Shown piece by piece: positions 1 to 64,000 of a stretch of DNA of 64,000 nt. Position numbers and translations under genes: made by a program. The notes under the pieces were generated by a model. That model was not told the DNA's origin and ran no database searches. It worked only from the letters and a program-made list of their open reading frames with translations. Each line of letters starts with the position of its first letter. The first letter of the stretch is position 1. Source of the DNA: a virus; the IMG/VR virus record IMGVR_UViG_3300044899_000017, positions 1 to 64,000 of that record; one strand, given 5' to 3'.

Positions 1-138
1 CGGACGTGGCGGGGCTGATCGGCCGCATCCGGGGCTTCGACGAGGCGGCGCGGTCGTGCGGCGTGGCGAAGCTCGTGTGCGTCGCGGTCGGCCACGTGCC
101 CGAGGGTCACGTGCCAGCCGAGGGGCCGCGCTCGCGGC

Positions 139-585
139 GTGCGCGCGGTGCGGCGAGCGCGTCGAGGAGGACGGCTCTTGACGGCCTCGGAGCGGTGGGG
201 CCGCTCGACGCCGGACACGCTCGTCACGGACGACGCCGTGGTGGCCGCGGTCGCGAAGTACCACGAGAACCGGGACGGCTCGTCGTTCGGCTTCGAGTTC
301 GGCGGGAACGTGTGGGCCGAGGTCCGGCTGCTCGCGCACGACCTGAACACGCGGTGGGGCCGCGTGAACGGAATCTGCCGCAGGATGGTCGAGGCGGGCC
401 GGCTCGTGCAGGCGCCGGGCGGCGGCTCGTTCTTCAAGCTCGCCGAGGGGGAGAAGCGCACGCGCGCCGCGGCGGCGAAGCGGGCGCAGCTCGCGCGGAC
501 CCGCGAGGCCGAGACGGCGGACGAGTACGTGCCGAAGCGCGTCGGCGAGCTGCACCGGCCGATACGTGCCCGGCTGCTCGGGTAG
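139..585 (+). CDS. hypothetical protein (possible winged-helix)
   Basis: ORF with GC3-rich codon usage; start uncertain. Confidence 0.6.
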   Translation: MRAVRRARRGGRLLTASERWGRSTPDTLVTDDAVVAAVAKYHENRDGSSFGFEFGGNVWAEVRLLAHDLNTRWGRVNGICRRMVEAGRLVQAPGGGSFFKLAEGEKRTRAAAAKRAQLARTREAETADEYVPKRVGELHRPIRARLLG

Positions 586-595
586 CATCGCCGGC

Positions 596-739
596 GTGGC
601 GCACCACCGGCGACATCGACCGAAGTCCACGCGCGGCGGATGCCTGCTGTGCAAGCCGCAGAAGCGGCAGGGCGTGAAGGGCGGCGACCGCCGGCGCCGC
701 GAGCGCGAGGCGCGCCGGCATGAAGAGCGCGCGGCCTAG
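596..739 (+). CDS. small basic CxxC protein (MAHHRRHRPKSTRGGCLLCKPQKR...), probably leaderless
   Basis: 47-aa ORF read by hand (absent from ORF track); TAGCAT -10 at 583-588, 7 nt before GTG. Confidence 0.7.
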   Translation: MAHHRRHRPKSTRGGCLLCKPQKRQGVKGGDRRRREREARRHEERAA

Positions 740-1082
740 CGCGACCGTCGCGGCTCGGGCCTCGTGGGCGGACGAGGGGACGTGGTGGGACGAAGTGCCG
801 TGCGCGGCGCAGCGGTGCGTCGTCGAAGTGCTGAACCCGCAGGGTGACGGAGCGCCGGCGCCGGCGACGTGGTACGCGGAGCTGATCGGGCAGGTGCGGC
901 CGGCGGTCGAGGTCGTGGTGCCCGCCGGCGTGTCCGGGAAGACCGCGGGCCGGCCGGGGCACCTCCTCTACATCGACGACGAGGGCGGGTGGGGCTGGCA
1001 GAAGGTCACGTGGAAGCGCGGCCACCGCGGCGTCGTGTCGGGCGTGTACCACCGCGTGCGCGTCCTCGACTACCTCGACTGA
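720..1082 (+). CDS. hypothetical protein
   Basis: ORF, coding-like composition; start uncertain. Confidence 0.65.
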   Translation: MKSARPSATVAARASWADEGTWWDEVPCAAQRCVVEVLNPQGDGAPAPATWYAELIGQVRPAVEVVVPAGVSGKTAGRPGHLLYIDDEGGWGWQKVTWKRGHRGVVSGVYHRVRVLDYLD

Positions 1083-1173
1083 GGGGGAACTTTCCGCACG
1101 TTGCGGGGATCGCTCGTGCGGCGCCGGCGCGCGAGGCGTACCGTCGAGCCGTTAGCTACCAGAGGAGGAGTCG

Positions 1174-1434
1174 ATGCTCGACTTCGAGGCAAGGCAAGAG
1201 GCGAAGGCGGAAGTCATCCGCCGGGAGGGCGACGCGCGTTCGCGCATCGACCCGCACGGCGATCACGAGCCGAACGAGGCGACGGACCTCGCGTGGCAGA
1301 CGTGGCTGTCGCTGACGGCCGACCTGCAAGACCTCGGCTTCTCGCCGAACACGATGTGCGACGCCGCGGGCAGCATCGCCGCGGTGCGCGCGGAGTTCGA
1401 GACGAAGGCCGGGCGCGAGGCGCCGGCGCGGTAG
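1174..1434 (+). CDS. hypothetical protein
   Basis: strong SD GAGGAGGAG before ATG. Confidence 0.8.
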   Translation: MLDFEARQEAKAEVIRREGDARSRIDPHGDHEPNEATDLAWQTWLSLTADLQDLGFSPNTMCDAAGSIAAVRAEFETKAGREAPAR

Positions 1435-1457
1435 CTCGCGGCGACTCGTGGAAGTAG

Positions 1458-1490
1458 AGAGGGGCGCTCCTGCGGGGGCGCCCTTCTTCT
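1458..1490 (+). terminator. intrinsic terminator
   Basis: GGGCGCTCC-TGCG-GGGGCGCCC hairpin followed by TTCTTCT. Confidence 0.7.
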
Positions 1491-1518
1491 GTCGGGGGGC
1501 GTGCGTACGCTGCCGTCC

Positions 1519-1677
1519 ATGCCCGAGCCGAAGTCGAAGTCCGTGCAGATCGACGGGCTGAAGGTCCCGAAGGGGACGAAGCAGCCGAAGCTGTGCTGCG
1601 GCGGGATCGGCCGGCACGAGCCGGGATGCCCGAAGCGCGTCGCCGAGCTGGCGAGGTCGGGCAGGTTCGACGACTGA
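1519..1677 (+). CDS. small Cys/His protein, probably leaderless
   Basis: 52-aa ORF MPEPKSK...LCCGGIGRHEPGC read by hand; TACGCT at 1506-1511, 7 nt before ATG; TGATG coupling to next gene. Confidence 0.7.
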   Translation: MPEPKSKSVQIDGLKVPKGTKQPKLCCGGIGRHEPGCPKRVAELARSGRFDD

Positions 1678-1916
1678 TGCACACGCTGTGGGAGAAGCAG
1701 TGGCCGCAGCTCGCCGGCGGCACGAGCATCAGCATCGAGCGCACGCGCACGAGGAATATGCGCGGCGAAGCGAGGTACTTCCTGCTGCTCCTCCTCCGGC
1801 GCCGCTACGTGGGCGACGTGACCGCGGACCACGTGGGCTTCATGCACCGGGGCCGGCTGCCCGTCGGCATCGCGGCGTTCCTCGGCGGGCGGATGCGCGA
1901 GCGGTGGTGGCGGTAG
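1677..1916 (+). CDS. hypothetical protein
   Basis: stop/start overlaps at both ends. Confidence 0.65.
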   Translation: MHTLWEKQWPQLAGGTSISIERTRTRNMRGEARYFLLLLLRRRYVGDVTADHVGFMHRGRLPVGIAAFLGGRMRERWWR

Positions 1917-2362
1917 TGCATCTCGTGTACGACTTCGACATCGTGGGGGGCGCGTACGACGGCGCGCCGGCGCTCGCGTGGATCGACGACGGGAAGCACC
2001 CGTGCCCGCCGGCGATCTACGTCGGCGTGTGCGGCGTCGGGATGGACTGCGGCACGTCGAAGTGCAAGCCGGGCGCGTCGCATATCTCCTATTGGCTGCC
2101 CGACGAGGCCGGCCGGCCGACGACCGCGAAGCCGTACCGGAAGCAGGAGGAGTTCGTGGAACGCGACGACGCCGGCGAGCTGCACGGCCGCGCGGTGTAC
2201 GCGGTCGGCGGGCTGCTCGATCCGTCGAACTTCGGGGAGAAGGCGCGCGTGCCGGCAGGCTTCGAGGTTCCGGGGTTCCCGACGGAGTTCGCGAGTACGC
2301 GTTCGCGCGAGCTGCTGCCCGCGGGCCGGCATGATCAGGGCTGGCCGCGTGGCGCGCGCTGA
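1916..2362 (+). CDS. hypothetical Cys-containing protein
   Basis: TAGTG overlap start; coding-like. Confidence 0.7.
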   Translation: MHLVYDFDIVGGAYDGAPALAWIDDGKHPCPPAIYVGVCGVGMDCGTSKCKPGASHISYWLPDEAGRPTTAKPYRKQEEFVERDDAGELHGRAVYAVGGLLDPSNFGEKARVPAGFEVPGFPTEFASTRSRELLPAGRHDQGWPRGAR

Positions 2363-2531
2363 CGGATGGGTGCCGCCGTGGAAGTCGCCGCCGCATCCGT
2401 GCGCGGCGTGCGGGAACACGGTCGCGAAGTCCACGCTGTCGGATGACGGCCGGTGCGTGACGTGCGTCTCGCGGAAGCGCCATCCGGAGCAGGCCGAGGA
2501 GCCGCTGCCGCTCTTCGAGGCCGAGGCGTGA
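2331..2531 (+). CDS. Zn-ribbon protein
   Basis: CAAC...CVTC. Confidence 0.6.
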   Translation: MIRAGRVARADGWVPPWKSPPHPCAACGNTVAKSTLSDDGRCVTCVSRKRHPEQAEEPLPLFEAEA

Positions 2532-2692
2532 TCGACCCGCTCGGGTTCCTCGTCTCGGGCGTGCGCGTGCTGCTGCGGAAGCTGACGGGCTGGCCGCGCG
2601 AGCGCGGGCCTCGGATGACGCCGCGCGACCTCGGCGGGTTCTCGAACGAAGACATCGACCGGCTGCCGACGCGGCCGAGGAGGAGGAGCTGA
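2528..2692 (+). CDS. hypothetical protein
   Basis: GTGA and TGATG overlaps. Confidence 0.55.
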   Translation: MIDPLGFLVSGVRVLLRKLTGWPRERGPRMTPRDLGGFSNEDIDRLPTRPRRRS

Positions 2693-3045
2693 TGGACGGA
2701 ACGACGACGATAAACGTCGAGCTGCACGAGGAGGGCGGCGAGTACTCGGGCAGGATCAGTGCGACGATGCCGAGTGGCGCGCGCATCGGGGGCAGCATCG
2801 AGGAGGTCCCGCGCGACGTGCTGCCGGGGACGCTCGAAGAGGCGCTGCGCGCGGTGGGCACGCAGCTCGCCGGCTACGCGCTCGGCGGGACGACGCCGGA
2901 GGAGGCGGCGCAGCTCGCGCAAGAGGCGAAGGGTCGCGCGGCGGGAGTGGCCGGCATCTCCGACGACGAGCTGAAGGGCACGGCTCGCGACATCGGGCCG
3001 GTGGCCGACGGCGGGGAGTACCCGAACCTGAAGGGCGGTGCGTGA
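2692..3045 (+). CDS. hypothetical protein
   Basis: SD GGAGGAG, overlap coupling. Confidence 0.75.
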   Translation: MDGTTTINVELHEEGGEYSGRISATMPSGARIGGSIEEVPRDVLPGTLEEALRAVGTQLAGYALGGTTPEEAAQLAQEAKGRAAGVAGISDDELKGTARDIGPVADGGEYPNLKGGA

Positions 3046-3539
3046 TGCCGGGCGATCCGACGCCGGGCCGCATCGTTCTCTACCGCTCGCGCACGGGCTT
3101 CATCACGCCGGCGATCATCGTCGTCGCCGCCGAGAACCTGATGGCCGCGGGCGTCGAGCGCTACCGCGGCACGGGTGGCCGCTACGGCGTGCCGCCGCTG
3201 TCGTCGATGGATCACGTCCATCTCGTCGTCTTCTCGGCAGGGCTGCCCGAGGCGCCGGGCGTCACGTGCCAGCGCTGCGGCGGGCCGATGGGCGTCGGGC
3301 AGGCGGGGGCGGTCGCTGCCGGCACGGAGGCCGAGCCGGGCGGCGTGATGCACGCCGATCCCGCGGACTGCGACGCCGGCGGGCGGATGCTGATGCGCGA
3401 CTCGAACATGGGCGGCACCTTCCGCGAGTGGGACGTGCCGCTGTGGGAGCCGCAGATGACGACGCCGAACGTGCCGGGCGCGCTGCCGACCGCAGCCGAG
3501 CAGGCGAAGGGCACGTGGGCGTGGCCGGTGATCCGCTGA
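3042..3539 (+). CDS. hypothetical phage protein with inserted CxxC...HxxxxxC motif
   Basis: N-terminal PTPGRIVLY and C-terminal GTWAWP resemble a common small phage protein family. Confidence 0.75.
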   Translation: MMPGDPTPGRIVLYRSRTGFITPAIIVVAAENLMAAGVERYRGTGGRYGVPPLSSMDHVHLVVFSAGLPEAPGVTCQRCGGPMGVGQAGAVAAGTEAEPGGVMHADPADCDAGGRMLMRDSNMGGTFREWDVPLWEPQMTTPNVPGALPTAAEQAKGTWAWPVIR

Positions 3540-4054
3540 TGGCGAAGCCGGGCAGTGACGCAGCTCGCGAGCTGAAGGAACTCGGGCAGATGTCGAGGCT
3601 CGCGCACGACCTCGGGCAAGGGAAGCTGCCGGAGGCGTACGCGGACAAGATGCAGGAGCAGGCCGAGGGCCGTCTCGGGATGCGGTGCAGCGGGTGCGGG
3701 GAGCGGATCGTGATCGGCTTCAAGTTCACGCGCATCGAGCCGGTGAACGACGAAGGGCAGCCGACGGTGGACGTGTCCACGCTCGCGGCGTGCGACGGGC
3801 GGCATCCAATCTGCTCGCACTGCGGACGCTCGCGTGCCGACTACGCGGCCGCGAAGGACGCCGGCGAGGAGGTGCCGCTCGCGTGCCCGCACTGCGAGAA
3901 GGAAGTGCCGCCGAAGCAGTGCGACTTCGCGCTTCGGGCGAAGGACGGTTCGACGTGCATGGAGCCGGTCGAGTTCGCGTGGCTCGACGAGGAGCCGGAC
4001 GAGCAGGAGGCCGCGGCCGACGAGCGGGAGAGGCGTGCCGCAGCGTCCGGATGA
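3539..4054 (+). CDS. multi-Zn-ribbon protein
   Basis: CSGC, CSHC, CPHC motifs. Confidence 0.75.
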   Translation: MAKPGSDAARELKELGQMSRLAHDLGQGKLPEAYADKMQEQAEGRLGMRCSGCGERIVIGFKFTRIEPVNDEGQPTVDVSTLAACDGRHPICSHCGRSRADYAAAKDAGEEVPLACPHCEKEVPPKQCDFALRAKDGSTCMEPVEFAWLDEEPDEQEAAADERERRAAASG

Positions 4055-4142
4055 TCCGTACGGCCGGGCGCTGCTAGCGGGGTTCTTCCTGCTGGCGGCG
4101 CTCGCGCTGCTCGTCTTCGGACTCGCGCACGCCGGCGTCTGA
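4035..4142 (+). CDS. small membrane protein
   Basis: single hydrophobic helix ALLAGFFLLAALALLVFGL; GGAGAGG upstream. Confidence 0.5.
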   Translation: MPQRPDDPYGRALLAGFFLLAALALLVFGLAHAGV

Positions 4143-4188
4143 TCATTCCGTTATCGTTCGGGCCTCTACCCGAGTCGAGGAGGACGAG
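4140..4188 (+). promoter_or_regulatory. early promoter/5'UTR cassette copy 1 (degenerate palindrome)
   Basis: TGATCATTCCGTTATCGT, TACCCGAG at 4167, GGAGG, ATG 4189. Confidence 0.75.
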
Positions 4189-4656
4189 ATGGCGGAAGAA
4201 CTTGCCGCGGCGCACGAGCGGCTGACGGCGTTCCTGTACCTGCTGATGCGCGACGAAGTGCCGACCGGTGCTGTCGCCGAGTTCGTCAACCGCGCCGCCG
4301 GCGTCGATGGGCCTAGCTTCGACGCGCCGGAGTTGGCAGCGCTCGCGGGGCGGTACGCGGGGACGCTGCTAGCGCCGTGGGGAGGCGCCGAGCGGGACGA
4401 GGAAGAGGGCGAGGTCGGGCGGGTGCGGATTGTGCAGCCGCACGGCGACCTCTTCGTGGACGAGGAGGGCGACGAGTTCGGGCCGGGCGACCCGATGCTC
4501 GCGTTCTTCGACCTCTTCGACGACCGGATACGGTCGCTCCCGACGTTCGCCGACGCTGTGAACGAGGCCGCGGAGAACGACCGGCCGGTGAACGAGGACA
4601 CTGCCCGCATCGTCGCCGCTCGGGCGCGCGAGCTGGCCGAGACGAAGGGAAGCTGA
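4189..4656 (+). CDS. hypothetical protein
   Basis: SD, follows cassette. Confidence 0.8.
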   Translation: MAEELAAAHERLTAFLYLLMRDEVPTGAVAEFVNRAAGVDGPSFDAPELAALAGRYAGTLLAPWGGAERDEEEGEVGRVRIVQPHGDLFVDEEGDEFGPGDPMLAFFDLFDDRIRSLPTFADAVNEAAENDRPVNEDTARIVAARARELAETKGS

Positions 4657-5117
4657 TGGCCGAAGTGGACGGAGTGCTGAAGGGCCTCGTGGTGGACGAG
4701 TTGCGCCGCGGCTCCGACGCGGGCGACTTCCGCTCGCGGGCGCAGCTACAGCAGGCGTGCGGCGTCGGCGCCGGCGACCTCGGAGCGATCCTCGACTCGC
4801 TCCGTGCCGAGGGCGTGGCGTCGGAGCTGGCGCCCGACGAGTGGGCGCTCGCGGACTCGCCGGCCGCGGGGGGCGAGGCCGCGGCCGTGCCCGAGGTCGA
4901 GGAGGAGGAGCCGGGCCGACCGGGCGGGCAGTGGGAGCCGCCGGAGCTGCCGGGCCGGCCTCGGGTGCCGCGCGTCGAGGGCGAGGAGTCGCGGGTGACG
5001 CTGACGCAGGGCGTCGCCGGCGCGCTCGACGAGCAGGCGCTCGGCGCGCTCGTGAAGGCGGGCATCGACGAGGCGAAGGAAGCCTCGGCGACGTTCGTGT
5101 TCGAGGTCACGCCGTGA
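4656..5117 (+). CDS. putative winged-helix DNA-binding protein
   Basis: SRAQLQQACGVGAGDLGAILDSLRAEG...W wHTH-like pattern. Confidence 0.6.
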   Translation: MAEVDGVLKGLVVDELRRGSDAGDFRSRAQLQQACGVGAGDLGAILDSLRAEGVASELAPDEWALADSPAAGGEAAAVPEVEEEEPGRPGGQWEPPELPGRPRVPRVEGEESRVTLTQGVAGALDEQALGALVKAGIDEAKEASATFVFEVTP

Positions 5118-5509
5118 ACGCGCCGACGCTGCCCGACGGGGCGCCGCCGAGTCTGAGCGTGTGCTACTGCTCGGGCAAGCCGGAGCCGATGATTTCGACG
5201 ATGGTCTTCCCGAAGGCCGAGCTGTATTGCCTCCTCTGCGGCGGGAAGGCGGGCATGTTCGACGCGTTCACGGTGGGGAACACGCCGGAGCTGTGGGCGC
5301 GCTACGAGGAGCTGCGCGCCGAGTGGGACGAACACGCCGCGGGGAAGCTCCTCGGGCGCTTCTGGCGGCGCGACTGCACGCGGTGCGAGAACCGCAACTC
5401 GCGGAACGAGTACCACGAGGATCACGCCACGGACGAAGAGCGCGAGGCGCACACGGCCGCGGTCGCGTGGCTAGAGCAGCGCCGCGGCGTGGCGGGGCTG
5501 GCGTCGTGA
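5114..5509 (+). CDS. Zn-binding hypothetical protein
   Basis: CYC, CLLC, CTRC, HEDH. Confidence 0.7.
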   Translation: MNAPTLPDGAPPSLSVCYCSGKPEPMISTMVFPKAELYCLLCGGKAGMFDAFTVGNTPELWARYEELRAEWDEHAAGKLLGRFWRRDCTRCENRNSRNEYHEDHATDEEREAHTAAVAWLEQRRGVAGLAS

Positions 5510-5688
5510 CGCCGGCACGCCGGCGGGCGCGGCGCACCGTGTACGCGGGCAGCGCCGCCGTGGTGGCGGGGATGCTCGTGCTGGCCGCTGCGGGGCAGGG
5601 CCTCGCGGCGATCATGTACGGGAGCGGCTACGGCGTGGGCCTCGTGGTGCTGGCGCTCGCGGTGGTCGCAGATCGAGGGGAGGCGTAG
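5506..5688 (+). CDS. two-TM membrane protein
   Basis: two hydrophobic segments. Confidence 0.65.
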   Translation: MTPARRRARRTVYAGSAAVVAGMLVLAAAGQGLAAIMYGSGYGVGLVVLALAVVADRGEA

Positions 5689-5931
5689 ATGCAGGTCGAG
5701 GTACGGCTGATGATCCTGTCCGACGACGGGGTGCTGATCATGGGCGCGACGCGGATCGACTTCGTGGTGCCCGGCTCGGACTTCGAGGGCAACATCACGA
5801 AGGCGGCAGCTCGGCTCGCCGACTTGCGCGAGGACGCGGAGAAGTCCGTGAACGGGCAGGTGCGGCAGATGCGCGAGGCGGCGCAGCAGCAGGCCGGCGC
5901 CGATCCGGACCGGCCGGCTCCGGAGCGCTGA
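5689..5931 (+). CDS. hypothetical protein
   Basis: SD GGAGG. Confidence 0.75.
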   Translation: MQVEVRLMILSDDGVLIMGATRIDFVVPGSDFEGNITKAAARLADLREDAEKSVNGQVRQMREAAQQQAGADPDRPAPER

Positions 5932-5934
5932 CGC

Positions 5935-6240
5935 GTGCCGCACACGGTCCACGCGCCGCGGCGCACGACCCGGAACGGGAACGTGATCGCGTGGGACCTG
6001 CTCCGGGCGCAGGCGCGCGGGCTGCGGGTGCAGCTCGTGCTGCGCGACAAAGCGGGCCGGCGGGACGGGTGGGTCGTGCGGACGGAGATAGACCCGGCGC
6101 GCACGGGGAAGAAGCAGTCGAACTCGAACTCGAACCTGATCGTCGTGCTGGCGCAGGCGAACGGGAAGGGCGAGACGGAGGTCGCGGTGAACTCCGTCGC
6201 TCGCGTCCTCTTCGACGACGACGTGGACGACGACGGCTGA
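5935..6240 (+). CDS. hypothetical protein
   Basis: ORF, overlap with next gene. Confidence 0.65.
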   Translation: MPHTVHAPRRTTRNGNVIAWDLLRAQARGLRVQLVLRDKAGRRDGWVVRTEIDPARTGKKQSNSNSNLIVVLAQANGKGETEVAVNSVARVLFDDDVDDDG

Positions 6241-6494
6241 TGCCCGCCGAGTTCGACGACATCGCGCCGGTGCATGAAGCGTTCCGGGAGGCGTTCGCGG
6301 GCCTCGTGACGGAGGTCGAGACGGTGCCCGAGTCGGCGCCGCTCTTCGTGGTGGTGCGGCTCCGGAACGACGACCTCGAACGCGACGTGCAGCTAACGGC
6401 CGAGCAGGTCCGCGACGAGCTGCCGCGCATCGTGCGGCGCGAGCTGAAGACGTGGAGTGCGGCGCTGCGGATGGTGGACCGGGGGCGCGCGTGA
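6240..6494 (+). CDS. hypothetical protein
   Basis: TGATG coupling. Confidence 0.7.
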   Translation: MPAEFDDIAPVHEAFREAFAGLVTEVETVPESAPLFVVVRLRNDDLERDVQLTAEQVRDELPRIVRRELKTWSAALRMVDRGRA

Positions 6495-6721
6495 TCGAGC
6501 TGCGAATGCAGGCCGGCATCGACGCGGCGCTCGCGCTCGCGACGGTGAAGCAGCTCGCCGGCCGCTTCACGGGCGACCACGAGATGACGATCCTCGTCGA
6601 GCGCGACGGCGAGATAAAGCGGACGCTGACGCTCGGGCCGCTGTGGACGTTCGACGGCTCGGACGCGCTGCTGTCGCAACTCGAAGAGTTCGGCGTGCCG
6701 AGACTCGCACACGACCGATAA
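6491..6721 (+). CDS. stand-alone DnaE C-terminal-domain-like protein
   Basis: VKQLAGRFTGDHEMTILV...RTLTLGPLWTFDGSDALLSQLEEFG parallels the actinobacterial Pol III alpha C-terminus as recalled. Confidence 0.6.
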   Translation: MIELRMQAGIDAALALATVKQLAGRFTGDHEMTILVERDGEIKRTLTLGPLWTFDGSDALLSQLEEFGVPRLAHDR

Positions 6722-6769
6722 CCCTGTTATCGTCGCGGGTCTACCCGAGCTGACCACGAGGAGGTCGCT
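6716..6769 (+). promoter_or_regulatory. early promoter/5'UTR cassette copy 2
   Basis: CGATAACCCTGTTATCGT, TACCCGAG at 6742, CACGAGGAGG, GTG 6770. Confidence 0.85.
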
Positions 6770-7465
6770 GTGAAGAAGGCTGATATCAGGCTGGGCGAGG
6801 CGCACGCTGTCGATCCGGGGCGGACGGAGGCGGACGCGTACAAGTTCGGCGGGTCGTGGCCGGTGAAGGCCACGGCGCTAGAGGTCGGCGTGGAGTACGA
6901 CCACTCGGGCGGCTATGGCCGGCCGAACCCGAAGCACGACGGCGTGCGCTGCCGGCTAGAGGAGCCGTTCCGGGCGCAGCGCCGCGGGATCAGCGGGGAC
7001 TCGTTCGAGCAGTGGGAGCCGGGCCGCGAGTTCGTCGTGCCGTCGCGGCTCGTGCTGCGGCTGTGGGAGGCGTGGGATCAGGGCCGCGCGTCGAACGACG
7101 AGCAGCGTGTGCGCGACCGCGCGCTCCGCTACGCGCAGCAGGACTTCGTGCGCGAGGCCGGCGCGCGGCTCGGCCTCGGCGCGGTCGAGCTGAAGGCCGA
7201 CGAAGTGACTATCGACCTCGGGCAGCTCGTGCGGTGGCTGAAGCGGGTCGATCCCGCCGAGGTCGCGAGGTCGGCCATAGACGCGTTCATCGAGGAGGTC
7301 GAGCGCCACGAGCCGTTCGCGGGCCTGACGGACCTCGGGAAGCGTGACGCCGGCGCGGTCGGCTCGGAGCTGGACGCGATGAAGCTCGTCGCGCTGAACG
7401 AGGTCGCCGAGGGCCTAGCCGTGTCCGACGCCGACATCGAGCCGGAGGGAGGGCCGCAGTCGTGA
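6770..7465 (+). CDS. hypothetical protein
   Basis: SD, follows cassette. Confidence 0.8.
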   Translation: MKKADIRLGEAHAVDPGRTEADAYKFGGSWPVKATALEVGVEYDHSGGYGRPNPKHDGVRCRLEEPFRAQRRGISGDSFEQWEPGREFVVPSRLVLRLWEAWDQGRASNDEQRVRDRALRYAQQDFVREAGARLGLGAVELKADEVTIDLGQLVRWLKRVDPAEVARSAIDAFIEEVERHEPFAGLTDLGKRDAGAVGSELDAMKLVALNEVAEGLAVSDADIEPEGGPQS

Positions 7466-7767
7466 CGACGCTGACAGCATGGAACGTCGAGACGCTAGGG
7501 CAGGCCGTGGAGGGCATCACCGGCGAAGGGTCGGCGGCTGTGTCGTGGGCCGACGCCGCCGGCGCTGCCATCTCGCGCGCCGGCCGGAAGAGGAAGCCGC
7601 CGCAGCTCGTGGTCGGCGTGTGCGTGCGCGACGACGACACGGAGGCGCGGGTGCGCGAGCTGCCGGGCTTCGTGCGGCTGTCGTCGCGCGAGGACACGGA
7701 CATCGACGACGAGCCGATCCGCGTGCTGCGCGCGGTCTTCACGAGGGAGGGCGGCGGCGATGCCTGA
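7462..7767 (+). CDS. hypothetical protein
   Basis: GTGA overlap, SD. Confidence 0.7.
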   Translation: MTTLTAWNVETLGQAVEGITGEGSAAVSWADAAGAAISRAGRKRKPPQLVVGVCVRDDDTEARVRELPGFVRLSSREDTDIDDEPIRVLRAVFTREGGGDA

Positions 7768-8461
7768 CACGCTGACACTTCCGAGCGCCCGCGAGGCGGG
7801 CGAGCTGATCGGCGTGCCGGCTGACGAGTGGACGGCGAAGTGCCACGCCATCTCGTCGCTGATCGTGCAGGCCGGGATCGTCGAGGGCAACGTGCGCCGC
7901 GGGTGGTTCATCGGCGAGACGAAGCCGGGCGCGTACTTCCACGGCAGGCCGGCGCAGCACTCGTGGATCGGGATGCCCGACGGCCGCGTGTGCGACCCGA
8001 CGCGGCACGCGTTCGTCGGCGGCGAGCCGGAGCTGTGGATCGGCTCCGACGAGGAGTACGACGTGGGCGGCATGAAGACGCAGGGCCGAGGGGGCGAGCC
8101 TCCGTCGATCTTCGACGACGAGGGCGAGCAGATCGAGCTGAACGTGTCGTCCGTCGGGTACTTCGGCGACCTGCTCGGCATCCCGAGCGAGTTCCGCTCC
8201 GACGGCACGGAGGGGGACGAGGGCGACGACGAGGACGACGCGCCAGCGGGCGACGGGTGGCTGATGATCAGCTTCGGGGTGGCGCACTACCTCGCGAACC
8301 TGCCCGTCTTCGACCGCGAGGGGCCGGGCATCCTCTCGTCGTTCTTCGCGGCCGAGGCGTACGAGGCGCTAGAGGCCGCGGGCCACCGGGCGCTGATCCC
8401 TATCGACCGGTGGGAGTTCGTGATCGAGGAGTCGCGCCGCGCGCGGCAGGGGCGCGGCTGA
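7760..8461 (+). CDS. transglutaminase-like/cysteine-protease-fold protein
   Basis: KCHAIS...QHSWI...VCDPT gives a Cys-His-Asp triad pattern. Confidence 0.6.
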
Positions 8462-8757
8462 TGGGCGCCATGAACGCGACGGGGTGGGTCGCCGTCGTGT
8501 CGATGGGCGGCGACGTGAACGAGCTGTGGGACCTGCTCGACGAGTTGGGCGACCGCGCGAAGGCGCGCGGCATCGGGAACGGCGGCGTGACGGTTCACTC
8601 GCTGCCGAAGCGCGAGGGCCTGCCGCGGTATTGCGTGCATCCGCTGTCGGAGCGGGACACGGAGGTCCGCGGCGACGACCTCGCGGAGACGCTGCTGAAG
8701 GCGGCGCTGATGGCCGCGGCGCGGCTGCCCGAGGGCGAGCTGTGGAGGCGGGGCTGA
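8461..8757 (+). CDS. hypothetical protein
   Basis: TGATG coupling. Confidence 0.7.
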
Positions 8758-9350
8758 TGCCGCCGCAGGTCACGCCGGAGATGCGCGAGCTGATGGACGA
8801 GACGAGGGCGATGCTCGCCGGCGGGAAGATGGAGCCGGACCTGATCCCGTGGGGCTGGGAGTCGGAAACCGATCCCGAGTTCGCGGGCCTGCGCCGGCCG
8901 AACGAGCAGACGCCGGACTACCTCGGCCGCGTCCTCGCGTGGGCCGGGATGCCGGAGCTGGCCGCGCGCGCTCGGCTCGGGCACTTCGACGACTTCCACG
9001 CGCCGGCCGAGGTCGCCGACGGGATGGAGATAGTGCGGCTCGTCGGCGAGCTGCGGGCCGAGGCGCGGAAGGTGGTGGACTCGGGCGGGAACCGGTACTC
9101 GCCGGATGCGCGGCGGATGCGTGCCGAGCGCGCCGCGCAGATCGAGAACGCCGCGCGCCGCGGCGAGTTCGACGCGACGAAGGCCGAGTCGGATCGGTGG
9201 GCGGCGTCGAAGGGCGCGCAGGAGACGTTCGACGAGCTGCTGCGCGGAGCGGAGAAGACGAGCCGGCGCGTCGAGAAGGTCGGCAGGAACGACCCGTGCC
9301 CGTGCGGCTCGGGCGAGAAGTACAAGCGATGCTGCGGGAGGGGGAGCTGA
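8757..9350 (+). CDS. SEC-C motif-containing protein
   Basis: C-terminal [21 protein letters not shown]. Confidence 0.85.
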
Positions 9351-9706
9351 TGACGGCGTTCGAGCCGGGATCACACGAGGCGGGGCAGGCGCTCGAAGCG
9401 GTGCGCGAGGCCGCGTGGGAGACGATGCGGCCATGCGTCGTCTTCGGCGCGCAGCTCGTCGGCTATGCGGTGGGCACGCAGCCGGAGGCGTGGGGTGCGA
9501 TGCTCGGCGACCTCGTGGTGCGCGGCGATTCGCCGGCGGACGCGATGCGGTCCTTCGATCAGGCGTGGCGTGGGCTGCCGTGCGAGAAGATGATCCGGCT
9601 GCCCGACGAGGCGCGGTCGGAGGAGACGGGCCGCGAGTGCTGGCGGCACGAGAAGTGCGTGCTGCGGCCGGGACACGAGGGCGACTGCGCGCCCGAGGCG
9701 AGCTGA
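9350..9706 (+). CDS. hypothetical protein
   Basis: C-terminal C..CVLRPGHEGDC motif; coupling. Confidence 0.7.
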   Translation: MTAFEPGSHEAGQALEAVREAAWETMRPCVVFGAQLVGYAVGTQPEAWGAMLGDLVVRGDSPADAMRSFDQAWRGLPCEKMIRLPDEARSEETGRECWRHEKCVLRPGHEGDCAPEAS

Positions 9707-9942
9707 TGGAGGCGACGGTGCGGCTGTCGCTGTCGGGGCCGCTGCCGAAGACGAGCGCCGAGGCCGAGGCGCTGACGGCGGCGCTCGAAGGCGCGGTGCG
9801 GGGGCAGACGGCGTGGTGCCCGGAGGGCTTCGAGCGGCCGACGGCGTTCGGGGTAGAGTCGGCCGAGGTCGTGCTGCTCGACACGGGCGCACGGGAACAT
9901 CGGCACCTGCACGTGGTGGACGACGGAAAGGGGACGGGCTGA
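9706..9942 (+). CDS. hypothetical protein
   Basis: TGATG coupling at both ends. Confidence 0.65.
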   Translation: MEATVRLSLSGPLPKTSAEAEALTAALEGAVRGQTAWCPEGFERPTAFGVESAEVVLLDTGAREHRHLHVVDDGKGTG

Positions 9943-10121
9943 TGGCGGGGAAGCGAGCGGAGCCGGTGAACGTGGGCCGGCGGAAGGTCGATCCGGGGGC
10001 GCTGCCGACTCTCTCCGAGGAGGAGGCCGAGCGGCAGCGGCAGGAGAACGCCGAGCGGACTCGCCGGATCGAGGACGGGCGGCTGCGGTTCGGGCCACTT
10101 CGAGGGGACGTGCGGCGCTGA
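9942..10121 (+). CDS. hypothetical protein
   Basis: TGATG coupling at both ends. Confidence 0.6.
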   Translation: MAGKRAEPVNVGRRKVDPGALPTLSEEEAERQRQENAERTRRIEDGRLRFGPLRGDVRR

Positions 10122-10306
10122 TGGCATACGACGACGACTTCGAGCGCCACGAGCGCCAACTCGACGAGGAGCATCGCGAGGAGCAGCAGCTCGACCGCGA
10201 CATCCGTCACGCGCCGGCGCCGGGCCGCGGGCCTGCGCCGGAGCCGCCGGCGGGGTGGCGCCGCTCGGGCCGTGGCACCATCGAGCGCATCCCGACGCAT
10301 GGGTAA
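10121..10306 (+). CDS. hypothetical protein
   Basis: TGATG coupling. Confidence 0.6.
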   Translation: MAYDDDFERHERQLDEEHREEQQLDRDIRHAPAPGRGPAPEPPAGWRRSGRGTIERIPTHG

Positions 10307-10676
10307 GCGCGCGCGGAAGGGCGGCGTGACGAACGCCGCGGTGCGCGCAGCTCGCGCGGCGTGGCAGCAGCAGGACGACGGCGCGGCCGCGGTCGCGCAG
10401 CGCGTCTATAACGCGGTCCACGAGGCGAAGACGACCGGCGAGGCCGGCGACGTGTCGCCGCTGCTGTGGGGGCCGCTCGTGGTCGCTGCGGAGATGGCCG
10501 CGGCGGTCGTGGTGAAGGCGAACGGGCTGCCCGACACGGAGGAGCAGCGGATCGAGGTCGCGGCGTACTTCACGGCCGGGTTCCTCTCGGGCGCGCACGG
10601 CTTCGACTTCGCACACTTCGAGCGCTGGCGGCAGCGGACAGCCGACGGCGCCGAGCAGGACCCGGAGCCGGGCTAG
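10299..10676 (+). CDS. hypothetical protein
   Basis: ORF overlapping previous stop. Confidence 0.7.
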   Translation: MGKRARKGGVTNAAVRAARAAWQQQDDGAAAVAQRVYNAVHEAKTTGEAGDVSPLLWGPLVVAAEMAAAVVVKANGLPDTEEQRIEVAAYFTAGFLSGAHGFDFAHFERWRQRTADGAEQDPEPG

Positions 10677-10723
10677 CGCTCGGCTGCGGCATCACGGACA
10701 CACACGAGGAGGGGACGCACTCA

Positions 10724-11050
10724 ATGGGAGAGGTACAGACGCTCGGCGCGGCGCCGGCGCGCAGCTTCACGCAGCGGATGGACGCGCTCGACACGGCGAA
10801 CGAGGTCCGGACGTTCCGGGCCGCGAAGAAGCGGGACCTGAAGGCGGGGCGCGCGTCTGTGCGCGAGCTGCTGCTCGACCCGCCGGAGCAGATGCAGACG
10901 ATGAAGGTCTTCGACCTGCTGCTCGCCACGCCGAAGTACGGGCGCGTGAAGGTGAACCGGCTGCTGACGACGTGCCGGATGTCGCCGTCGAAGACGCTCG
11001 GCGGGATGTCGGATCGGCAGCGCTCGGAGCTGGCCGCGATGGTGCGGTGA
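10724..11050 (+). CDS. mihF: actinobacterial-type integration host factor (H2TH nucleoid protein)
   Basis: APARSFTQRMDAL..ANEVR..RA..KRDLKAG...MKVFDLLLATPKYGRVKVNRLL..CRMSPSKTLGGMSDRQR; SD GAGGAGG. Confidence 0.9.
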   Translation: MGEVQTLGAAPARSFTQRMDALDTANEVRTFRAAKKRDLKAGRASVRELLLDPPEQMQTMKVFDLLLATPKYGRVKVNRLLTTCRMSPSKTLGGMSDRQRSELAAMVR

Positions 11051-11064
11051 CGGCCGCACGCGTC

Positions 11065-11113
11065 CGATAACTCTGTTATCGTTCGCGGTGTACCCGAGCT
11101 GTAGGAGGATGTC
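11065..11113 (+). promoter_or_regulatory. early promoter/5'UTR cassette copy 3
   Basis: CGATAACTCTGTTATCGT, TACCCGAGCTGTAGGAGGA at 11091, GTG 11114. Confidence 0.9.
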
Positions 11114-11662
11114 GTGAAGAAGTTCATCGCAGTGTCCGTGGTCGCCGTCTCGTTCCTCGTCGCCGCGCCGGTCGCGCAGGCGGACGCGGTGGACGACGCG
11201 ATAGCCGCGCTCGAAGGGATCAGCAGCGTCCCGGCGCCCGAGGCGGCGCCGCCGGCGCCCGCTCCCGAGGCCGCTCCGACTCCGGCCGAGGAACACGCGG
11301 CGTGCGTCGAGCTGTTCGGCGCGGCCGACTGTCACGAGTTGGAGTGCGAGGAGTCGTTCGGCCTCGACGGGTGCCCGCCGAGCGGGTTCCATTCGTCGGA
11401 CGATCCGCTGCCGCGGGTGCCGCATCTCGGCATCGGCGAGGCGAAGGGATCGCTGCGGCGGCTCTTCGTGCGCGACCTGAACGGGATCAAGCTGCACACG
11501 CGGATCGTCGGGTGCCATCGCACGCGCAGGAACCGCGTGGACTGCACGCTCGTCCTGCACGTGCGGGGCAGCTCGTGCCGCTCGCACGCGTACGTGGTCG
11601 AGACGGCCGACGGTTACACGGCGAACGTGATCGGCTTCCGCTGCCGGAAGGTGGGCCGATAG
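11114..11662 (+). CDS. secreted Cys-rich protein with signal peptide and Pro/Ala linker
   Basis: MKKFIAVSVVAVSFLVAAPVAQA signal peptide; PAPEAAP repeats. Confidence 0.8.
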   Translation: MKKFIAVSVVAVSFLVAAPVAQADAVDDAIAALEGISSVPAPEAAPPAPAPEAAPTPAEEHAACVELFGAADCHELECEESFGLDGCPPSGFHSSDDPLPRVPHLGIGEAKGSLRRLFVRDLNGIKLHTRIVGCHRTRRNRVDCTLVLHVRGSSCRSHAYVVETADGYTANVIGFRCRKVGR

Positions 11663-11863
11663 ATGGCGAAGATCAGCGCACGAGGCGACCGCGAGAAGGC
11701 GCGGTGGCGGCATCCGGAGTCGGGCGCCGAGCTGGTGCTGACGGTGAAGGGCCGGCTGCTCTTCAAGTTTCAGAAGGGCGCGTCGCTGTCGCTGCGGCGT
11801 TCGCAGGTCACGGATCAGGGCGCCGCGGACTACGCGGCCGAGCGCGGAATGGAGCGTGTCTGA
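11663..11863 (+). CDS. hypothetical protein
   Basis: abuts neighbours. Confidence 0.7.
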   Translation: MAKISARGDREKARWRHPESGAELVLTVKGRLLFKFQKGASLSLRRSQVTDQGAADYAAERGMERV

Positions 11864-12156
11864 TGGCCGGCATCGAGCCTCCCGAGGGCTTCGAGCTGCG
11901 CGGCCGCGCGCGGCTCGCGCCGGCGACGCTGAAGGCGCGGCCGGTGACGGAGTGGCAGGGCGACCTGCGCCGGCTGCTCGAAGCGGGCGCCGGCGAGCGG
12001 TGGCTGACGCCGCGCGAGGCCGGCTTCGGCTCGGCCGGCGGCGTGACGAACGGGCTGCACGCGCGCGGGGCGCTGCTGATCGCGGAGAAGCGGTCCGTGA
12101 AGCGCTACCGGCTGACGGACTACGGCGCCCGAGTGGCGCGGACGGGGAGGGCATGA
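11863..12156 (+). CDS. hypothetical protein (possible wHTH)
   Basis: YRLTDYG wing-like C-terminus. Confidence 0.6.
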   Translation: MAGIEPPEGFELRGRARLAPATLKARPVTEWQGDLRRLLEAGAGERWLTPREAGFGSAGGVTNGLHARGALLIAEKRSVKRYRLTDYGARVARTGRA

Positions 12157-12746
12157 TGCGGTACTGGACGATCAAGGGCGACCCGGACGACCGGCGCTTC
12201 TGCTTCACGACGGAGCCGCGGTTCGAGTGCCCGCACGAGTCGATCACGTACTCCGTGACGGACCTCGCCGGCGGCGCGCCGACGATCACGAAGCGCCGGC
12301 CGGAGGAAGCGGTCGGCATCACGTTCACGCGGCACGTGTCGGAGGAGATGGCGCAGGCCGCGCAGCTCCTCGGCCTCGACGGGAAGAAGCTCGCGGCGAT
12401 GCTCGTGGGCGCGCATCGCTCGAAGCCGCCGACGCGCGAGCGGGTGGACGGGAAGCTAACGAACCGGTGCGCGACGTGCGGCGCGAAGATGATCGACCAC
12501 GGGTACTCGGCCTACGTTGAGCGGCCGCGGCGCGAAGACGAGATGGACGCGATGCACCGGACCTCGGCCGCGATCAGTTCGCGGCTCGGCGGCGAAGGGC
12601 CGATGGTGCGGCTGAAGAGCGCGACGGGCCTGAAGCGGTCCGAGGCGCGGCAGTGGGCGTGGGAAGCGCGGCAGCAGGTCGCCGCGGAACTCGAAGAGAT
12701 GAGTGGCGCGCCGTCGCGGAGCGGGCACTCGAAGGGGAAGGCGTGA
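12153..12746 (+). CDS. hypothetical protein
   Basis: SD GGAGG, ATGA overlap; CATC..H. Confidence 0.7.
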   Translation: MMRYWTIKGDPDDRRFCFTTEPRFECPHESITYSVTDLAGGAPTITKRRPEEAVGITFTRHVSEEMAQAAQLLGLDGKKLAAMLVGAHRSKPPTRERVDGKLTNRCATCGAKMIDHGYSAYVERPRREDEMDAMHRTSAAISSRLGGEGPMVRLKSATGLKRSEARQWAWEARQQVAAELEEMSGAPSRSGHSKGKA

Positions 12747-13411
12747 TGAACGACGGAGACAAGCTCCGCGCGCCGGAGGGCTTCGCGCTCTTCGGATGGT
12801 GGCGGTCGAACGGCGGGATTCAGGCGCAGGTGCGCGAGTCGCAGGTGCATCTCGTGCGAGCCGGCGACCCGAAGGACCGCCGGCTCGTGTGTGGCCGGCG
12901 GTCGCCGACGCGCGGCGCCAGCATCGAGCGCACGCCGACGTTCACGGTCGGCTACTCGGACGAGCGCGGCGTGTGCGAGCGCTGCTTCGTCGTGGCGCTG
13001 ACGGAGACGACGCACGCGCCGGCGCATCACTCGGAGAACGGCGGCATCCCGTGGGGCGCGCGCCGGCCGACGAAGCTGTGGCAGCTCGGGTGCGCGTGCG
13101 GGAAGGCCGCGAGGCTGAACGAGGACAAGCGCGGCGTCGAGCAGGCGCACCGCGAACACGTGCGGGCCGTGCTGTACGACGGCGTGTTCGGGATGGAGCA
13201 GGCCGGCAGCGGCGCCGAGAAGAGCATCGGTACGGTGGGCGACGTGGCGCAGCGCTGCGGGCTGACCACGACGACGAAGGTCCGGGCGCTGCTCGACGAG
13301 CTGCGGCTCGGCGGCGTGCCGCTCGTGCTGCCGCACGTGGCGCGTGCCGACATCCGCGTCCGGGTGACGCGATTCGAGGAGCCGTGGCTGCCGGCGAAGG
13401 GCGGCGCGTGA
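12746..13411 (+). CDS. Zn-binding hypothetical protein
   Basis: H..C..CERC and CAC..HREH motifs. Confidence 0.7.
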   Translation: MNDGDKLRAPEGFALFGWWRSNGGIQAQVRESQVHLVRAGDPKDRRLVCGRRSPTRGASIERTPTFTVGYSDERGVCERCFVVALTETTHAPAHHSENGGIPWGARRPTKLWQLGCACGKAARLNEDKRGVEQAHREHVRAVLYDGVFGMEQAGSGAEKSIGTVGDVAQRCGLTTTTKVRALLDELRLGGVPLVLPHVARADIRVRVTRFEEPWLPAKGGA

Positions 13412-13557
13412 TGTCGGCCTACGGCTTCCTGCGGACGGTCGCGCTCGGCGTGGCGTGCGCCGGCGGGGCGCTGCTGCTGACGCTGCCCGTCGGCGCCGTG
13501 GTGCTGCTCGGCGCGGCCGGCCTCGCTGTCGGTTCGCGCACGTACCGGGACGAGTGA
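13411..13557 (+). CDS. small two-TM membrane protein
   Basis: hydrophobic, coupled. Confidence 0.6.
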   Translation: MSAYGFLRTVALGVACAGGALLLTLPVGAVVLLGAAGLAVGSRTYRDE

Positions 13558-13558
13558 G

Positions 13559-13840
13559 ATGCAGATCGAGACGCCGAAGAGGTCGAGGCTGCCGTTCCGC
13601 CGGCCGCTGCGCCGCGGCCGCGCTCGGGTGCGTGGCGCGCACGAGGCGAAGCGCGAGCCGGAGACGGTCGTGCGGGTGCGGCTCGGGCTGCGGACCTACG
13701 CGTACGTGTGCGAGCCGGTGGCGCTCGGGACGCTCGTCGAGGTCGCGGCGCCGATCAGCGGCATCGTGGTCCGGCGGGTGGTCGGCTTCGGCCGGGACGG
13801 CTACACGGGGCCGCTGAAGCGGGCGAAGGTCGTCCGATAG
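13559..13840 (+). CDS. hypothetical protein
   Basis: TYAY...V.LG.LVEV...YTGPLK pattern. Confidence 0.7.
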   Translation: MQIETPKRSRLPFRRPLRRGRARVRGAHEAKREPETVVRVRLGLRTYAYVCEPVALGTLVEVAAPISGIVVRRVVGFGRDGYTGPLKRAKVVR

Positions 13841-13891
13841 CGCGCTTATCGTGCGGCTCTTACCCGAGCTGGCGACGAAGAGGAGCGTGGG
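13835..13891 (+). promoter_or_regulatory. early promoter/5'UTR cassette copy 4
   Basis: CGATAGCGCGCTTATCGT, TACCCGAG at 13861, GAGGAG, ATG 13892. Confidence 0.8.
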
Positions 13892-14767
13892 ATGGGCGCG
13901 ACGGCGTGGTGGGAGCAGCGGATGGCGGGCTTCGACCTAGAGACGACGGCGCCCGATCCGGAGGAGGCGCGAATCGTGACGGCCGCGGTCGCGCTGTGCG
14001 GTGGCGGCGGGCCGACGGACTCGCGCGTGTGGCTCGCCGATCCGGGCGTCGAGATTCCGGAGGAGGCCGCGGCGGTCCACGGCATCACGACGGAGCGCGC
14101 GCAGGCTGACGGCCGCGACCGCGCCGAGGTCGTTCGCGAGGTCGTCGAGAAGCTGACGCTCGCCGCGGCGGCGGGGTGGCCGCTCGTGATCTTCAATGGC
14201 CGGTACGACCTGACGGTGATGGACCGCGAGTGCCGGCGGCTCGGGATACCGCCGCTGTCGGAGCGGCAGATCACGCTGCGGGTGATCGACCCGCTCGTGA
14301 TCGACAAGTGGCTGCACCGGTTCCGCCCGAGCTATCCGAACAAGCTGTCGCCGGAGCGCGCGGCCGAGTTGGGCATCCCGAGTTCGAGGACGCTCGACGG
14401 TATGTGCCGGGAGTACGGGGCGATCCTCGACGGCGCGCACGACGCGGCGTACGACGCGGTGGCCGCGTGCCGGCTCGCGTGGGTTCTCGGCGCGAAGGGG
14501 AAGGTCGTCCGGAACATCCGCACGTGGGGCGGGCACGCCGGGCACGACACGGCCGAGCGGCGCCAGCTCGAAGAGCAGTGGGAGGCCGTGCGGTACGACC
14601 TCGACCTGCTGCACGCGGCGCAGATCGGGTGGGCTGCCGAGCAGGCCGCGGGCCTCGCGGACTACTGGCGCGAGAAGATGGCGAAGGGCGAGGAAGTGCC
14701 CGGCGATCCCGACGAGGTTCGCGGCGACTGGCCGTTCGTGCCGGCGTCGTCCGCCGTGGTCGGGTAG
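13892..14767 (+). CDS. DEDDh 3'-5' exonuclease (DnaQ/Pol III epsilon-like)
   Basis: FDLETT, VHGIT, FNGRYD, AHDAAYD motifs. Confidence 0.9.
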   Translation: MGATAWWEQRMAGFDLETTAPDPEEARIVTAAVALCGGGGPTDSRVWLADPGVEIPEEAAAVHGITTERAQADGRDRAEVVREVVEKLTLAAAAGWPLVIFNGRYDLTVMDRECRRLGIPPLSERQITLRVIDPLVIDKWLHRFRPSYPNKLSPERAAELGIPSSRTLDGMCREYGAILDGAHDAAYDAVAACRLAWVLGAKGKVVRNIRTWGGHAGHDTAERRQLEEQWEAVRYDLDLLHAAQIGWAAEQAAGLADYWREKMAKGEEVPGDPDEVRGDWPFVPASSAVVG

Positions 14768-14776
14768 AGTTCGCGG

Positions 14777-14840
14777 CTGCGAAAGGCGTACTCCTCTGTC
14801 CGCGGTCACGGCCTCGCTTCGGCGGGGTCGTGGTCGTTCT
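14777..14840 (+). ncRNA. candidate late small RNA with anti-SD core
   Basis: GGCGTC-N16-TAGAGT (14743-14770), unpaired ACTCCTCTG, then terminator. Confidence 0.35.
14802..14840 (+). terminator. intrinsic terminator ending left accessory region
   Basis: 16-bp stem with G.U pairs, C-UUCG-G loop, followed by TCT. Confidence 0.8.
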
Positions 14841-14846
14841 AGGGGA

Positions 14847-14881
14847 GGGATCGGTCCGCATCCCGTCGTACTCTCCGCGGG
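14847..14881 (+). promoter_or_regulatory. late-type leaderless promoter
   Basis: GGGATC-N16-TACTCT-N7-ATG. Confidence 0.75.
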
Positions 14882-15415
14882 ATGGCGACCCTGATGCGAC
14901 GTGCCGCGCTCGACGACCTGCCGCGGGTCGTGTGCCCGGCTGCGCTGCCCATAGCGGGCGCGCTGCCGAGCTGCGGCGGCGTCGTCTGCCGGGTGATGCA
15001 GCAGGAACGCGGCCGCGAGACGGGCGTCGGCTACAACCCGGCGCAGACGGCGCTCGCGCGTGACGGTTCGGATGGCGTCTTCCTGACGCTCGCCGGCGAT
15101 CCGTCCACGGTCGAGCGCTTCTGCTGCGGCGACGGCGTGCCCGTGATGGACAATCGGGAGAAGCGGGGCGGGCGCGACACGTACACGTACTGTCCCGTGT
15201 GGCAGGCCGAGCAGGAGAGGATCGCCGAGGGCCGCGGGCAGCTCGCCGGCGGCGGCGTCCTGCCCGAGCCGGAGAAGGTGTCCCATTGGGACGACGGCCG
15301 CGGGACCGTGCGCGAAGCGCCGGCGGGCAGCTCGTACGCGTCGGAGGACCCGTGGGCGCAGGCGCGCCGCGACCTCGACGTGCTGGCGCCGCCACCCGTG
15401 ACCGTGGGGAGCTAG
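14882..15415 (+). CDS. Cys-rich hypothetical protein preceding portal
   Basis: ORF directly after late promoter. Confidence 0.75.
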   Translation: MATLMRRAALDDLPRVVCPAALPIAGALPSCGGVVCRVMQQERGRETGVGYNPAQTALARDGSDGVFLTLAGDPSTVERFCCGDGVPVMDNREKRGGRDTYTYCPVWQAEQERIAEGRGQLAGGGVLPEPEKVSHWDDGRGTVREAPAGSSYASEDPWAQARRDLDVLAPPPVTVGS

Positions 15416-15419
15416 CGCC

Positions 15420-17432
15420 GTGGCGCTGCTCGACCGCCCGGTGGTCGCTCGACTCGCCGAGGCCGCGGAAGAACGACTCGGCTTCGGCATCCGCCCGACC
15501 TCGGAGCTGAAGCGCTCCGAGCTGATCGAGTCGGAGTTCCGCGAGCTGGCCGACGATGCCGAAGACCTCGCGCTGCACTCGATGGACTACTTCACCGGGC
15601 GCCCGCACGAGATGGGCACGGAGCGCCGGAAGCGGATCGCGCAGCGGTCGCGCGTCGCGCTGAAGTTCGACCCGCTCGCCGGCGCCGAGTCGCAGCTCCT
15701 CGCGGACTTCTCGTTCGGTAAGGGGATCGGGAAGCCGACGGCGCGCGAGGAGAAGGTGCAGGAGGTCATCGACGAGGCGTGGACCGATCCGAATAACGAG
15801 GAGAAGCTGACCGGCTTCATGGCGCAGCGGAAGCTGTCAAACGAGCTGATGACGGCCGGCGAGCTATTCCCGACGCTGTACGTGGGCGGCGGGAAGGTGC
15901 GGGTCGGACGGCTCGACGCGGACACGGTGGAGGCCGTCGTGCCGGACCCGGAAGACCGGCTGCGGCCGCTGTGGTACATGGCGCGGCAGCGCCGCTTCAA
16001 GTGGGATTACGAGCAGGACCGCGCCGCCATCGAGGACGAGCTGACGGAGGCGGGCAAGCCGAAGGTGAAGTACTGGAAGCACTGGCGGAACTTCGACGAC
16101 GCGACGCGCGAGCGGGAACTCGGCCTCGTCGAAGTCGATGAAGAGCTGCTGATCGAGCCGCCGACGGAGAAGCAGGCGAAGGGCGTCGTCTTCCATCTCG
16201 CGATCAATCAGACGGGCGAGGAGCTGCGCGGGAACCCGCCGTGGGCGCGGTCGCTGCGGTTCTTCGAGGCGATGAACATCCTGACCGAAGCGCACGTGAC
16301 GATGGCGCAGGGCGCCGCGACGTTCATCGCGAAGCGGGTGATGAAGGGGTCGCCGAAGCAGATCGCGAAGGCGGCGGCGTCCGTGCAGGGCCATATCTCC
16401 GAGCTGGGCGCCGGCAGGTACGACGGGCCGGGCTTCCCGCAGGGCGAGGGGCCGGCGGCGTTCGCTCCGGGCGCTCCTCCACCGGTGGCGCCGGCGTCGT
16501 GGTGGAACGAGAACGAGTCGTCGAAGCTCGAAGCGCTGTCGCTGAACTCGGGCGCGGCGCAGGCGGCGCAGACGGCGCAGATCGTGCGGGCGCCCATCGC
16601 GGCCGCGGCCGGCTTCGGGCAGCACTACCTCGGCGACGCGTCGAACTCGAACCTCGCGACGGCCTCGACGCTCGAACTCCCCGCGACGATGCGGATCGAG
16701 TCGTGGCAGGAGTACTTCGCGCAGATGTACCGGTGGTTCACGGACCGCGCTATCGAGGAGGCCGTGCGCGCGGGCAGGCTCGGCGGGATGGACGGCTTCC
16801 CGGACGACGGGCCGATGGCCGAGCTGTACCTGCACGAGTCCGAGGGCCGCGCGGCGATGGAGAAGCGCACGGGCCTCGACCTCTCGTACGAGTTCGTGAT
16901 GCCGTTCCCCGGCCGGCGCCAGCTCCCGGAGGTCGTGACCTTCGTGCAGATCATCGCGACCTCGATGGACCCGAACGGCGTGAACATCCCGCTCCGGCGT
17001 CACCTGCTGCGCTTCGCGTTCGAGCAGATGGGCATGGACGACATCGGGCACGCCGTCGAGGAGTGCATCCCGGACAATCCCATCGCCGGCGGCATCGGGC
17101 CGCAGGAGCCTTCGGTGGACCCGGTGACGGGCGAGCCGACGCTGAAGCCGGCGGGCACGCTGACCGTGCCGCCGCCGCCGGGCGCGCGGAAGGCTGCACC
17201 GGTGGGCGCCGCTCCGACGGATCGGCCGGCGAACGTGAAGCAGGGCACGACCGTCGGCGGGAAGCCGACCTCGCCGGCGCGCGAGTCGGAGTGGATACCG
17301 GCCGAGCTGCGCGGGCCGCTCGGCGAGTTCACGGACGAGTCCGCGGCGCTCTTTCAGAAGCTCGTGTCCGAGCCGGCTGTCCTCGCGACGTTGCAGCTCG
17401 CCGGCTCGAACGGCAACTCCGCAGGGAGCTAG
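15420..17432 (+). CDS. portal protein
   Basis: 670 aa, first large gene of head module; D.W..P.N, GELF, V.DPED, RG.P and DASNSNLATAS motifs typical of portals. Confidence 0.85.
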   Translation: MALLDRPVVARLAEAAEERLGFGIRPTSELKRSELIESEFRELADDAEDLALHSMDYFTGRPHEMGTERRKRIAQRSRVALKFDPLAGAESQLLADFSFGKGIGKPTAREEKVQEVIDEAWTDPNNEEKLTGFMAQRKLSNELMTAGELFPTLYVGGGKVRVGRLDADTVEAVVPDPEDRLRPLWYMARQRRFKWDYEQDRAAIEDELTEAGKPKVKYWKHWRNFDDATRERELGLVEVDEELLIEPPTEKQAKGVVFHLAINQTGEELRGNPPWARSLRFFEAMNILTEAHVTMAQGAATFIAKRVMKGSPKQIAKAAASVQGHISELGAGRYDGPGFPQGEGPAAFAPGAPPPVAPASWWNENESSKLEALSLNSGAAQAAQTAQIVRAPIAAAAGFGQHYLGDASNSNLATASTLELPATMRIESWQEYFAQMYRWFTDRAIEEAVRAGRLGGMDGFPDDGPMAELYLHESEGRAAMEKRTGLDLSYEFVMPFPGRRQLPEVVTFVQIIATSMDPNGVNIPLRRHLLRFAFEQMGMDDIGHAVEECIPDNPIAGGIGPQEPSVDPVTGEPTLKPAGTLTVPPPPGARKAAPVGAAPTDRPANVKQGTTVGGKPTSPARESEWIPAELRGPLGEFTDESAALFQKLVSEPAVLATLQLAGSNGNSAGS

Positions 17433-17434
17433 CC

Positions 17435-19843
17435 GTGGCGTTCGGGGGCGCATACGAGCGCCCGGAGTTCCGCGGGCCGGTGGTCGAGTTGGCCGAGGCC
17501 GAGCAGACGCCGGCCGAGGCGAAGGCGCAGCAGCGCCGGCGCATAGCGGCTACCGCCGCGGTGGCGGCGACGGTCGCGGCCACGGGGGACGAGGGCGACG
17601 GCAGCGCTGTCGGGCAGGTGCCGGCGAAGGCCGCGCGCGCCACGGCCGCGGGGGCGATCCTTTCGGCGCTCGTGGCGTTCCTCGCGGTGCAGCGCGCGCG
17701 GGTGCGGTCGTGGCTTTCGACGCAGCTCCGCACGCGGCAGCCGTCCGTGCCGCTCGACGACGTGGCCGCGCTGATCGACGAGGAGGAACGCCGCGGCGCG
17801 GAGTTCGAGAAGCGCTCGGCGGCGCGGTTCGCTCGCGACCTGACGACGGCGCTCGCGATCCCGGATAAGGCCGCACGCGAGGCTGCGATCCGCGGCATCA
17901 CTTCGCGGGAGCAGCGCTACGCGCGCCAGCGTGACGAGGCGATGGCAGCTCGCGCGTTCGCCGCGGTGGATCGAATCGTCCTGAAGGGCGAGTCGCCGCA
18001 GGGCGCGTATTGGTGGAACGACCCGACGGTGAGCGAACACACGGCGGGCTGTCTGATCATGGGGGGCAAGTTCTGGCCGTGGGCCGTCCTCGACCGCGTG
18101 CATCCGCCGCGGCACGGTGGCTGCCCGTGCCGGCTGCGCGGCTATGGCGAGGCCATAGCGGACGGGCTGATGTCGCCGGGCGACGTGGTGGACGTGCAGA
18201 CCGCGATCCGCCGGGCCGCGCACGTGGTGATGGAGGGCGTGCTGACGGTCGAGATGCCCGAGGACGCCGAGGCGCTGATCGAGGCCGCGGGCGGGCGCGA
18301 CCTGCTCGAACTCCGCGGCGGGCTGCTCGAAGCGGGCCTCGTGGCCGACGAGTCGATGCTCGACCGGCTGCTCGACGAGACGGACCTCTCCGAAGCGTTC
18401 AACCCGACGCAGGCGCGATGGCCGAAGGGGCACCCGAAGGCGGGGCAGTGGCGCCCAAAAGTCGGGGGTAGCGGCTTCGGTGCCCGCACTTCCGCGGGGT
18501 GGCTGAAGCGCGACCTCGACGAGCTGCGGACGATGGCCGCTCCGCAGCACGTCGGCACGTCGCGGACCGGCGACGGTCCCGAGGTCCCGGTGATGCACAC
18601 GCCGTCGTCGCCGGCCGAGCTGCGCGCCGTCGGCGCCCGCGTCGCGGCCGTGGCCGACCGGCACGGCGCGCACCACGCATACCGGCAGCGAATCGACGAG
18701 CTGCACGTCGAGCGGCGGAAGCTGTCGGACGCGCATAGCGACCGGCTCGATGCTGCCGGCGGCATCTCCCACTTCTTCGACGAGGAGGACGCGGCCGCGA
18801 AGCGAGCCGGCCGCGAGCCGGATAACTCCGCGGTGGTCGCACGGATGGACGCGCTCCGGCCCGAGGCCGAGCGGGAGCGGCTGCGGGCGATAGACGCCGA
18901 AGTGCAGCGTCTCCTGCCGGCCGAGGAGCAGGCTCGCGTGGACGCGCTGCTCGGCGTCCTCGCGGAGATACGGCCGATGGGCGGGACGAAGCTGAACGTC
19001 TCGAAGGTCGAGGGCGCCGACCGGATTCAGCAGCGCGAGGAGCTGCCGGCGTCGCTGCGCGAGGCGTCGCGGTACGTGCCGCGGGCGTGGCTCGACGACT
19101 CGAACGCGAAGGGCAGCATCCGCTTCGTGGTCAGTGAAGAGCGCGCGCATCACCTGCTCGAAGACAAGCGCGGCGCCGACACGCCGGGGATGGGGCACGC
19201 GGAGCAGGAGAAGAGCGTGGACGAGCTGCTGAAGCGCGACGGGTGGAAGTTCGCCGGGTACGAGATGGGCGTCTTCCCCGTGCTGCGCGACCCGGAGGGG
19301 AAGCTGCACGCTATCTCGTGGTCCGGTGCGGCGACGACGACAATCGGCGTAGGGCCGAACCGGCACGAGGTCGGCGCCGATCCGCAGCACTTCGAGGCCG
19401 GCGCCCGGAAGCCCTACGTGCCGCCGCCGATTGACTCGAAGATTCGCGTGAAGGCCGGCGATCCCTCGACGCTGCTGCACGAGCTGGCGCACCGGTTCGA
19501 GCAGGTCTACGGCGAGCCGAACGCGCTGTCCGGACAGCGGCCGCTGATGGCGGCGACGCAGCGGTTCCTGCGCGACCGCCGCGGCGCCGAGATGGCGCGG
19601 CAGCTCGACGAGCTGCGACCCGGCCACGGGTACGAGCCGCACGAGCGCGCGTGGGAGGACGAGTTCGTGGACCCGTACATCGGGAAGGACTACGGCGCTC
19701 GGGCGACCGAAGTCCTTACGATGGGGATGCAGATGCTCTTCTTCCCGACATACGGCCGCGAGTTCGACCCGCCGAAGAGCCGCGGGCGGAAGGGCGACGC
19801 GGAGATGCGGGACTTCATCCTCGGCGTGATGGCGGCGCTGTGA
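17435..19843 (+). CDS. MuF/gp7-like head morphogenesis protein with C-terminal HExxH metallopeptidase-like extension
   Basis: position after portal; HT.GC...PPRHGGCPCRL; TLLHELAHRFE...YIGKDYG..TEVLTMG. Confidence 0.75.
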   Translation: MAFGGAYERPEFRGPVVELAEAEQTPAEAKAQQRRRIAATAAVAATVAATGDEGDGSAVGQVPAKAARATAAGAILSALVAFLAVQRARVRSWLSTQLRTRQPSVPLDDVAALIDEEERRGAEFEKRSAARFARDLTTALAIPDKAAREAAIRGITSREQRYARQRDEAMAARAFAAVDRIVLKGESPQGAYWWNDPTVSEHTAGCLIMGGKFWPWAVLDRVHPPRHGGCPCRLRGYGEAIADGLMSPGDVVDVQTAIRRAAHVVMEGVLTVEMPEDAEALIEAAGGRDLLELRGGLLEAGLVADESMLDRLLDETDLSEAFNPTQARWPKGHPKAGQWRPKVGGSGFGARTSAGWLKRDLDELRTMAAPQHVGTSRTGDGPEVPVMHTPSSPAELRAVGARVAAVADRHGAHHAYRQRIDELHVERRKLSDAHSDRLDAAGGISHFFDEEDAAAKRAGREPDNSAVVARMDALRPEAERERLRAIDAEVQRLLPAEEQARVDALLGVLAEIRPMGGTKLNVSKVEGADRIQQREELPASLREASRYVPRAWLDDSNAKGSIRFVVSEERAHHLLEDKRGADTPGMGHAEQEKSVDELLKRDGWKFAGYEMGVFPVLRDPEGKLHAISWSGAATTTIGVGPNRHEVGADPQHFEAGARKPYVPPPIDSKIRVKAGDPSTLLHELAHRFEQVYGEPNALSGQRPLMAATQRFLRDRRGAEMARQLDELRPGHGYEPHERAWEDEFVDPYIGKDYGARATEVLTMGMQMLFFPTYGREFDPPKSRGRKGDAEMRDFILGVMAAL

Positions 19844-20109
19844 AGTGGCAGGGCAAGATGCACGGCCGCGCCGTCGAGGGCACGGTGCTAGGCGGCGCGT
19901 GCCACGGCTCGTTCGAGGTCGTCTCGATGGTCGAGGCGATGGTCGCGGCGCAGACACGCGTCGGCGAAGGGCCGGTGTCCGGGCCGGCCGACCTGACGGA
20001 CCCGATCCTCTCGCGGGCGACGCTGCGCGCCGTCCTCGATCCCGACACGGCCACGTTCGAGGGCGACGAAGCGCCCGTCGGGACGGTGCCGGCGGACGCC
20101 GAGACGTGA
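19840..20109 (+). CDS. small protein, candidate immunity partner of MuF extension
   Basis: GTGA overlap with MuF stop. Confidence 0.55.
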   Translation: MKWQGKMHGRAVEGTVLGGACHGSFEVVSMVEAMVAAQTRVGEGPVSGPADLTDPILSRATLRAVLDPDTATFEGDEAPVGTVPADAET

Positions 20110-20146
20110 CCGATCCGTCCGCGCTGTGCGGCATCCTCGCGGGTGA

Positions 20147-20548
20147 ATGGCTCCCCCGCAGACGTACGAGAAGCCGCATAAGCAGCTAGGGCGCCTGATG
20201 GTGATGGGCCGGCGCCGCGGCCTCGGCTTCGAGGAGTGGTGGGAGGAGGCCGTCCGGCCGAGGAAGCGGGTCGTGATGACGAACGACCCGGACCCGCCAC
20301 CGCACGCCGTCCGATGGCCGTCGGACCGGAACGACCGCGTGGAGTGGCGCGACGCGATCCTCGACGCGAAGGAAGGGTGGCGGCGCGCGTACGAGCAGGT
20401 CGAGCGGTCGCCGTTCGACGAGGCGCTGCTCGTCCTCGCCGACTTCCTCGGGCTGGCGGACAGCATCGAGGGCTTCTCGGAGCTATTCGACGAGCCGGAC
20501 GAGCCGGACGAGACTGCCGAGCTGGCCGAGCTGATGGCGGCGGCGTAG
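20147..20548 (+). CDS. hypothetical protein
   Basis: ORF; CCGATC-N16-CATCCT upstream. Confidence 0.7.
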   Translation: MAPPQTYEKPHKQLGRLMVMGRRRGLGFEEWWEEAVRPRKRVVMTNDPDPPPHAVRWPSDRNDRVEWRDAILDAKEGWRRAYEQVERSPFDEALLVLADFLGLADSIEGFSELFDEPDEPDETAELAELMAAA

Positions 20549-20581
20549 GGATCGACCCGCAGGCGGGGGTACTCTGTCCCC
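20548..20581 (+). promoter_or_regulatory. late-type leaderless promoter
   Basis: GGGATC-N16-TACTCT-N6-GTG. Confidence 0.75.
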
Positions 20582-20743
20582 GTGATCGGCGTCCTGATAG
20601 CTGTCCTCGTGGCCGCGCTCGTGTGGGCGCTGTGCCTAGCGCTCGGCCTCCCGAGCATCGTCGGCATCGTGGCAGCGATCCTCGTGCTGCTCGCCGGCAT
20701 CCCGTCCGGCGGCTACGGCCTCGGGCGGCGATGGCCGCGATGA
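20582..20743 (+). CDS. 53-aa two-TM membrane protein
   Basis: MIGVLIAVLVAALVWALCLALGLPSIVGIVAAILVLLAGIP... read by hand; ATGA overlap with next gene. Confidence 0.75.
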   Translation: MIGVLIAVLVAALVWALCLALGLPSIVGIVAAILVLLAGIPSGGYGLGRRWPR

Positions 20744-22395
20744 CGGCGCTCGTCGAGTACTACTACGGCGAGTCGAACGCGCCACACGAAGCGCTCGGCC
20801 GTGCAGCTCGCCGGCTGTCGCAGGGCGGGGCGCTGTACCTCGGCGGCGGCATCGGCATCGAGAAGCAGGTCACGAAGTCCGGCGACCGCTTCAACTTGAC
20901 GCGCGCCGACGCGACGGGGAAGCCCGAGTCGTTCACCGGACCGCTGTCGGCGGTGATGCGTGGCTTCGCTGTGGCGGGCGGCTCGACCGCGACGGACACG
21001 CCGGGCGGGGCGACGAAGGTCACGGACCCGGCCGCGGCCGCGCGGCTGCGCGAGCTGAACGACGCGCAGCGCGAGACGGAGAAGGACATCGAGCGGTATC
21101 AGTCGCGGCTCGCGGCGAAGGTGCCCGATCAGACGACGGTCGGCAGCATCGTCGCGCCGACGGAGAAGGACCCGTGGGAGGCGCGCCGGCTCGCCGAGCT
21201 GAAGCGCGAGCTGAAGCAGATCGAGGACGAGCGCACGACGCTCCTCTCGACGGGCAAGGTCGAAGAGGCCGAAGTCGGGAAGCCCGGCACGAATTGGACG
21301 CAGGTCACGCCGGCGGCGCGGAAGAAGGTCGATCCGCTCGTGAAGCACTGGATGGGCAAGGCGCATCCGTGGCAGGCGTGCGTGGACGAGCTGACGCCGG
21401 AGAAGGGCGCCGAGGCCGCGAAGAAGATTTGCTCTGTCGTCAAGGACATGGGCATGAAGACGACGAAGTGGCGCGCCGGCGGGAAGAAGAAGCTGAAGGA
21501 AGAGCAGGACGCCGTGATCGTGACCGCGATGCAGGAGGCGTGCGGACGCATCGCCACCATCGAGGCATCGTTCGGCGCCGGCGCGGCCGTCGAGCTGGCC
21601 GAGCGTGCCGGCTCGTTCGGGGACGCGCTGCTCGACACGCTCGGCGAGTCCGCGTTCGACGACCTCTCGACGCTCTTCGTCTGCGGCCACCCGCTCGGCG
21701 AGTTGTGGCAGGAGGTCCGCGAGGGCTTCGCCGAGAACCTGCACCCGCGCGACTTCCTCGGGAAGTGGAAGACAAAGGTCGGCGGGCTGAAGGTCGGCGA
21801 GAAGGCTGCCATCGGCGACGGCGTGTCCGTGCATCGGACGGCAGTCAAGGGGTACGAGGTCCACGGGCCGGCGCGCGTCGGCGACCTCGCGACGAGTGCC
21901 GCGCATAAGGCGCAGCTCGAACGCAACGGCACGCCGATCACGCGGCTCGGGCAGCTCTTCCCGACTCCTGATCGAGCAGCGATCCTCTCCGCGCAGAAGT
22001 CGGCGTCGCTCGATCACCCGATGTCTGTCGGGGGCCGGACGAAGTACCCGTCGCTGAACGCGGCGCTGAAGAGCGGCGAGGGCAAGGGCGAGCCGAATCT
22101 CGCGGTGCGGAGTAAGCAGCGCGAGGCCGAGGCAAACAATCGCCAGCACACGACGATCCGCGGCCTCGCCGGGAAGCTCGACTCGCAGAGTCAGGGAGGG
22201 AAGTCGGGAGCTGCGGAGACGGCTGTCGCACTCACGCACGCGCTGACCACGTACAAGCGCAACGGCGGCAAAGAGACGGAACACACACGCCGCGCGCAGA
22301 CGATCCTCGACCGCCACCGCGCGAAGAAGCCGAAGGTCCGCGAGGCGGCGCCCGCCGGCGGGCTGCTCGGCGACCTCCTCGAATCGAGGCGCTGA
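20740..22395 (+). CDS. putative internal head protein
   Basis: in head module; LHPRDFLGKW motif; many L/V-x-E-A/S sites. Confidence 0.7.
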   Translation: MTALVEYYYGESNAPHEALGRAARRLSQGGALYLGGGIGIEKQVTKSGDRFNLTRADATGKPESFTGPLSAVMRGFAVAGGSTATDTPGGATKVTDPAAAARLRELNDAQRETEKDIERYQSRLAAKVPDQTTVGSIVAPTEKDPWEARRLAELKRELKQIEDERTTLLSTGKVEEAEVGKPGTNWTQVTPAARKKVDPLVKHWMGKAHPWQACVDELTPEKGAEAAKKICSVVKDMGMKTTKWRAGGKKKLKEEQDAVIVTAMQEACGRIATIEASFGAGAAVELAERAGSFGDALLDTLGESAFDDLSTLFVCGHPLGELWQEVREGFAENLHPRDFLGKWKTKVGGLKVGEKAAIGDGVSVHRTAVKGYEVHGPARVGDLATSAAHKAQLERNGTPITRLGQLFPTPDRAAILSAQKSASLDHPMSVGGRTKYPSLNAALKSGEGKGEPNLAVRSKQREAEANNRQHTTIRGLAGKLDSQSQGGKSGAAETAVALTHALTTYKRNGGKETEHTRRAQTILDRHRAKKPKVREAAPAGGLLGDLLESRR

Positions 22396-22925
22396 TGTCG
22401 GGCGTTCTCGACGCGCTGCTCGAATCGTTCACCGGCTCCGGTAGCGCCGCGGCGCAGGCTCGGCAGACGAGCGCGGGGCAGAAGCCGCTGTCGCCGGCGA
22501 CGCGAGCGCGGCAGCGGGCGAACGCGGCGCAGGCGAGCGCGAGGCCGTACGACGAGAAGAAGCATCCGCGCGGCCGCGCCGGCACGTCGCAGGGCGGGAA
22601 GTTCATCCGCTCGGGCAGCTCGGGTAACGATGTCCGGGCGGTGCAGGCGCGCGTCGGCGTGAAGCGCGACGGGCAGTTCGGGAATCAGACGCATAACGCG
22701 GTCCGCGACTTTCAGAAGCGGCACGGGCTTCAGGTGGACGGGGTGGTCGGGCATCAGACGGCGCTAGCCATCGCCGGGAAGTACGCGGCAGCTCGGCGGG
22801 CGCAGACGGGCGCGCTCCGGAAGTCGGACCGCTCGGCCATCTCGAAGACCCGGCAGCCGAAGCACGCGCAGCCGAAGCACACTCCTCGGGCGCCGACGCG
22901 CTCGCAGGGCGGCATCGTCGTCTAG
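22395..22925 (+). CDS. peptidoglycan-binding (PG_binding_1) virion protein
   Basis: GSSGNDVRAVQ..DGQFGNQTHNAVRDFQKRHGLQVDGVVG..T. Confidence 0.85.
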   Translation: MSGVLDALLESFTGSGSAAAQARQTSAGQKPLSPATRARQRANAAQASARPYDEKKHPRGRAGTSQGGKFIRSGSSGNDVRAVQARVGVKRDGQFGNQTHNAVRDFQKRHGLQVDGVVGHQTALAIAGKYAAARRAQTGALRKSDRSAISKTRQPKHAQPKHTPRAPTRSQGGIVV

Positions 22926-22926
22926 G

Positions 22927-22960
22927 GGTATCCGGCGACGAGCGGTCGTACCCTCCGGGC
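22927..22960 (+). promoter_or_regulatory. late-type leaderless promoter (capsid operon)
   Basis: GGTATC-N16-TACCCT-N6-GTG. Confidence 0.8.
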
Positions 22961-24457
22961 GTGGCTGCACCCGCCGAGATTGAAGAGGACGACCGTCCGC
23001 TGACCGCCGAGGACATCCTCCGGTTCGGCCCGGTGGTCGAGGCGCAGGTGTGGACGGCGACGTTCCTCGAAGAGAAGCGGGCGCCCATCGCGCAGGCCGC
23101 GGGCCGGCCGAAGTTCGGCCCGGTCTTCAACTCCGACGGCATGGGGAAGGCCGTCCTGATCCGGCCGTGCGTGTCGCGAGGGAAGCGCATCCGCGGGCTG
23201 CCGCCGATCTACTCGCCGGCGATGCTCGAAGCGAACGCGAAGGTCTTCGAGGGCTGGCCGATGTACCTCGACCACGTGCCGGCCGAGCTGGCGGCGACGG
23301 CGGCGAAGCGCGGCCGCTCCGTGAAGGAACTCGGCGGGCAGGTCGTGACGCCGGGCTGGGACGGGACGTTCGTGCAGGAGTACGACGGCGACTTCGGCTA
23401 TCAGCAGGGCGGCGTTCTCGCGGAGATATGGGCGACGAAGTTCCTGCGCGAGCTGGTCGGCGAAAACCCGCGGCTGCTGCACACGAGCATCGCCGCGTGG
23501 CCGACCTCGGGCAAGCCGGCGAAGGTGCCGTGGAACTCGAAGGTGAAGGGCATGAACATCGAGGGCATCCGCCGGCAGCCGCAGGGCAGCGTGGACTTCG
23601 TGCCGCGTGGCGGCGCGGGTGGCCGTCTGCTGCTCGAAGGGGAGCAGGACCCGGACACTTCAGCGTGGCCGGAGCCGACGTGGGAGGAGGCCGACAAGCG
23701 ACTCGTGGTATCGCTTGCAGAATCGTTCTACGCTTCCGGCGAAATGGCAGGCACGACCGAAAACACCGACACGACTCCCGACTTCTCGTCGATGACGCCG
23801 CAGGCGTTTCAGACGTGGGTCAGGGAGAACGCCGGCCACCTTGCACCGGCGCTCGTCGAGCAGGCAGCGCCCGCTCCGGCTCCCGCTCCCGCACCGGCCG
23901 CAGGGCCGTCGCTGACGGAGGCGGACTACCGCCGCATCGCAGCCGAAGAGGCCGCGAAGGCGACGAAGCCCGAGGACGTGCAGCGTCTCGCCGAAGAGCT
24001 GATCGAGGAGCGCGAGGGGCAGCGCGAGCTGTCGCGTGTCGCGCACGAGATGATCGCCGAGGCCGAGGGCATCCCGAAGTCGTGGAAGGCGGACCTGAAG
24101 GCGCGGTACTCCGTGCTGCCGTCCGGTCCGCAGCCGGCACTGCTCGTCGAGTCCGCCACGGGCGACGACGGCGCGGAGCTGTCCGAAGAGGACGTGCTTC
24201 GAGCGAACGTGCAGGCTGACCTCGACCACGCTCGCGACCTGATCGCCGAGGCGAAGGGCAAGCCGCGGGTGACGGGCGAGGGCGCAGGCTCGCGCAAGTC
24301 TTCCGGTGACGAGCGGACTCCCCGCGAGGGCGGGACCGCCGGCGCCGTGCAGGAGGGCGAAGTGCCCTACTGGCGGCAGGAGTTCGCAGACCTCGGCGTG
24401 GTCGAGTCTGCCGACGACGCGCTGTCCATCCACGGAGTCGAGAAGGTGGAGGCGTAA
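22961..24457 (+). CDS. prohead protease/scaffold fusion
   Basis: YS..ML...FEG.PMYLDH...RSVKEL.G...TSI...SVDFV.RGGAGG; acidic helical C-terminus. Confidence 0.85.
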   Translation: MAAPAEIEEDDRPLTAEDILRFGPVVEAQVWTATFLEEKRAPIAQAAGRPKFGPVFNSDGMGKAVLIRPCVSRGKRIRGLPPIYSPAMLEANAKVFEGWPMYLDHVPAELAATAAKRGRSVKELGGQVVTPGWDGTFVQEYDGDFGYQQGGVLAEIWATKFLRELVGENPRLLHTSIAAWPTSGKPAKVPWNSKVKGMNIEGIRRQPQGSVDFVPRGGAGGRLLLEGEQDPDTSAWPEPTWEEADKRLVVSLAESFYASGEMAGTTENTDTTPDFSSMTPQAFQTWVRENAGHLAPALVEQAAPAPAPAPAPAAGPSLTEADYRRIAAEEAAKATKPEDVQRLAEELIEEREGQRELSRVAHEMIAEAEGIPKSWKADLKARYSVLPSGPQPALLVESATGDDGAELSEEDVLRANVQADLDHARDLIAEAKGKPRVTGEGAGSRKSSGDERTPREGGTAGAVQEGEVPYWRQEFADLGVVESADDALSIHGVEKVEA

Positions 24458-24873
24458 TGCCGTACGAAGAGGGCGGCACTCGGAAGTCCGTCATCGCGAC
24501 GAAGGCGACCGCGCACGGCCGTCCGGTCGTCGAGCGCAAGCGCTTCGCCGGCATCGCCGCGAAGTCCGCGGCAGCGGCACCCGCCGCGGTGTCCGTCGCG
24601 AACGCGACCGCCGCGCAGCAGATCGCCATCGGCGAGGAGTTCGTGATCATGCTGGCCGGACTCCACGAGGTCGCGACTTCGATCCTTCCCGCGGGCGCCG
24701 TCGAGGGCGACCGCCTGTACGTGCAGCTCGACGACAACTCGCTCGCCGACGCTGCCGAGGCGCTGACCGCCGGCATCCTCGAACCGGAGTACTCCCCGCT
24801 GGGCATCCTCGACGAAGTGGATGCCACGCTCGGGCGTGCGAAGGTGAACCTCAACCTGAAGGGCCTCTGCTGA
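24457..24873 (+). CDS. capsid decoration/cement protein
   Basis: small gene between protease and MCP; G.A.K...GE.F..ML.G.HEV...GD.LY pattern. Confidence 0.7.
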   Translation: MPYEEGGTRKSVIATKATAHGRPVVERKRFAGIAAKSAAAAPAAVSVANATAAQQIAIGEEFVIMLAGLHEVATSILPAGAVEGDRLYVQLDDNSLADAAEALTAGILEPEYSPLGILDEVDATLGRAKVNLNLKGLC

Positions 24874-26021
24874 TGGCTGCCGGAGCTGGCACTCGCGCAC
24901 GTGGCCGTGGCCGCTCCCGGTGGGGGCACTACGGGAAGCACATCGAACTCTTCGAGCTGTTCGAGTCGTGGGCCGACGACCCGGCGGCGCAGACCGCGCT
25001 CGCCGAGGAAGAGGGCTTCGACATCGAGGAGGGCACCGGCGCACCCGAGGGCCGCGCCGACTTCCCGCTCTTCCTTCTCTCCGTCACGCGGCACAAGATG
25101 CGCGAGGGCTTCCGCCGGCGCGCGGCGCAGTGGGACCGGTACGTCGGCGTCGAGCGCGCCGAGGACTTCCGGCAGCACACGGTGTCGCAGCTCAACGGCC
25201 TCTCGGGCATGGGGCCGGTGCCGGAGTTCGACGAGTACCCGATGATCCGCAGCTCCGAGGAGATGGGTCCGCCCTTCTCCGTGGGCAAGCACGGCGGGCT
25301 GTACGGCGTCACGTTCGAGATGATCGTGAACGACGAGACGAACAAGATTCTGAACCGGACGCCGACCGAACTCGGCCGGATGTCCGCGGCGTACGTCTCG
25401 CAGGTCGTGGTCGGCCTGATCGAGACGAATGCAAACTGGATCGACGGCCTTCCCTTCTTCACCGCGACCGCGCGTCAGGGCCTCCCGACGGGGAACGAGT
25501 TCACCGGATCGGCTGCGGAGCCGACGGAGGACAACCTGATCAGCATCGTCGCGTCGTTGCAGAACACGGTGGACTCCGAGGGGATGCCCATCGACATCGA
25601 GCCGGGCGTGATCATCACGAAGGACGAGCGCACCCGCTACATCTTCCGCCGCATCCTGCGGTCGCAGCAGACGGGCACGGTCACGAACGACTCGGCCGGC
25701 GACGTGTTCGACAAGGGCACGTACAACGCGGCGCAGGACACGGGGCTGACTCCCGACGACATCATCGTGGAGCAGTACATGCGCGACCCGAACGACTGGA
25801 TTCTGCTCGCGAACACGGGCCGTCCGGCGTTCATCATCGCGTTCCTGCGCGATATGCGCGAGCCGTTCATCGGGATCGAGGAAGGCTCCGTGCGCTCGTT
25901 CGGCGGCGGCGTCCGCGACCCGTACCGCACGCGGATCGACGAGATTCGCATGAAGATCAGGCACGTCTTCGGCGTGGCACTCGGCGACCCGCGCTCGGCG
26001 CGGCGCGCCCGGAGGGCCTAA
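24873..26021 (+). CDS. major capsid protein (Mu gpT-like HK97 fold)
   Basis: DFP..L, DFR, V.EF.EY, KHG..YGVTFEMIVND motifs; position. Confidence 0.9.
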   Translation: MAAGAGTRARGRGRSRWGHYGKHIELFELFESWADDPAAQTALAEEEGFDIEEGTGAPEGRADFPLFLLSVTRHKMREGFRRRAAQWDRYVGVERAEDFRQHTVSQLNGLSGMGPVPEFDEYPMIRSSEEMGPPFSVGKHGGLYGVTFEMIVNDETNKILNRTPTELGRMSAAYVSQVVVGLIETNANWIDGLPFFTATARQGLPTGNEFTGSAAEPTEDNLISIVASLQNTVDSEGMPIDIEPGVIITKDERTRYIFRRILRSQQTGTVTNDSAGDVFDKGTYNAAQDTGLTPDDIIVEQYMRDPNDWILLANTGRPAFIIAFLRDMREPFIGIEEGSVRSFGGGVRDPYRTRIDEIRMKIRHVFGVALGDPRSARRARRA

Positions 26022-26024
26022 CGC

Positions 26025-26942
26025 ATGGCGCTCGAAGGTGTGCGGGTCGGCCCGCTCGACCCTGACCGCGGCGAGATGTTCGGGCAGGTCGGCGGGCAGA
26101 TGTCCGCTCGGCAGCTCGTCCGGCATCACATGGCGCTGAACCCGCCGGCGCTCGTCGCCGCGCTTTCAGGCAAGCCGCACCCGGAGCGCTCCGAAGCGCT
26201 CGACCGGGAGGAAGTCTCTGCCGCCGTGATCGAGTACTACGCGGACACGGCCTCGCCGCTGCCCGACGGAGCGGTGATCACCGGGGCGAACGTCCGCGGC
26301 GTGGACGACACGCCGGACCGCCAGTTCGTCACGGTCACGTGGCACGTGCCGACGGACGCCGGCGGCTCGGGTCGCTCGGGCAAGGCGTTCATCCCGTACA
26401 ACTCCGACACGGTGCCGAACTCGAAGTCGCTCGGCGACGAAGCCGTCCGGATCGAGAAGCTGAAGAAGGCCGGCCTGCCGTGGCATCCTTCGCAGCTCGC
26501 GCACGCACTCGCCGGGACCTCCGTCGTGGGCGCGCAGGACCCGGACGAAGCGCTCGTGGAGGAGCGCGACGGGCTGGCAGCCGAGGCCGAGACGCTGCGG
26601 AAGCAGCTCGCCGACTCCGAGGCCGCGCGAGTGGCCGCAGAGACGCAGGCCGAGGAAGCAGCGGCCGCGCTCGCGGCAGCGCAGACGCCGGCGGCGCCGG
26701 CGGACGACTCTTCAGGCGCGGCCGAGGCCGGCGCCACCGACGATGCCAGCTCCGACGCGGAGCCTTCGGAGCCGTGGGACGGCTACGACTCGCAGAACGC
26801 GGACAAGATCAGGAAGCGTCTGCGCGAGAAGAAGGACGTGCCCGAGGCCGAAGCGGTCGTGGCGTACGAGTCGAAGCACGCCAACCGCGGCACTGTCGTC
26901 GCGGCCGCGAACGAAGTCCTCGACCGCACGCCGTCGCAGTAA
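26025..26942 (+). CDS. head-associated protein with C-terminal helical domain
   Basis: EPWDGYD...AYESKHANRGTVV; follows MCP. Confidence 0.7.
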   Translation: MALEGVRVGPLDPDRGEMFGQVGGQMSARQLVRHHMALNPPALVAALSGKPHPERSEALDREEVSAAVIEYYADTASPLPDGAVITGANVRGVDDTPDRQFVTVTWHVPTDAGGSGRSGKAFIPYNSDTVPNSKSLGDEAVRIEKLKKAGLPWHPSQLAHALAGTSVVGAQDPDEALVEERDGLAAEAETLRKQLADSEAARVAAETQAEEAAAALAAAQTPAAPADDSSGAAEAGATDDASSDAEPSEPWDGYDSQNADKIRKRLREKKDVPEAEAVVAYESKHANRGTVVAAANEVLDRTPSQ

Positions 26943-26965
26943 GGGCCGCGGGCTAGGGTGGCGGC

Positions 26966-27553
26966 GTGGACACGCCGACTCCTGATCAGCTCCGCGCCGA
27001 CTCGGACCTGATCGCGGCGAAGTTCCCCGATGGGGGCGACGACGCGAAGCTAGAGGCGCGAGCTGCGACCGCCGCGGCGTTCGTCGCGAGCCTGACCTTC
27101 CGGCTGATCGAGCCGGTGGACACTTCGACCGTCGAGGACGAAGTGTTCGAGGAGGTCCCGGCGGGCCTCGTGCCGGTCGCGATCCACGCCGTCGCGGTGA
27201 TGGTCGAGCGGATGGTCGTCACGGGCGCGCCCGACTTCGCGGAGCAGGCGGCGACGGGCCGCAGGCTGCGGGGCTTCTCGGCGGGGCCGTACTCGGAGCA
27301 ATACTTCGCGCCGGGCGAGTTCGCGCGGCGAGGGGCGCAGCAGGGGCGCCCGCCGATGGACCCGGACGAAGCGCTCGACGCGGCGCTGTGGGCGCTCGCG
27401 ACGGAGGCAGCTCGCGAGTCGTTCTTCGCGTGGGCGACGGGCGTGCAGCCGCCGGCGGGTGCGGTGACGACGTTCGACGGGCGGCGCTCGGGTGGCGGCT
27501 ACTTCGGCCACGGCGTGCGTCGCGGGTTCATCGGTGGGCCTGACGGCTTCTAG
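26966..27553 (+). CDS. head-tail adaptor
   Basis: synteny; SAGPYSE motif; TAGGGT-N6-GTG leaderless. Confidence 0.65.
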   Translation: MDTPTPDQLRADSDLIAAKFPDGGDDAKLEARAATAAAFVASLTFRLIEPVDTSTVEDEVFEEVPAGLVPVAIHAVAVMVERMVVTGAPDFAEQAATGRRLRGFSAGPYSEQYFAPGEFARRGAQQGRPPMDPDEALDAALWALATEAARESFFAWATGVQPPAGAVTTFDGRRSGGGYFGHGVRRGFIGGPDGF

Positions 27554-27562
27554 GCTCGGCGC

Positions 27563-27988
27563 ATGGGACAGCTTCGGCATATCCTCGTCCACACGGCGAC
27601 GCCGGTCCGCTTCGAGGAGGCCGACGCCGGCGCGGCGACGTGGGTAGAGGGCGAGCGCGGCGAGACGGGGCCGGAGCCGGTGCTGCGAGACGCGTTCCCG
27701 GCCGTCCTCTTCCTGCCCGGCGGGTCCGAGGAGTCCGACCACCCGCGGACGAAGAAGATCACGAGGCCGACGCTGCTGTACGAGCCGGTGAACGCCGACA
27801 CGGGGCAGCCGGTGCCCGAGCTGACGGCCGAGGACGAGCTGATGGTCGAGGCGCCCGAGCTGGCGCAGTGGACGGGCGAGGTCGAGGCGCGGTGGCAGGT
27901 CGAGGGCACGCCGCAGCCGTTCGGGCCTCCGGGGCGCGTGATCGGCGTGCAGGCGACGCTGAAGCAGGTCCGCGAAGGGAAGAAGTGA
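27563..27988 (+). CDS. head closure/stopper protein
   Basis: synteny; WQVEGTP; TAGGCT-N6-ATG leaderless. Confidence 0.65.
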   Translation: MGQLRHILVHTATPVRFEEADAGAATWVEGERGETGPEPVLRDAFPAVLFLPGGSEESDHPRTKKITRPTLLYEPVNADTGQPVPELTAEDELMVEAPELAQWTGEVEARWQVEGTPQPFGPPGRVIGVQATLKQVREGKK

Positions 27989-28107
27989 TGCCCGAGCCGT
28001 TCGAGACGGAATCGCTCGAAGACGGCGGCTCGACCGCGGCCGTGGCGCTGCTGCTGCTCGCGCTCGTGCTGATCGGCGTCGCGGTGGTCGTGGCGGTGCT
28101 GGGCTGA
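27988..28107 (+). CDS. small single-TM protein
   Basis: TGATG coupling at both ends; hydrophobic C-terminus. Confidence 0.6.
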   Translation: MPEPFETESLEDGGSTAAVALLLLALVLIGVAVVVAVLG

Positions 28108-28649
28108 TGGGCTACCACGGCGGCGAGCTGACGGACCTCGTGGCGCCGCTCGAACGCGGCGTCGAGCGGTTCGCGAAGAACGCCGTGCCCGACGTGGGCC
28201 GCGAGCTGCGCCGACGCGTCCGCCGGCATACCCCCGTGTCGAAGACGACGCCGGCGCAAGTGCTGTCGTTCGGCCTGCGCGGCGCGGAGCTGATGCGTAA
28301 GGGCCGACCTCATGGGGCGCTGCGGGACTCGTGGCAGGTCGGCGAGACGACGGTCCTGTACGCGGGCAGCGTCTTCCGCGTGCCGGTCTTCACGCTCGAT
28401 CCGGTGGCGCCAAACGTCGAGTGGGACACGCAGCCGCACCTGATCGTGCCGCGCAAGCCGGGTGGGCTGCTGACGGTTCCGACGCCGGACGGCCTCGTCT
28501 TCGCGCGGCTCGTGAATCATCCGGGCACGAGGGGCGCGCATATGATGGCGACCGCGCTTCAGGAACTCGCGGCCGAGTGGCAGCGGATCGTCGCGCGGCA
28601 GTGGCGGAACGAGGCGCGCGGCCGGCGCTTCTGGCGGGTGGGCGAGTGA
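28107..28649 (+). CDS. HK97 gp10-like neck protein
   Basis: TPV...GALRDSW...APNVEWDT...VNHPGT. Confidence 0.85.
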   Translation: MGYHGGELTDLVAPLERGVERFAKNAVPDVGRELRRRVRRHTPVSKTTPAQVLSFGLRGAELMRKGRPHGALRDSWQVGETTVLYAGSVFRVPVFTLDPVAPNVEWDTQPHLIVPRKPGGLLTVPTPDGLVFARLVNHPGTRGAHMMATALQELAAEWQRIVARQWRNEARGRRFWRVGE

Positions 28650-29245
28650 ACTACGCGCTCGACGACCGGCATCGGAGCCTGCGCCGCTTCGTGATGAACG
28701 CGCTCGGCTCGCCGCCGTGGACGGTCCGCACGGAGCGGCAGCCGGTCGCCGACGAGGAGCGGCCGGTGGCCGTCGTCGAGGTCAGTACGGCGGTCGTGAC
28801 GCTGCGGGCGCGCACGTCGATCCCGCAGGGCAACGTCGAGCGGCAGCAGACGTTCACGATCACGCTGTACCCGGTGATGGAGGAGACGGCAGCGGAGTCG
28901 CGGCTCGCGGCCGAGGCGGCGTCGCAGCAGCTCGATCAGGCGCTCGTGGTCGGCCTCTCGAACGACGACGAGACGGTGCTGTCGTATCCGGAGATGCTGC
29001 CCGTGTACGACTTCGCCGGCGTGGCGGTGAAGGGCGCGGACCGCGCCGGCCCGATGGACCCGTACGGGTGGATGCGCGCTGACGACTACCCCGTGCGGAC
29101 GATTCAGGACCCGGACGACCCGCTGCGGTGGACGGTGGCGTGCGACCTGCGGGCCTCGTGGGAGCAGGCGGGGCGCGAGCGTCCTCCTGCGCCGACCGTC
29201 GGCTCGATGCCGGCGCACGACTGGACGGCGCCCGGCGGACCGTAG
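28646..29245 (+). CDS. tail terminator/completion protein
   Basis: synteny before sheath. Confidence 0.65.
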   Translation: MNYALDDRHRSLRRFVMNALGSPPWTVRTERQPVADEERPVAVVEVSTAVVTLRARTSIPQGNVERQQTFTITLYPVMEETAAESRLAAEAASQQLDQALVVGLSNDDETVLSYPEMLPVYDFAGVAVKGADRAGPMDPYGWMRADDYPVRTIQDPDDPLRWTVACDLRASWEQAGRERPPAPTVGSMPAHDWTAPGGP

Positions 29246-29281
29246 GTATCGCGTGCATTTCGGTCGTACGATGCGCCGCAG
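29245..29281 (+). promoter_or_regulatory. late-type promoter (tail operon)
   Basis: GGTATC-N16-TACGAT-N9-ATG. Confidence 0.75.
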
Positions 29282-29551
29282 ATGGCCGAGACGACTGCAA
29301 CCGCGAAGCCGGATCGAGCTGCCGAGAAGGCAGCCGCACGCGGCACGCAGTCGAATCCCGCCGCGGAACCCGACGAGGTTCGCTACTCCCGCGAGGAGCT
29401 GATCGAGCAGGCGGGGAACCTGCTCGGCGTCTCGTCTCACGCCGTGGTCGGCGGGCTGTACGGCGAGTCGGCGCAGACGTTCACGCTCGACCGCGCGACG
29501 AAGCTCGTGAACGCTTTCCTGAAGCGCCCGGCTGAAGGGGAAGAGTCCTGA
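29282..29551 (+). CDS. YqzN/YkzM-like small tail protein
   Basis: YSREEL...LLGVS..V.GGL...FT...A.KLV.AFLKR; pre-sheath position as in PBSX-like tails. Confidence 0.65.
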   Translation: MAETTATAKPDRAAEKAAARGTQSNPAAEPDEVRYSREELIEQAGNLLGVSSHAVVGGLYGESAQTFTLDRATKLVNAFLKRPAEGEES

Positions 29552-31014
29552 TGGCGATGGTGCTGAAGCCGATCATCCCGCAGACGAAGATTCGTTTCGT
29601 CGGCGAGACGAGCGTGCAGGTCGCGCCGAGCCTCGGGCAGATCGTCGGGCTGCTGCTGAAGCACAATTGGGGGCCGCTCGCAACGGAGCTGGCGAAGCCC
29701 GAGATTCTTCCCGACTTCGCCGCGTGGACCCGCCGGTATGGCGACTCCGACACGGAGGGCCGCACGGCAGTCGCCGGCGCGTTCGCCGGGCACGGCGTCG
29801 CGGCAGGCTCGGGCGCCGGCGGCGTGATCCCGATCCGTCTCGGCACGAACGCAGCGCGCGCCACGAAGACTCTTGCGAACACGGCGGCAGTGAACGCCGT
29901 TCGCATCGACGCGAAGTGGACCGGCACCCGCGGGAACGATTACGACTACGTGATCGACGCGAACCCGGCCGACGCGTCGCAGGACCGCTTCCGGCTCCGC
30001 TACAAGGGCGCCGTGGTCGAGACGGTCGCGTATCCGCGCGCCGACCTCGCCGCGCTCGTGGCGTCGATCAATGCGCGCGACGCGGGGAACATCACGGCGA
30101 CGCTGCTCGTGGACGGCACGGGCCTCGCGCTGACCGCCGGCACGTCGCTCCTCGGCGGACTCGACGGTGACGCGCTGACCGGCGCCGACTACCTCGCCGG
30201 CCTCGACGTGTTGGAGTTCCAGCCGTTCACGATCCTCGCCGCGGCGAACCTGACGGACGGCGCCATTCAGGCGTCGATCCTCGCGTGGGTCCGCCAGCAG
30301 GAGGACGCGAACCGCCCGGTCGAGTTCGCAGTCGGGGGCCTCGCCGGCGAAACGCTCGCGACGGCCATCGCGCGTTCGACCGCGCTCGCCGATCCGCACG
30401 TGGTGAACCTCGGCGTGGGCACGTACCGCGACGACCTGCTCGCGAAAGACCTCTCGACGGCGCAGCTCGCGCCGCGCATCGCCGGCATCCTCGCGAACCG
30501 CGGCGAGGAGCGCGCACTGACCGGTGCCGAGATTGGCGGGCTGCACGCAATCGGCCTGACCGGCGCTTCGTCCGCTGACGCCGAGTCGGCGATTCAGCGG
30601 GGCGTGACGGTGCTGATCCGCACGGACTCCGACGTGGCCGATCTTCGTGTCGCGATGGGCCTGACGACCTTCACTTCCGAGGCCGACCCGGCGCGGCCGC
30701 GGCGCATCTTCTCCGAGCCGCGCTTCATCCGGATCATGGACCTCTTCATCCGCCGCATGAAGCAGTGGGGCGACCGGACCGTGATCGGGAACGTGCCCGT
30801 GAACGAGGACACTCGCGACGCCGTGCGCGCCGAGGGTTCCCGCCTGATCGACGACCTGCTCCGGCGCGGCCTGATTCTCACGAAGGCCGACGGCGCCGAG
30901 GAAGACCCCTTCATCCGCACGCCGGTCACGACCGACGACACGCTCCCGTTCGAGTTCGGGTGGCAGTTCGCGTACACGGCGAACTTCCTGCTCGGCGAGG
31001 GGAGGGTTCGCTAA
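29551..31014 (+). CDS. tail sheath protein
   Basis: WGP, AKWTGTRGN, GG.DG, GLTT, R.IRIMD, IGNVP.NE..R. Confidence 0.95.
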   Translation: MAMVLKPIIPQTKIRFVGETSVQVAPSLGQIVGLLLKHNWGPLATELAKPEILPDFAAWTRRYGDSDTEGRTAVAGAFAGHGVAAGSGAGGVIPIRLGTNAARATKTLANTAAVNAVRIDAKWTGTRGNDYDYVIDANPADASQDRFRLRYKGAVVETVAYPRADLAALVASINARDAGNITATLLVDGTGLALTAGTSLLGGLDGDALTGADYLAGLDVLEFQPFTILAAANLTDGAIQASILAWVRQQEDANRPVEFAVGGLAGETLATAIARSTALADPHVVNLGVGTYRDDLLAKDLSTAQLAPRIAGILANRGEERALTGAEIGGLHAIGLTGASSADAESAIQRGVTVLIRTDSDVADLRVAMGLTTFTSEADPARPRRIFSEPRFIRIMDLFIRRMKQWGDRTVIGNVPVNEDTRDAVRAEGSRLIDDLLRRGLILTKADGAEEDPFIRTPVTTDDTLPFEFGWQFAYTANFLLGEGRVR

Positions 31015-31520
31015 TGGCGACCGTCGGCCCGACCGCAAACCTGCCGGGACGCGCACGCCGCTCGGGCCGCGCGGGCACCGTGTGGGAGAACGCGCGCCAT
31101 CTCGGCGAAGTGATCGCTGTCGAGTGGAACGTGAACGTGCAGCAGATCGCAGTCGTGATCGCCGGCGCGTGGAGGAACGAGCAGAAGCCCGGCGTCGAGG
31201 AGCGAGCTGGCACGTTCCGCGTGCAGGACGTTCACGACAAGTGGGCGCTCCGCGTGTGGCGCTTCGTGCGCGCCCGCCGCGACGGCGACCGCTCGGCCGC
31301 TTCGTTCCCGGAGTTCTCCGTCGTCACGAAGATCGACGACATCGGGGCGCCCGATCAGACGCGTTGGCAGCTCGACGGCTGCACGCTCTTCGAGTACTCC
31401 GGCGGGCACTCGCAGGAGGACGACCTCCTCATCCGCGAGATTCCCTTCAGCTTCCGCGACGACAAGCCGCTGCACGCGTTCGAGTACACGGACGACGGCA
31501 TCGCGGTCACGGAGGCGTGA
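31014..31520 (+). CDS. tail tube protein (XkdM-like)
   Basis: follows sheath; SG..GTVW...K.DD...EIPFSF. Confidence 0.85.
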   Translation: MATVGPTANLPGRARRSGRAGTVWENARHLGEVIAVEWNVNVQQIAVVIAGAWRNEQKPGVEERAGTFRVQDVHDKWALRVWRFVRARRDGDRSAASFPEFSVVTKIDDIGAPDQTRWQLDGCTLFEYSGGHSQEDDLLIREIPFSFRDDKPLHAFEYTDDGIAVTEA

Positions 31521-31639
31521 TGCCTTCGCTCGGGTACAGCTCGCCGCAGCCGCAGGACACGCGCTCGCGCGCAGGCCGGCCTCGCCGCGACCGGCGTGCG
31601 AACCGCGCGGCTCGCGCAGCGCGCCGGCGCAACCGCTGA
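31520..31639 (+). CDS. 39-aa Arg-rich peptide
   Basis: TGATG coupling; ends RAARAARRRNR. Confidence 0.5.
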   Translation: MPSLGYSSPQPQDTRSRAGRPRRDRRANRAARAARRRNR

Positions 31640-31648
31640 GGCGGCATC

Positions 31649-32050
31649 GTGGTCGCCGACTACGAGGCCGCGTGGGTCGCGCTTCAGCGACTCGTGGCGT
31701 CAAAGACTCAGCACGGCCGCGAGCCGCTGCTGACCGCGATGGCCGACCTTCTGGCCGAGCATCGCGTTCCCGCCGGGGAGCTGTCGCGGCTTCTCCGGCT
31801 GCATGGCGTCGAGGTCGAGCGTGCGCGCTCGATGTCGGCCGAACTCGACCGGGACGAGCTGTCCCCTTCCGCCGTGGACGACGTTCACGACGGGACCGCA
31901 GCTCCCCGGCCTTCATTGATCGGAGGCGATCACGATGGGCGGAATGACAGCAGCAGACGAGAAGGCGAAGGACGGCGCGGTGGGGCAGGACGACCGCGAT
32001 CCGGGGCCGGCAGCGCAGGTGGCCGCAGCGGAGCCGCGGTCGGCGCCTGA
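31649..32050 (+). CDS. hypothetical protein inserted between tube and chaperone
   Basis: GAGG-GTG start; overlaps next gene by about 115 nt. Confidence 0.5.
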   Translation: MVADYEAAWVALQRLVASKTQHGREPLLTAMADLLAEHRVPAGELSRLLRLHGVEVERARSMSAELDRDELSPSAVDDVHDGTAAPRPSLIGGDHDGRNDSSRREGEGRRGGAGRPRSGAGSAGGRSGAAVGA

Positions 32051-32621
32051 CGCCGGCGAGGAGCGCGGCGACCTCGCGGTGGAGGCGTACGCGCGCGACC
32101 ACGAGGGCCTGTCGGACGAGGACGAGCGGGACGCGCTCGACTTCCTGCTCGCGCCGAAGCCGCCGCGCATCTACGGCGTGAAGGTGAAGTACGACACGGA
32201 GGCCGGCATCCGCCCGCTGACGTTCGTCGTGCGGGCCTCGGACGGTCGCAAGATCGACGGCATCGAGCAGGCGAACGTCTCCGAGGCGACGGGCAAGATC
32301 GACCGCATCACGGCCGACTGTCAGATCGTCGCGCTGGCGTGCGTGGCGCTCGAATCGGCGAGCGGCCGGGCGGTCGAGCTGACCTCCGCGGAGTTCCTGA
32401 CGGTGCGCGTCCCGAAGCGGGACGACTCCTCGGGCGAGCCGACGGGGGAGATGGTCGAGACGCGGCTCGCGTCGCCGGCGGACGCGCTCGAAGCACGCTT
32501 CAAGACGCAACTCGGCATCGTGTCGGGCGTCGCTCGCGAGGTCCGACGCATCTCGGGTTACGACCCGGAGCGGGTGGGCGTGGCGCAGCGCCGGCTCGTG
32601 GACGCGGCGGGAAACTCCTAA
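31935..32621 (+). CDS. tail assembly chaperone (G)
   Basis: SD GGAGG; upstream of tape measure; ends at slippery site. Confidence 0.8.
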   Translation: MGGMTAADEKAKDGAVGQDDRDPGPAAQVAAAEPRSAPDAGEERGDLAVEAYARDHEGLSDEDERDALDFLLAPKPPRIYGVKVKYDTEAGIRPLTFVVRASDGRKIDGIEQANVSEATGKIDRITADCQIVALACVALESASGRAVELTSAEFLTVRVPKRDDSSGEPTGEMVETRLASPADALEARFKTQLGIVSGVAREVRRISGYDPERVGVAQRRLVDAAGNS

Positions 32622-32860
32622 AGGCCGATGGTGCCGCATGGGAGCTGTACGTTCAGTGGCGCTTCCGCGGGGAGGACCCTGCGGAGACGTGGCGTCGCTG
32701 GCGTCGGCGCCCGGCACTGTCGGACCCGGAGTGGGGAGCGGCGCGCCGCGAGGCGTTCCTGACGGCCTGCGCGATCTACGCGGGTCTTCAGGAGCGCATC
32801 GTGGCGGACATCGCCGAGGCGTTCTCGAAGCAGGCCGAGAAGAAGAAGGGCGGTAAGTAG
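32609..32860 (+). CDS. -1 frameshift extension of tail chaperone (GT)
   Basis: G GGA AAC heptamer at 32609-32615; -1 frame open to 32860. Confidence 0.8.
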   Translation, partial: GKLLKADGAAWELYVQWRFRGEDPAETWRRWRRRPALSDPEWGAARREAFLTACAIYAGLQERIVADIAEAFSKQAEKKKGGK

Positions 32861-32862
32861 CC

Positions 32863-35800
32863 GTGGCCGAGGGCACGGTCCGCGGAGCGTTCGACCTCGA
32901 CACGAGGCCGGCGGTCCGCGGCGTCCGCGATTACCGGCAGGAGGCCGAGCGCGCGGACGCGGCCACGAAGTCGCTCGGGTCGAGCATCGACGACGCGTTC
33001 GGGCCGTCGGAGGTCGCGCATATCCAGACGGTGCGCGAGGAGATGAAGGGCCTCGGCACGCAGTCGAGGGAGACGCGCATCGAGGTCCGCGATCAGTGGA
33101 AGGGGATGCGCCGCGAGATAGAGCGCGAGGCCGCGGGGATCAGCTCGTCCATCGCCGCGGTGAAGCAGCGGATGGGGGCGCTCGGGCGCGAGCGGGCGAC
33201 TCCGCACGTGGACGTGTCGGGCATCACGGCGGCTATCGCGCAGGTGGACCTCCTCGAATCGAGGCTGAACTCGCTGTCGAGGCAGCGGGCGACGCCGCGA
33301 GTGGCGATGGGCGGCGGCTTCGGAGGGGCCGCAGCTCGCGCGGCCTCGGGCGCCGCCGGCGGTGGGCGCGCTGGCGTCTTCGCGAACTCCGGCACGGGCG
33401 GCTCGGGCTTCAGCGTGGGGCCGCTGTCAGGCCGTGCGCTCGCGCTCGGCGCGGGCCTCGGGCTACCGGCCGTCTCGTCGCTCGCGGGAGGCGCTGTGGG
33501 CCTCGGAGGCTCCGCAGGGGGTGCGCTGCTCGGCGCGGGTGCTGGCGGGTTAGCGGGCTTCGGAGCGCTCGCTGTGGGCGGGGGCAGCGCGTTCTCCGTG
33601 GCGAAGCCGGCGCAGACGGCGCTCGCAGCGACGATCAAGGTCCAGACGAAGTACACGGCGGCGGTGCGCGACTTCGGGCGGGCCTCGACGCAGGCGAAGA
33701 ACGCGAAGCGCGAACTCGATCAGGCGTACGCGGATAACCGCGGGGTGCAGCACGCCACGCGCCAGCTCTCGGCCTTCAAGCGCGAGTGGAAGTCGCTAAC
33801 GGCGCCGGGCCGGCGCGACTACTTCGGGATGATCGGCGACGTAACGCAGATCGGCCGGCGGGTGGCTCCGAACCTCGCGGCGAACGCGAACACGAGTATG
33901 CACGCGGTGCGCGGCGCGGCGACGAACTTCGCGGGGTTCGCCGCGGGGAACGAGACGCAGCGCTTCCTCGGCTTCGAGACGCAGACGTTCGCGCGCGAGC
34001 TGCCCATCGCCGAGCGCTCGCTCGAAAACGTGACGCTCGGGATCGAACACCTGATCCGGGCCGCGACGCCGTTCTTCCACGAGGCGAACGTGTGGGTCGA
34101 GCATTGGTCGGCCGGCTGGGCGGACTCGACCTCGAACATCGACGAGCAGCACCGGAAGATGGAACCGCTCGTGCAGTCGTGGCGGACGTGGTGGCACCTG
34201 CTCGGCACCACGAAGACGCTGCTGCGCGACATCTTCACGGCGGGGCAGCCGTCGGGCGACTCGCTCGTGATGTCGCTCGATCACACGTTCCAACATTGGG
34301 ACGACTGGATCAAGCAGCACCCGGCCTCGACGCGGAAGTGGTTCGCCGACTCGGCGGACTCCGTGCGCGGGATGGCCGATGCGCTTCGCCACGTCGTGCA
34401 TTGGCTGTCGCAGATGGCCGACCTGCTGCGGCCGCTGCTCGACCGCTTCTCGCAGCTCGTCGGCTTCGCGTCGCAGCTCGGGCTGATCGGCACGCCGGGC
34501 GCGCTCGCCGCGGTGATGGGCGGCGTCCGCGGCTTCCGCGGCCGCGGGGGCGGGGGTGCCGCCGGCGGGATGGGCGGCGGGATGGTGCCGTACTTCGGCG
34601 CGCCGGCGCCGGCGGCTGCGATGGGCGGCGGCATGGCCGGTGCTGGCGGCATGGCCGCGGGCGGCGCGGCGTACCTCGCAGCTCGCGGCCGGATGACGTG
34701 GGGATCGCTCGGGCCTATCGCGACGCCGGAGGCGTTCGCGCAGCGCTACGGCGGCGTGGCCGGCGCGCGCTACGGGATGCCGATGTCGCAGGTCGGCGCC
34801 GTGCGCGGACCGTGGGCGAGCCGCGCGGCCTCGGGCATGGGCCGCGTCGGCGGGGCGCTGAAGGGAGCTGGCCGCGCGGCGCTGCCGCTCGCGCTCGGCT
34901 TCTCGGCGCTCGACTTCGCGACGTTCGACGGTGGCTTCGGGCAGAAGCTCGACGCCGGCCTCTCGTCGCTGACGCTCGGCGCGCTGCCGCGGCCGCGCAC
35001 CGCGGCGCAGACGCAGGACGCCGCGAGTCAGTACGTGCAGAAGTTCCAAGCCTCGCACGTGGACGCGCTGCCGGCGACGCTCGGCGGCGGCACGACCGCG
35101 CTCGGGCGGATCAATGCGGAGATAGGGCGGCTGTCGGGGAAGAAGGGCCTGACGAGCGGGCAGCGGCTCCTCGGCGGCGGCGACGCGTCGATGTTCGGCC
35201 TCTTCTCGACGGGGCAGGGCAACCGCCTTACGGACGAGCAGATGGCCGAGAATAAGAAGCGGATCGAGCTGCTGAACGACGAGCGCGCCGCGCTGATCGG
35301 CACGAATCATCAGATGGCCGTGGCGCGCAACCGGCGCCGGAACGAGCAGTCGAAGCTCGACGCGACGAGGTTCGGCGCGGAGCTGCCCGGCGCCATGAGC
35401 GTCTACCGCCGGCGCGGCCTCTCCGTCGGCGATGCGATGGACAAGACCGTGAATCAGGTCGAGGGCAAGCTGAAGAAGATTCGCGGCGCCGGCGTCGAGA
35501 CGCTAGGCGAGGCGTCGCTCGCGTGGGCGCGCGAGCTGGCGAAGCACAATCCGGCGCTGAAGAAGCAGGTGGACGAGCTGAACGACGCCATCGAGGCGCG
35601 GTTCCGCCGGATGGGTAAGCGCGTGCAGATCGTGAACGGCGACATCCTGACCGGCTCGAAGCGGGAGTGGCGCGACATCCGGACGGCGATGTCCGATCCC
35701 ATCGAGAAGGCGCGCGCGCAGATGACGGACGACTTCACGGCGATTCAGCAGAAGGCCATCGGGTCGCTCGTGTCGATGGGCTTCAACCGCGGCGACGCGC

Positions 35801-37815
35801 AGTCTCTCGTGCAGGGCATCGAGAAGGGCGGGAAGGCCGGCACCACGGCGAGGCAGGACACGAACCTCGGGCCGCAGGGCGCGAGCGGGTTGCGCGCGTC
35901 GGACATCGCGCGGCCGGGCTTCACGCCGACGAAGAAGGCGCGCGGCGGCGTGATCGGCGGGCGCGGGCTGATGGACACGGTGCCCATCGGCGGCGGCGGG
36001 ATGGCGGCACCGGGCGAGGCGTGGATCGCGAACCGGCACACGCTCGGCGACCTCTCGCGTGCCACGGTCGCGATGTACGGCCTGACGGCGCAGCAGATCA
36101 TCCGCGGCGAGACGCGCCGACACGGCTACGCGCGTGGCGGGATGGCTCGCGGCGGTCCGACGGGCGGCGGCATCGGCGGCGCGAACCCGGCCGTCTCCGA
36201 GATAGCTCGCGCGGCGATGTCGCAGTTCCCCGGCCTGTCCGTCACGTCCACGACGGGCGGCGGGCACGCGACGAACTCGCTGCACTACCGCGGCGCGGCT
36301 ATCGACCTCGCCGGCGGGAACATGAACGCGGCCGCGGCGTTCATCGGGCAGCAGTTCGGGAAGACGCTCGCCGAGGGCATCCATAACCCGAACCTCTCCG
36401 TGAAGGGCGGGCACACGGTGTCGCCGGCCTTCTGGGGTGCGAAGACGTGGGCCGAACACGCGAATCACATTCACATCGGCGCGTTCGGCCTCGGCGCGAA
36501 GGGCGCCGCGGGGATGATCGGCGGCGGCATGGGCGGCGGCGGGAAGCAGTTCCCGCACGTGGCGCTGCACGGCCTCGGGCGCCAGCAGCCGGGCGTGCCG
36601 GGAGCGCTGCGCCAGCGCGGCGGCGACATCTTCGCCGCGGGCCTTCAGCGGAAGCTCAATAAGGCAATAGACAAGAAGAACGCCGCGATGGGCGGCGGCG
36701 GCGGGAGCCTCGCGGGCTTCTCCGGCGGCGGCAGCGCGACCGCGAATATGCGGCTCGGCCGGAAGATGATGCTCGCCGCGGGCTTCGGCGGCGATCAGTG
36801 GGGCGCGCTGCGGACGCTGTGGCAAGGCGAGTCGGGGTGGTCGAACACCGCGCGGAACCCGTCCTCGGGCGCGTTCGGCATCCCGCAGGCGCTCCCGCCG
36901 GGCAAGATGGGGCCGAAGGCTGCCGCCGGCGATCCTGCGGCGCAGATCGCGTGGGGCCTGAACTACATCCGCGGCCGCTACGGCTCGCCGGCGGGCGCGC
37001 TGTCGGCATGGCAGGCGCGCTCCCCGCACTGGTACGCGCGCGGCGGGCGCGCCGCCGGCGGGACGCTGCTCGTGGGCGACTCGCTCGGCGTCGGTACGTC
37101 CCCCTACCTGAAGCGGATGCTCGGCGACGTGACGACGGACGCCGTGGTCGGCCGGTCGAGCGCGAGCGGCGTCTCCGCGATGGCCGAGAAGATGCGCGGC
37201 GGCGACTTCAGCTCGATCTTCTTCGACCTCGGCACGAACGACGCGTCGGCGAAGCAGCTCCGCGCGAGCCTGAACCGGGCACGCGACCTCGCGCACGGCA
37301 TCCCGATCACCGCGGCGACCGTGCGCGGGCCGGGAGCTGCCCGGAAGAACTCGATGCTGCGCGACTTCGCGAGCGAGGGCCTGATCAGTCTCGTCGATTG
37401 GGCCGGGCACTCCGGGGGCCTCGTCGGCGGCGACGGCATCCACGCGTCGGGCAAGGGCTATAAGGCGCGGGCGCAGATGGTCGCCGGCGCGCTTCAGCAG
37501 GGTTCCGTGATGGATTGGGGCGGCGGCTTCAAGAACGGCGGCTCGATGGTCACGAACGGGCCGACCGCGTTCGTCGCCGGCGAGGGCCACCGGCGCCGCG
37601 AGCGCGTGACCGTCTCGCCGGACCTGACCGGCCGCGGCGGGCAGCACGCCGGGCCGCGCGTCGTGATCGAGAAGGGGGCGGTGCAGGTGCATATCGACGG
37701 CAGCGGGCACTCGCCGAAGGACATCGAAGCGCTGGCCGAGAAGGTCGGCACGAAGGTCGTGCGGAAGATCATCGACGCGATAGACCGCAAGGGCGGCGTG
37801 GCGGTGATCGACTGA
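32863..37815 (+). CDS. tape measure protein with M15-like peptidase, lytic transglycosylase and SGNH hydrolase domains
   Basis: 1650 aa Ala/Gly-rich; SLHYRGAAID..HIH; ESGW..A.N.SSGAFGIPQ; GDS..GTND..DGIH. Confidence 0.9.
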   Translation: MAEGTVRGAFDLDTRPAVRGVRDYRQEAERADAATKSLGSSIDDAFGPSEVAHIQTVREEMKGLGTQSRETRIEVRDQWKGMRREIEREAAGISSSIAAVKQRMGALGRERATPHVDVSGITAAIAQVDLLESRLNSLSRQRATPRVAMGGGFGGAAARAASGAAGGGRAGVFANSGTGGSGFSVGPLSGRALALGAGLGLPAVSSLAGGAVGLGGSAGGALLGAGAGGLAGFGALAVGGGSAFSVAKPAQTALAATIKVQTKYTAAVRDFGRASTQAKNAKRELDQAYADNRGVQHATRQLSAFKREWKSLTAPGRRDYFGMIGDVTQIGRRVAPNLAANANTSMHAVRGAATNFAGFAAGNETQRFLGFETQTFARELPIAERSLENVTLGIEHLIRAATPFFHEANVWVEHWSAGWADSTSNIDEQHRKMEPLVQSWRTWWHLLGTTKTLLRDIFTAGQPSGDSLVMSLDHTFQHWDDWIKQHPASTRKWFADSADSVRGMADALRHVVHWLSQMADLLRPLLDRFSQLVGFASQLGLIGTPGALAAVMGGVRGFRGRGGGGAAGGMGGGMVPYFGAPAPAAAMGGGMAGAGGMAAGGAAYLAARGRMTWGSLGPIATPEAFAQRYGGVAGARYGMPMSQVGAVRGPWASRAASGMGRVGGALKGAGRAALPLALGFSALDFATFDGGFGQKLDAGLSSLTLGALPRPRTAAQTQDAASQYVQKFQASHVDALPATLGGGTTALGRINAEIGRLSGKKGLTSGQRLLGGGDASMFGLFSTGQGNRLTDEQMAENKKRIELLNDERAALIGTNHQMAVARNRRRNEQSKLDATRFGAELPGAMSVYRRRGLSVGDAMDKTVNQVEGKLKKIRGAGVETLGEASLAWARELAKHNPALKKQVDELNDAIEARFRRMGKRVQIVNGDILTGSKREWRDIRTAMSDPIEKARAQMTDDFTAIQQKAIGSLVSMGFNRGDAQSLVQGIEKGGKAGTTARQDTNLGPQGASGLRASDIARPGFTPTKKARGGVIGGRGLMDTVPIGGGGMAAPGEAWIANRHTLGDLSRATVAMYGLTAQQIIRGETRRHGYARGGMARGGPTGGGIGGANPAVSEIARAAMSQFPGLSVTSTTGGGHATNSLHYRGAAIDLAGGNMNAAAAFIGQQFGKTLAEGIHNPNLSVKGGHTVSPAFWGAKTWAEHANHIHIGAFGLGAKGAAGMIGGGMGGGGKQFPHVALHGLGRQQPGVPGALRQRGGDIFAAGLQRKLNKAIDKKNAAMGGGGGSLAGFSGGGSATANMRLGRKMMLAAGFGGDQWGALRTLWQGESGWSNTARNPSSGAFGIPQALPPGKMGPKAAAGDPAAQIAWGLNYIRGRYGSPAGALSAWQARSPHWYARGGRAAGGTLLVGDSLGVGTSPYLKRMLGDVTTDAVVGRSSASGVSAMAEKMRGGDFSSIFFDLGTNDASAKQLRASLNRARDLAHGIPITAATVRGPGAARKNSMLRDFASEGLISLVDWAGHSGGLVGGDGIHASGKGYKARAQMVAGALQQGSVMDWGGGFKNGGSMVTNGPTAFVAGEGHRRRERVTVSPDLTGRGGQHAGPRVVIEKGAVQVHIDGSGHSPKDIEALAEKVGTKVVRKIIDAIDRKGGVAVID

Positions 37816-38696
37816 TGGCCGTGCGCGGCTCGGGTCCGGGCATCTTCAGCGGCGTTCGCGGCTCCGGGCCGGGCGTCTCGGGCGGCGGCGGCAGCATCCA
37901 CGGCGTCGGGCCGGGCATCTACGGGCCGCAGGGGATCGGCCGGAAGGGCGAGGGGCTGCGGGTCCGCATCTCGCGCATAAACGGCGAGACGCCGAAGGGC
38001 GTGCTAGCGAAGCCGCTGTACCTGCCGGCGACGCTGCGCGGCTTCGGGTGGACGGAGGAGTTCTCGCACGTCGAGTACGACACGGTGCGCTCCGGTCAGT
38101 TCTCGCAGCCGGCGATGGGGCCGGCCTCGGCGCGCCAGCTCCGCGACGTGGACGACACGGAGACGCTGACGATGGAGTGGCAGCCGGCGTGGCTCGTCGA
38201 ACACGGCGTCAATCCCGCACACGTGGCGAGCGCGCTTCGGGCCGCGGGCCGCTCGCGGAAGGCGGTCGAACTCCTCGCGTACATCCGCCGCGGCGATCCG
38301 GCGCTGCTGCGGATGGACATCACGATCCGCTCGCTGAAGACCGAACTCCGCGAGGGCGAGCCGGACACGCTGTACTACGTGCTGCGCTTCAAGGAGTGGC
38401 GCAACCCGTCCACGCGGCGCAAGGGCGCCGGGCACGCGTCGAGGCTGCCGACGACGCACACGCTTACCGCCGACGACTCGCTGTACTCGCTGTCGATGCA
38501 CTACTACCGGACGCACGAGGGGTGGGACGACATCGCTCGGGCGAACCGGATCAAGGGCTTCGGGAAGAAGACTCCGCTCGTGAAGCACCGGCGCTTCAAG
38601 GTCGGCTCGAAGATCAAGATTCCGATCCCGTCGTTCCCGACGGTGCGAGGTCCCGGCCACGTGCAGCCGGGATCGCACGGGCCGAGGATTCGCTGA
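37815..38696 (+). CDS. LysM tail-tube initiator (XkdP-like)
   Basis: HTL..DDSLYSLS..YY...W..IA.AN; position. Confidence 0.85.
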   Translation: MAVRGSGPGIFSGVRGSGPGVSGGGGSIHGVGPGIYGPQGIGRKGEGLRVRISRINGETPKGVLAKPLYLPATLRGFGWTEEFSHVEYDTVRSGQFSQPAMGPASARQLRDVDDTETLTMEWQPAWLVEHGVNPAHVASALRAAGRSRKAVELLAYIRRGDPALLRMDITIRSLKTELREGEPDTLYYVLRFKEWRNPSTRRKGAGHASRLPTTHTLTADDSLYSLSMHYYRTHEGWDDIARANRIKGFGKKTPLVKHRRFKVGSKIKIPIPSFPTVRGPGHVQPGSHGPRIR

Positions 38697-39946
38697 TGGC
38701 GACGGCGCTACAGCGGCGCGCGCGGAAGGACCGCACGGGGCGGACGCAGCGCCGGCGCTCGCACACGGCGCGCACGCGGCATCCGAACCTCGCGAAGTAC
38801 TACGGGAAGCGGCTGCCGTCCGTGACGGCGGGCGAGTTCGACTTCTCGCTGACGCTGCTCCGAGGGAAGGGCAATCGCTCGATCCCGCTCGACTCGATGC
38901 TCGTCTCGTTCGAGTGGGCCGACGAGGAGTCGATGCTGTCGGGGAACCTTCAGCTCCGGCGACCCGACGCGGAAGACCGCAGCTCGCTCCCGATTGGCTC
39001 GGGCCACCGCGTGCGGTGCCGCGTGAAGTGGGGCGCGCATTGGTACGAGCTGTGGACGATGCGCTGCTCCGCGCCGACGACGACCGTCGAGACGGGCGAA
39101 GTGTCCGTGGACCTGAAGGACGACCTCGACCTCGTGCGCCGCGGCGTGCGGCACTACCTCTTCAGGAAGACGAAGCGGCGGAAGCACGGGTACTTCGGGC
39201 ACGACGTGCTGCGGATCGCAGCTCGCCGCGAAGGCATCCGGCTCGGGCAGATCGCGAAGTGCCGGCACCGGATGGACAAGATCGACATCCACGGCTCGTT
39301 CCTTCAGCTCGCCGAGAAGGTCTACACGGAGGAGCGCACGAAGACGGGCCGGAAGTTCGTGCTGCGGATGCGCGACGGGCGGTTCGAGGTCGTGCCGTAC
39401 AAGCGGAACGCGATCCTCTACATCCTCGCCGAGCAGCTTCGGACCGCGAGCGTCGTGAAGACGCCGAAGAAGGAAAACCCGGTGACGGTGCTGAAGGGCC
39501 GCGCCCGCATCGGGAAGGGCAAGGCCGCGAAAAAGATCCGGCACACGGACTACCGTCGGGACCTCGTGGCGCGCTTCGGCTACATGGAGAAAGAGAAGGA
39601 CTTCGGCCGGGTGAAGTCGCACGCCGACCTGCGCGCGCAGATGCGCCGCGAGCTGGCGCAGGAGTACAAGATCGACACGACGTTCTCCGTGCAGCATCAG
39701 GGCATCCCGTTCATCCGCCGCGGCGACGGCTGCCAGCTCGTGATCCCGTCGGAGGACATCACGGGCACGCGCTCGTTCGTGTACGCGACCGCCGGCCGGC
39801 ATCAGGTGCAGCGCGGGACCTACACGTCGGAGTGGGACTTCAACCGCGACGACCTGTACGAGCAGGACCGCGAGCGGCGCGAGAAGGAAGCGCGCGCCCG
39901 GAAGCGCAAGGCGCGGAAGAAGCGCAAGCGCGGGGATCAGCACTGA
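38696..39946 (+). CDS. baseplate hub (XkdQ-like)
   Basis: position; GIPFIRRGD motif. Confidence 0.75.
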   Translation: MATALQRRARKDRTGRTQRRRSHTARTRHPNLAKYYGKRLPSVTAGEFDFSLTLLRGKGNRSIPLDSMLVSFEWADEESMLSGNLQLRRPDAEDRSSLPIGSGHRVRCRVKWGAHWYELWTMRCSAPTTTVETGEVSVDLKDDLDLVRRGVRHYLFRKTKRRKHGYFGHDVLRIAARREGIRLGQIAKCRHRMDKIDIHGSFLQLAEKVYTEERTKTGRKFVLRMRDGRFEVVPYKRNAILYILAEQLRTASVVKTPKKENPVTVLKGRARIGKGKAAKKIRHTDYRRDLVARFGYMEKEKDFGRVKSHADLRAQMRRELAQEYKIDTTFSVQHQGIPFIRRGDGCQLVIPSEDITGTRSFVYATAGRHQVQRGTYTSEWDFNRDDLYEQDRERREKEARARKRKARKKRKRGDQH

Positions 39947-40302
39947 TGGCCGTCCGCGACGAGCCGGAGCTGCTGAACGCTCGCCGCGCGTTCCCGAAGG
40001 CGCAGCAGCTCCTCGCCGGCGTGCCGCTTCGGCGGCTGCCGGGCACGGTCACGGTCGGGTGGCACGACTCGCGCACGCACGGCGAGGCGGGGGCGGTCGC
40101 CGTGGTGGGCGTCGGCGCCGGCCTCGACGATCTGATCGGCGAAGTGGTGCGCGTCAGTAGCGGCGCCCGCGAGGTCTTCGTGTACGTCGTGGCCGCGCGC
40201 CCGGTGCCGGTGGCGCTGTCGCTGTGGCGTCGGGCGTTCTTCCCGAGCCTCGGGCTGCTCGCGGCCGAGTCGAAGCAGTGCATCGTGGAGGTCGTGGAGT
40301 AA
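39946..40302 (+). CDS. hypothetical baseplate-region protein
   Basis: coupled at both ends. Confidence 0.7.
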   Translation: MAVRDEPELLNARRAFPKAQQLLAGVPLRRLPGTVTVGWHDSRTHGEAGAVAVVGVGAGLDDLIGEVVRVSSGAREVFVYVVAARPVPVALSLWRRAFFPSLGLLAAESKQCIVEVVE

Positions 40303-40586
40303 TGGCGCGCACGGTGTACGACGAGCTGGCCGACCGGCTGCACGGCCTCGCGCATCGCACGGCGAAGGCCGCGTCGCCGCCGGTCGAGCGCGGGAAGGTG
40401 ACGCACGCGGACCCGCTCGTCGTCGAGATGATCGACTCCGACCTGACGCTCGAAGAGGGCGACCCGGACGTGGAGATAGACCGCGGCCTGCTGACGGACC
40501 GCCCGGCGGTCGGCGACACGGTGCGGGTCCATAAGGACGGCGGGCCGGGCGGCTCCGACTACGTGATCGCGGGGGTGGTGGAGTAG
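40302..40586 (+). CDS. baseplate spike (XkdR-like)
   Basis: GKV...PLVV...GD.V.V...YVI.G. Confidence 0.7.
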   Translation: MARTVYDELADRLHGLAHRTAKAASPPVERGKVTHADPLVVEMIDSDLTLEEGDPDVEIDRGLLTDRPAVGDTVRVHKDGGPGGSDYVIAGVVE

Positions 40587-41125
40587 TGGCGGGCCTCGAC
40601 GGCTTCGAGCTGATCCCGGACGACGACGACCTCGCGCCGAGCGCCGACGAGGAGCTGAACGCGGCCGCGGCCTCGGCGCTCGAAGACCCGGAGGCGCCGA
40701 TCACGGTCCCGACGGACGATCCCGACCCGCTCGGGTACTCGTGGGCGTTCGACTTCGCGGCGGGGCGCTTCATCCGGCAGGGTGGGCGCCCGGCGCGCGT
40801 GACGGGCTACAAGGCGCTAGAGCAGCGGTGCCTGATGGCGCTGTACTCGGCCCGGTACGCGCACGCCGTGTTCTCGGACACGTTCGGCGTCGAGCGGCCG
40901 CAGGAGGGCATCGGCGAGGCCGGCGACGGCGCGCACGTCGCCGCCGAGGACTGGCGCGTGCAGCTCCGCGAGGCGCTGCTCGCTTTCGACGACGTGGCCG
41001 ATGTCTCGCTCGACACGGGATACGACCCGGTGGACGGCGTGATCTACATATGGAATCTCGTCGTGACGACGAACGAAGAGGTCGAGCTGCCGTTCGACGA
41101 CATAGCGATAAGCGTGGAGGACTGA
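40586..41125 (+). CDS. baseplate wedge/sheath initiator (XkdS/DUF2634-like)
   Basis: WAFDF..G.F...A.EQ....L...RY.H.VFS..FG.E. Confidence 0.8.
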   Translation: MAGLDGFELIPDDDDLAPSADEELNAAAASALEDPEAPITVPTDDPDPLGYSWAFDFAAGRFIRQGGRPARVTGYKALEQRCLMALYSARYAHAVFSDTFGVERPQEGIGEAGDGAHVAAEDWRVQLREALLAFDDVADVSLDTGYDPVDGVIYIWNLVVTTNEEVELPFDDIAISVED

Positions 41126-41128
41126 GCG

Positions 41129-42340
41129 ATGGCGACGGCCGACGAGGAACTACTCGACTTCCTGCCGCTGTACCCGGACGACGACGAGGAGTCGATCCTC
41201 GAACGGATGCGGGTATGGGCGAACGAGGGCCTAGACCCGGCCATCGACACGGACGCATGGGTGGACACGTCGGAGGGATCGCACTGGCACGCGTGCGTGA
41301 TGCCGACGGTGCGCGAGCTGGCGCGCCTGTACGACCTCGCCGGCACTGAGGTCCCGGCCTCGGGCTTCCCCGTGTGGGCGTGGGCCGACTACCTCGACGA
41401 CCACGCCGAGGTTCAGGACATCGTGCGGCTGCCGGCGACGCCGGCGGCGGGCGTGGCGACCTTCAGGGGGCCGGAGGGCACGCTGATCGCGACGGGCACG
41501 ACCGTCTCCGTCGAGGTCGTGACGGAGGACGCCGCGGTGCCCGAGTTCGAGGTCACGGCGGGAGGCGTGATCCCGGCGCCCATCGCGCCGGCGGTGGTCG
41601 GCGTGCTGTCCGTGCCGATCAGCGCGACGGAGGATGGCGTCCTCGGGAACGTCGCCGCCGGCGCCATCACGGAGTTCTCGACGCCGCCACCCGAGCCGAC
41701 GGTCACGGTCACGAACGCCGACCCGACGTTCGGCGGCACGGAGGCCGAGTCGGACGAGGGCCTGCGCGAGCGCGTCCTCGGCGCCTTCACCGGGCAGGGC
41801 GCCGGCAATAAGCGCGATTACGAGCGGTGGGCGCGCGCGTGGGCCGGCGTCGGCCGCGTGACGGTGATCCCGCTGTGGAACGGGCCGGGCACGGTGAAGG
41901 TGATCGTGACGGACGCGAACGGCGACCCGGTGACGCCGGAGACGGTGGCCGGGCTTCAGGCCGACCTCGACCCGGTGCCCGGACACGCCGAGGGGCGCGC
42001 TCCGGTGTCCGCGAACGTGACGGTCGAGACGGCCACGGCGCGGCCTATCGAGGTCGTCGCGCTGATCGAGTTCGAGCCGGGCTACTCCCTCGACGGGGAT
42101 GCCGGCACGGTGGCGCTGCGGACGATGGTCGAGGACGCGCTGCGCCAGTACATCGAGCGGGTCGAGCCGGGCGGCGAGGTCGTGATCGCGAAGGTGCGCG
42201 GCGTGATCGTGACCGTGCCGGGCGTCCACGATGTCGGCGCCGTCACCATCGAAGGCGGCGCGGTGAACGTCGCCATCGACGACGACCCGCCGGAGGTCCC
42301 GACGCTGCCCGTGCCGACGCTGACCGAAGGCGCCGTCTGA
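41129..42340 (+). CDS. baseplate J-like protein (XkdT)
   Basis: GG.EAESDE.LRER, GN..DY..WA...GVG...V.PLWNGPGTVKV. Confidence 0.95.
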   Translation: MATADEELLDFLPLYPDDDEESILERMRVWANEGLDPAIDTDAWVDTSEGSHWHACVMPTVRELARLYDLAGTEVPASGFPVWAWADYLDDHAEVQDIVRLPATPAAGVATFRGPEGTLIATGTTVSVEVVTEDAAVPEFEVTAGGVIPAPIAPAVVGVLSVPISATEDGVLGNVAAGAITEFSTPPPEPTVTVTNADPTFGGTEAESDEGLRERVLGAFTGQGAGNKRDYERWARAWAGVGRVTVIPLWNGPGTVKVIVTDANGDPVTPETVAGLQADLDPVPGHAEGRAPVSANVTVETATARPIEVVALIEFEPGYSLDGDAGTVALRTMVEDALRQYIERVEPGGEVVIAKVRGVIVTVPGVHDVGAVTIEGGAVNVAIDDDPPEVPTLPVPTLTEGAV

Positions 42341-42894
42341 TGCCTGCGCTCGCGTCGATGACGCCGCTCGGGCTGGCGTGGCGCGACCGGCTGCCGGTCG
42401 TGCTGCGCGACTCCCCCGAACACCTAGCCGTGATCCACTCGACGATGCGCGAGGTCGAGCGGCTAGAGGCAGCCATCGAGCAGGTGCGCCGGCAGTTCTT
42501 CCCGCAGCAGGCCGACATTCTGCTGAAGGTGTGGGAGCGGCAGGTCGGCATCACGGTCGAGCCGCCGGGATGGACTATCGAGCAGCGCCGCACGGCCGTC
42601 GTCGCGCAGCTCCGGAAGATGCGCTCCTCGCCGAGCGGCGCCGACTGGATGGCCGACGTGTCGCTGCTCGTCGGCGCGGGGTGGACGTATGCCGAACACG
42701 TGCCCGGCGACGTGACCTCGCCGCCGGCCGACACGGTGCGGATCGAGCTGCCGTTCCCGCCGACCTCGGGCATGTACGGGCTGATCGAACGGACGCTCCG
42801 CGAGATGATCCCGGCGCACGTGGACCTCGTGGTGACGTTCTCCGGCGGCTTCGTCCTCGACGAGTCGCAGCTCGATCAGGAGGCGATGCAGTAG
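42340..42894 (+). CDS. baseplate protein (XkdU/DUF2313-like)
   Basis: L..WE...GI...IEQRR...IPAHV. Confidence 0.85.
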   Translation: MPALASMTPLGLAWRDRLPVVLRDSPEHLAVIHSTMREVERLEAAIEQVRRQFFPQQADILLKVWERQVGITVEPPGWTIEQRRTAVVAQLRKMRSSPSGADWMADVSLLVGAGWTYAEHVPGDVTSPPADTVRIELPFPPTSGMYGLIERTLREMIPAHVDLVVTFSGGFVLDESQLDQEAMQ

Positions 42895-42895
42895 G

Positions 42896-42929
42896 GGTAT
42901 CGGCCTACGGCCGGACCTAGACTCACTCC
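42896..42929 (+). promoter_or_regulatory. late-type leaderless promoter (fibre)
   Basis: GGTATC-N16-TAGACT-N6-GTG. Confidence 0.8.
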
Positions 42930-45104
42930 GTGGCGGTCGCTCGACATCACACGTTCATCCGCGACGAGATTCTTCCGTCGTGGTGGGCGAACGCGATTCA
43001 GGTCCCGCTGTCCGTCCTCGCGCAGAACTTCCACGTCCGCCGGCAGGCCGCGGCGAGCGTGCGCGTGCCCGCCGGGCCGGGGGAGGATGTCGCCGCCATT
43101 TCGATAGACGGGCGGTGGCGGTGGGCCGAGACAGCTCCCGGCGTCGATGCCGCGCATCCCGGCGGTGCGGCGGGCCTGTACCGCGTGTGGGCGACGGCGA
43201 AGGAAAACAACATCGTCAACGCGCCCGACCCGAACACGGACCTGACGGACTACTCGTTCGGCCTCGTGATCCGCTCGAACGCCGCCGGGCCTCCTCCGGT
43301 CGTCGCCGGCGTCGTGGACCTCTTCGTCGAGGTCGCGAACCTCGATTGGGACGGCGCGCAGATAACCGCCCTGCGCCAGTCGCGCGGTTCCGTCGCCGGC
43401 GCGCAGCTCGAAGACGGCACGTTCACGGCCGGGACGCAGATCACCTGCACGCGCCAGCCGGACGGCAGCTACCTCTTCTCGCTCGTGGCCGATGGCGTCG
43501 GCGCCGTCGCGCTCGCGCCCGGCGCGGTCACGGACGCCGAGGTCAACGCCGCGGCGGCGATAGCCGAGTCGAAGCTCGCACTTGCGTCCGACGCAGCCGC
43601 CGGCACGCCGTCGCGCCGCACTCTCGGCGCGGGGGCGCTTCAGGCAGCCGCAGGGAACGACGGCCGCTTCCCCGCCGGCGTGGACATCGTGAACGCCGAC
43701 ATCGCCGCGGCGGCAGCCATCGCCGAGTCGAAGCTCGCGCTCGCGTCCGACGCGGCCGCGGGCACGCCGTCGAGGCGGACACTCGGCGCCGGCGCTCTTC
43801 AGGCGGCAGCGGGGAACGACGCGCGACTCTCCGACACGAGGACGCCGAGCGCGGGCAGCATCACGGACGCGATGGTCGCGGTCGGCGCGGCTATCGCGAT
43901 GTCGAAGCTCGCGCTGTCGATCACGAACGCCGAAGTGAACGCGGCCGCGGCCATAGCCGAGTCGAAGCTGAACCTCGCGTCCGACGCTGTAGCGGGGACG
44001 GCGAGCCGCCGCACGCTCGGAGCGGGCGCGCAGCAGGCGACCGCCGGGAACGACGCACGGCTGTCGGACACGCGCACGCCGACGGACGCCACGGTCACGA
44101 ACGCGAAGGTCGCCGCGGCCGCGGGCATCGTCTACTCGAAGCTGAACCTCGCGGCCTCCCTCGTGAACGCCGACATCGCGGCCGCGGCAGCTATCGCGTA
44201 CTCGAAGCTCAACCTCGCCGCGAGCCTCGTGAACGCGGACGTGGCGGTGGCAGCGGCCATCGCGGAGTCGAAGCTGTCGCTCGCTTCGGATGCCGTCGCC
44301 GGCACGGCCTCGCGCCGCACGCTCGGCGTCGGGGCGCAGCAGGCCGCGGCCGGGAACGACTCGCGTCTCTCGGACACGCGCACGCCGAGCGCGGCGAGCA
44401 TCGTCGATTCGATGGTCAACGCCGCCGCAGCGATTGCAATGTCGAAGCTCGCGCTGTCGATCACGAACGCCGAGGTCAACGCGGCCGCGGCTATCGCCGA
44501 ATCGAAGCTGAACCTTGCGTCTGACGCGGCGGCAGGCACCGCGTCGCGCCGCACGCTCGGGACCGGCGCCGCGCAGGCAGCTCCGGGCGATGTCGTCGCG
44601 AACTCCATCGGGAATCGGAAGCTGCTCTGCGAGGGCACGGGCTACCTGCTCGGCGGCGACACGCCGAATGCGCTGATCTACATCCTTCAGGCCGGCGGCT
44701 CGGGCCGGCTGGTTCAGCACGGCGTCGCGGGGACCTACATCCCGGCCGTAGCTCAGATCACGGCCGCGGAGCTTGCGGTTGCGGGGAAGACGCCGAAGCT
44801 CCAGATCGAAATCCTCGGACAGTCGAACTCAAGTCTCGGGCTGAACATCTTCACGGCGCGGCTGTACTCGATCCTCAGCTCCGGGGCGGGCGGCGCGAAC
44901 ACGAACTCTTTCCAGACGAATGTCGGGCAGACGACGCTGATCGCGCTCGGCTTACTTGGGGGTTCCAACTTCCTCCGAGCCATCAGCGGCGACTTCACCA
45001 TCCCGGCAGACGGTCAGTACGTCCTCGGGCTGTCGTCGGATATAGCCGTCGCCGCGAACGCGTTCGTGTCGTTCGTCGTGCGGCTGTGGGTCCGCTGGGT
45101 CTAA
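42930..45104 (+). CDS. tail fibre protein
   Basis: after baseplate; repetitive shaft and beta-rich C-terminal tip. Confidence 0.85.
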   Translation: MAVARHHTFIRDEILPSWWANAIQVPLSVLAQNFHVRRQAAASVRVPAGPGEDVAAISIDGRWRWAETAPGVDAAHPGGAAGLYRVWATAKENNIVNAPDPNTDLTDYSFGLVIRSNAAGPPPVVAGVVDLFVEVANLDWDGAQITALRQSRGSVAGAQLEDGTFTAGTQITCTRQPDGSYLFSLVADGVGAVALAPGAVTDAEVNAAAAIAESKLALASDAAAGTPSRRTLGAGALQAAAGNDGRFPAGVDIVNADIAAAAAIAESKLALASDAAAGTPSRRTLGAGALQAAAGNDARLSDTRTPSAGSITDAMVAVGAAIAMSKLALSITNAEVNAAAAIAESKLNLASDAVAGTASRRTLGAGAQQATAGNDARLSDTRTPTDATVTNAKVAAAAGIVYSKLNLAASLVNADIAAAAAIAYSKLNLAASLVNADVAVAAAIAESKLSLASDAVAGTASRRTLGVGAQQAAAGNDSRLSDTRTPSAASIVDSMVNAAAAIAMSKLALSITNAEVNAAAAIAESKLNLASDAAAGTASRRTLGTGAAQAAPGDVVANSIGNRKLLCEGTGYLLGGDTPNALIYILQAGGSGRLVQHGVAGTYIPAVAQITAAELAVAGKTPKLQIEILGQSNSSLGLNIFTARLYSILSSGAGGANTNSFQTNVGQTTLIALGLLGGSNFLRAISGDFTIPADGQYVLGLSSDIAVAANAFVSFVVRLWVRWV
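43520..44590 (+). repeat. intragenic tandem repeats of fibre shaft
   Basis: units (I/V)xNA(D/E)(V/I)xAAAAIAxSKLxLA and SDAxAGTxSRRTLGxGAxQAAAGND repeated. Confidence 0.9.
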
Positions 45105-45138
45105 GGGTCTGTCCGAGGCGCCTGCTGCACTTCGCCGC

Positions 45139-46569
45139 GTGGGCGAGTTCCGCATCTTCACGGGCGCCGGCGGGAAGCGGTTCGTCGGCGAGACGGGTCA
45201 GGGCGAGCTAGTCGAGCGCATCTCGCGCGCGGCGGGCGCTCCGATCAACTCGAACGCTCGCGATCAGGCGGCGGCGGGCCTGCTGCACTCCATCGGCCTT
45301 CACGCGCAGGCCGAAGTGATCATCCTCCACGCTCGCGGCGTGCCCGGCTTCGGGCCTGCGAACCCGGTGAACCGCTCGACGCACTGCCGGTTCAATGACG
45401 GCGCCGCGTACCGGCGCTTCGTCGCGGGCTTCAAGCTCGGCGTGCGCGGCCGCGGCGTGGACACGGCGAACACGCCGGCGTTCCTCGCCGAAGCGCATAA
45501 GCAGGGCCTCGCGTTCTTCCTGACCTACCCCGGCTCCGTCGGCGAGCGCCAGCACGTGAACGAGGCGACCTCGACGTGGGGGAAGCGGCTCGTGCCGCAG
45601 TTCCACGCCGCACCGGGCGACCGTGGCCGCAACGTCCGCCGGCTCCGGAACGTCCTCGTCGTCCTCGGGCTGCTCGACAAACGCGGCAGCGTCTTCGGCA
45701 CGAAGGTCGAGGCCGCGGTCCGCGTCTTTCAGTTGCACCACCACCTGAAGGTCGATGGCGTCGTCGGCCCGATGACGTGGGCGCAGCTCGTCGTCGCGTA
45801 CCGGCAGAAGAAGAAGCACCCGCCGAAGCCGCCGGCGCCGCATCCGCCGCACACGCATCCGCCGGCGCAGCCGATCCCGCATCAGCTTCATAAGGGCGTG
45901 GTGAACGGGCCGGACGTGTCCGAGCATCAGGGAGACGTGGACTGGCGGAAAGTGTCCGTCGGCATGAACGAGTTCGCCGGCGTCCGCGTGAACGACGGGG
46001 ACCACCGCGACTCGCGCTTCTCGAAGGCGCGGCTCGACTCGATGCGCGCGCAGCGGGTGATCCCGATGCCGTACGCGTACCTGCGGGTGGCGTCGCCGGG
46101 GAACGGCGAGCGCAACGGCGCGGCCGAGTGCGATATGACGCTCCGGTGGGCGCACGAGGCCGGGTGGGGGAAGCCCGGCGACCTACAGATAGCGGCCGAC
46201 TTCGAGGAGGCGAACGGGCAGTCGCTCCGGAAGGCCGGCGTGCATCTCGTGCAATGGGTCGCGCGCTACCACGACCGGACCGGCGCGTGGCCGACGCTCT
46301 ACAGCTCGCCGGCGTTCCTCGCCGCGGTGATGGCGACGCTGAGTCCGCAGGCGCGGGCGATGCTCGCGAAGTGCCCGCTGTGGATCGCGCACGTCGGGCC
46401 GGGCGGGAAGCCGCGCACGGCGAAGCCGACGGTGCCGCGGCCGTGGAAGCGGTACACCTTCTGGCAGTTCTCGTGGGTCGGGCGGCAGCCGGGAATCTCG
46501 ACGCCGTGCGATATGTCCATCTTCAACGGGTCGTTTAGCGCACTGCTGCGACTCACCATCCGGAGGTAG
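45139..46569 (+). CDS. endolysin: M15-like peptidase + PG_binding_1 + GH25 muramidase
   Basis: ANPVNRSTH...GVD...ERQH; AVRVFQ..HHLKVDGVVGP.TW; DVSEHQG.VDW..DFE..LWIA..FWQFS. Confidence 0.9.
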   Translation: MGEFRIFTGAGGKRFVGETGQGELVERISRAAGAPINSNARDQAAAGLLHSIGLHAQAEVIILHARGVPGFGPANPVNRSTHCRFNDGAAYRRFVAGFKLGVRGRGVDTANTPAFLAEAHKQGLAFFLTYPGSVGERQHVNEATSTWGKRLVPQFHAAPGDRGRNVRRLRNVLVVLGLLDKRGSVFGTKVEAAVRVFQLHHHLKVDGVVGPMTWAQLVVAYRQKKKHPPKPPAPHPPHTHPPAQPIPHQLHKGVVNGPDVSEHQGDVDWRKVSVGMNEFAGVRVNDGDHRDSRFSKARLDSMRAQRVIPMPYAYLRVASPGNGERNGAAECDMTLRWAHEAGWGKPGDLQIAADFEEANGQSLRKAGVHLVQWVARYHDRTGAWPTLYSSPAFLAAVMATLSPQARAMLAKCPLWIAHVGPGGKPRTAKPTVPRPWKRYTFWQFSWVGRQPGISTPCDMSIFNGSFSALLRLTIRR

Positions 46570-46574
46570 CCGCT

Positions 46575-46925
46575 GTGTCTCCCCTGTCGAAGCTCTATCC
46601 GCTGCTCGAAGCAGCTCGCGCCGTCCTCGCCGCGCTCGCCGGCCTCGCTGCCGTCCTCGCGTCCTCGGGCGACCTCCTGCACCTTCCCGCCGGCGTGACG
46701 GGCGCGCTCGTCGCGTTCGTGGCGTATGTCGGGCAGCTCGGCATCCGCTCGAAGACGACGCCGTTCGCCGAGCCGGACACGTCGCAGGTGCCCGAGCTGG
46801 CGGACACGCCGGAGTTCGCTGCCGTGGCCGCGCCGCCGCAGCGTGCCGAGGCCGAGGAGCCGCCGGCGCGGAAGCGCGCGAGCCGCGCCGGAGCTGCGCG
46901 CTCGAAGTCTTCGCGCTCGCGCTGA
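46575..46925 (+). CDS. holin-like membrane protein
   Basis: two TM segments, basic C-terminus, follows endolysin. Confidence 0.7.
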   Translation: MSPLSKLYPLLEAARAVLAALAGLAAVLASSGDLLHLPAGVTGALVAFVAYVGQLGIRSKTTPFAEPDTSQVPELADTPEFAAVAAPPQRAEAEEPPARKRASRAGAARSKSSRSR

Positions 46926-46964
46926 TCCGGGGCTTCCACCTGCGCGAGCGGGTACGATTGCGGC

Positions 46965-47062
46965 CGACGGTAATCGTCGATCCTCGTGCGGCTCGGGTAA
47001 AGCAGCGCGACCGGCGAGCTGTCGAACGAAGGCGGGTCTTCACGGCCCGCCTTCGTCGTTCT
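46965..47062 (+). ncRNA. candidate trans-acting antisense sRNA against early 5'UTRs
   Basis: GGCTTC-N16-TACGAT promoter (46931-46958); 5' hairpin 46965-46979; core TCCTCGTGCGGCTCGGGTA 46981-46999; hairpin 47008-47024; terminator 47026-47062. Confidence 0.7.
47026..47062 (+). terminator. intrinsic terminator
   Basis: ACGAAGGCGGGTC-TTCAC-GGCCCGCCTTCGT 13-bp stem, then CGTTCT. Confidence 0.8.
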
Positions 47063-47100
47063 CGGAGGGGAATCGCGGCCGCGCTCGAAGGGATGCCGAC

Positions 47101-47151
47101 CGATGCCGAACGTATCGTCGCCGCATCGTCACCCGAGCCGCAGGAGGAACC
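47101..47151 (+). promoter_or_regulatory. early promoter/5'UTR cassette copy 5 (degenerate)
   Basis: CGATGCCGAACGTATCGT, CACCCGAGCCGCAGGAGGA at 47130, GTG 47152. Confidence 0.7.
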
Positions 47152-48501
47152 GTGGGAGCAGCAGACGCAGGGACCGCGCTAGACACGATCCCGGAGGAGG
47201 AGCGTAACCTCCGGGGCCTCGAACTCGCCGAGCAGCACTTCCCGCCGGAGCGCCGAGCGCAGGTCGCCGCGTTTCTCGAAGTGCCCGCGGAGTCGCCGGC
47301 GCTGCTGCCGTTCCTCGCGTGGTGCGCTGCGAACCGGTACTCGCCGATAGCCGGCCACGTGTGGCTGATCCCGAAGAAGATCAAGGCGAAGGACGGCGAG
47401 CCGGAGCGGACGATCTACAAGCCGGCGGTGGGGCGCGACGGGCTGCTGCACAAAGCTCGCGAGTCGAAGGGCAAGCCGAACGGCTACCGCGGCCTGAAGT
47501 TCGGCGTCGTCTGCGAGCGCGACACGTTCGAGGTCGAGGAGGACGGCTCGATGGACGGGCCGAAGATTCTCCACCGCTACGCGTCGAAGCCGACGGAGTT
47601 CGCGCCGGACGAGTCGCCGGACCGCTACCGCGGCCGCGTGATCGGCGCGTGGGCGAAGTGCTTCGTGGACGGCGAGCCGCCGACGTTCTACTTCGCCAAC
47701 CTGCGCGAGCATGGCCGGCTGCGGCACGTGTGGGACTACAACCCGAACGAACACTCGCGGAAGCCGATCTACCTCGACGCCGAGGGGAAGAAGACGTGGG
47801 CAGAGTTCGGCGAGGGCGGGATGCGGAACCGGCCTCTTCAGGAGTGGGAGGGCGCGTGGGAGTACCTGTCCACGATGATCCTGAAGGCGGCGCAGTCGTA
47901 CGTGCTGCGGATCGCGCTCGGGATCACGGGCATCGTGCCGGTGGACGAGCTGCGCGACGTGACCTCGTGGAAGGAAGGCGACACGGGCGCGGCCGTCGAG
48001 ACGGGCGTGATGGCTGCACCCGAGGCCGAGTTCGACTTCGACGTGCTGACCGCTGACGAGGAGCTGCGCGAGCGGCTGCGCCACGCGGTCGAGACGGCGA
48101 ACGAGCAGGAGCCGTTCGCGTGGGGGCCGGCGAAGTGCGAGATGGTGCTGTCGGGCCGCACGGACGACGAGCTGCGGACCTTCGTCGAGCAGATCGAGCG
48201 CGAGAACGACCTGCGCGAGCAGCGCATCGCGAAGGCGGCTGGCGAGGAGCCGGTCGTGGACGCCGAGGTCGTCGAGGAGGAGCCGGAGGAGGAGAAGCCC
48301 GCCGGCGCCGGCGTGTCGATCACCGCGGCGGCGCTCGACGTGGGGGACCGCGTGTGGCGCGGCGAGACGCTGCGCGTCGTGACGGTGAAGGAACGCGACG
48401 GCGACACGGTGACGCTCGGCTTCGAGGGCGAGGACGAGCCGGTGACGGTCCCGTCCGGGGAGGGCTTCATGGTCGTGCAGGGCGGCGCCGGCGGGAGCTA
48501 G
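47152..48501 (+). CDS. RecT/Bet-like ssDNA annealing protein
   Basis: FL.WC....SP....VWLIP...VGRDGL...V.E.DTF...IGAWA...W....TM..K.A....LR.A.GI.G....DE. Confidence 0.85.
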   Translation: MGAADAGTALDTIPEEERNLRGLELAEQHFPPERRAQVAAFLEVPAESPALLPFLAWCAANRYSPIAGHVWLIPKKIKAKDGEPERTIYKPAVGRDGLLHKARESKGKPNGYRGLKFGVVCERDTFEVEEDGSMDGPKILHRYASKPTEFAPDESPDRYRGRVIGAWAKCFVDGEPPTFYFANLREHGRLRHVWDYNPNEHSRKPIYLDAEGKKTWAEFGEGGMRNRPLQEWEGAWEYLSTMILKAAQSYVLRIALGITGIVPVDELRDVTSWKEGDTGAAVETGVMAAPEAEFDFDVLTADEELRERLRHAVETANEQEPFAWGPAKCEMVLSGRTDDELRTFVEQIERENDLREQRIAKAAGEEPVVDAEVVEEEPEEEKPAGAGVSITAAALDVGDRVWRGETLRVVTVKERDGDTVTLGFEGEDEPVTVPSGEGFMVVQGGAGGS

Positions 48502-48505
48502 CTCG

Positions 48506-48679
48506 ATGCGGTGGTGGCGACGGGGGCGTCCGAGAGTTCGACCTCGGCGCCGTCCGTGTCCCGACTGCGGCGCGCGGCTCTTCCACTACCGCGGGCTGTG
48601 GCACTGCGAGCGGTGCCCGTACCCCTACAAGTTCCCCCGCGGCGCCGGCCGCGTGATCAGCTCCTCGAAAGGCGAATGA
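48506..48679 (+). CDS. 57-aa Zn-ribbon protein
   Basis: MRWWRR...CPDCG...WHCERC read by hand; fills gap exactly. Confidence 0.6.
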   Translation: MRWWRRGRPRVRPRRRPCPDCGARLFHYRGLWHCERCPYPYKFPRGAGRVISSSKGE

Positions 48680-50062
48680 ATGAACGAAGCGAAGGTCGGG
48701 CGCATAGATCGCGTCGCCGTCAGGCGGTGGATCGAAGAGAAGGAAGAGCTGCCGCTCGACGCGGTGATGGGGATGTTCCCGACGATGCGGCAGTCGCTCC
48801 TCGCGAAGCACGACGACTGCGCGCTGTCCTCGTTCTTCGAGCTGCGCTACGCGAACGGGTGGAACACGCACCCGCAGGCGCGGGGCACGGTCTTCCATCT
48901 CTTCGCGGCGAAGTTCCTGCAAGAGCTGCGCGAGCAGAAGAAGAAGACGCTGCCGGTCGGCGTCGCCGAGGCGATCCTCGTCGAAGCGTGCCGGCAGCGC
49001 GAGGACTCGCAGGGCCGGCCGATCCCGCCGGAGGACATCGTGCGCGTGCCGCTGCGCTCGATGCCGGAGCTGCGGGGGGCGGCGCGGAAGTTCGCGAAGG
49101 ACAACGAGTTCTCTTACGACCGGATCGTGGACATCGAGCGGCGGCTAGGCGCCGAACTCGTCTACCCGAGCGCCGACGGCCGGCTCGTGAAGCGGTGGCT
49201 GACGGGGCAGCTCGACGCGGTGCTTTTCGAGAAGCCGGACGGCGCCGTGGTGATCGACTGGAAGGACACGTGGGCGCTGCCGCCGGAGCCGAAGGAACGC
49301 GACCCGGAGGACTTCGTGGGGGCCGACGACGAGCTGCGCGGCATCTCGTACCACGGCTACTTCCAGCAGCGCTTTTACGGGTGGCTGGTGATGAAGACCT
49401 ATCGCAACGTGAACCGCGTCACGCTGCGCGAGTTCTACGCGCGGAAGACGAAGGCGCGGAAGGCGACGCTGACTCGTGACCGGCTGCCCGAGGTCGAGGA
49501 AGAGCTAGGGCTGCTCGCCGCGGCGTTCGACGAGGCGATCATGCAGGGTCCGCCCGAGTGGCCGTACATCATCGACGAGCAGGAGGCCGAGGCGCGCGGC
49601 GTGAAGCCGCTCGGGCGGTGGGCGCCGCAGCCGGGGAAGCACTGCGGCTTCTGCGCGATGTCGCGCCACTGCCCGGTCGAAGAGGACGCGCGGATCGAGT
49701 CGGCCGCGCAGACCGGCGGCGCCGCGATCACGTCGTTCGAGCAGGCGAAGCGGGCGACGGGCGAACTTCAGGTCGTCGAGCGGGTGCGTGCGGTGCTGCT
49801 GTCGGCGCTGAAGTCGTACGTCGAGACGAGCGGCGCTCCCGTGCCCGTGAAGGCGGGCAAGGGCCGGCGAGTCCTCGGGTGGTACGAGACGAAGCGCGGC
49901 CGGCGGTTCGGCCTCTTCACGCCGGACGACTCCGACCGCGGTGGGCACGCCGACCTCGACCGCCAGCTCGAAGAGGCGATGCGCGAGGCGACCGCGCGAG
50001 CGCAGGAGGCGAAGCCGAAGCGCCGGCGCTCGGGCCGCAACCGGCCGGCCGGGAAGGTATGA
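48680..50062 (+). CDS. PD-(D/E)xK RecB/Cas4-like exonuclease
   Basis: GTVFH, E, GQLDAV, IDWK, Q..FY; N-terminal Cys plus C-terminal CxxCxxxxxC. Confidence 0.85.
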   Translation: MNEAKVGRIDRVAVRRWIEEKEELPLDAVMGMFPTMRQSLLAKHDDCALSSFFELRYANGWNTHPQARGTVFHLFAAKFLQELREQKKKTLPVGVAEAILVEACRQREDSQGRPIPPEDIVRVPLRSMPELRGAARKFAKDNEFSYDRIVDIERRLGAELVYPSADGRLVKRWLTGQLDAVLFEKPDGAVVIDWKDTWALPPEPKERDPEDFVGADDELRGISYHGYFQQRFYGWLVMKTYRNVNRVTLREFYARKTKARKATLTRDRLPEVEEELGLLAAAFDEAIMQGPPEWPYIIDEQEAEARGVKPLGRWAPQPGKHCGFCAMSRHCPVEEDARIESAAQTGGAAITSFEQAKRATGELQVVERVRAVLLSALKSYVETSGAPVPVKAGKGRRVLGWYETKRGRRFGLFTPDDSDRGGHADLDRQLEEAMREATARAQEAKPKRRRSGRNRPAGKV

Positions 50063-50307
50063 CGACGGCCACGAAGCCCTGCTCGTGTGGCTGGCCGGAC
50101 TGCCCGGAACTCGGGCCGGCCGGCGAGCATGAGTGGAACCCGCTCGCCGAGCCGGTGGACGACTGCGGGCTGTGCGCGGGGCGACTCGACCGGCTCCCGT
50201 GGACGGAGATTGCAGCGCGCCACGGCGAGCGGCTGCCGGTGGGGCCGGTGCAGCTCCCGGTCCGGATCGCGGTCGGCTACGCGCACCCGGAGTGCGTCGA
50301 GCCGTGA
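50059..50307 (+). CDS. Cys/His-rich hypothetical protein
   Basis: CSC..C..H, CGLC..HPEC. Confidence 0.65.
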   Translation: MTTATKPCSCGWPDCPELGPAGEHEWNPLAEPVDDCGLCAGRLDRLPWTEIAARHGERLPVGPVQLPVRIAVGYAHPECVEP

Positions 50308-50519
50308 CGGGGATGGACGAGACGGAGCGCCGGCTACTCGCGGCCGCGGAGGAGGCGAACGAGCGCATCAGGACGTGCCACGAGCGCGTCGCGTGCCCGC
50401 TGTGCGGTGCGCCGGTAGGCACGCGGTGCCGACGCGTGAACGCCATCTCGTCGCTGTCTCGCGCTCCGCTGAAGCATCCGCACCGGCAGCGGTGGACGCT
50501 CGTGCAGCCGGCGCGCTGA
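50304..50519 (+). CDS. small zinc-finger protein
   Basis: CPLCGA..GTRC...HRQR. Confidence 0.7.
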   Translation: MTGMDETERRLLAAAEEANERIRTCHERVACPLCGAPVGTRCRRVNAISSLSRAPLKHPHRQRWTLVQPAR

Positions 50520-50522
50520 CGG

Positions 50523-51095
50523 ATGGCGTTCGGCGACCGGAAGAAGGGCCTGCGCCGCGACGGGAAGAAGGCGCGGGACTTCGCCGAGCAGCGCCACGAG
50601 CTGCACGCAGATCGCGAGACGACGGCGCGCTTCAGGCAGCGCGGCCGCGAGTCGGGGGCGCGCTCGCTGCGCGAGGCGGCGGTGCGCGCTGCCCGCGCGC
50701 CGAAGCCGGTCGAGGGTCCGCTGACGCCGCGCGAGTGGCGCGAACGCGCGTTCGAGTCGTCCGGAGGGCTGTGCAAGATCACCCGGACCCGAGCCTCCGA
50801 TGCCGACGATCCCCGCTTCCACGTACATCACCCGCTCCCGAAGGGCCTGCTCCGCGAGCGGGGCCTCTACGGGCACGTGTGGGATGCGAGGAACGCGCTG
50901 TGGGTCGCCGAGGTCGTCCATATGAATCACGAGGGCGGCACGAGGCGCATAGCGCGCGGCTGGCTGCTTCCTTGCACGTGGGCGTTCGCGCAGGAGATGG
51001 ACGCCACGGACGGAACGCAGTGGGCCACGGAGACGGTTCGCAGGCTTCACCCGGCCGCGGGGCACGCGGCGTATTCGGACCCGAGGAGGGACTGA
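50523..51095 (+). CDS. HNH-like nuclease
   Basis: HVHHPLPK...WDARNAL...HMNHE. Confidence 0.6.
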   Translation: MAFGDRKKGLRRDGKKARDFAEQRHELHADRETTARFRQRGRESGARSLREAAVRAARAPKPVEGPLTPREWRERAFESSGGLCKITRTRASDADDPRFHVHHPLPKGLLRERGLYGHVWDARNALWVAEVVHMNHEGGTRRIARGWLLPCTWAFAQEMDATDGTQWATETVRRLHPAAGHAAYSDPRRD

Positions 51096-51098
51096 ACG

Positions 51099-51620
51099 AT
51101 GGCGAAGGACGACGAGACGGGAGTCGATGCTGTGTCGGCAGACGGCGCAGGCGCGACGGACGACGAGCTAGAGGCTCGTCGGAAGAAGGGCAACGGCGGG
51201 ACCTCGATGGCGGCTCGCGCGCAGGCCGGCGAGTTCGACGACACGGGCGCCGCGCCCGAGTCCGAGGAGGACGACGGGCAGGGGACGTTCGTGTGGGAGC
51301 AGGGCCGGAAGGTCACGCTCGCGAACATCATCGCTCGTGGCACGCCGACGGAACACGTCTTCGTGTTCGGCGGTCGGCGCTCGCGCGGCTCGGGCGGGCT
51401 GATGGGCTTCGATGCGAAGCCGCTGATGGTCGTCTCCGGGATGCCGGGGCCGGTGACGCTCGTGCCGACGTACGACGACGAGGACAAGGTGACGAAGGTC
51501 GTCGTCGAGTCGCACGTGCGAGCGCGCAACGTCGCGAACGCCGACTCCGAGGAGGGGCTGCTGATGATCGCGCACCTGCTCGAAGCGCACGGCTACGTGA
51601 AGAGGGACGCCGCGGCCTGA
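51099..51620 (+). CDS. hypothetical protein
   Basis: ACCCGAGGAGGG upstream. Confidence 0.8.
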   Translation: MAKDDETGVDAVSADGAGATDDELEARRKKGNGGTSMAARAQAGEFDDTGAAPESEEDDGQGTFVWEQGRKVTLANIIARGTPTEHVFVFGGRRSRGSGGLMGFDAKPLMVVSGMPGPVTLVPTYDDEDKVTKVVVESHVRARNVANADSEEGLLMIAHLLEAHGYVKRDAAA

Positions 51621-51640
51621 CGGCACCGGCCTAGAACGAG

Positions 51641-51672
51641 GACGGGCGCCGGTGTGGGAACCGGCGCCCGTC
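51641..51672 (+). terminator. hairpin/terminator
   Basis: perfect 13-bp stem GACGGGCGCCGGT/ACCGGCGCCCGTC. Confidence 0.7.
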
Positions 51673-51705
51673 AAGCATTCGCGACTCTGAGGAGGAGTTC
51701 GGAAC

Positions 51706-52632
51706 GTGGGGAACACTAGCCGCCGTGGCGGACGCATAGCAGTCGAAGATCATCGCGCGCTGCCGGTGTCCGTGATCCGTCACGCCGACCTCGACCGCAT
51801 CGCCGAGATGTTCGACGGGCGCCGGCTGCCGGTCGCGCGGTCCGTGTACTTCGCGGTCGTGCAGCTCGTCGCCGAGGCCGGCGGACCGCACGGCGAGGCG
51901 ACGCGCCGCGAGTTGGCCGTCCTCGCCGGCGTGTCCGTGCGGACGCTCGACGAGAACGTGACGGCGCTCGAAGGCGCCGGCCTGATGCACCGGCAGAAGC
52001 GCCGCGAGGACGGCCTGAACTTGCCGAATCTGTGGGCGCTCGGACCGCCGGGGGGTGGTGCAGCAGACGGCACTACCCCCGCGAGCTGCACTAGCGCAGC
52101 AGACCGCACCCAGCAGTCTTCTTCCCCTGCCGGTGCTTCCTCGTCGAGTGGGGTGAAGGACGGTGGGGGCGGTCCGGCAGCACTACCGCTCCCGGAGGGC
52201 GTCGAGGTCCCGGACGACCTGCTCGCCGACGCCGGCGAGCTGCTGCGCCGGAAGAAGCGCGTGGACGGGCAGCAGGTCCGGCCGGGAGAGATGATCGTCG
52301 CCGCGGCTGCCATCGCCGAGTTCAATCGGCAGGCCGACTCGGACTTCGGCCTCGGCGCGCACGTCGTGTCGCTCGTGATGCGAATCCGCGAGCGGCCGTC
52401 GTACACGGCCGAGGCGCACGTGCGGCTCGTGCAGTCGGCGTTCCGGATCGCGTGGTGGAAGAAGAACGGTCGCCGCGGTGGTCGTCCGACCCCTGCTGTG
52501 ATCTATGGGCACGCTGGCGTGTTCGAGCAGGTCGTGCAGGACGCGACGGACGAGAAGCGAGGGCGCGAAGTGGCGGACACGCCGGAGCGTCGAGGTCGAT
52601 TCGAGCGGCAGGGCGCCGCGGAGAGGCAGTGA
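51706..52632 (+). CDS. replication initiator (N-terminal HTH)
   Basis: TRRELA.LAGVS.RTL....LE.AGL....R.....N.W; upstream of DnaC-like gene. Confidence 0.8.
   Translation: MGNTSRRGGRIAVEDHRALPVSVIRHADLDRIAEMFDGRRLPVARSVYFAVVQLVAEAGGPHGEATRRELAVLAGVSVRTLDENVTALEGAGLMHRQKRREDGLNLPNLWALGPPGGGAADGTTPASCTSAADRTQQSSSPAGASSSSGVKDGGGGPAALPLPEGVEVPDDLLADAGELLRRKKRVDGQQVRPGEMIVAAAAIAEFNRQADSDFGLGAHVVSLVMRIRERPSYTAEAHVRLVQSAFRIAWWKKNGRRGGRPTPAVIYGHAGVFEQVVQDATDEKRGREVADTPERRGRFERQGAAERQ
52051..52130 (+). repeat. candidate replication origin iterons inside initiator
   Basis: three 18-nt-period units at 52059/52077/52095 sharing GCAC(T/C); inverted repeat GGGGGTGGTGC/GCACTACCCCC. Confidence 0.55.
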
Positions 52633-53387
52633 TGGCCGGAGAGTTCGACGACGACGGGCTACAGGAGCCGACGCGGAAGAAGTTCCGCCGGCGGGACGCG
52701 CGGGGGCTAGGGGCCGTGATCGACGAGAAGGACCCGCTGCCCGTGCCCGAGGGCGTCGAGCCGGAGGAGGACGAGGAGACGTGGGATCAGCGCGCGGCGC
52801 GCGAGCATCGCGAGATGTACGCGGAGCTGGCGCCGCGGCGGCGCGAGGCGTCGCGCGTGCCGGAGCGGCATCGCGTGTCGTTCGACGACTTCGACCTCGA
52901 CGACCGCGCGGAAGCGATCCGCGAGGCGCAGGCGTGGGCCGAGGGCACCGGCCCGCGGGGGCTGCTGCTGCACGGCGAGGTCGGCCGCGGGAAGTCGAGG
53001 ATCGCCGGCGCCGCGGCGTGGCATCGCTGTCTGATCGGGCCGGTGCGCTGGCGCAACGTCGCCGAGCTGCTGCTGTCGCTGTCGTACGACTTCGGCCACC
53101 CGGAGCGCGAGAAGGCGCTCGCGGCGCTCGCGCCGAAGTCCGGCTCGGCGCTGATCCTCGACGACCTCGATAAGACGAAGGCGACCGATCACGCGCTGCA
53201 ACCGCTGTACCTCGCGGTGAACGCGTTCGTCGAGGCTAAGGCGCCGCTGATCGTGACGACGAACCGCTCGATAGACCGGCTCGCCGAGGAGTTCGGCGAC
53301 CGCTTCGGGACGGCCATCGGCTCGCGGCTCGGCGGTTACTGCGCGGTCTTCGAGATAGGCGGGCGCGACCGGAGGCTCGAACCGTGA
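52632..53387 (+). CDS. DnaC/IstB-like AAA+ helicase loader
   Basis: GLLLHGEVGRGKS, LILDDL, IVTTN, SRL. Confidence 0.9.
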   Translation: MAGEFDDDGLQEPTRKKFRRRDARGLGAVIDEKDPLPVPEGVEPEEDEETWDQRAAREHREMYAELAPRRREASRVPERHRVSFDDFDLDDRAEAIREAQAWAEGTGPRGLLLHGEVGRGKSRIAGAAAWHRCLIGPVRWRNVAELLLSLSYDFGHPEREKALAALAPKSGSALILDDLDKTKATDHALQPLYLAVNAFVEAKAPLIVTTNRSIDRLAEEFGDRFGTAIGSRLGGYCAVFEIGGRDRRLEP

Positions 53388-54088
53388 CCGCCGACCCGTT
53401 CTATGACGGGCTGCCCGGCGCGCAGGTCGAGGAGGATGCTCCCGCCGGCGAGACGTTCGAGGTCGAGATGCTGCCGGTCGAGCAGTGGCCTCCGGCGCAC
53501 GCGCAGCTCGTCGCCGAGTTCGTCGTGATCGGCACCGCGAAGCCGGCCGGCTCGAAGAGCGCCGGCGTCGTCTACCGGACGAATAAGGAGACGGGGCAGC
53601 GCGAGCCGGTGAAGGTGCCGAAGAAGGGCGGCGGCGAGCGCATCCTCGTCGCGGTGAAGGACAGCTCGGGCGACGCCGGGAAGTCGTGGCGGCAGGACGT
53701 GGCGCTCGCGGCGCTCGCGGCACGTCAGTCGCCGGCGCCGCTCGACTGCCGGCTCGCCGCAGAGTTCACGTTCGTCAGGACGTGGAAGCCTGCCGACTAC
53801 TCGAAGCGCGAGCCGGGCCGGCTGCGCGACTCCGTGGACGCGGCACCGCATAAGCGGCCGGACGCGCTGAAGCTCGCGCGCGCCGTCGAGGACGCGCAGA
53901 CGACGATCCTCTACTCCGACGATGCTCGCATCACGGAGGAGCGCATCCGGAAGGTGTACGTGCCGCCGGAGCAGGGGCCGGATCGCTGCGAGATTCGGCT
54001 GTGGACGCTGCCGACCACCATCGGCGAGCTGCGGCTGCTCGGCCTCGACCGGTACGAGCCGGACGAGCAGGAGACGCTGCCCGTCTGA
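53384..54088 (+). CDS. rusA: RusA-like Holliday junction resolvase
   Basis: G.AKP.GSK, KRPDALKLARAVEDA, YSDDARI, KVY. Confidence 0.85.
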   Translation: MTADPFYDGLPGAQVEEDAPAGETFEVEMLPVEQWPPAHAQLVAEFVVIGTAKPAGSKSAGVVYRTNKETGQREPVKVPKKGGGERILVAVKDSSGDAGKSWRQDVALAALAARQSPAPLDCRLAAEFTFVRTWKPADYSKREPGRLRDSVDAAPHKRPDALKLARAVEDAQTTILYSDDARITEERIRKVYVPPEQGPDRCEIRLWTLPTTIGELRLLGLDRYEPDEQETLPV

Positions 54089-54102
54089 CGGCCGCACGCC
54101 GC

Positions 54103-54151
54103 CGATAACTCTGTTATCGTCGCAGGCGTACCCGAGCCGTAGGAGAACACG
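54103..54151 (+). promoter_or_regulatory. early promoter/5'UTR cassette copy 6
   Basis: CGATAACTCTGTTATCGT, TACCCGAGCCGTAGGAG at 54129, ATG 54152. Confidence 0.9.
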
Positions 54152-54547
54152 ATGGAGCAGAAGACCGAACTCTCGCAGGGCGCCCGACTCCTGAAGCGTG
54201 GCGACACGTTCGACCCGGAGTGCCATCGCACGACGCACCGGCTCGCGCGTGCGCTGACGATCCTGCGGGCGATGGGCATCGAGCCGAAGCACGCCGAGCA
54301 TGATCCCGAGACGTGCCTCCTGCACCCGGACAATCGCTCGAAGCGGATGATGCAGTTCCGCGGCGAGCCGGCTCCCTGCACGTGCGGCGCGCAGCGCAAG
54401 GCGCCGACGTGGCCGGCGCACGTGGACGCCGAGACGTTCAATCTCGCGTACCGGCTCGCCGACCACGAGCAGACGATTCGCGGGCAGTGGCATCAGGCCG
54501 AGATAAACCGCGAGCAGGCCGAGCGCCGCGCGGCCGCGGCGAGCTGA
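54152..54547 (+). CDS. hypothetical protein
   Basis: SD; H...C...CTC. Confidence 0.75.
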   Translation: MEQKTELSQGARLLKRGDTFDPECHRTTHRLARALTILRAMGIEPKHAEHDPETCLLHPDNRSKRMMQFRGEPAPCTCGAQRKAPTWPAHVDAETFNLAYRLADHEQTIRGQWHQAEINREQAERRAAAAS

Positions 54548-54789
54548 TGCCGCGCGCCGGCCTCGCGTTCCGGCAGGCGGCGGCGCTCGACGCCGCGGCC
54601 GCGCGTCCGTGCCCGAACGGGTGCGGGCATCCGTCGGGCGCGCACTTCGAGCTGAAGCCGACGTGGGAACTCGGCGAGGAGGACGGGAAGCCGACGCTCG
54701 TCGAGGTCCCGCATCCGGAGTACAAGCCGTTCCACTTTCACTGCCAGCACGAGGGCTGCTCGTGCATCATCGACCGAACGGGGGGCTGA
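54547..54789 (+). CDS. Cys/His-rich small protein
   Basis: CPNGCGH...H...C..GCSC. Confidence 0.7.
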   Translation: MPRAGLAFRQAAALDAAAARPCPNGCGHPSGAHFELKPTWELGEEDGKPTLVEVPHPEYKPFHFHCQHEGCSCIIDRTGG

Positions 54790-54792
54790 TCA

Positions 54793-55212
54793 TTGGAAGC
54801 GACCGATAAGTCTGTGCTGCTGACGGAGGACTTCCTCGCAGACGAGGCGCGCGAAGCGCAGGAGGTCGCGGAGACGGTGCCGCAGGCCGACGCAGCTCGC
54901 CGGCGCTTCGACCGGCAGATGGGCCTGCTGCACGCGCTGCCCGAGGGGTGGACGGTCGTGCGCGACGACTACACGGTGGCGTTCCGGAAGGCGGGGCACT
55001 ACTTCACGGTGTACGACGCGGACCGCTCGCAGGTCGCGCAGGCGCGTCGCGTGTCGGCGCGCGAGCCGGGCCGGCTGAAGCAGGCCGTGCATTGGGGCGG
55101 CGTCGGCGGCGCGTCGGCCGGCTCGGCGTGGGCGCAGGGAATCGCGCTGATGTTCGCGGCCATCGACGCCGAGGCGCACCTGCCGGCCGAGGCGCGCGAG
55201 GTCACGGACTAG
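54793..55212 (+). CDS. hypothetical protein
   Basis: ORF filling gap; TTG start uncertain. Confidence 0.65.
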   Translation: MEATDKSVLLTEDFLADEAREAQEVAETVPQADAARRRFDRQMGLLHALPEGWTVVRDDYTVAFRKAGHYFTVYDADRSQVAQARRVSAREPGRLKQAVHWGGVGGASAGSAWAQGIALMFAAIDAEAHLPAEAREVTD

Positions 55213-55213
55213 C

Positions 55214-55270
55214 CGATAGCTCCGTTATCCTTCGGGCGACCACCCGAGCTGAACGAACGAGGAGGAAGCG
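55214..55270 (+). promoter_or_regulatory. early promoter/5'UTR cassette copy 7
   Basis: CGATAGCTCCGTTATCCT, CACCCGAG at 55241, ACGAGGAGG, ATG 55271. Confidence 0.8.
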
Positions 55271-55456
55271 ATGTCGATGAAGATGCGCCGAAGGACCGGC
55301 GCCGTGATGGTGGTGGTGGCCGCGCTGCTGGCCGTGGTGGCGACGGGGCCGCTCGGGTGGGGCTTCGGCGTCGTGCTGGCGATCCTCGTCGGCCTCGCCG
55401 GCGCGTCGCTCGCCACGGCGCGCCACCCGTACGACCACGTGCGGGACGGCTTCTGA
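55271..55456 (+). CDS. two-TM membrane protein
   Basis: hydrophobic; SD. Confidence 0.75.
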   Translation: MSMKMRRRTGAVMVVVAALLAVVATGPLGWGFGVVLAILVGLAGASLATARHPYDHVRDGF

Positions 55457-55674
55457 TGGCGAAGGTGATCGCACCCGTGAAGCTCGCCGAGCTGATCAAG
55501 TCGCAGCCGCTCGTCGGCGTGAGTGGGGCGGCGAAGATTCTCGGCATCGTGCCGCCGAACTTCAGGCGCTACCGCGACCGGCTGACGGAGATACCCATCG
55601 AGGGTTCGGCGTCGGCGTTCGTGAAGGCCGAGGTCGAAGAGCTGCGCGACGAGTTGCAGCTCGGCCGCTCCTGA
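55456..55674 (+). CDS. small HTH DNA-binding protein (Xis/MerR-like)
   Basis: LVGVSGAAKILGI....F.RY....F.KAEVE. Confidence 0.75.
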   Translation: MAKVIAPVKLAELIKSQPLVGVSGAAKILGIVPPNFRRYRDRLTEIPIEGSASAFVKAEVEELRDELQLGRS

Positions 55675-55916
55675 TGCCGACGGACTACGGCACGCTGCAC
55701 ACGGTGGCCGATTACGAGGAGGCCGCGAGCAGCGTGCCGGGCGTGCTGCACGTCCGGGTGCGCGCGGCCGCGAACGATCCCCGGATGCCGCGCGGCGTCG
55801 TCGAGGTCCGCGCTCGTGGACCGTGGCGCCGGCGGCTGTCGAAGGCGGTCGAGATGCAGCTCCGCACGGCGCTCGTCGAGCGCCACCCGATAGGCGTCGA
55901 GCTGCGGCTGAAGTAG
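55674..55916 (+). CDS. hypothetical protein
   Basis: DYEEAA..VPGV...PIGV; resembles a fragment of baseplate J. Confidence 0.6.
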   Translation: MPTDYGTLHTVADYEEAASSVPGVLHVRVRAAANDPRMPRGVVEVRARGPWRRRLSKAVEMQLRTALVERHPIGVELRLK

Positions 55917-55948
55917 TTCCGTCCGGGCTGCGCGGTGTACTCCGCGCC

Positions 55949-55975
55949 ATGCCCGAGCCGACCCGGCGCGCGTAA
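55949..55975 (+). CDS. 8-aa leaderless uORF (MPEPTRRA) coupled to ATPase
   Basis: TGTACT-N7-ATG; TAATG overlap with ATPase start. Confidence 0.45.
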   Translation: MPEPTRRA

Positions 55976-57813
55976 TGTCGCCGGCAGAGATTTACCTCGC
56001 GAAGTCCGGAAGCCGCCGCGGCGCCACGCTGCCGGCCGATTCGGTCACTCGGACGTTCGGCATCTTCGGCGTGAAGGACTCGGGCAAGTCCACCACGGCG
56101 CGCACGCTCGCCGAGGGCGTCGTGAAGCTCGGCGGGCACGTCGTGATCCTCGACCCGGTGGGCGTGTGGTGGGGCATCACGCGCCGCGGCGAGGGGCCGG
56201 GCCTGCCGGGCATCGTGATCGGCGGCGAGCATGGGGACGTGCCGCTAGAGAAGGAAGGCGGCGCGCTCGTCGCGGAGTTCGTGGTGGGCCGGCATTACCC
56301 GGTCGTCGTGATTGACACGATGCTGCTGCGGAAGGGCGCGCGGCTCGCGTTCCTCGCCGACTTCCTCGAAGGCGTCTACCACTCGAACCGGCGTCCGCTT
56401 CAGCTCGTGTTCGAGGAGGCGGACGAGGCGCTGCCGCAGTCGCCGCGGGGCATGAACCCGACGCTCGGGCGCGTGCTGGGCGCGGCCGAGGACATCGTGA
56501 AGAAGGGCCGCTCGCGCGGCCTCGGCTCGACGTTCATCTCGCAGCGGTTCGCCACGGTGACGAAGAACGTCACGACGCAGGTCGAGTGCCTGATCCTCCA
56601 CGCGCAGCCGGCGCCGCAGGATCAGAAGGCGGTGAAGGAATGGGTCGCGACGAACGGCGACACGCGCGTCACGGACCGCGTGATGGCGTCGATGGCGTCG
56701 CTCGATGTCGGCGAGGCATGGCTGTACTCGCCGAAGTGGCTGAAGCTGCTCGCGCAGATTCGCGTGCGGAAGCCGAAGACGCTCGACTCGTCCTCGACGC
56801 CGACGGACGACGAGCGCGAGCTAGACGAGCAGGCGCCGCGCGCGCCGGTCGATAAGGCCGAGCTGGCGCGGCAGATGTCGGAGGTCGTCGAGCGCGCGAA
56901 GGGTAAGGACCCGGCCGAGCTGAAGAAGCGGATCGCCGAACTCGAAGCGCAGCTCGCAGACGTGAAGCCCGAGGTCGTCGAGGTCGCCGGCGAGCGGGTG
57001 ATCGTGCCGGACGCCGAGACGGTGCGGGAGTTGGCCGAGTCCGTGGAGGTCTTCGCGGACGCCGCGCAGGCGATCACGGACTCCGTGGAACACCTGCTGT
57101 CCGAGGCCGAGGGGCTAGATAGGCGGATCACCCGAGCCGAGGAGACGCGCCGCGAAGTCGTGGACGCGCTCGCGGCCGCGCGGGCGACGCTCGACGAGCT
57201 GAAGGGCATCCCGGCCGAGGGCGTGCCCGTCACGCCGGCGCCGCGCGCTGCGCCAGCTCCGCGGCCTCGTGCCGCCGCGGCGTCGAACGGGAAGCCCGCA
57301 GCGCCGGCGGGCGATGCCGAGGACGTGTCGCCGGGCGCGCTGAAGCTGCTCGACGAGATGCGCGAGGTGTACCCCCTACGGTTGAACCGTATTCAGCTCG
57401 CGACGATCCTCGGGCGGGGGAAGAAGTCCTCGACGCTGACGCAGCAGCTCGCCGAGCTGAAGGACGCGGACCTGATCCGGGAGGACGGCTCGAAGCTGCT
57501 GTCGGCGGTCGTCACGGGCGCGCAGGCCGAGATGTCGAAGGGCGAGCTGATCGACCGGTGGCGCTCGGCGCTGCCCGAGGGTCCGCTCGCGCTGCTCGAC
57601 GTGCTGCTCGGACTGCCCGGCGGCGGCGGCATCGGGAAGGACGACCTCTTCGTGCAGGCGGGCTTCTCGGCCACGTCCTCGACGCCGGTCGGGCACCTGA
57701 AGATGCTGAAGGACAATGGGCTGGCATTCGAGCCGCAGAAGAAGGTCGTGATGCTCGGGCCGGCGCTCGCCGATCAGGAGGCGGACCCGCGGGGAGCTGC
57801 GACCGTCCGATAA
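55975..57813 (+). CDS. HerA/FtsK-superfamily ATPase (DUF87-like) with coiled coil and C-terminal wHTH-like repeats
   Basis: GVKDSGKS, ILDPVG, LVFEEAD, GRSRG, SQR. Confidence 0.85.
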   Translation: MSPAEIYLAKSGSRRGATLPADSVTRTFGIFGVKDSGKSTTARTLAEGVVKLGGHVVILDPVGVWWGITRRGEGPGLPGIVIGGEHGDVPLEKEGGALVAEFVVGRHYPVVVIDTMLLRKGARLAFLADFLEGVYHSNRRPLQLVFEEADEALPQSPRGMNPTLGRVLGAAEDIVKKGRSRGLGSTFISQRFATVTKNVTTQVECLILHAQPAPQDQKAVKEWVATNGDTRVTDRVMASMASLDVGEAWLYSPKWLKLLAQIRVRKPKTLDSSSTPTDDERELDEQAPRAPVDKAELARQMSEVVERAKGKDPAELKKRIAELEAQLADVKPEVVEVAGERVIVPDAETVRELAESVEVFADAAQAITDSVEHLLSEAEGLDRRITRAEETRREVVDALAAARATLDELKGIPAEGVPVTPAPRAAPAPRPRAAAASNGKPAAPAGDAEDVSPGALKLLDEMREVYPLRLNRIQLATILGRGKKSSTLTQQLAELKDADLIREDGSKLLSAVVTGAQAEMSKGELIDRWRSALPEGPLALLDVLLGLPGGGGIGKDDLFVQAGFSATSSTPVGHLKMLKDNGLAFEPQKKVVMLGPALADQEADPRGAATVR

Positions 57814-57865
57814 CCCTGTTATCGTGCCGTCCACCCGAGTCATTCGATCACGAGGAGACGGCGAG
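57808..57865 (+). promoter_or_regulatory. early promoter/5'UTR cassette copy 8
   Basis: CGATAACCCTGTTATCGT, CACCCGAG at 57832, CACGAGGAG, ATG 57866. Confidence 0.85.
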
Positions 57866-58909
57866 ATGGCGGAAGCAGCGAAGCGGAGCAGCGCGAACAC
57901 GGACCTCTACATCGGCACGATGAAGGTCCCGGTGGGCCTCTTCGGCACGATGGCGTCGCCGGCGAAAGAGCAGAAGTTCGACACGGCCGGACCGAACGGC
58001 GGGAAGCTGAAGTACGAGCAGCGCGCCGTGATCGCCGAGCAGGAGTCGGACGTGGCCGACGAGCCGGACGCGCCCGTGCAGTCCGACCCGCTCGCGACGA
58101 GCGATCCCGGCTCGGACGCGCCGGCGCTCGCCGATACCGTCGAGCGTGCCGAGGCGCGCTCGGCCGAGCTGCGGCAGGCTGCCGATGTCGGCCGGAAGAT
58201 GATGGACTCCGGACCGGGGACGCTCGTGCCCGGCGAGTTCCGGCAGGTACTCGTCGAGGAAGGCTCCGGCGAGGTCGTCGAGGCCGAGGACGTGCGCCGC
58301 GGCGTGCGGCTCGAAGACGGCCGCTTCATCGACGTAACGGAGCAGGTGACGGCCATCGACACGCGCACGAAGCTCGACCGGATCGAGATTCTGCGGTGCG
58401 TGGACTCGACGCAGATCAGGCGCGAGCGTGTGATCGGCGCTTACTACGTCGGCGCGCAGGAGACGGAGGGCCTGCCGTACCTGCGGCTGCTCTTCGAGGC
58501 GCTGAAGAAGCGGCGCGAGGTCGCCGTCGTGAAGTACACGACGAAGAGCCGGCAGAACCTCGGCGTGATCAGCGCGAACGCGAAGACCGGCACGCTGATC
58601 CTGAACTCGCTCGTCTTCGCCGAGGACTGGCGCGAGCCGCCGGCGAAGGCGCTCGGCATCGCAAAGGTGCAGGTCGCGGAGTCGCAGGTCGAGCAGATGG
58701 CCGAGCTGCTGTCCGTGATGCACGGCCACGTGGACGACGTGGACGCGCTCCGCGACGACGCGATAGCGCTGCGCGAGGAGCTGCGCGCGCGTGCCGAGGC
58801 GGGCGAGATGGCCGAGGTCGTCGAGCCGATGCCGGCGGCGGACGCGGTGCCGGACCTCGAAGGCGCGCTCGCCGCGTCGCTCGAAGCGGTCCGTGCGGGC
58901 AAGGTCTAG
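57866..58909 (+). CDS. ku: Ku-like DNA end-binding protein
   Basis: VPVGLF...VRRGV.....FI.V...IEI...V...I......YY...LLFEAL.....AV.K...L.FAE..R; DL..AL.ASL tail. Confidence 0.85.
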   Translation: MAEAAKRSSANTDLYIGTMKVPVGLFGTMASPAKEQKFDTAGPNGGKLKYEQRAVIAEQESDVADEPDAPVQSDPLATSDPGSDAPALADTVERAEARSAELRQAADVGRKMMDSGPGTLVPGEFRQVLVEEGSGEVVEAEDVRRGVRLEDGRFIDVTEQVTAIDTRTKLDRIEILRCVDSTQIRRERVIGAYYVGAQETEGLPYLRLLFEALKKRREVAVVKYTTKSRQNLGVISANAKTGTLILNSLVFAEDWREPPAKALGIAKVQVAESQVEQMAELLSVMHGHVDDVDALRDDAIALREELRARAEAGEMAEVVEPMPAADAVPDLEGALAASLEAVRAGKV

Positions 58910-58936
58910 CGGTCGAACGCGAACGAGGAGGAACGG

Positions 58937-59362
58937 ATGGCAGAGACAGCAGCAGCGCAGGGAACGGGCGGGCGCCGGCGCGCGGCCGCGCCGGCGGGCG
59001 ACGGGAAGCCCGAGCAGCCGCGGAAGCCGACGAAGCGGACGGTGCTGCGGCGCGAGCGTGTTCTCGTGCTGCCGGAGGGCATCGACGACGCGGCGCTCGC
59101 CGAGGTCGTGAAGGCGATCCCGAAGCTGCCCGAGAAGAAGCTCGCCGACGCGCTGAAGGCGAAGCCGGTCGAGGCGTGGGTCGTGATCGGCGAGTTCGAG
59201 GGCACGGACAAAGAGGACGCCATCGAGGCGCACGCCGGGAAGAAGAACACGCCGGACGCGAAGCCGGGCGCGTACAAGGCGCCGCCGGCGTCGGGGTGGT
59301 CGGGGGGCCTGCTGTACGAGCGCCCGCCGGAGCCGAAGGTCGAAGTGAAGGCGCTCGACTGA
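58937..59362 (+). CDS. hypothetical protein
   Basis: SD GAGGAGG. Confidence 0.8.
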   Translation: MAETAAAQGTGGRRRAAAPAGDGKPEQPRKPTKRTVLRRERVLVLPEGIDDAALAEVVKAIPKLPEKKLADALKAKPVEAWVVIGEFEGTDKEDAIEAHAGKKNTPDAKPGAYKAPPASGWSGGLLYERPPEPKVEVKALD

Positions 59363-59817
59363 TGGGCGAGGACGAGGACGACACGCAGGCAGTGGCCGAC
59401 GCTCGGGAGACTCGCGACCTCGTGTTCTCCGTGGCGCTGAAGGCGGCGGCGAAGGCCGTCGCGCACGTCGAGGCGCACGACATCGGCGGCGTGGTGATGA
59501 CGGACGACCTGCCGGCGGGTGGCTTCACGTGGCACGTGGAGGCGCACTGCCGACGCGACTCGTCGTTCGTGAGCGTGCAGGGGAAGCCGCGCTCGGAGCA
59601 GCAGGTCTTCGGCTCGCTCGCCGAGATGGCGGCGGTGATGGGGAACGAGTCCGCGGCGTTTAGCTGCACGGTCCCGCGCGAGTGGGTCCTGCTCGCCGCG
59701 GAAGCAGCGGAGCGGCGCTCGGATGCGGTCTTCGGCGTAGCGGCCGAGGACGCAGCTCCGGGCGAACCGGTGCGGATCGAGCTGTCCGGCACGCGCGAGG
59801 TCGAGGAGCCGAGGTAG
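59362..59817 (+). CDS. hypothetical protein
   Basis: TGATG coupling. Confidence 0.7.
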   Translation: MGEDEDDTQAVADARETRDLVFSVALKAAAKAVAHVEAHDIGGVVMTDDLPAGGFTWHVEAHCRRDSSFVSVQGKPRSEQQVFGSLAEMAAVMGNESAAFSCTVPREWVLLAAEAAERRSDAVFGVAAEDAAPGEPVRIELSGTREVEEPR

Positions 59818-59996
59818 TGCTGGTCGCGATCCTGATCGGCTGCGCGCCGATGGCGCTCGCGGACGGCGACGTGTGGGGGTGCGTGGGCATCCTCGGCGTC
59901 GTCGCCGTGATCGCGTGGGCGCGCAGCGGCGGGGGGCCGAGACTCCCGCGGATACCGTGGCGCGTGTCGTGGCCGGGTGGGCGCTGGCGCGGGTGA
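59817..59996 (+). CDS. small membrane protein
   Basis: TAGTG overlap; hydrophobic. Confidence 0.55.
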   Translation: MLVAILIGCAPMALADGDVWGCVGILGVVAVIAWARSGGGPRLPRIPWRVSWPGGRWRG

Positions 59997-60076
59997 TGCG
60001 CTTCGCCGTCTGGATCGGCGTCGCGCTGATCCTCGCGGCGCTGCTGTGGGGGTACGTGATCGGCTCGCACCTATGA
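59996..60076 (+). CDS. 26-aa single-TM peptide
   Basis: MRFAVWIGVALILAALLWGYVIGSHL; overlaps at both ends. Confidence 0.55.
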   Translation: MRFAVWIGVALILAALLWGYVIGSHL

Positions 60077-60342
60077 CGGGCGAGGTCGGCACCACCTGCA
60101 CGGTGCGGTATCGGATTACGGGCGGCATCGAACCCGCCGATCCGGTAGACGGCGACCTGCTGCGGACGGTGCCGGGCGGAACGTGCTACCGCATCGAGGA
60201 GGCGCGCCGGCTCCCGAACGATGCGCGGTGGCCGGGCGCGCGGCGCTACGTGCTGAAGTGCGTGCGGCTCGGGAAGGACGCGGTGCAGCTCGGCGAGCCG
60301 GGCGTCTTCCCGCTCGTGTGGGACTCGCGGAGACGCGGGTGA
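60073..60342 (+). CDS. hypothetical protein
   Basis: ATGA overlap. Confidence 0.7.
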   Translation: MTGEVGTTCTVRYRITGGIEPADPVDGDLLRTVPGGTCYRIEEARRLPNDARWPGARRYVLKCVRLGKDAVQLGEPGVFPLVWDSRRRG

Positions 60343-60743
60343 TCGACGACCTGCTCGAACTCGTGGCGATGCTCGTCGGAGCGCTCGACGCGGCCGAGAA
60401 CGAACTCGCGTCGCTCCGCGAGATGGATCACGTGCCGCTCCCGGACGAGCTGCACGCGAAGCTCGAAGAACGGCTCGTGCTGATCGAGACGCTGAAGCGC
60501 GTGCGTGGCGGGCTGAAGGCAGGGGCGGCGCTCGACGAGGCGAAGCTGACGGCCGTGTACCGCGAGGAGCGCAGCCGCCACCCGCACGTCGAGGACTCGC
60601 TGCCGCCGGCGCCGGTACTCGGAGATGTCGAGCGCGAACTCGCCGACGTTCAGGAGGTCGTGCGCCGGCGGGCGCTCGTGCTGCCGGCGCTCGACCACGC
60701 GCTCCGCGGCGTGCCGCTGCGGGAGGACTTCGCGGGATGCTGA
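60339..60743 (+). CDS. hypothetical coiled-coil protein
   Basis: GTGA overlap. Confidence 0.7.
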   Translation: MIDDLLELVAMLVGALDAAENELASLREMDHVPLPDELHAKLEERLVLIETLKRVRGGLKAGAALDEAKLTAVYREERSRHPHVEDSLPPAPVLGDVERELADVQEVVRRRALVLPALDHALRGVPLREDFAGC

Positions 60744-60919
60744 AGGCCGAAGGCGGCGATGATCGCCGGGCTGACGCTGCTGCGCGCGACGAGCGCGTCC
60801 ATCACGAGGACGGCGGCGAGCTGCTGATCGGTGAGACGGGATCGGTCCATAGTCCCCTGTATCGGCAGCTCGCCGGATACCTGAAGCGTGGCGCGGCGGT
60901 GCCTACGATGGGGGCGTGA
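60737..60919 (+). CDS. hypothetical protein
   Basis: fills gap; SD GGAGG. Confidence 0.4.
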   Translation: MLKAEGGDDRRADAAARDERVHHEDGGELLIGETGSVHSPLYRQLAGYLKRGAAVPTMGA

Positions 60920-61563
60920 CGGTGGCCGAGAAGCAGAAGCCGAAGGCGGGGCAGCGTGGCGCGCGGACGCAGGCGAGGCAGACTCGCGAGCTGACGGTCG
61001 AGGAACGTGCCGAGCGCGAGGCCGCGAACGCGAAGCGCGCCGCGGCGAAGGGCGCCCGGCTGAACTCGGCGCAGACGGGCCTGCGGAACTCGCTGATCAT
61101 CGCGCGCGCCGCGCAGGGCATGGAGTGGAAGGACATCGCGAAGGAAGCGGGCATCTCGGCGCGGCAGTGCCAGCGCGTCGCCGAGGCCGCGCGGTCCGTC
61201 GATTCGCCGGTGGACGAGTCGCCGATGCAGCTCCTCGAAGGGATCGCGTCGGGCTTCGCTCGAAGCATCGGCGACTACGAACGGATGGCGTTCGCGTGGG
61301 CCGACACGAATCAGTCGGCGGCGCTCGGCGCGAAGAAGGCCGCGGACGAGACGCGCGCGCGGCTGGCGTCGCTGATGGCCGAGGTCGGGAAGCTGCCGTC
61401 GAACCTCGAACTCTTCCGGTCGGAGATGGCGATGCAGCGGATCGCGGAGCAGATGGTCGGGATGATGCGCGCGGTGGCCGCGGGCGAGAAGACGCCGGAC
61501 GAGGCGGTGGCGTTCTTCCGCGAACTCGTCGGGCAGCGCGCACGCGCGCAGCTCGTGGCCTGA
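60916..61563 (+). CDS. HTH protein, terminase small subunit-like
   Basis: RA.GM.WKDIAKEAGIS.RQC.R followed by helical hairpin; TACGAT-N6-GTG leaderless. Confidence 0.55.
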   Translation: MTVAEKQKPKAGQRGARTQARQTRELTVEERAEREAANAKRAAAKGARLNSAQTGLRNSLIIARAAQGMEWKDIAKEAGISARQCQRVAEAARSVDSPVDESPMQLLEGIASGFARSIGDYERMAFAWADTNQSAALGAKKAADETRARLASLMAEVGKLPSNLELFRSEMAMQRIAEQMVGMMRAVAAGEKTPDEAVAFFRELVGQRARAQLVA

Positions 61564-61566
61564 CGC

Positions 61567-61672
61567 GTCCGGGCCGGCGGGCACGATGCACTGCGGGCGC
61601 CGGCGTCGTCGGTCCTCCCCGGAAACGCCGCCGGCGCCCGCTCCGTAGGGTTCGACTCGCGGCGGGCCGGAC
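61567..61672 (+). ncRNA. structured intergenic RNA/hairpin with anti-SD loop
   Basis: 13-bp stem 61593-61605/61629-61641, loop TCCTCC; outer GTCCGG/CCGGAC. Confidence 0.4.
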
Positions 61673-61694
61673 CTTCACGGAGTAGCGCGTCGGG

Positions 61695-61759
61695 TGATAA
61701 CTCTGTTATCGTGGTGGGCGTACCCGAGCTGTCCACCACCACGAGGAGAATCACCCGCA
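61695..61759 (+). promoter_or_regulatory. early promoter/5'UTR cassette copy 9
   Basis: TGATAACTCTGTTATCGT, TACCCGAG at 61721, CACGAGGAG, ATG 61760. Confidence 0.85.
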
Positions 61760-62536
61760 ATGTCCACACTTACCGCAGTCCCCGCAGCCGCCGCCATCGC
61801 GCCGGCGCCGCCGCAGCCGCAGGTCGCCGATCCCATCGCGCCGTTCATCGCGCCGCACCTGCTCGTGACGACCGCGCACCCGTCGCTGCTTCAGCATCCC
61901 GACCCGGACACGGACGCGCCGGTGCATCGCCATCTCGGCCGTCTGCTGCAACCGCGGCACACGTCAAGCGTCGAGGCGACCGCCGCGGCCGGCATCCCGT
62001 GGGCCTGCGATAACGACTGCTTTCAGGGCCTCGACGAGAAGGCATTCGTGCGGATGATCGACCGCATGGTGGGCCTGCCCGGCTGCCGGTTCGTGACGGT
62101 GCCCGACGTGGTGGCCGACGCGCGCGCCACGGCGAAGCAGTTCGAGACGTGGGCGCCGGCGCTCGAACGCCGCGGCCTCCCGCTCGCGCTCGTGCTTCAG
62201 AACGGCATCGACGCGCCCGACCTTCAGGGGTGGCTCGCGTTCACGTGGCACCGGCTCGACGCGGTGTTCATCGGCGGCGACGACGACTTCAAGCTCGGAC
62301 CGCTCGCGGCCGAGCTGGCGCGCGACGCGAAGGCGCACGGCCTGCACGTTCACTGGGGCCGCGTGAACTCGCGCAAGCGGATGAAGCACTGCATCGAGAC
62401 GGGCGCGTGCGACTCGCTCGACGGCTCGATGTGGGCGCGCTTCCGAAAGACGCATCTCGATAAGGGGCTGCGGTGGCTCGGCGAGCTGTCGTCGGAGCCG
62501 ATGCTGCCGTTCGAGCTGGCGGTCGCCGCGGCCTAG
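61760..62536 (+). CDS. TGT/DpdA-like TIM-barrel protein (candidate DNA base-exchange enzyme)
   Basis: WACDNDCF, VPDVV, LVLQNG, FIGG, VHWGRVN, DSLDGS motifs in TGT-like order. Confidence 0.55.
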   Translation: MSTLTAVPAAAAIAPAPPQPQVADPIAPFIAPHLLVTTAHPSLLQHPDPDTDAPVHRHLGRLLQPRHTSSVEATAAAGIPWACDNDCFQGLDEKAFVRMIDRMVGLPGCRFVTVPDVVADARATAKQFETWAPALERRGLPLALVLQNGIDAPDLQGWLAFTWHRLDAVFIGGDDDFKLGPLAAELARDAKAHGLHVHWGRVNSRKRMKHCIETGACDSLDGSMWARFRKTHLDKGLRWLGELSSEPMLPFELAVAAA

Positions 62537-62581
62537 CCGCCGGCGACACGGGCCTCGTGCCCGAGGAGGTAGGGAAGCATC

Positions 62582-62610
62582 CGCGGCGCCTTCGGGCGCC
62601 GCGATTCGTT
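62582..62610 (+). terminator. intrinsic terminator
   Basis: CGCGGCGCC-TTCG-GGCGCCGCG then ATTCGTT. Confidence 0.85.
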
Positions 62611-62628
62611 CCGGGCCTCGCGTGCCGC

Positions 62629-62685
62629 CGATAACTCTGTTATCGTGCCGTGTGTACCCGAGCTGCACGACCTGAGGAGGTCGCG
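62629..62685 (+). promoter_or_regulatory. early promoter/5'UTR cassette copy 10
   Basis: CGATAACTCTGTTATCGT, TACCCGAGCTGCACGA at 62655, GAGGAGG, ATG 62686. Confidence 0.9.
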
Positions 62686-63741
62686 ATGTCCACCACCACT
62701 AGCACTTCCCACACGTACGCGGTAGGCGACCGCGTTCGCATCCTGAAGCCGGGCGAGGAGGGCGAGGGGCAGATCACCTTCGTCTCCGACGACGGCGCGC
62801 CGGCGAGCCTCGAAGTCTCCCGGCACTTCGCCGGCGGGCTGTGGCTGCGACCCGATCAGGTCGAGCTGATCACGCCGGCGCCCGAGGTTCAGAAGACGGA
62901 GGCCGGCGAAGACGGCATCCGCGCGGAGAAGGTGCTGATCACGGAGCGGAACGCCGGCGGGCAGTGCGTGCGCGAGGTCGTGGTCGAGCGGATCACGGAG
63001 GACGGCTCGATCCGGCAGACGACGGTCCGCGAGGTCGAGTACGACACGGAGACGGCGACCGCGAAGTGGGAGACGCCGCGCGCTGTCTCGCCGGACCGCG
63101 CGACCGCGTACATCGAGGAGTGCTACGAGCGCGAGCTGCTGACGCGGCCCGGGGAGGAGCTGATCATGCCGACGATGTTCGACGAGATTCGGAGCCGTCA
63201 CGCGACGGAGCAGGACGCGGCGCGCGAGCTGGGCCGCGGGCTGATGCGCGGCGACCGCGCCAGCTTCAAGCTCGGGTGGTCGTGGGAGAACTCGGCGCTC
63301 GCCGCCATCGACGCGTACACGCTCGACGACGACGACATCGCGGAGCTGCGCTGCTACCTGCTCGGCTATGCGGTCGGGCTGTCCGCCGGCGGCGGCGACG
63401 AGATGGGCGAGCGGATGCTCGCGCGGCTGCCGCAGCCGGAGGAGTTCCGCGCGGCGTACACGACCGGGAAGCACGACGGCCGGCAGGAGCAGGTCGGCGT
63501 GACCTACCCGGACGTGATCGAGACGGCCGCGGCGCGGCGCCAGCGCGAGCGCGAAGAGCTGCTGACGATGCGCGAGTGCGGCTGCGGCGCGACGACGGAG
63601 GGCGAATGCTGCGCCGCGGTGGAGGGCTACTTCACGTCGCTCGGGCAGCGCTCCGAACACGAGCTGCGCGAGCTGCACGAGGGCGACGGCTGCGAGGCCG
63701 CGCGCATCCTCCTCGTGAAGCGCGCGGGGCGGGACTCCTAA
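62686..63741 (+). CDS. hypothetical protein (N-terminal KOW/SH3-like)
   Basis: YAVGDRVRIL..G.EG.I; SD. Confidence 0.8.
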   Translation: MSTTTSTSHTYAVGDRVRILKPGEEGEGQITFVSDDGAPASLEVSRHFAGGLWLRPDQVELITPAPEVQKTEAGEDGIRAEKVLITERNAGGQCVREVVVERITEDGSIRQTTVREVEYDTETATAKWETPRAVSPDRATAYIEECYERELLTRPGEELIMPTMFDEIRSRHATEQDAARELGRGLMRGDRASFKLGWSWENSALAAIDAYTLDDDDIAELRCYLLGYAVGLSAGGGDEMGERMLARLPQPEEFRAAYTTGKHDGRQEQVGVTYPDVIETAAARRQREREELLTMRECGCGATTEGECCAAVEGYFTSLGQRSEHELRELHEGDGCEAARILLVKRAGRDS

Positions 63742-63813
63742 CGAAACTTCGGCTCGGGTACAGCGACCGAAGGCGTGACCGGCCGGCTCCTCGTGGCCGG
63801 CCGGTCCGCAGCC

Positions 63814-63856
63814 TAAGATCGCGCCACCCGAGCTGTAGGAATCCGAGGATCGAGCG
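63814..63856 (+). promoter_or_regulatory. cassette copy 11 (-10 and box, no palindrome)
   Basis: TAAGAT-N6-ACCCGAGCTGTAGGA...GAGGA-ATG 63857. Confidence 0.65.
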
Positions 63857-64000
63857 ATGGCCGACGAGAAGACACTCGAAGAGGAGCAGGCGAAGCTAGC
63901 CGAGCTGGCGCGCCGCGCCGAGGAGTTGCGCGCCGCGGAGACGGGCACGGACCTCGTGCCCGTCGGCGGGCAGTCGCCGGAGGCCGCGAAGCGCGAGATG
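63857..64000 (+). CDS. hypothetical protein, truncated by window end
   Basis: MADEKTLEEEQAKLAELARR... open to end. Confidence 0.7.
   Translation, partial: MADEKTLEEEQAKLAELARRAEELRAAETGTDLVPVGGQSPEAAKREM

Follow-up and report, generated by a model that had tools for sequence, protein, structure and literature searches.

The question raised by this locus is what a short palindrome, repeated ahead of one gene block after another in a phage genome, is there to do, and what would read the fixed box that follows it. The window, the whole 64,000-nucleotide stretch analysed here, belongs to an uncultured, high-GC phage with a full genome of 77.8 kb (G000 below), whose genes and cassettes all lie on the + strand and whose host is probably a member of the Actinomycetota. 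About a dozen early gene blocks in this genome begin from copies of one compact cassette, the promoter–operator part of which is of an ordinary kind; the pairing of its leader with a small RNA looks new. For the cassette as a whole, we somewhat favour a combination of a promoter, an overlapping palindromic repressor site and a common mRNA leader matching a conserved phage small RNA, so that each copy would on its own start both transcription and translation of an early gene block. Two further sequences carry the cassette and allow comparison: G001, a related complete phage of 86 kb with 40–87% protein identity to G000, and L006, a metagenome fragment.

A first-pass annotation had described an eleven-copy promoter cassette, ten copies being built on CGATAAC-N3-GTTATCG plus T, some of them degenerate, on the + strand, and these ten were recovered at the positions given below. 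A search with the 17-bp pattern allowing up to 3 mismatches returned 10 matches against 1.09 ± 1.01 in shuffled sequences, with 0 of 100 shuffles reaching 10; nine of the matches are annotated sites, and the tenth, at 41664, is considered a chance match because it falls inside a baseplate-like gene and has no conserved counterpart in the relative. The more degenerate copy at 47101 was recovered via TATCGT plus ACCCGAG. The right arm supplies TATC(G/C)T in all ten G000 copies, usually as an extended −10 (TG precedes it in 6/10), and a strand comparison counted 11 instances of TATCNT on the + strand, of which 10 belong to cassettes, against two on the − strand. The downstream architecture also held: (T/C)ACCCGAG begins 7–12 nt past the palindrome (ACCCGAG itself 8–13 nt) and is followed in every case, 13–35 nt further on, by a Shine–Dalgarno sequence (SD) and then ATG or GTG, every cassette occupying a short gap that precedes the SD and start codon. 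As annotated, all copies are on the + strand with none inside the 14.9–46.9 kb structural module; no cassette turned up in the 13.8 kb of the genome beyond the window (64.0–77.8 kb).

The first cassette (4140–4191) carries a degenerate palindrome, TGATCAT-tcc-GTTATCG (4140–4156), the −10 TATCGT (4152–4157) and the box ACCCGAG (4168–4174), followed by an SD and ATG at 4189; the TGA of its left arm is the stop codon of the upstream ORF, and the orthologous junction in G001 (14753) has a cassette too. In the second (6716–6772), a perfect palindrome whose left-arm TAA likewise ends the upstream gene, the −10 is at 6728–6733, the box at 6743–6749 and GTG at 6770, with a G001 orthologue at 18148; the third (11065–11116), also perfect, has its −10 at 11077–11082, box at 11092–11098 and GTG at 11114, in a region orthologous to G001 22095. 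The fourth (13835–13894; CGATAGC-gcg-CTTATCG, −10 13847–13852, box 13862–13868) precedes a DnaQ-like exonuclease gene starting with ATG at 13892. Beyond the structural module, the degenerate fifth copy (47101–47154; CGATGCC-gaa-CGTATCG, −10 47113–47118, box 47131–47137 after a 12-nt spacer) leads into a RecT-like gene (GTG 47152), and its G001 orthologue at 49978 has a 16-nt spacer. The sixth (54103–54154) is perfect, with −10 54115–54120, box 54130–54136 and ATG 54152. The seventh (55214–55273; CGATAGC-tcc-GTTATCC, −10 TATCCT 55226–55231, box 55242–55248, ATG 55271; G001 orthologue 74038) heads an operon that includes a winged helix-turn-helix (wHTH) gene, 55456–55674. The eighth, another perfect palindrome (57808–57868; −10 57820–57825, box 57833–57839; G001 orthologue 77198), precedes a Ku-like gene (ATG 57866); the ninth (61695–61762; TGATAAC-tct-GTTATCG, −10 61707–61712, box 61722–61728, ATG 61760) is near-orthologous to G001 81666; and the tenth (62629–62688) is perfect, with −10 62641–62646, box 62656–62662 and ATG 62686, its orthologue at G001 82734 having a −35 TTGACG at 18 bp. 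A GC hairpin with a TTCG loop is located ahead of this tenth copy.

The eleventh annotated copy, which lacks the palindrome, was found as described at 63814–63859 on the + strand (TAAGAT 63814–63819, a 6-nt spacer, ACCCGAG 63826–63832), before a 965-aa protein starting with ATG at 63857. All eleven copies thus stand, but the count had missed a second palindrome-less copy at 1506–1527 (+ strand; TACGCT-N9-GCCCGAG), directly preceded by a terminator-like hairpin and orthologous to TACGAT-N9-GCCCGAG at G001 13314. G001 has 14 palindromic cassettes, the majority at junctions orthologous to those of G000; 7–8 of 11 such junctions have a cassette, although protein identity there is just 40–65%. L006 has one, before a homologous gene. 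One G001 cassette is on the minus strand, ahead of a genuine leftward operon; cassette orientation tracks the downstream gene, this copy included.

That a host-type promoter is overlapped by an operator, as the annotation proposed, is supported by the comparison with G001 and L006 and by a profile of 24 sites from the three genomes. T13, A14 and T18 are invariant (24/24), as are G2, A3, T15 and C16, with T4 in 23/24 and position 17 free (G/A/C). T18 has no symmetric partner, the mirror position being A in just 2/24 sites, which points to a dyad operator with a −10 hexamer superimposed. Upstream, G11 (G at −14) occurs in 21/24 sites, TG in 13/24, and a −35-like T-x-G-C is apparent at 17 bp; at least six G001 cassettes feature TTGCAC, TTGACG or TTGCAG 17–18 bp upstream of TATCNT, and the G000 −35 is weak (xCGCAC only), so that promoter strength there would depend on the extended −10. 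A generic promoter scan with an E. coli-type consensus found nothing. From these sequence features, the cassette very probably holds an early promoter of host (sigma-A) type: a housekeeping sigma factor of the sigma-A/HrdB type would read the −10 TATCNT, in what would be the actinobacterial extended form GnTANNNT, often TGn. The spacing from −10 to box varies over 6–16 nt, placing the box always at or after +1 with no rigid tie to polymerase, and transcription is predicted to begin at, or 0–3 nt ahead of, (T/C)ACCCGAG. As the box begins 9–10 nt after the −10 in 8/11 G000 copies, a start exactly at the A of the box would be unusually far, and the start may lie 2–3 nt upstream.

The ACCCGAG tag itself had been left unexplained in the first-pass annotation. 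Together with the SD, it can base-pair with a single conserved element at 46.96–47.06 kb that ends in a terminator, and a candidate small RNA (46931–47064, + strand) complementary to the cassette leaders can be delineated there: a promoter-like element GGCTTC-N16-TACGAT (46931–46958), providing a TANNNT upstream; an anti-leader core CCTCGTGCGGCTCGGGTAAAG (46982–47002); and a terminator (47027–47064) comprising a 13-bp hairpin and a U-rich tail. Judged by mean pairing energy, positions 46971–47000 are the top + strand complement of the 11 leaders among ~15,500 windows (z −6.1; next-best window outside the element, −4.4), and in G001 the homologous site, 49881–49915, likewise comes first (z −5.6). 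Between the two phages, the core TCGTGCG-R-CTCGGGTAAAG differs only by a G/A change, which matches the consensus at leader position +8 (C in G000, T in G001), a covariation between two genomes; cognate core–leader pairings beat cross pairings by 7.6 kcal/mol, and the G001 core pairs with G000 leaders about as well as with its own. A GC terminator hairpin of 12–13 bp with a U-rich tail is present in both phages (G000 fold z −3.7). Cassette genes rank 1–8, 10, 14 and 15 among 119 gene starts for pairing (p = 4e-8), a ranking that is partly circular, the RNA itself having been found through complementarity to those leaders. On this complementarity, box plus SD seem rather more apt to be the target of a small RNA than to serve otherwise.

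An alternative, unlikely in our assessment, leaves promoter and operator standing and makes ACCCGAG an element of the start site or of the initial transcribed region, or else DNA bound by a second protein, with the 46.98-kb element acting as a cis attenuator of recT alone or reflecting a coincidence kept by common descent. Transcription start sites prefer a pyrimidine at −1 and a purine at +1, a preference that the opening Y-A of the box would suit; the covariation comes from only two genomes; and in both phages the recT cassette follows the element immediately, an arrangement that makes a purely cis role possible, as read-through could sequester the adjoining leader. However, a strong terminator stands between the element and recT, the complement reaches the SD contexts of many leaders beyond that of recT, a spacing to the −10 of 6–16 nt is poor for a DNA element contacted by polymerase, and the element is the best leader complement in both genomes.

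If the box and SD are indeed a small-RNA target, a start at or just before the box would have every early mRNA open with the same box and then the SD. A predicted RNA of ~100 nt from 46.96–47.06 kb, probably transcribed from a late-type promoter, would pair through its two-part core with box and ribosome-binding site; tagged early mRNAs would all be blocked in translation or driven into decay. Late promoters follow a different pattern, GG(G/T)ATC-N16-TA(C/G)NNT at 6–9 nt ahead of ATG or GTG; late operons, having this other promoter class and being leaderless, would escape. The outcome would be an RNA-based, global early-to-late switch superimposed on the shared promoter–operator, with leaderless late mRNAs immune. 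Tentatively, and with chances a little short of even, we propose that in this lytic actinophage lineage the early mRNAs share a 5′ box (UACCCGAG...SD) through which one predicted small RNA silences 11–14 early operons.

The palindrome, for its part, is probably an operator for a phage repressor. Its dyad core, GAT-N9-ATC, spans about −24 to −8, with the right arm as the −10 and half-sites ~10 bp apart that overlap core promoter elements; it is best read as the site of a dimeric DNA-binding protein, because the left arm (G2, A3, T4) has no −10 role and an RNA hairpin is poorly supported (see below). A phage-encoded dimer on the dyad would block RNA polymerase and silence all early units together. 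Two regulators had been suggested previously: that encoded at 55456–55674 folds as a wHTH and follows a cassette in both phages, but 4656–5117 gained no support. The former, a 72-aa candidate operator-binding protein (+ strand) with an invariant PPNFRRYR motif, resembles the MerR/BldC/Xis-like winged HTH fold (pLDDT 78; Foldseek probability 1.0, with E-values that are weak, 6.5e-3); BldC- and Xis-type proteins usually sit on direct repeats rather than palindromes. A second candidate repressor, at 60916–61563 (+ strand), is a 215-aa protein with an HTH at residues ~60–90, weak HTH_23, sigma-70 r4 and HTH_3 signals, a poor structure model (pLDDT 56) and homologues in G001 and L006, and thus occurs in all three cassette-bearing sequences. 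Cassette-driven operons encode both candidates, so negative feedback would follow. A search for an integrase or CI-like repressor found none, so that the arrangement resembles lytic early shut-off rather than immunity.

The dyad was never seen without −10 and box in the G000 pattern searches, so a promoter-specificity factor has to be considered: in that case the protein on the dyad would be a modified polymerase, or a phage-encoded activator or specificity factor needed for transcription, in place of a repressor. G000 lacks a good −35, and the HTH protein kept in all three sequences is sigma-r4-like. We nevertheless regard this as improbable, given that the site, centred near −16 over the −10, has a repressor position unlike that of known activators, that palindrome-less copies retain TANNNT (TAAGAT, TACGCT) plus the box, that in G001 the cassettes pair a canonical −35 with a canonical −10 at 17–18 bp, and that a sigma r2 domain (Pfam Sigma70_r2) was not detected. 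Slightly less credible still is a role for the palindrome as a 7-bp stem-loop in RNA or single-stranded DNA, a processing, stability or attenuation signal before gene blocks. With all genes co-directional, read-through would carry transcription across the palindrome; on the + strand, several arm deviations would still allow G.U pairing and one is compensatory; and arm covariation is in slight excess (0.166 vs 0.101 ± 0.018 in shuffles). An RNA hairpin is unlikely, however, because the central pair 5 is an unpaired C.U in 10/25 sites; pair 1 is also unpaired in 8/25, T18, which lies outside the stem, never varies, nor does T13, even though its partner does, a U-tract after the stem is absent, and doubly changed outer pairs are about as frequent as chance, since their 3′ A derives from TATCAT −10 variants. 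Very improbable is an operator for a host transcription factor that ties phage early genes to a host regulon: the cassette pattern had no match among 185,579 genomes of bacteria and archaea, though that pattern includes the phage-specific box, the half-site is not known to match actinobacterial boxes (LexA, IdeR, GlnR, KstR, CRP), and conserved small HTH proteins are encoded in the phages' own cassette operons.

An operator read by a phage repressor has precedents. The lambda cI/Cro operators are 17-bp dyads over early promoters, and in phiC31 the c repressor binds 17-bp conserved inverted repeats (CIRs) close to early promoters. What the cassette shares with both is a dyad of 17 bp whose half-sites are spaced by one helical turn and overlie early core promoter elements, together with many copies across early regions, implying one repressor for many promoters; it differs in an unrelated sequence, in a right arm that is itself the −10 hexamer in every copy, and in the fixed mRNA leader box of each copy. 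The SAS/ESAS of Cluster K mycobacteriophages is a 13-bp motif that abuts or takes in the ribosome-binding site, its distance to the start codon being fixed; there, too, a short motif recurs upstream of some start codons on the coding strand, with an inverted repeat further upstream, but ACCCGAG is a different motif that follows the −10 side at a variable 13–35 nt from the start codon, downstream of a palindrome that bears the −10, and the contrast drawn with start-associated sequences in the first-pass annotation was correct.

[quoted passage not shown] The 7-N3-7 geometry, the multiple copies in an actinophage and the frequent location between genes or at gene 5′ ends are shared, and those phages also have Ku-like genes and a displaced terminase gene (PMC4351075); a search for protein similarity between G000 and Cluster O phages found none. 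In contrast to the Cluster O repeat, which has neither −10 overlap nor a downstream box, the cassette has a different sequence, 10–14 copies oriented with the downstream gene, and both of these features. For the leader, the closest comparison is the c4 antisense RNA of P1/P7, which acts on the ribosome-binding site of ant mRNA (PMC12197685). In both cases, a small phage RNA has two short complements to a leader including the ribosome-binding site, with a predicted translation block; c4, however, acts on a single target and is cut out of the very transcript that carries it (PMC12197685), whereas the candidate RNA would match 11–14 separate early mRNAs via a shared 5′ box and would be stand-alone, with its own promoter-like element and terminator.

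Repeated promoter–operator units are familiar in phages; what is unusual here is the economy, in that a single 17-mer doubles as operator and −10, and in some copies also contributes the stop codon that ends the preceding gene. The cassettes define an early gene set in a lineage with almost no annotated proteins, and provide compact, potentially repressible promoter parts for high-GC Actinomycetota. If the leader pairing is true, it would be a clear case of phage post-transcriptional control over a whole temporal gene class via a common 5′ tag, and would show a route by which leaderless late messages evade such control.

Within G000, the 77,780-bp IMG/VR virus genome (71.6% GC) to which window bases 1–64,000 belong, the 17-bp palindrome of the cassette, CGATAAC-N3-GTTATCG, was matched ten times with no more than three mismatches, against 1.09 ± 1.01 times in shuffled sequence. 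Nine of these matches are palindromes recorded in the first-pass annotation (4140, 6716, 11065, 13835, 54103, 55214, 57808, 61695 and 62629), its remaining site, at 47101, being degenerate and retrieved through TATCGT-N12-ACCCGAG; the tenth match, at 41664, is ascribed to chance: it falls in the coding sequence of a baseplate-like gene, where it reads as PPPEP, and it lacks conservation in the related complete phage G001. Every copy lies in a short gap immediately 5′ of an SD and an ATG or GTG start codon, and the motif is not equally frequent on the − strand, a point marked for checking at the outset: the + strand has 11 TATCNT, ten of them within cassettes, and the − strand has two. As had been claimed, the structural module is free of copies and a palindrome-less copy is present at 63814, joined by a second at 1506 (TACGCT-N9-GCCCGAG); the final 13.8 kb of the genome has none, and the cassette motif strings gave no usable match in the literature. 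In at least four copies the upstream ORF ends on a TAA, TAG or TGA of the left arm (4140–4142, 6719–6721, 13838–13840 and 57811–57813), 18 bp there holding putative operator, −10 and stop codon together. At 54804–54820, CGATAAG-tct-GTGCTGC has a good left arm with the right arm and −10 gone, and may be what is left of a decayed cassette, within or beside ORF 54793–55212. GC-rich hairpins with short T-rich tails 5′ of several promoters (1435–1500, 14768–14846, 51621–51705 and 62560–62600) look like terminators bounding transcription units, of a type that a standard T-run scan overlooks at the GC content of G000.

Three sequences only carry the cassette: G000; G001 (86,185 bp, 70.9% GC), which shares synteny and 40–87% protein identity with G000; and L006, a 6.1-kb metagenome contig with a perfect cassette 5′ of an SD and ATG, where the gene 3′ of the cassette has a homologue in the G001 operon downstream of the 82734 cassette. 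Scanned for the palindrome alone, IMG/VR yielded chance matches plus L006 and L037, the latter part of G001; used as IMG/VR queries, single proteins, the strict cassette, the candidate small RNA (sRNA) core, and sheath and HTH alignments retrieved G001 only. G001 features 14 palindromic cassettes and one palindrome-less copy, and at least 7–8 of the 11 G000 sites stand at junctions orthologous in G001 (before the 6770 gene, the 11.1-kb block, recT, the wHTH operon, Ku, the 61760 gene and the 62686 gene; after the 3590 gene). One G001 cassette is on the − strand, immediately 5′ of an operon running leftward, the ORFs of which show the composition of true coding sequence, so the element is oriented with its gene.

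Beyond these relatives, a nucleotide search found no DNA-level relative of G000 among 50,697 isolated phages, two of its proteins had no tblastn match at E < 1e-5, and its large terminase, of gpA type (gene at genome 75279–77162; L005 15279–17162), gave matches of only about 25% identity. The DnaQ-like exonuclease has homologues only in actinobacteriophages (for example, Gordonia, Microbacterium, Arthrobacter and Streptomyces phages), which makes a high-GC actinobacterium the probable host; a search of 185,579 bacterial and archaeal genomes for relatives of the cassette or sheath found none, hence no prophage and no direct host clue. Searches of G000 found no integrase or resolvase and no tRNA genes, and all credible genes are on the + strand. 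The genome ends overlap by 127 bp (1–127 = 77654–77780); 127 is a common assembler k-mer size, and rather than a physical ‘direct terminal repeat’ the overlap may have arisen in assembly from a contig that is circular or circularly permuted. On a circular map, early blocks alternate with late ones: a stretch of ∼15 kb (window 1–14850), made up of small early-type genes and carrying five of the promoters, parts the large terminase from the portal/head/tail module, and the capsid block of G001 (64.9–70.3 kb) is moved elsewhere relative to G000. Early genes at 47152–54088 and 55975–58909 encode RecT-like, PD-(D/E)XK nuclease, phage Zn-finger, wHTH initiator-like, IstB/DnaC-like loader, RusA, HerA-like ATPase and Ku-like proteins; the majority of the remaining early proteins, the 965-aa product of 63857–66754 among them, had no Pfam or PHROG family match.

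Across 24 aligned sites (25 in a second alignment), T13, A14, T15, C16 and T18 are invariant, numbered from the first base of the palindrome with T18 just after it. The earlier proposal that the right arm supplies a TANNNT −10 is supported, since the conservation pattern is that of such a −10 laid over the dyad: T18 is outside the dyad (mirror position A in only 2/24), T13 is fixed while its partner varies (A 14, C 9, G 1), and position 17 varies freely (G 16, A 6, C 2). With G at −14 in 21 of the 24 sites, and TG in 13, the cassette agrees with the actinobacterial extended −10, GnTANNNT. Further upstream, G001 cassettes have TTGCAC, TTGACG, TTGCAG or TTGCTA at 17–18 bp; the G000 −35 region retains only xCGCAC, and at 17-bp spacing an upstream T, G and C are found in 13, 16 and 14 of the 24 sites, respectively. 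An E. coli-style consensus scan found no promoter, as expected at the GC content of G000.

The left arm, with G2 and A3 invariant and T4 in 23/24 sites, mirrors A14, T15 and C16; these left-arm bases have no role in a −10, and the dyad, spanning about −24 to −8, would lie at a repressor position. Scored as a possible RNA stem, the palindrome pairs in 86.9% of cells across 25 sites, with arm covariation slightly above shuffles; such a stem is unlikely, because central pair 5 is unpaired in 10/25 and pair 1 in 8/25, and the covariation excess comes mainly from the outer pair, whose 3′ A is part of TATCAT −10 variants. A sigma-28/WhiG-type −10 in the left arm (GCCGATAA) has no TAAA −35 and leaves the symmetry unexplained; MerR-type spacer activation requires a dyad centre other than that at about −16 with a 17–18-bp spacer; a CGGG-N4-CCCG mini-hairpin in the discriminator would be upstream of the predicted start, a G-rich discriminator being the better reading; and a T7-like polymerase or phage sigma was set aside after a domain search, covering sigma r2 alone, found no such domain.

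Returning to an operator embedded in the promoter, two regulators had been suggested for it, of which that at 55456–55674 gains support from a winged-HTH-like model and a place just behind a cassette in both G000 and G001, while no support was found for 4656–5117. The 72-aa product of 55456–55674 has seven homologues sharing an invariant PPNFRRYR motif; for its model (pLDDT 78), Foldseek (prob 1.0, E 6.5e-3) finds a likeness to BldC, mycobacteriophage Pukovnik Xis, RacA and MerR/GlnR DNA-binding domains. A 215-aa product (60916–61563) bears the sole HTH_3 or sigma-r4-like signal in G000, with homologues in G001 (58% identity) and L006 (28%, E 1e-15); its structure model is poor, below the quality for structure search.

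The ACCCGAG box follows the −10 by 6–16 nt (modes 7 and 9), a spread that places it at or just after the expected start without setting it rigidly relative to polymerase, and precedes the start codon by 13 to 35 nt; it would behave as a 5′-terminal mRNA tag. When the whole G000 + strand was scanned in 30-nt windows (∼15,500) against 11 leaders, the best complement was 46971–47000 (mean −36.8 kcal/mol, z −6.1), in a terminator-ended element at ∼46.96–47.06 kb, the candidate sRNA; the runner-up outside this element had z −4.4. In the G001 scan with its own leaders, the homologous site 49881–49915 ranks first (z −5.6). The two loci align, each with a TANNNT upstream of the core (TACGAT in G000, TATCAT in G001), a near-identical core, CCTC(T)TCGTGCG(G/A)CTCGGGTAAAG, and a 12–13-bp GC hairpin with a U-rich tail. 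The G/A difference agrees with the base that prevails in the leaders after the box (ACCCGAGC in G000, ACCCGAGT in G001), and cognate core–leader pairing is better than cross pairing by 7.6 kcal/mol (interaction term), the G001 core alone giving no discrimination between G001 and G000 leaders. Ranked by pairing among 119 G000 gene starts, cassette genes occupy places 1–8, 10, 14 and 15 (p = 4e-8, in a partly circular test). The candidate had no Rfam family match. Just 5′ of the palindrome-less copy at 63814, two hairpins (63747–63810) present loops GCTCGGGTA and TCCTCGTG, the two halves of the sRNA core again; they may form a second anti-leader or act as a cis switch, and G001 showed no counterpart. 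A further CTCGGGTACAGC is at 31529.

The promoter-like element of the candidate sRNA, GGCTTC-N16-TACGAT, loosely fits a second class, GG(G/T)ATC-N16-TA(C/G)NNT, which both phages have 5′ of their structural, lysis and terminase blocks. Motif scans gave 9 + strand and 0 − strand copies in G000 (window 14847, 20548, 22927, 23707, 29245, 42896 and 46931; genome 73151 and 74199, all +), and 8 + strand and 2 − strand copies in G001 (5263, 26009, 30992, 33791, 46992, 63411, 64183 and 70275). Because ATG or GTG follows the motif by just 6–9 nt, these promoters would yield leaderless mRNAs with neither box nor SD; no sigma r2 domain was found for a factor serving this class (GGTATC −35).

Jointly, the cassette is best read as a promoter–operator, a short leader and an sRNA-targeted box and SD, the functional statements all deriving from sequence and comparison. 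Its core would be a host sigma-A-type early promoter, with the −10 embedded in the dyad operator of a putative phage repressor; a short leader would follow, and the 5′ box and SD would be the target of a conserved candidate phage sRNA. The promoter–operator part is of a familiar kind; the unusual part would be the common leader with its candidate antisense RNA.

Follow-up and report, generated by a model that had tools for sequence, protein, structure and literature searches.

A small, structured, terminator-ended module (46931–47062) separates the lysis genes from the RecT operon in an uncultivated phage that probably comes from soil, and it is probably an RNA regulator of one operon. The window analyzed here comprises bases 1–64,000 of a 77,780-bp IMG/VR virus record (IMGVR_UViG_3300044899_000017), which has a 127-bp terminal repeat and 72% G+C, and nearly all of its plausible genes lie on the plus strand. 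The sole sequencing run holding this phage DNA is a soil metagenome. Nucleotide and protein searches among GenBank phages returned no relative. A RecT profile recovered one related IMG/VR virus record of 86,185 bp (RecT 64% identical), which is syntenic over most genes, with protein identities of 35 to 88%, and which carries the same promoter cassette and leader box as described below. The conservation evidence comes from this one relative, so every covariation counts as a single event. Single-query searches of IMG/VR with RecT and a 965-aa neighboring protein found nothing, cassette patterns in the same collection gave nothing or lone chance palindromes, and a RecT profile and a tail-protein profile recovered no relative beyond the one. 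The anti-leader pattern, searched in IMG/VR, JGI metagenomes, and GTDB genomes, matched that relative and otherwise gave chance matches, and the RecT profile found nothing in metagenome and genome collections. Logan assemblies contained ∼50 RecT homologs at 43–71% identity.

A structured module before the RecT gene

The stop codon of the putative holin gene at 46925 is followed by a 226-nt gap up to the RecT gene. The features of this region are as follows.

45139–46569: endolysin with GH25 and peptidoglycan-binding (PG-binding) assignments from Pfam and PHROG searches; a minor tail protein gene is also nearby
46575–46925, plus strand: putative holin of 116 aa with two hydrophobic segments and a basic tail, directly after the endolysin, closing the late/lysis block
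46931–46936, plus strand: weak −35-like hexamer GGCTTC, agreeing with the late-class −35 GGKATC at 4/6 positions
46953–46958, plus strand: −10-like hexamer TACGAT, preceded by GGG, 16 nt after GGCTTC and aligned with GGGTATCAT of the relative
46966–47024, plus strand: long imperfect hairpin in the minimum-energy fold, the body of a putative ∼95-nt RNA
46981–46999, plus strand: 19-nt anti-leader core, found by sequence comparison as the reverse complement of box, spacer, and Shine-Dalgarno sequence (SD)
46994–47000, plus strand: apical loop CGGGUAA, candidate seed, unpaired probability 0.99, identical in the relative
47026–47056, plus strand: intrinsic terminator from the fold, 13-bp stem and 5-nt loop (arms 47026–47036 and 47046–47056), kept in the relative
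47102–47118, plus strand: RecT promoter, a degenerate operator palindrome with −10 TATCGT; the −10-to-box distance is 12 nt versus 9 in the consensus cassette
47130–47148, plus strand: RecT leader (box, spacer, SD), the best partner of the core (17/19, 12 contiguous)
47152–48501, plus strand: gene for a RecT-family annealing protein (Pfam PF03837; PHROGs)
48680–50062, plus strand: PD-(D/E)XK exonuclease gene downstream of RecT (Pfam PF12705; PHROGs)

The putative holin had no match in Pfam or PHROG. Genes for a HerA-like ATPase and a Ku-domain protein lie in the early region near the RecT and exonuclease genes (55912–58909). An earlier note on this DNA had described a complete small transcription unit between the holin stop and the recombinase gene, and its hexamers, core, and 13-bp terminator were all recovered in place.

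The module is kept at the same site before RecT in the relative, even though by tblastn neither the endolysin nor the putative holin upstream of it has a detectable homolog there. The lysis cassette was apparently replaced while the regulatory element beside it stayed in place. A block that runs past the 3′ end of the core (46983–47003) is identical to the relative at 20 of 21 positions, as compared to ∼70% for the region as a whole. The GGGTA..AT block is aligned between the two phages, with TATCAT in the relative versus TACGAT here. The terminator is kept through compensatory changes and has a clear U-tract in the relative. Alignment gaps of 2, 3, and 1 nt relative to the related phage break the reading frame, and a coding reading was therefore rejected. 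A discrete, selected RNA module is supported, with −10-like hexamer, hairpin, and terminator retained where the flanking lysis genes have no detectable homolog, and from the aligned sequences it appears clearly to be under selective constraint. A reading of the reversed copy as a gene or promoter on the minus strand was rejected: its SD has no start codon in reach, and no −10 lies upstream. Rfam searches of the whole window at gathering scores matched no family, and at 46900–47200 yielded chance-level matches only (13–16 bits versus thresholds of 42–123).

When folded as a 98-nt RNA, the module forms a single long imperfect hairpin followed by the terminator (z = −4.8; minimum-energy fold frequency 0.54). 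The core had previously been taken to be an unpaired 19-nt segment, preceded by a small 5′ hairpin. That picture is not borne out, as the small hairpin is absent from the minimum-energy fold and the middle of the core is paired both in the 98-nt fold and in the ensemble, where UCGUGC and GCU have unpaired probabilities below 0.1. The free parts of the core are UCC (unpaired probability 0.96–0.99) and the apical loop CGGGUA(A) (0.99). A consensus fold with the relative retains the hairpin with the loop CGGGUAA invariant, changes the closing pair from G–C to A–U, and contains nine of 29 pairs altered on both sides. In the single-sequence fold of the relative, the anti-box is mostly paired; the consensus fold keeps the loop.

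The promoter of the module had been classed with those of the structural genes. These late promoters form a genuine class, GGKATC-16 nt-TANNNT, with six copies in the window versus 0.04 expected (14847, 20548, 22927, 23707, 29245, and 42896; another at 74199 lies beyond the window). Each of the two phages has seven copies per genome, in matching places, always on the plus strand and usually 7–10 nt before a start codon, a placement which suggests leaderless or near-leaderless mRNAs. The module fits this class poorly, in that its −35 agrees at 4/6 positions and is not conserved (3/6 in the relative), and the −10 of the relative is of the early type. The late-promoter assignment of the module is accordingly weak as judged from these hexamers. 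TAnnAT is itself rare, with nine occurrences on the plus strand of the 77.8-kb genome. A scan with the sigma-70 consensus found no site at the module.

The early leader tag and its predicted pairing with the module

Approximately 11 plus-strand sites carry a common cassette of palindrome/−10, box, SD, and start codon. Its order is a 7+7 palindrome (3-nt spacer, the right arm being the TATCGT −10), ∼9 nt, the box ACCCGAG(C), 2–20 nt, and the SD. The box 8-mer ACCCGAGC is enriched (28 occurrences versus 6.0 expected). Because its distance from the −10 is fixed while its distance from the SD ranges over 2–20 nt, the box appears linked to the promoter or 5′ end rather than positioned with respect to the ribosome-binding site (RBS); the previous proposal, in which conservation of the box reflects its role as seed target of the RNA, is not supported by this spacing. 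In the relative, early cassettes have a clear −35 (TTGCAC or TTGACG) 17–18 nt before TATCAT or TATCGT (e.g., 81667–81700, 82735–82765, and 85759–85790), consistent with early cassettes being host sigma-A-type promoters with the palindrome as an operator in the spacer. The −35 hexamers of the early cassettes in the present phage are weaker than those of the relative. As transcription usually starts ∼7 nt after the −10, the box would lie at or beside the mRNA 5′ end. The RecT cassette is atypical in both phages (47102–47137; 9935–9975 in the relative), with a degenerate palindrome and −10-to-box distances of 12 and 16 nt.

The core had been reported as complementary to the leaders of eleven early genes, and the match counts reproduce for all tagged leaders that were listed. 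The leader at 11091 pairs at 18/19 positions (16 Watson–Crick and two G·U), those at 47130 (RecT) and 54129 at 17/19 each, and that at 62655 through 16 contiguous matches, while the leader at 6742 can pair along the entire core if a 2-nt bulge is allowed. Those at 57832 and 61721 combine the box with an exact CACGAGGA block; those at 4167, 13861, 55241, and 63825 combine the box with a generic SD. Ungapped matches of at least 16/19 occur in four of the eleven leaders alone. The SD is covered by complementarity without gaps in 47130, 11091, and 54129, and with the 2-nt bulge in 6742. Perfect inverted repeats of at least 11 nt within 200 nt are about as common in shuffled sequence (30 versus 25 in shuffles), so the significance of the complementarity rests on its conservation in the relative and not on the match alone.

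In both phages, no leader other than the adjacent one of RecT is a perfect Watson–Crick partner of the core (12 nt here and 11 nt in the relative). The match includes position 9, at which the RecT leader carries C in both phages as against T in the family consensus. Box position 8 is C in the RecT leader of this phage and T in that of the relative, and the anti-leader correspondingly has G versus A; this one compensatory change, G to A in the anti-leader matching C to T in the box, is of the kind anticipated for seed and box in related genomes. The anti-SD part of the relative fits the RecT SD poorly, requiring a 3–4-nt bulge, which argues that box pairing is conserved and SD occlusion not clearly so.

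Raw duplex energies provided no discrimination in this GC-rich genome. When gene starts were ordered by the net binding energy of co-folds, the RecT leader came second among 96 here and first among 103 in the relative. Ranks for the remaining tagged leaders were 1, 3, 4, 6, 7, 12, 14, 32, 55, and 58 of 96 in this phage, and 3, 16, 21, 25, 27, and 102 of 103 in the relative. Where the earlier note expected the cassette leaders at the top, eight fall within the first 14 and three rank 32, 55, and 58. That all eleven early operons are targets, as the earlier note had inferred, is not supported, given that the sole perfect partner in both phages is the adjacent RecT leader and that the other leaders of the relative rank from 3 to 102. 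The perfect RecT match, the ranks, and the atypical RecT cassettes together point to the RecT–exonuclease operon as the primary target, with others as possible secondary ones.

We consider it an even proposition that the module specifies a discrete anti-leader RNA aimed mainly at the RecT–exonuclease operon, acting both as a ∼95-nt RNA in trans and, upon terminator read-through, in cis. The transcription of this RNA, its timing, its pairing in vivo, and the resulting repression are what we infer from the sequence elements, predicted folds, conservation, and compensatory change described above. An RNA of ∼95 nt (about 46966–47060) would be produced from its own −10 or as the 3′-terminal portion of the transcript from the lysis genes. 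Its free loop CGGGUAA would touch the box at the 5′ end of RecT mRNA, and pairing would then extend via 12 contiguous base pairs into the SD (five more pairs, the contiguous anti-SD stretch of the core being 46981–46985), blocking ribosome binding. Any transcript continuing past the terminator could form this helix intramolecularly. The distance from the 46981–46999 arm to the RecT −10 downstream (47113–47118) is 114 nt. In the predicted fold of such a read-through RNA, the core pairs with the RecT box and SD at a probability of 0.99 in this phage, and with the RecT leader at just 0 to 0.2 in the relative. We propose from this helix that RecT and exonuclease would be translated only from mRNA of their own promoter; by this hypothesis, an anti-leader RNA at the late/early boundary would confine their translation to that source. 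Three or four tagged leaders (11091, 54129, 62655, and 6742) would be possible secondary targets. The conserved −10, a basal helix at the expected transcript start, and the canonical terminator favor a discrete RNA. The order of anti-leader, terminator, promoter, and leader also has the look of a read-through insulator, and the cis and trans modes are compatible.

A broader reading, in which one RNA, possibly helped by the second module described below, pairs with the shared 5′ tag and the SD throughout the early mRNAs, shutting down early translation late in infection, is unlikely in our estimation. It draws on the eight box leaders among the 14 best binders (ranks 1, 2, 3, 4, 6, 7, 12, and 14 with RecT included), on the four leaders matching at 16–18/19, and on three more that have the box with an exact CACGAGGA block. 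In the relative, the G-to-A change of the anti-leader also parallels a C-to-T change in the family consensus of that phage, and the RNA can pair with two leaders composed of box and CACGAGGAG (7 + 9 bp with a 3-nt bulge). However, the box is placed by the promoter, coding sites equal the leader matches (16–18/19) once G·U pairs are counted, and at position 9 the RNA of both phages fits RecT rather than the consensus of the family. The three low-ranking leaders here, the ranks of 16 to 102 for others in the relative, and the weak late-promoter assignment likewise speak against a global switch.

Further anti-box copies and alternative readings

A second element of related design was found in the window.

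63747–63806, plus strand: second anti-box module, a small anti-box hairpin followed by a GC hairpin (the terminator) whose loop is UCCUCGUG; the leader at 63826 comes shortly after

The anti-box hairpin of this module lies 10 nt past a stop codon, and its anti-box block resembles 46989–47015. A comparable second module is present in the relative at 85680–85733. Each of the two genomes contains twice a succession of anti-box, strong terminator hairpin, promoter, and box. In a full-length fold of the 1157-nt mRNA 62654–63810 (gene 62686–63741), the 5′ box and the 3′ anti-box are paired at a probability of 0.93, which could reflect pairing of the 5′ and 3′ ends. In a transcript reading past the second module, the anti-box is predicted to pair with the next box (0.99). 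The cis pairing probability for the second module of the relative is 0. A third anti-box (31529–31535) has flanks as at 63752 and lies 9 nt past the stop codon for the protein with the highest conservation (168 aa, 87% identity to the relative); it may fall inside a 39-codon Arg-rich open reading frame. The relative lacks this anti-box and has another small open reading frame in its place. With its anti-box and UCCUCGUG exposed in loops, the second module lends itself to the global switch considered above, and these copies are compatible both with such a switch and with a role at mRNA ends or in processing. It is unlikely, at about the level of the global switch itself, that the standard 5′ tag of the early mRNAs is read by phage anti-tag RNAs comprising the 46966–47060 unit and 3′ untranslated region hairpins such as 63747–63806.

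Somewhat less probable still is that the modules act through terminator-linked box/anti-box pairing on one RNA, affecting stability or RNase III-type cleavage rather than repressing RecT translation. The partner box would be that at the 5′ end of the same mRNA or, after read-through, that of the next leader, and the product a closed or processed RNA. The twofold recurrence of anti-box, terminator, promoter, and box in each phage fits such an arrangement, as do the predicted pairings within 62654–63810 and beyond it, and the SD is left uncovered in three of four modules. Nevertheless, a transcript ending at 47056 would come from late genes, whose promoters give no 5′ box, and the second module of the relative shows no cis pairing. 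The contiguous anti-SD stretch at 46981–46985 and the conserved −10 would also be left unexplained. Least probable is a DNA-level element (a site for a box-reading protein) or a functionless relic of a local inverted duplication: the fixed box/−10 spacing in cassettes and the extension of similarity among reversed copies 2–3 nt upstream of the box would suit it, but the 21-nt conservation takes in positions outside the cassette consensus, a stem pair is compensatory, the minus strand provides no promoter or gene, and a neutral relic is not expected at 20/21 identity amid ∼70%.

Relation to known regulatory RNAs and leader tags

Among known systems, the arrangement is reminiscent of the c4 antisense RNA of P1 and P7 and the CI RNA of satellite phage P4, which are small same-strand RNAs encoded upstream of the leader or RBS region that they target. 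Both arise by processing of the transcript of their operon and function in the immunity of temperate elements in Proteobacteria. Like them, the module is on the same strand as its putative target and upstream of it, and has short complementary stretches, predicted to lie in loops or unpaired regions, that would be directed at the leader of the downstream operon. In contrast, it has no sequence or structure similarity to them, and Rfam, which has a C4 family, gave no match. It also differs in being terminator-ended and placed at the boundary of a lysis block and a recombination operon in a high-GC phage, and in having a putative target that carries a tag common to ∼11 operons.

The cis mode resembles the fold-back of IS10, where a segment upstream of the start site of the transposase gene is complementary to the RBS, such that only transcripts entering from outside sequester it. 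As in IS10, the complementary arm lies upstream of RecT's own transcription start. Unlike IS10, a terminator and a conserved −10 accompany the upstream arm, and the cis fold is strongly predicted in one phage only. The trans mode resembles that of trans-encoded RBS-occluding small RNAs, which are ∼100 nt in length and consist of a stem-loop body with an intrinsic terminator, a short exposed seed, and complementarity to the SD region. The ∼95-nt size, the stem-loop and terminator, and the complementarity to the SD region are shared, whereas the module is phage-encoded, would be aimed at an operon of the same phage 130 nt downstream on the same strand, and has a partly buried seed. To our knowledge, phage regulatory RNAs directed at the phage's own genes have been described from a few model phages of Proteobacteria only. 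A literature search found no self-directed regulatory RNA for high-GC, actinobacteriophage-like lineages.

The closest parallel to the leader tag itself is the SAS/ESAS of Cluster K mycobacteriophages, a short standard tag at the starts of many non-structural genes, often with an upstream inverted repeat (PMC3203893). Whether SAS is read by an RNA or a protein was left open, and each of four named K1 phages has one reversed copy away from gene starts (PMC3203893). The function of SAS is still unverified (PMC12699233), and standard leader tags of this kind in actinobacteriophages have gone unexplained since 2011. SAS differs from the present box in overlapping the SD 3–7 nt from the start codon, as compared to a box tied to the −10 or 5′ end and 2–20 nt from the SD, and in that no pairing RNA has been shown for it. 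The 13-nt SAS consensus, allowing up to two mismatches, had no match in the window. Were the wider reading true, a role for a genome-wide 5′ tag would be shown, with RNA-based shut-off or stabilization of the early class, and the single reversed SAS copies of Cluster K1 mycobacteriophages would represent the same principle in a cultivable system. In Mycobacterium phage Anaya (JF704106), the reversed SAS (59870–59882) follows a terminator within the 385 nt of non-coding sequence that separate gp96 from gp97. This region is strongly structured (z = −4.5), with the anti-SD part predicted to be unpaired, and may be an analog of the anti-leader described here.
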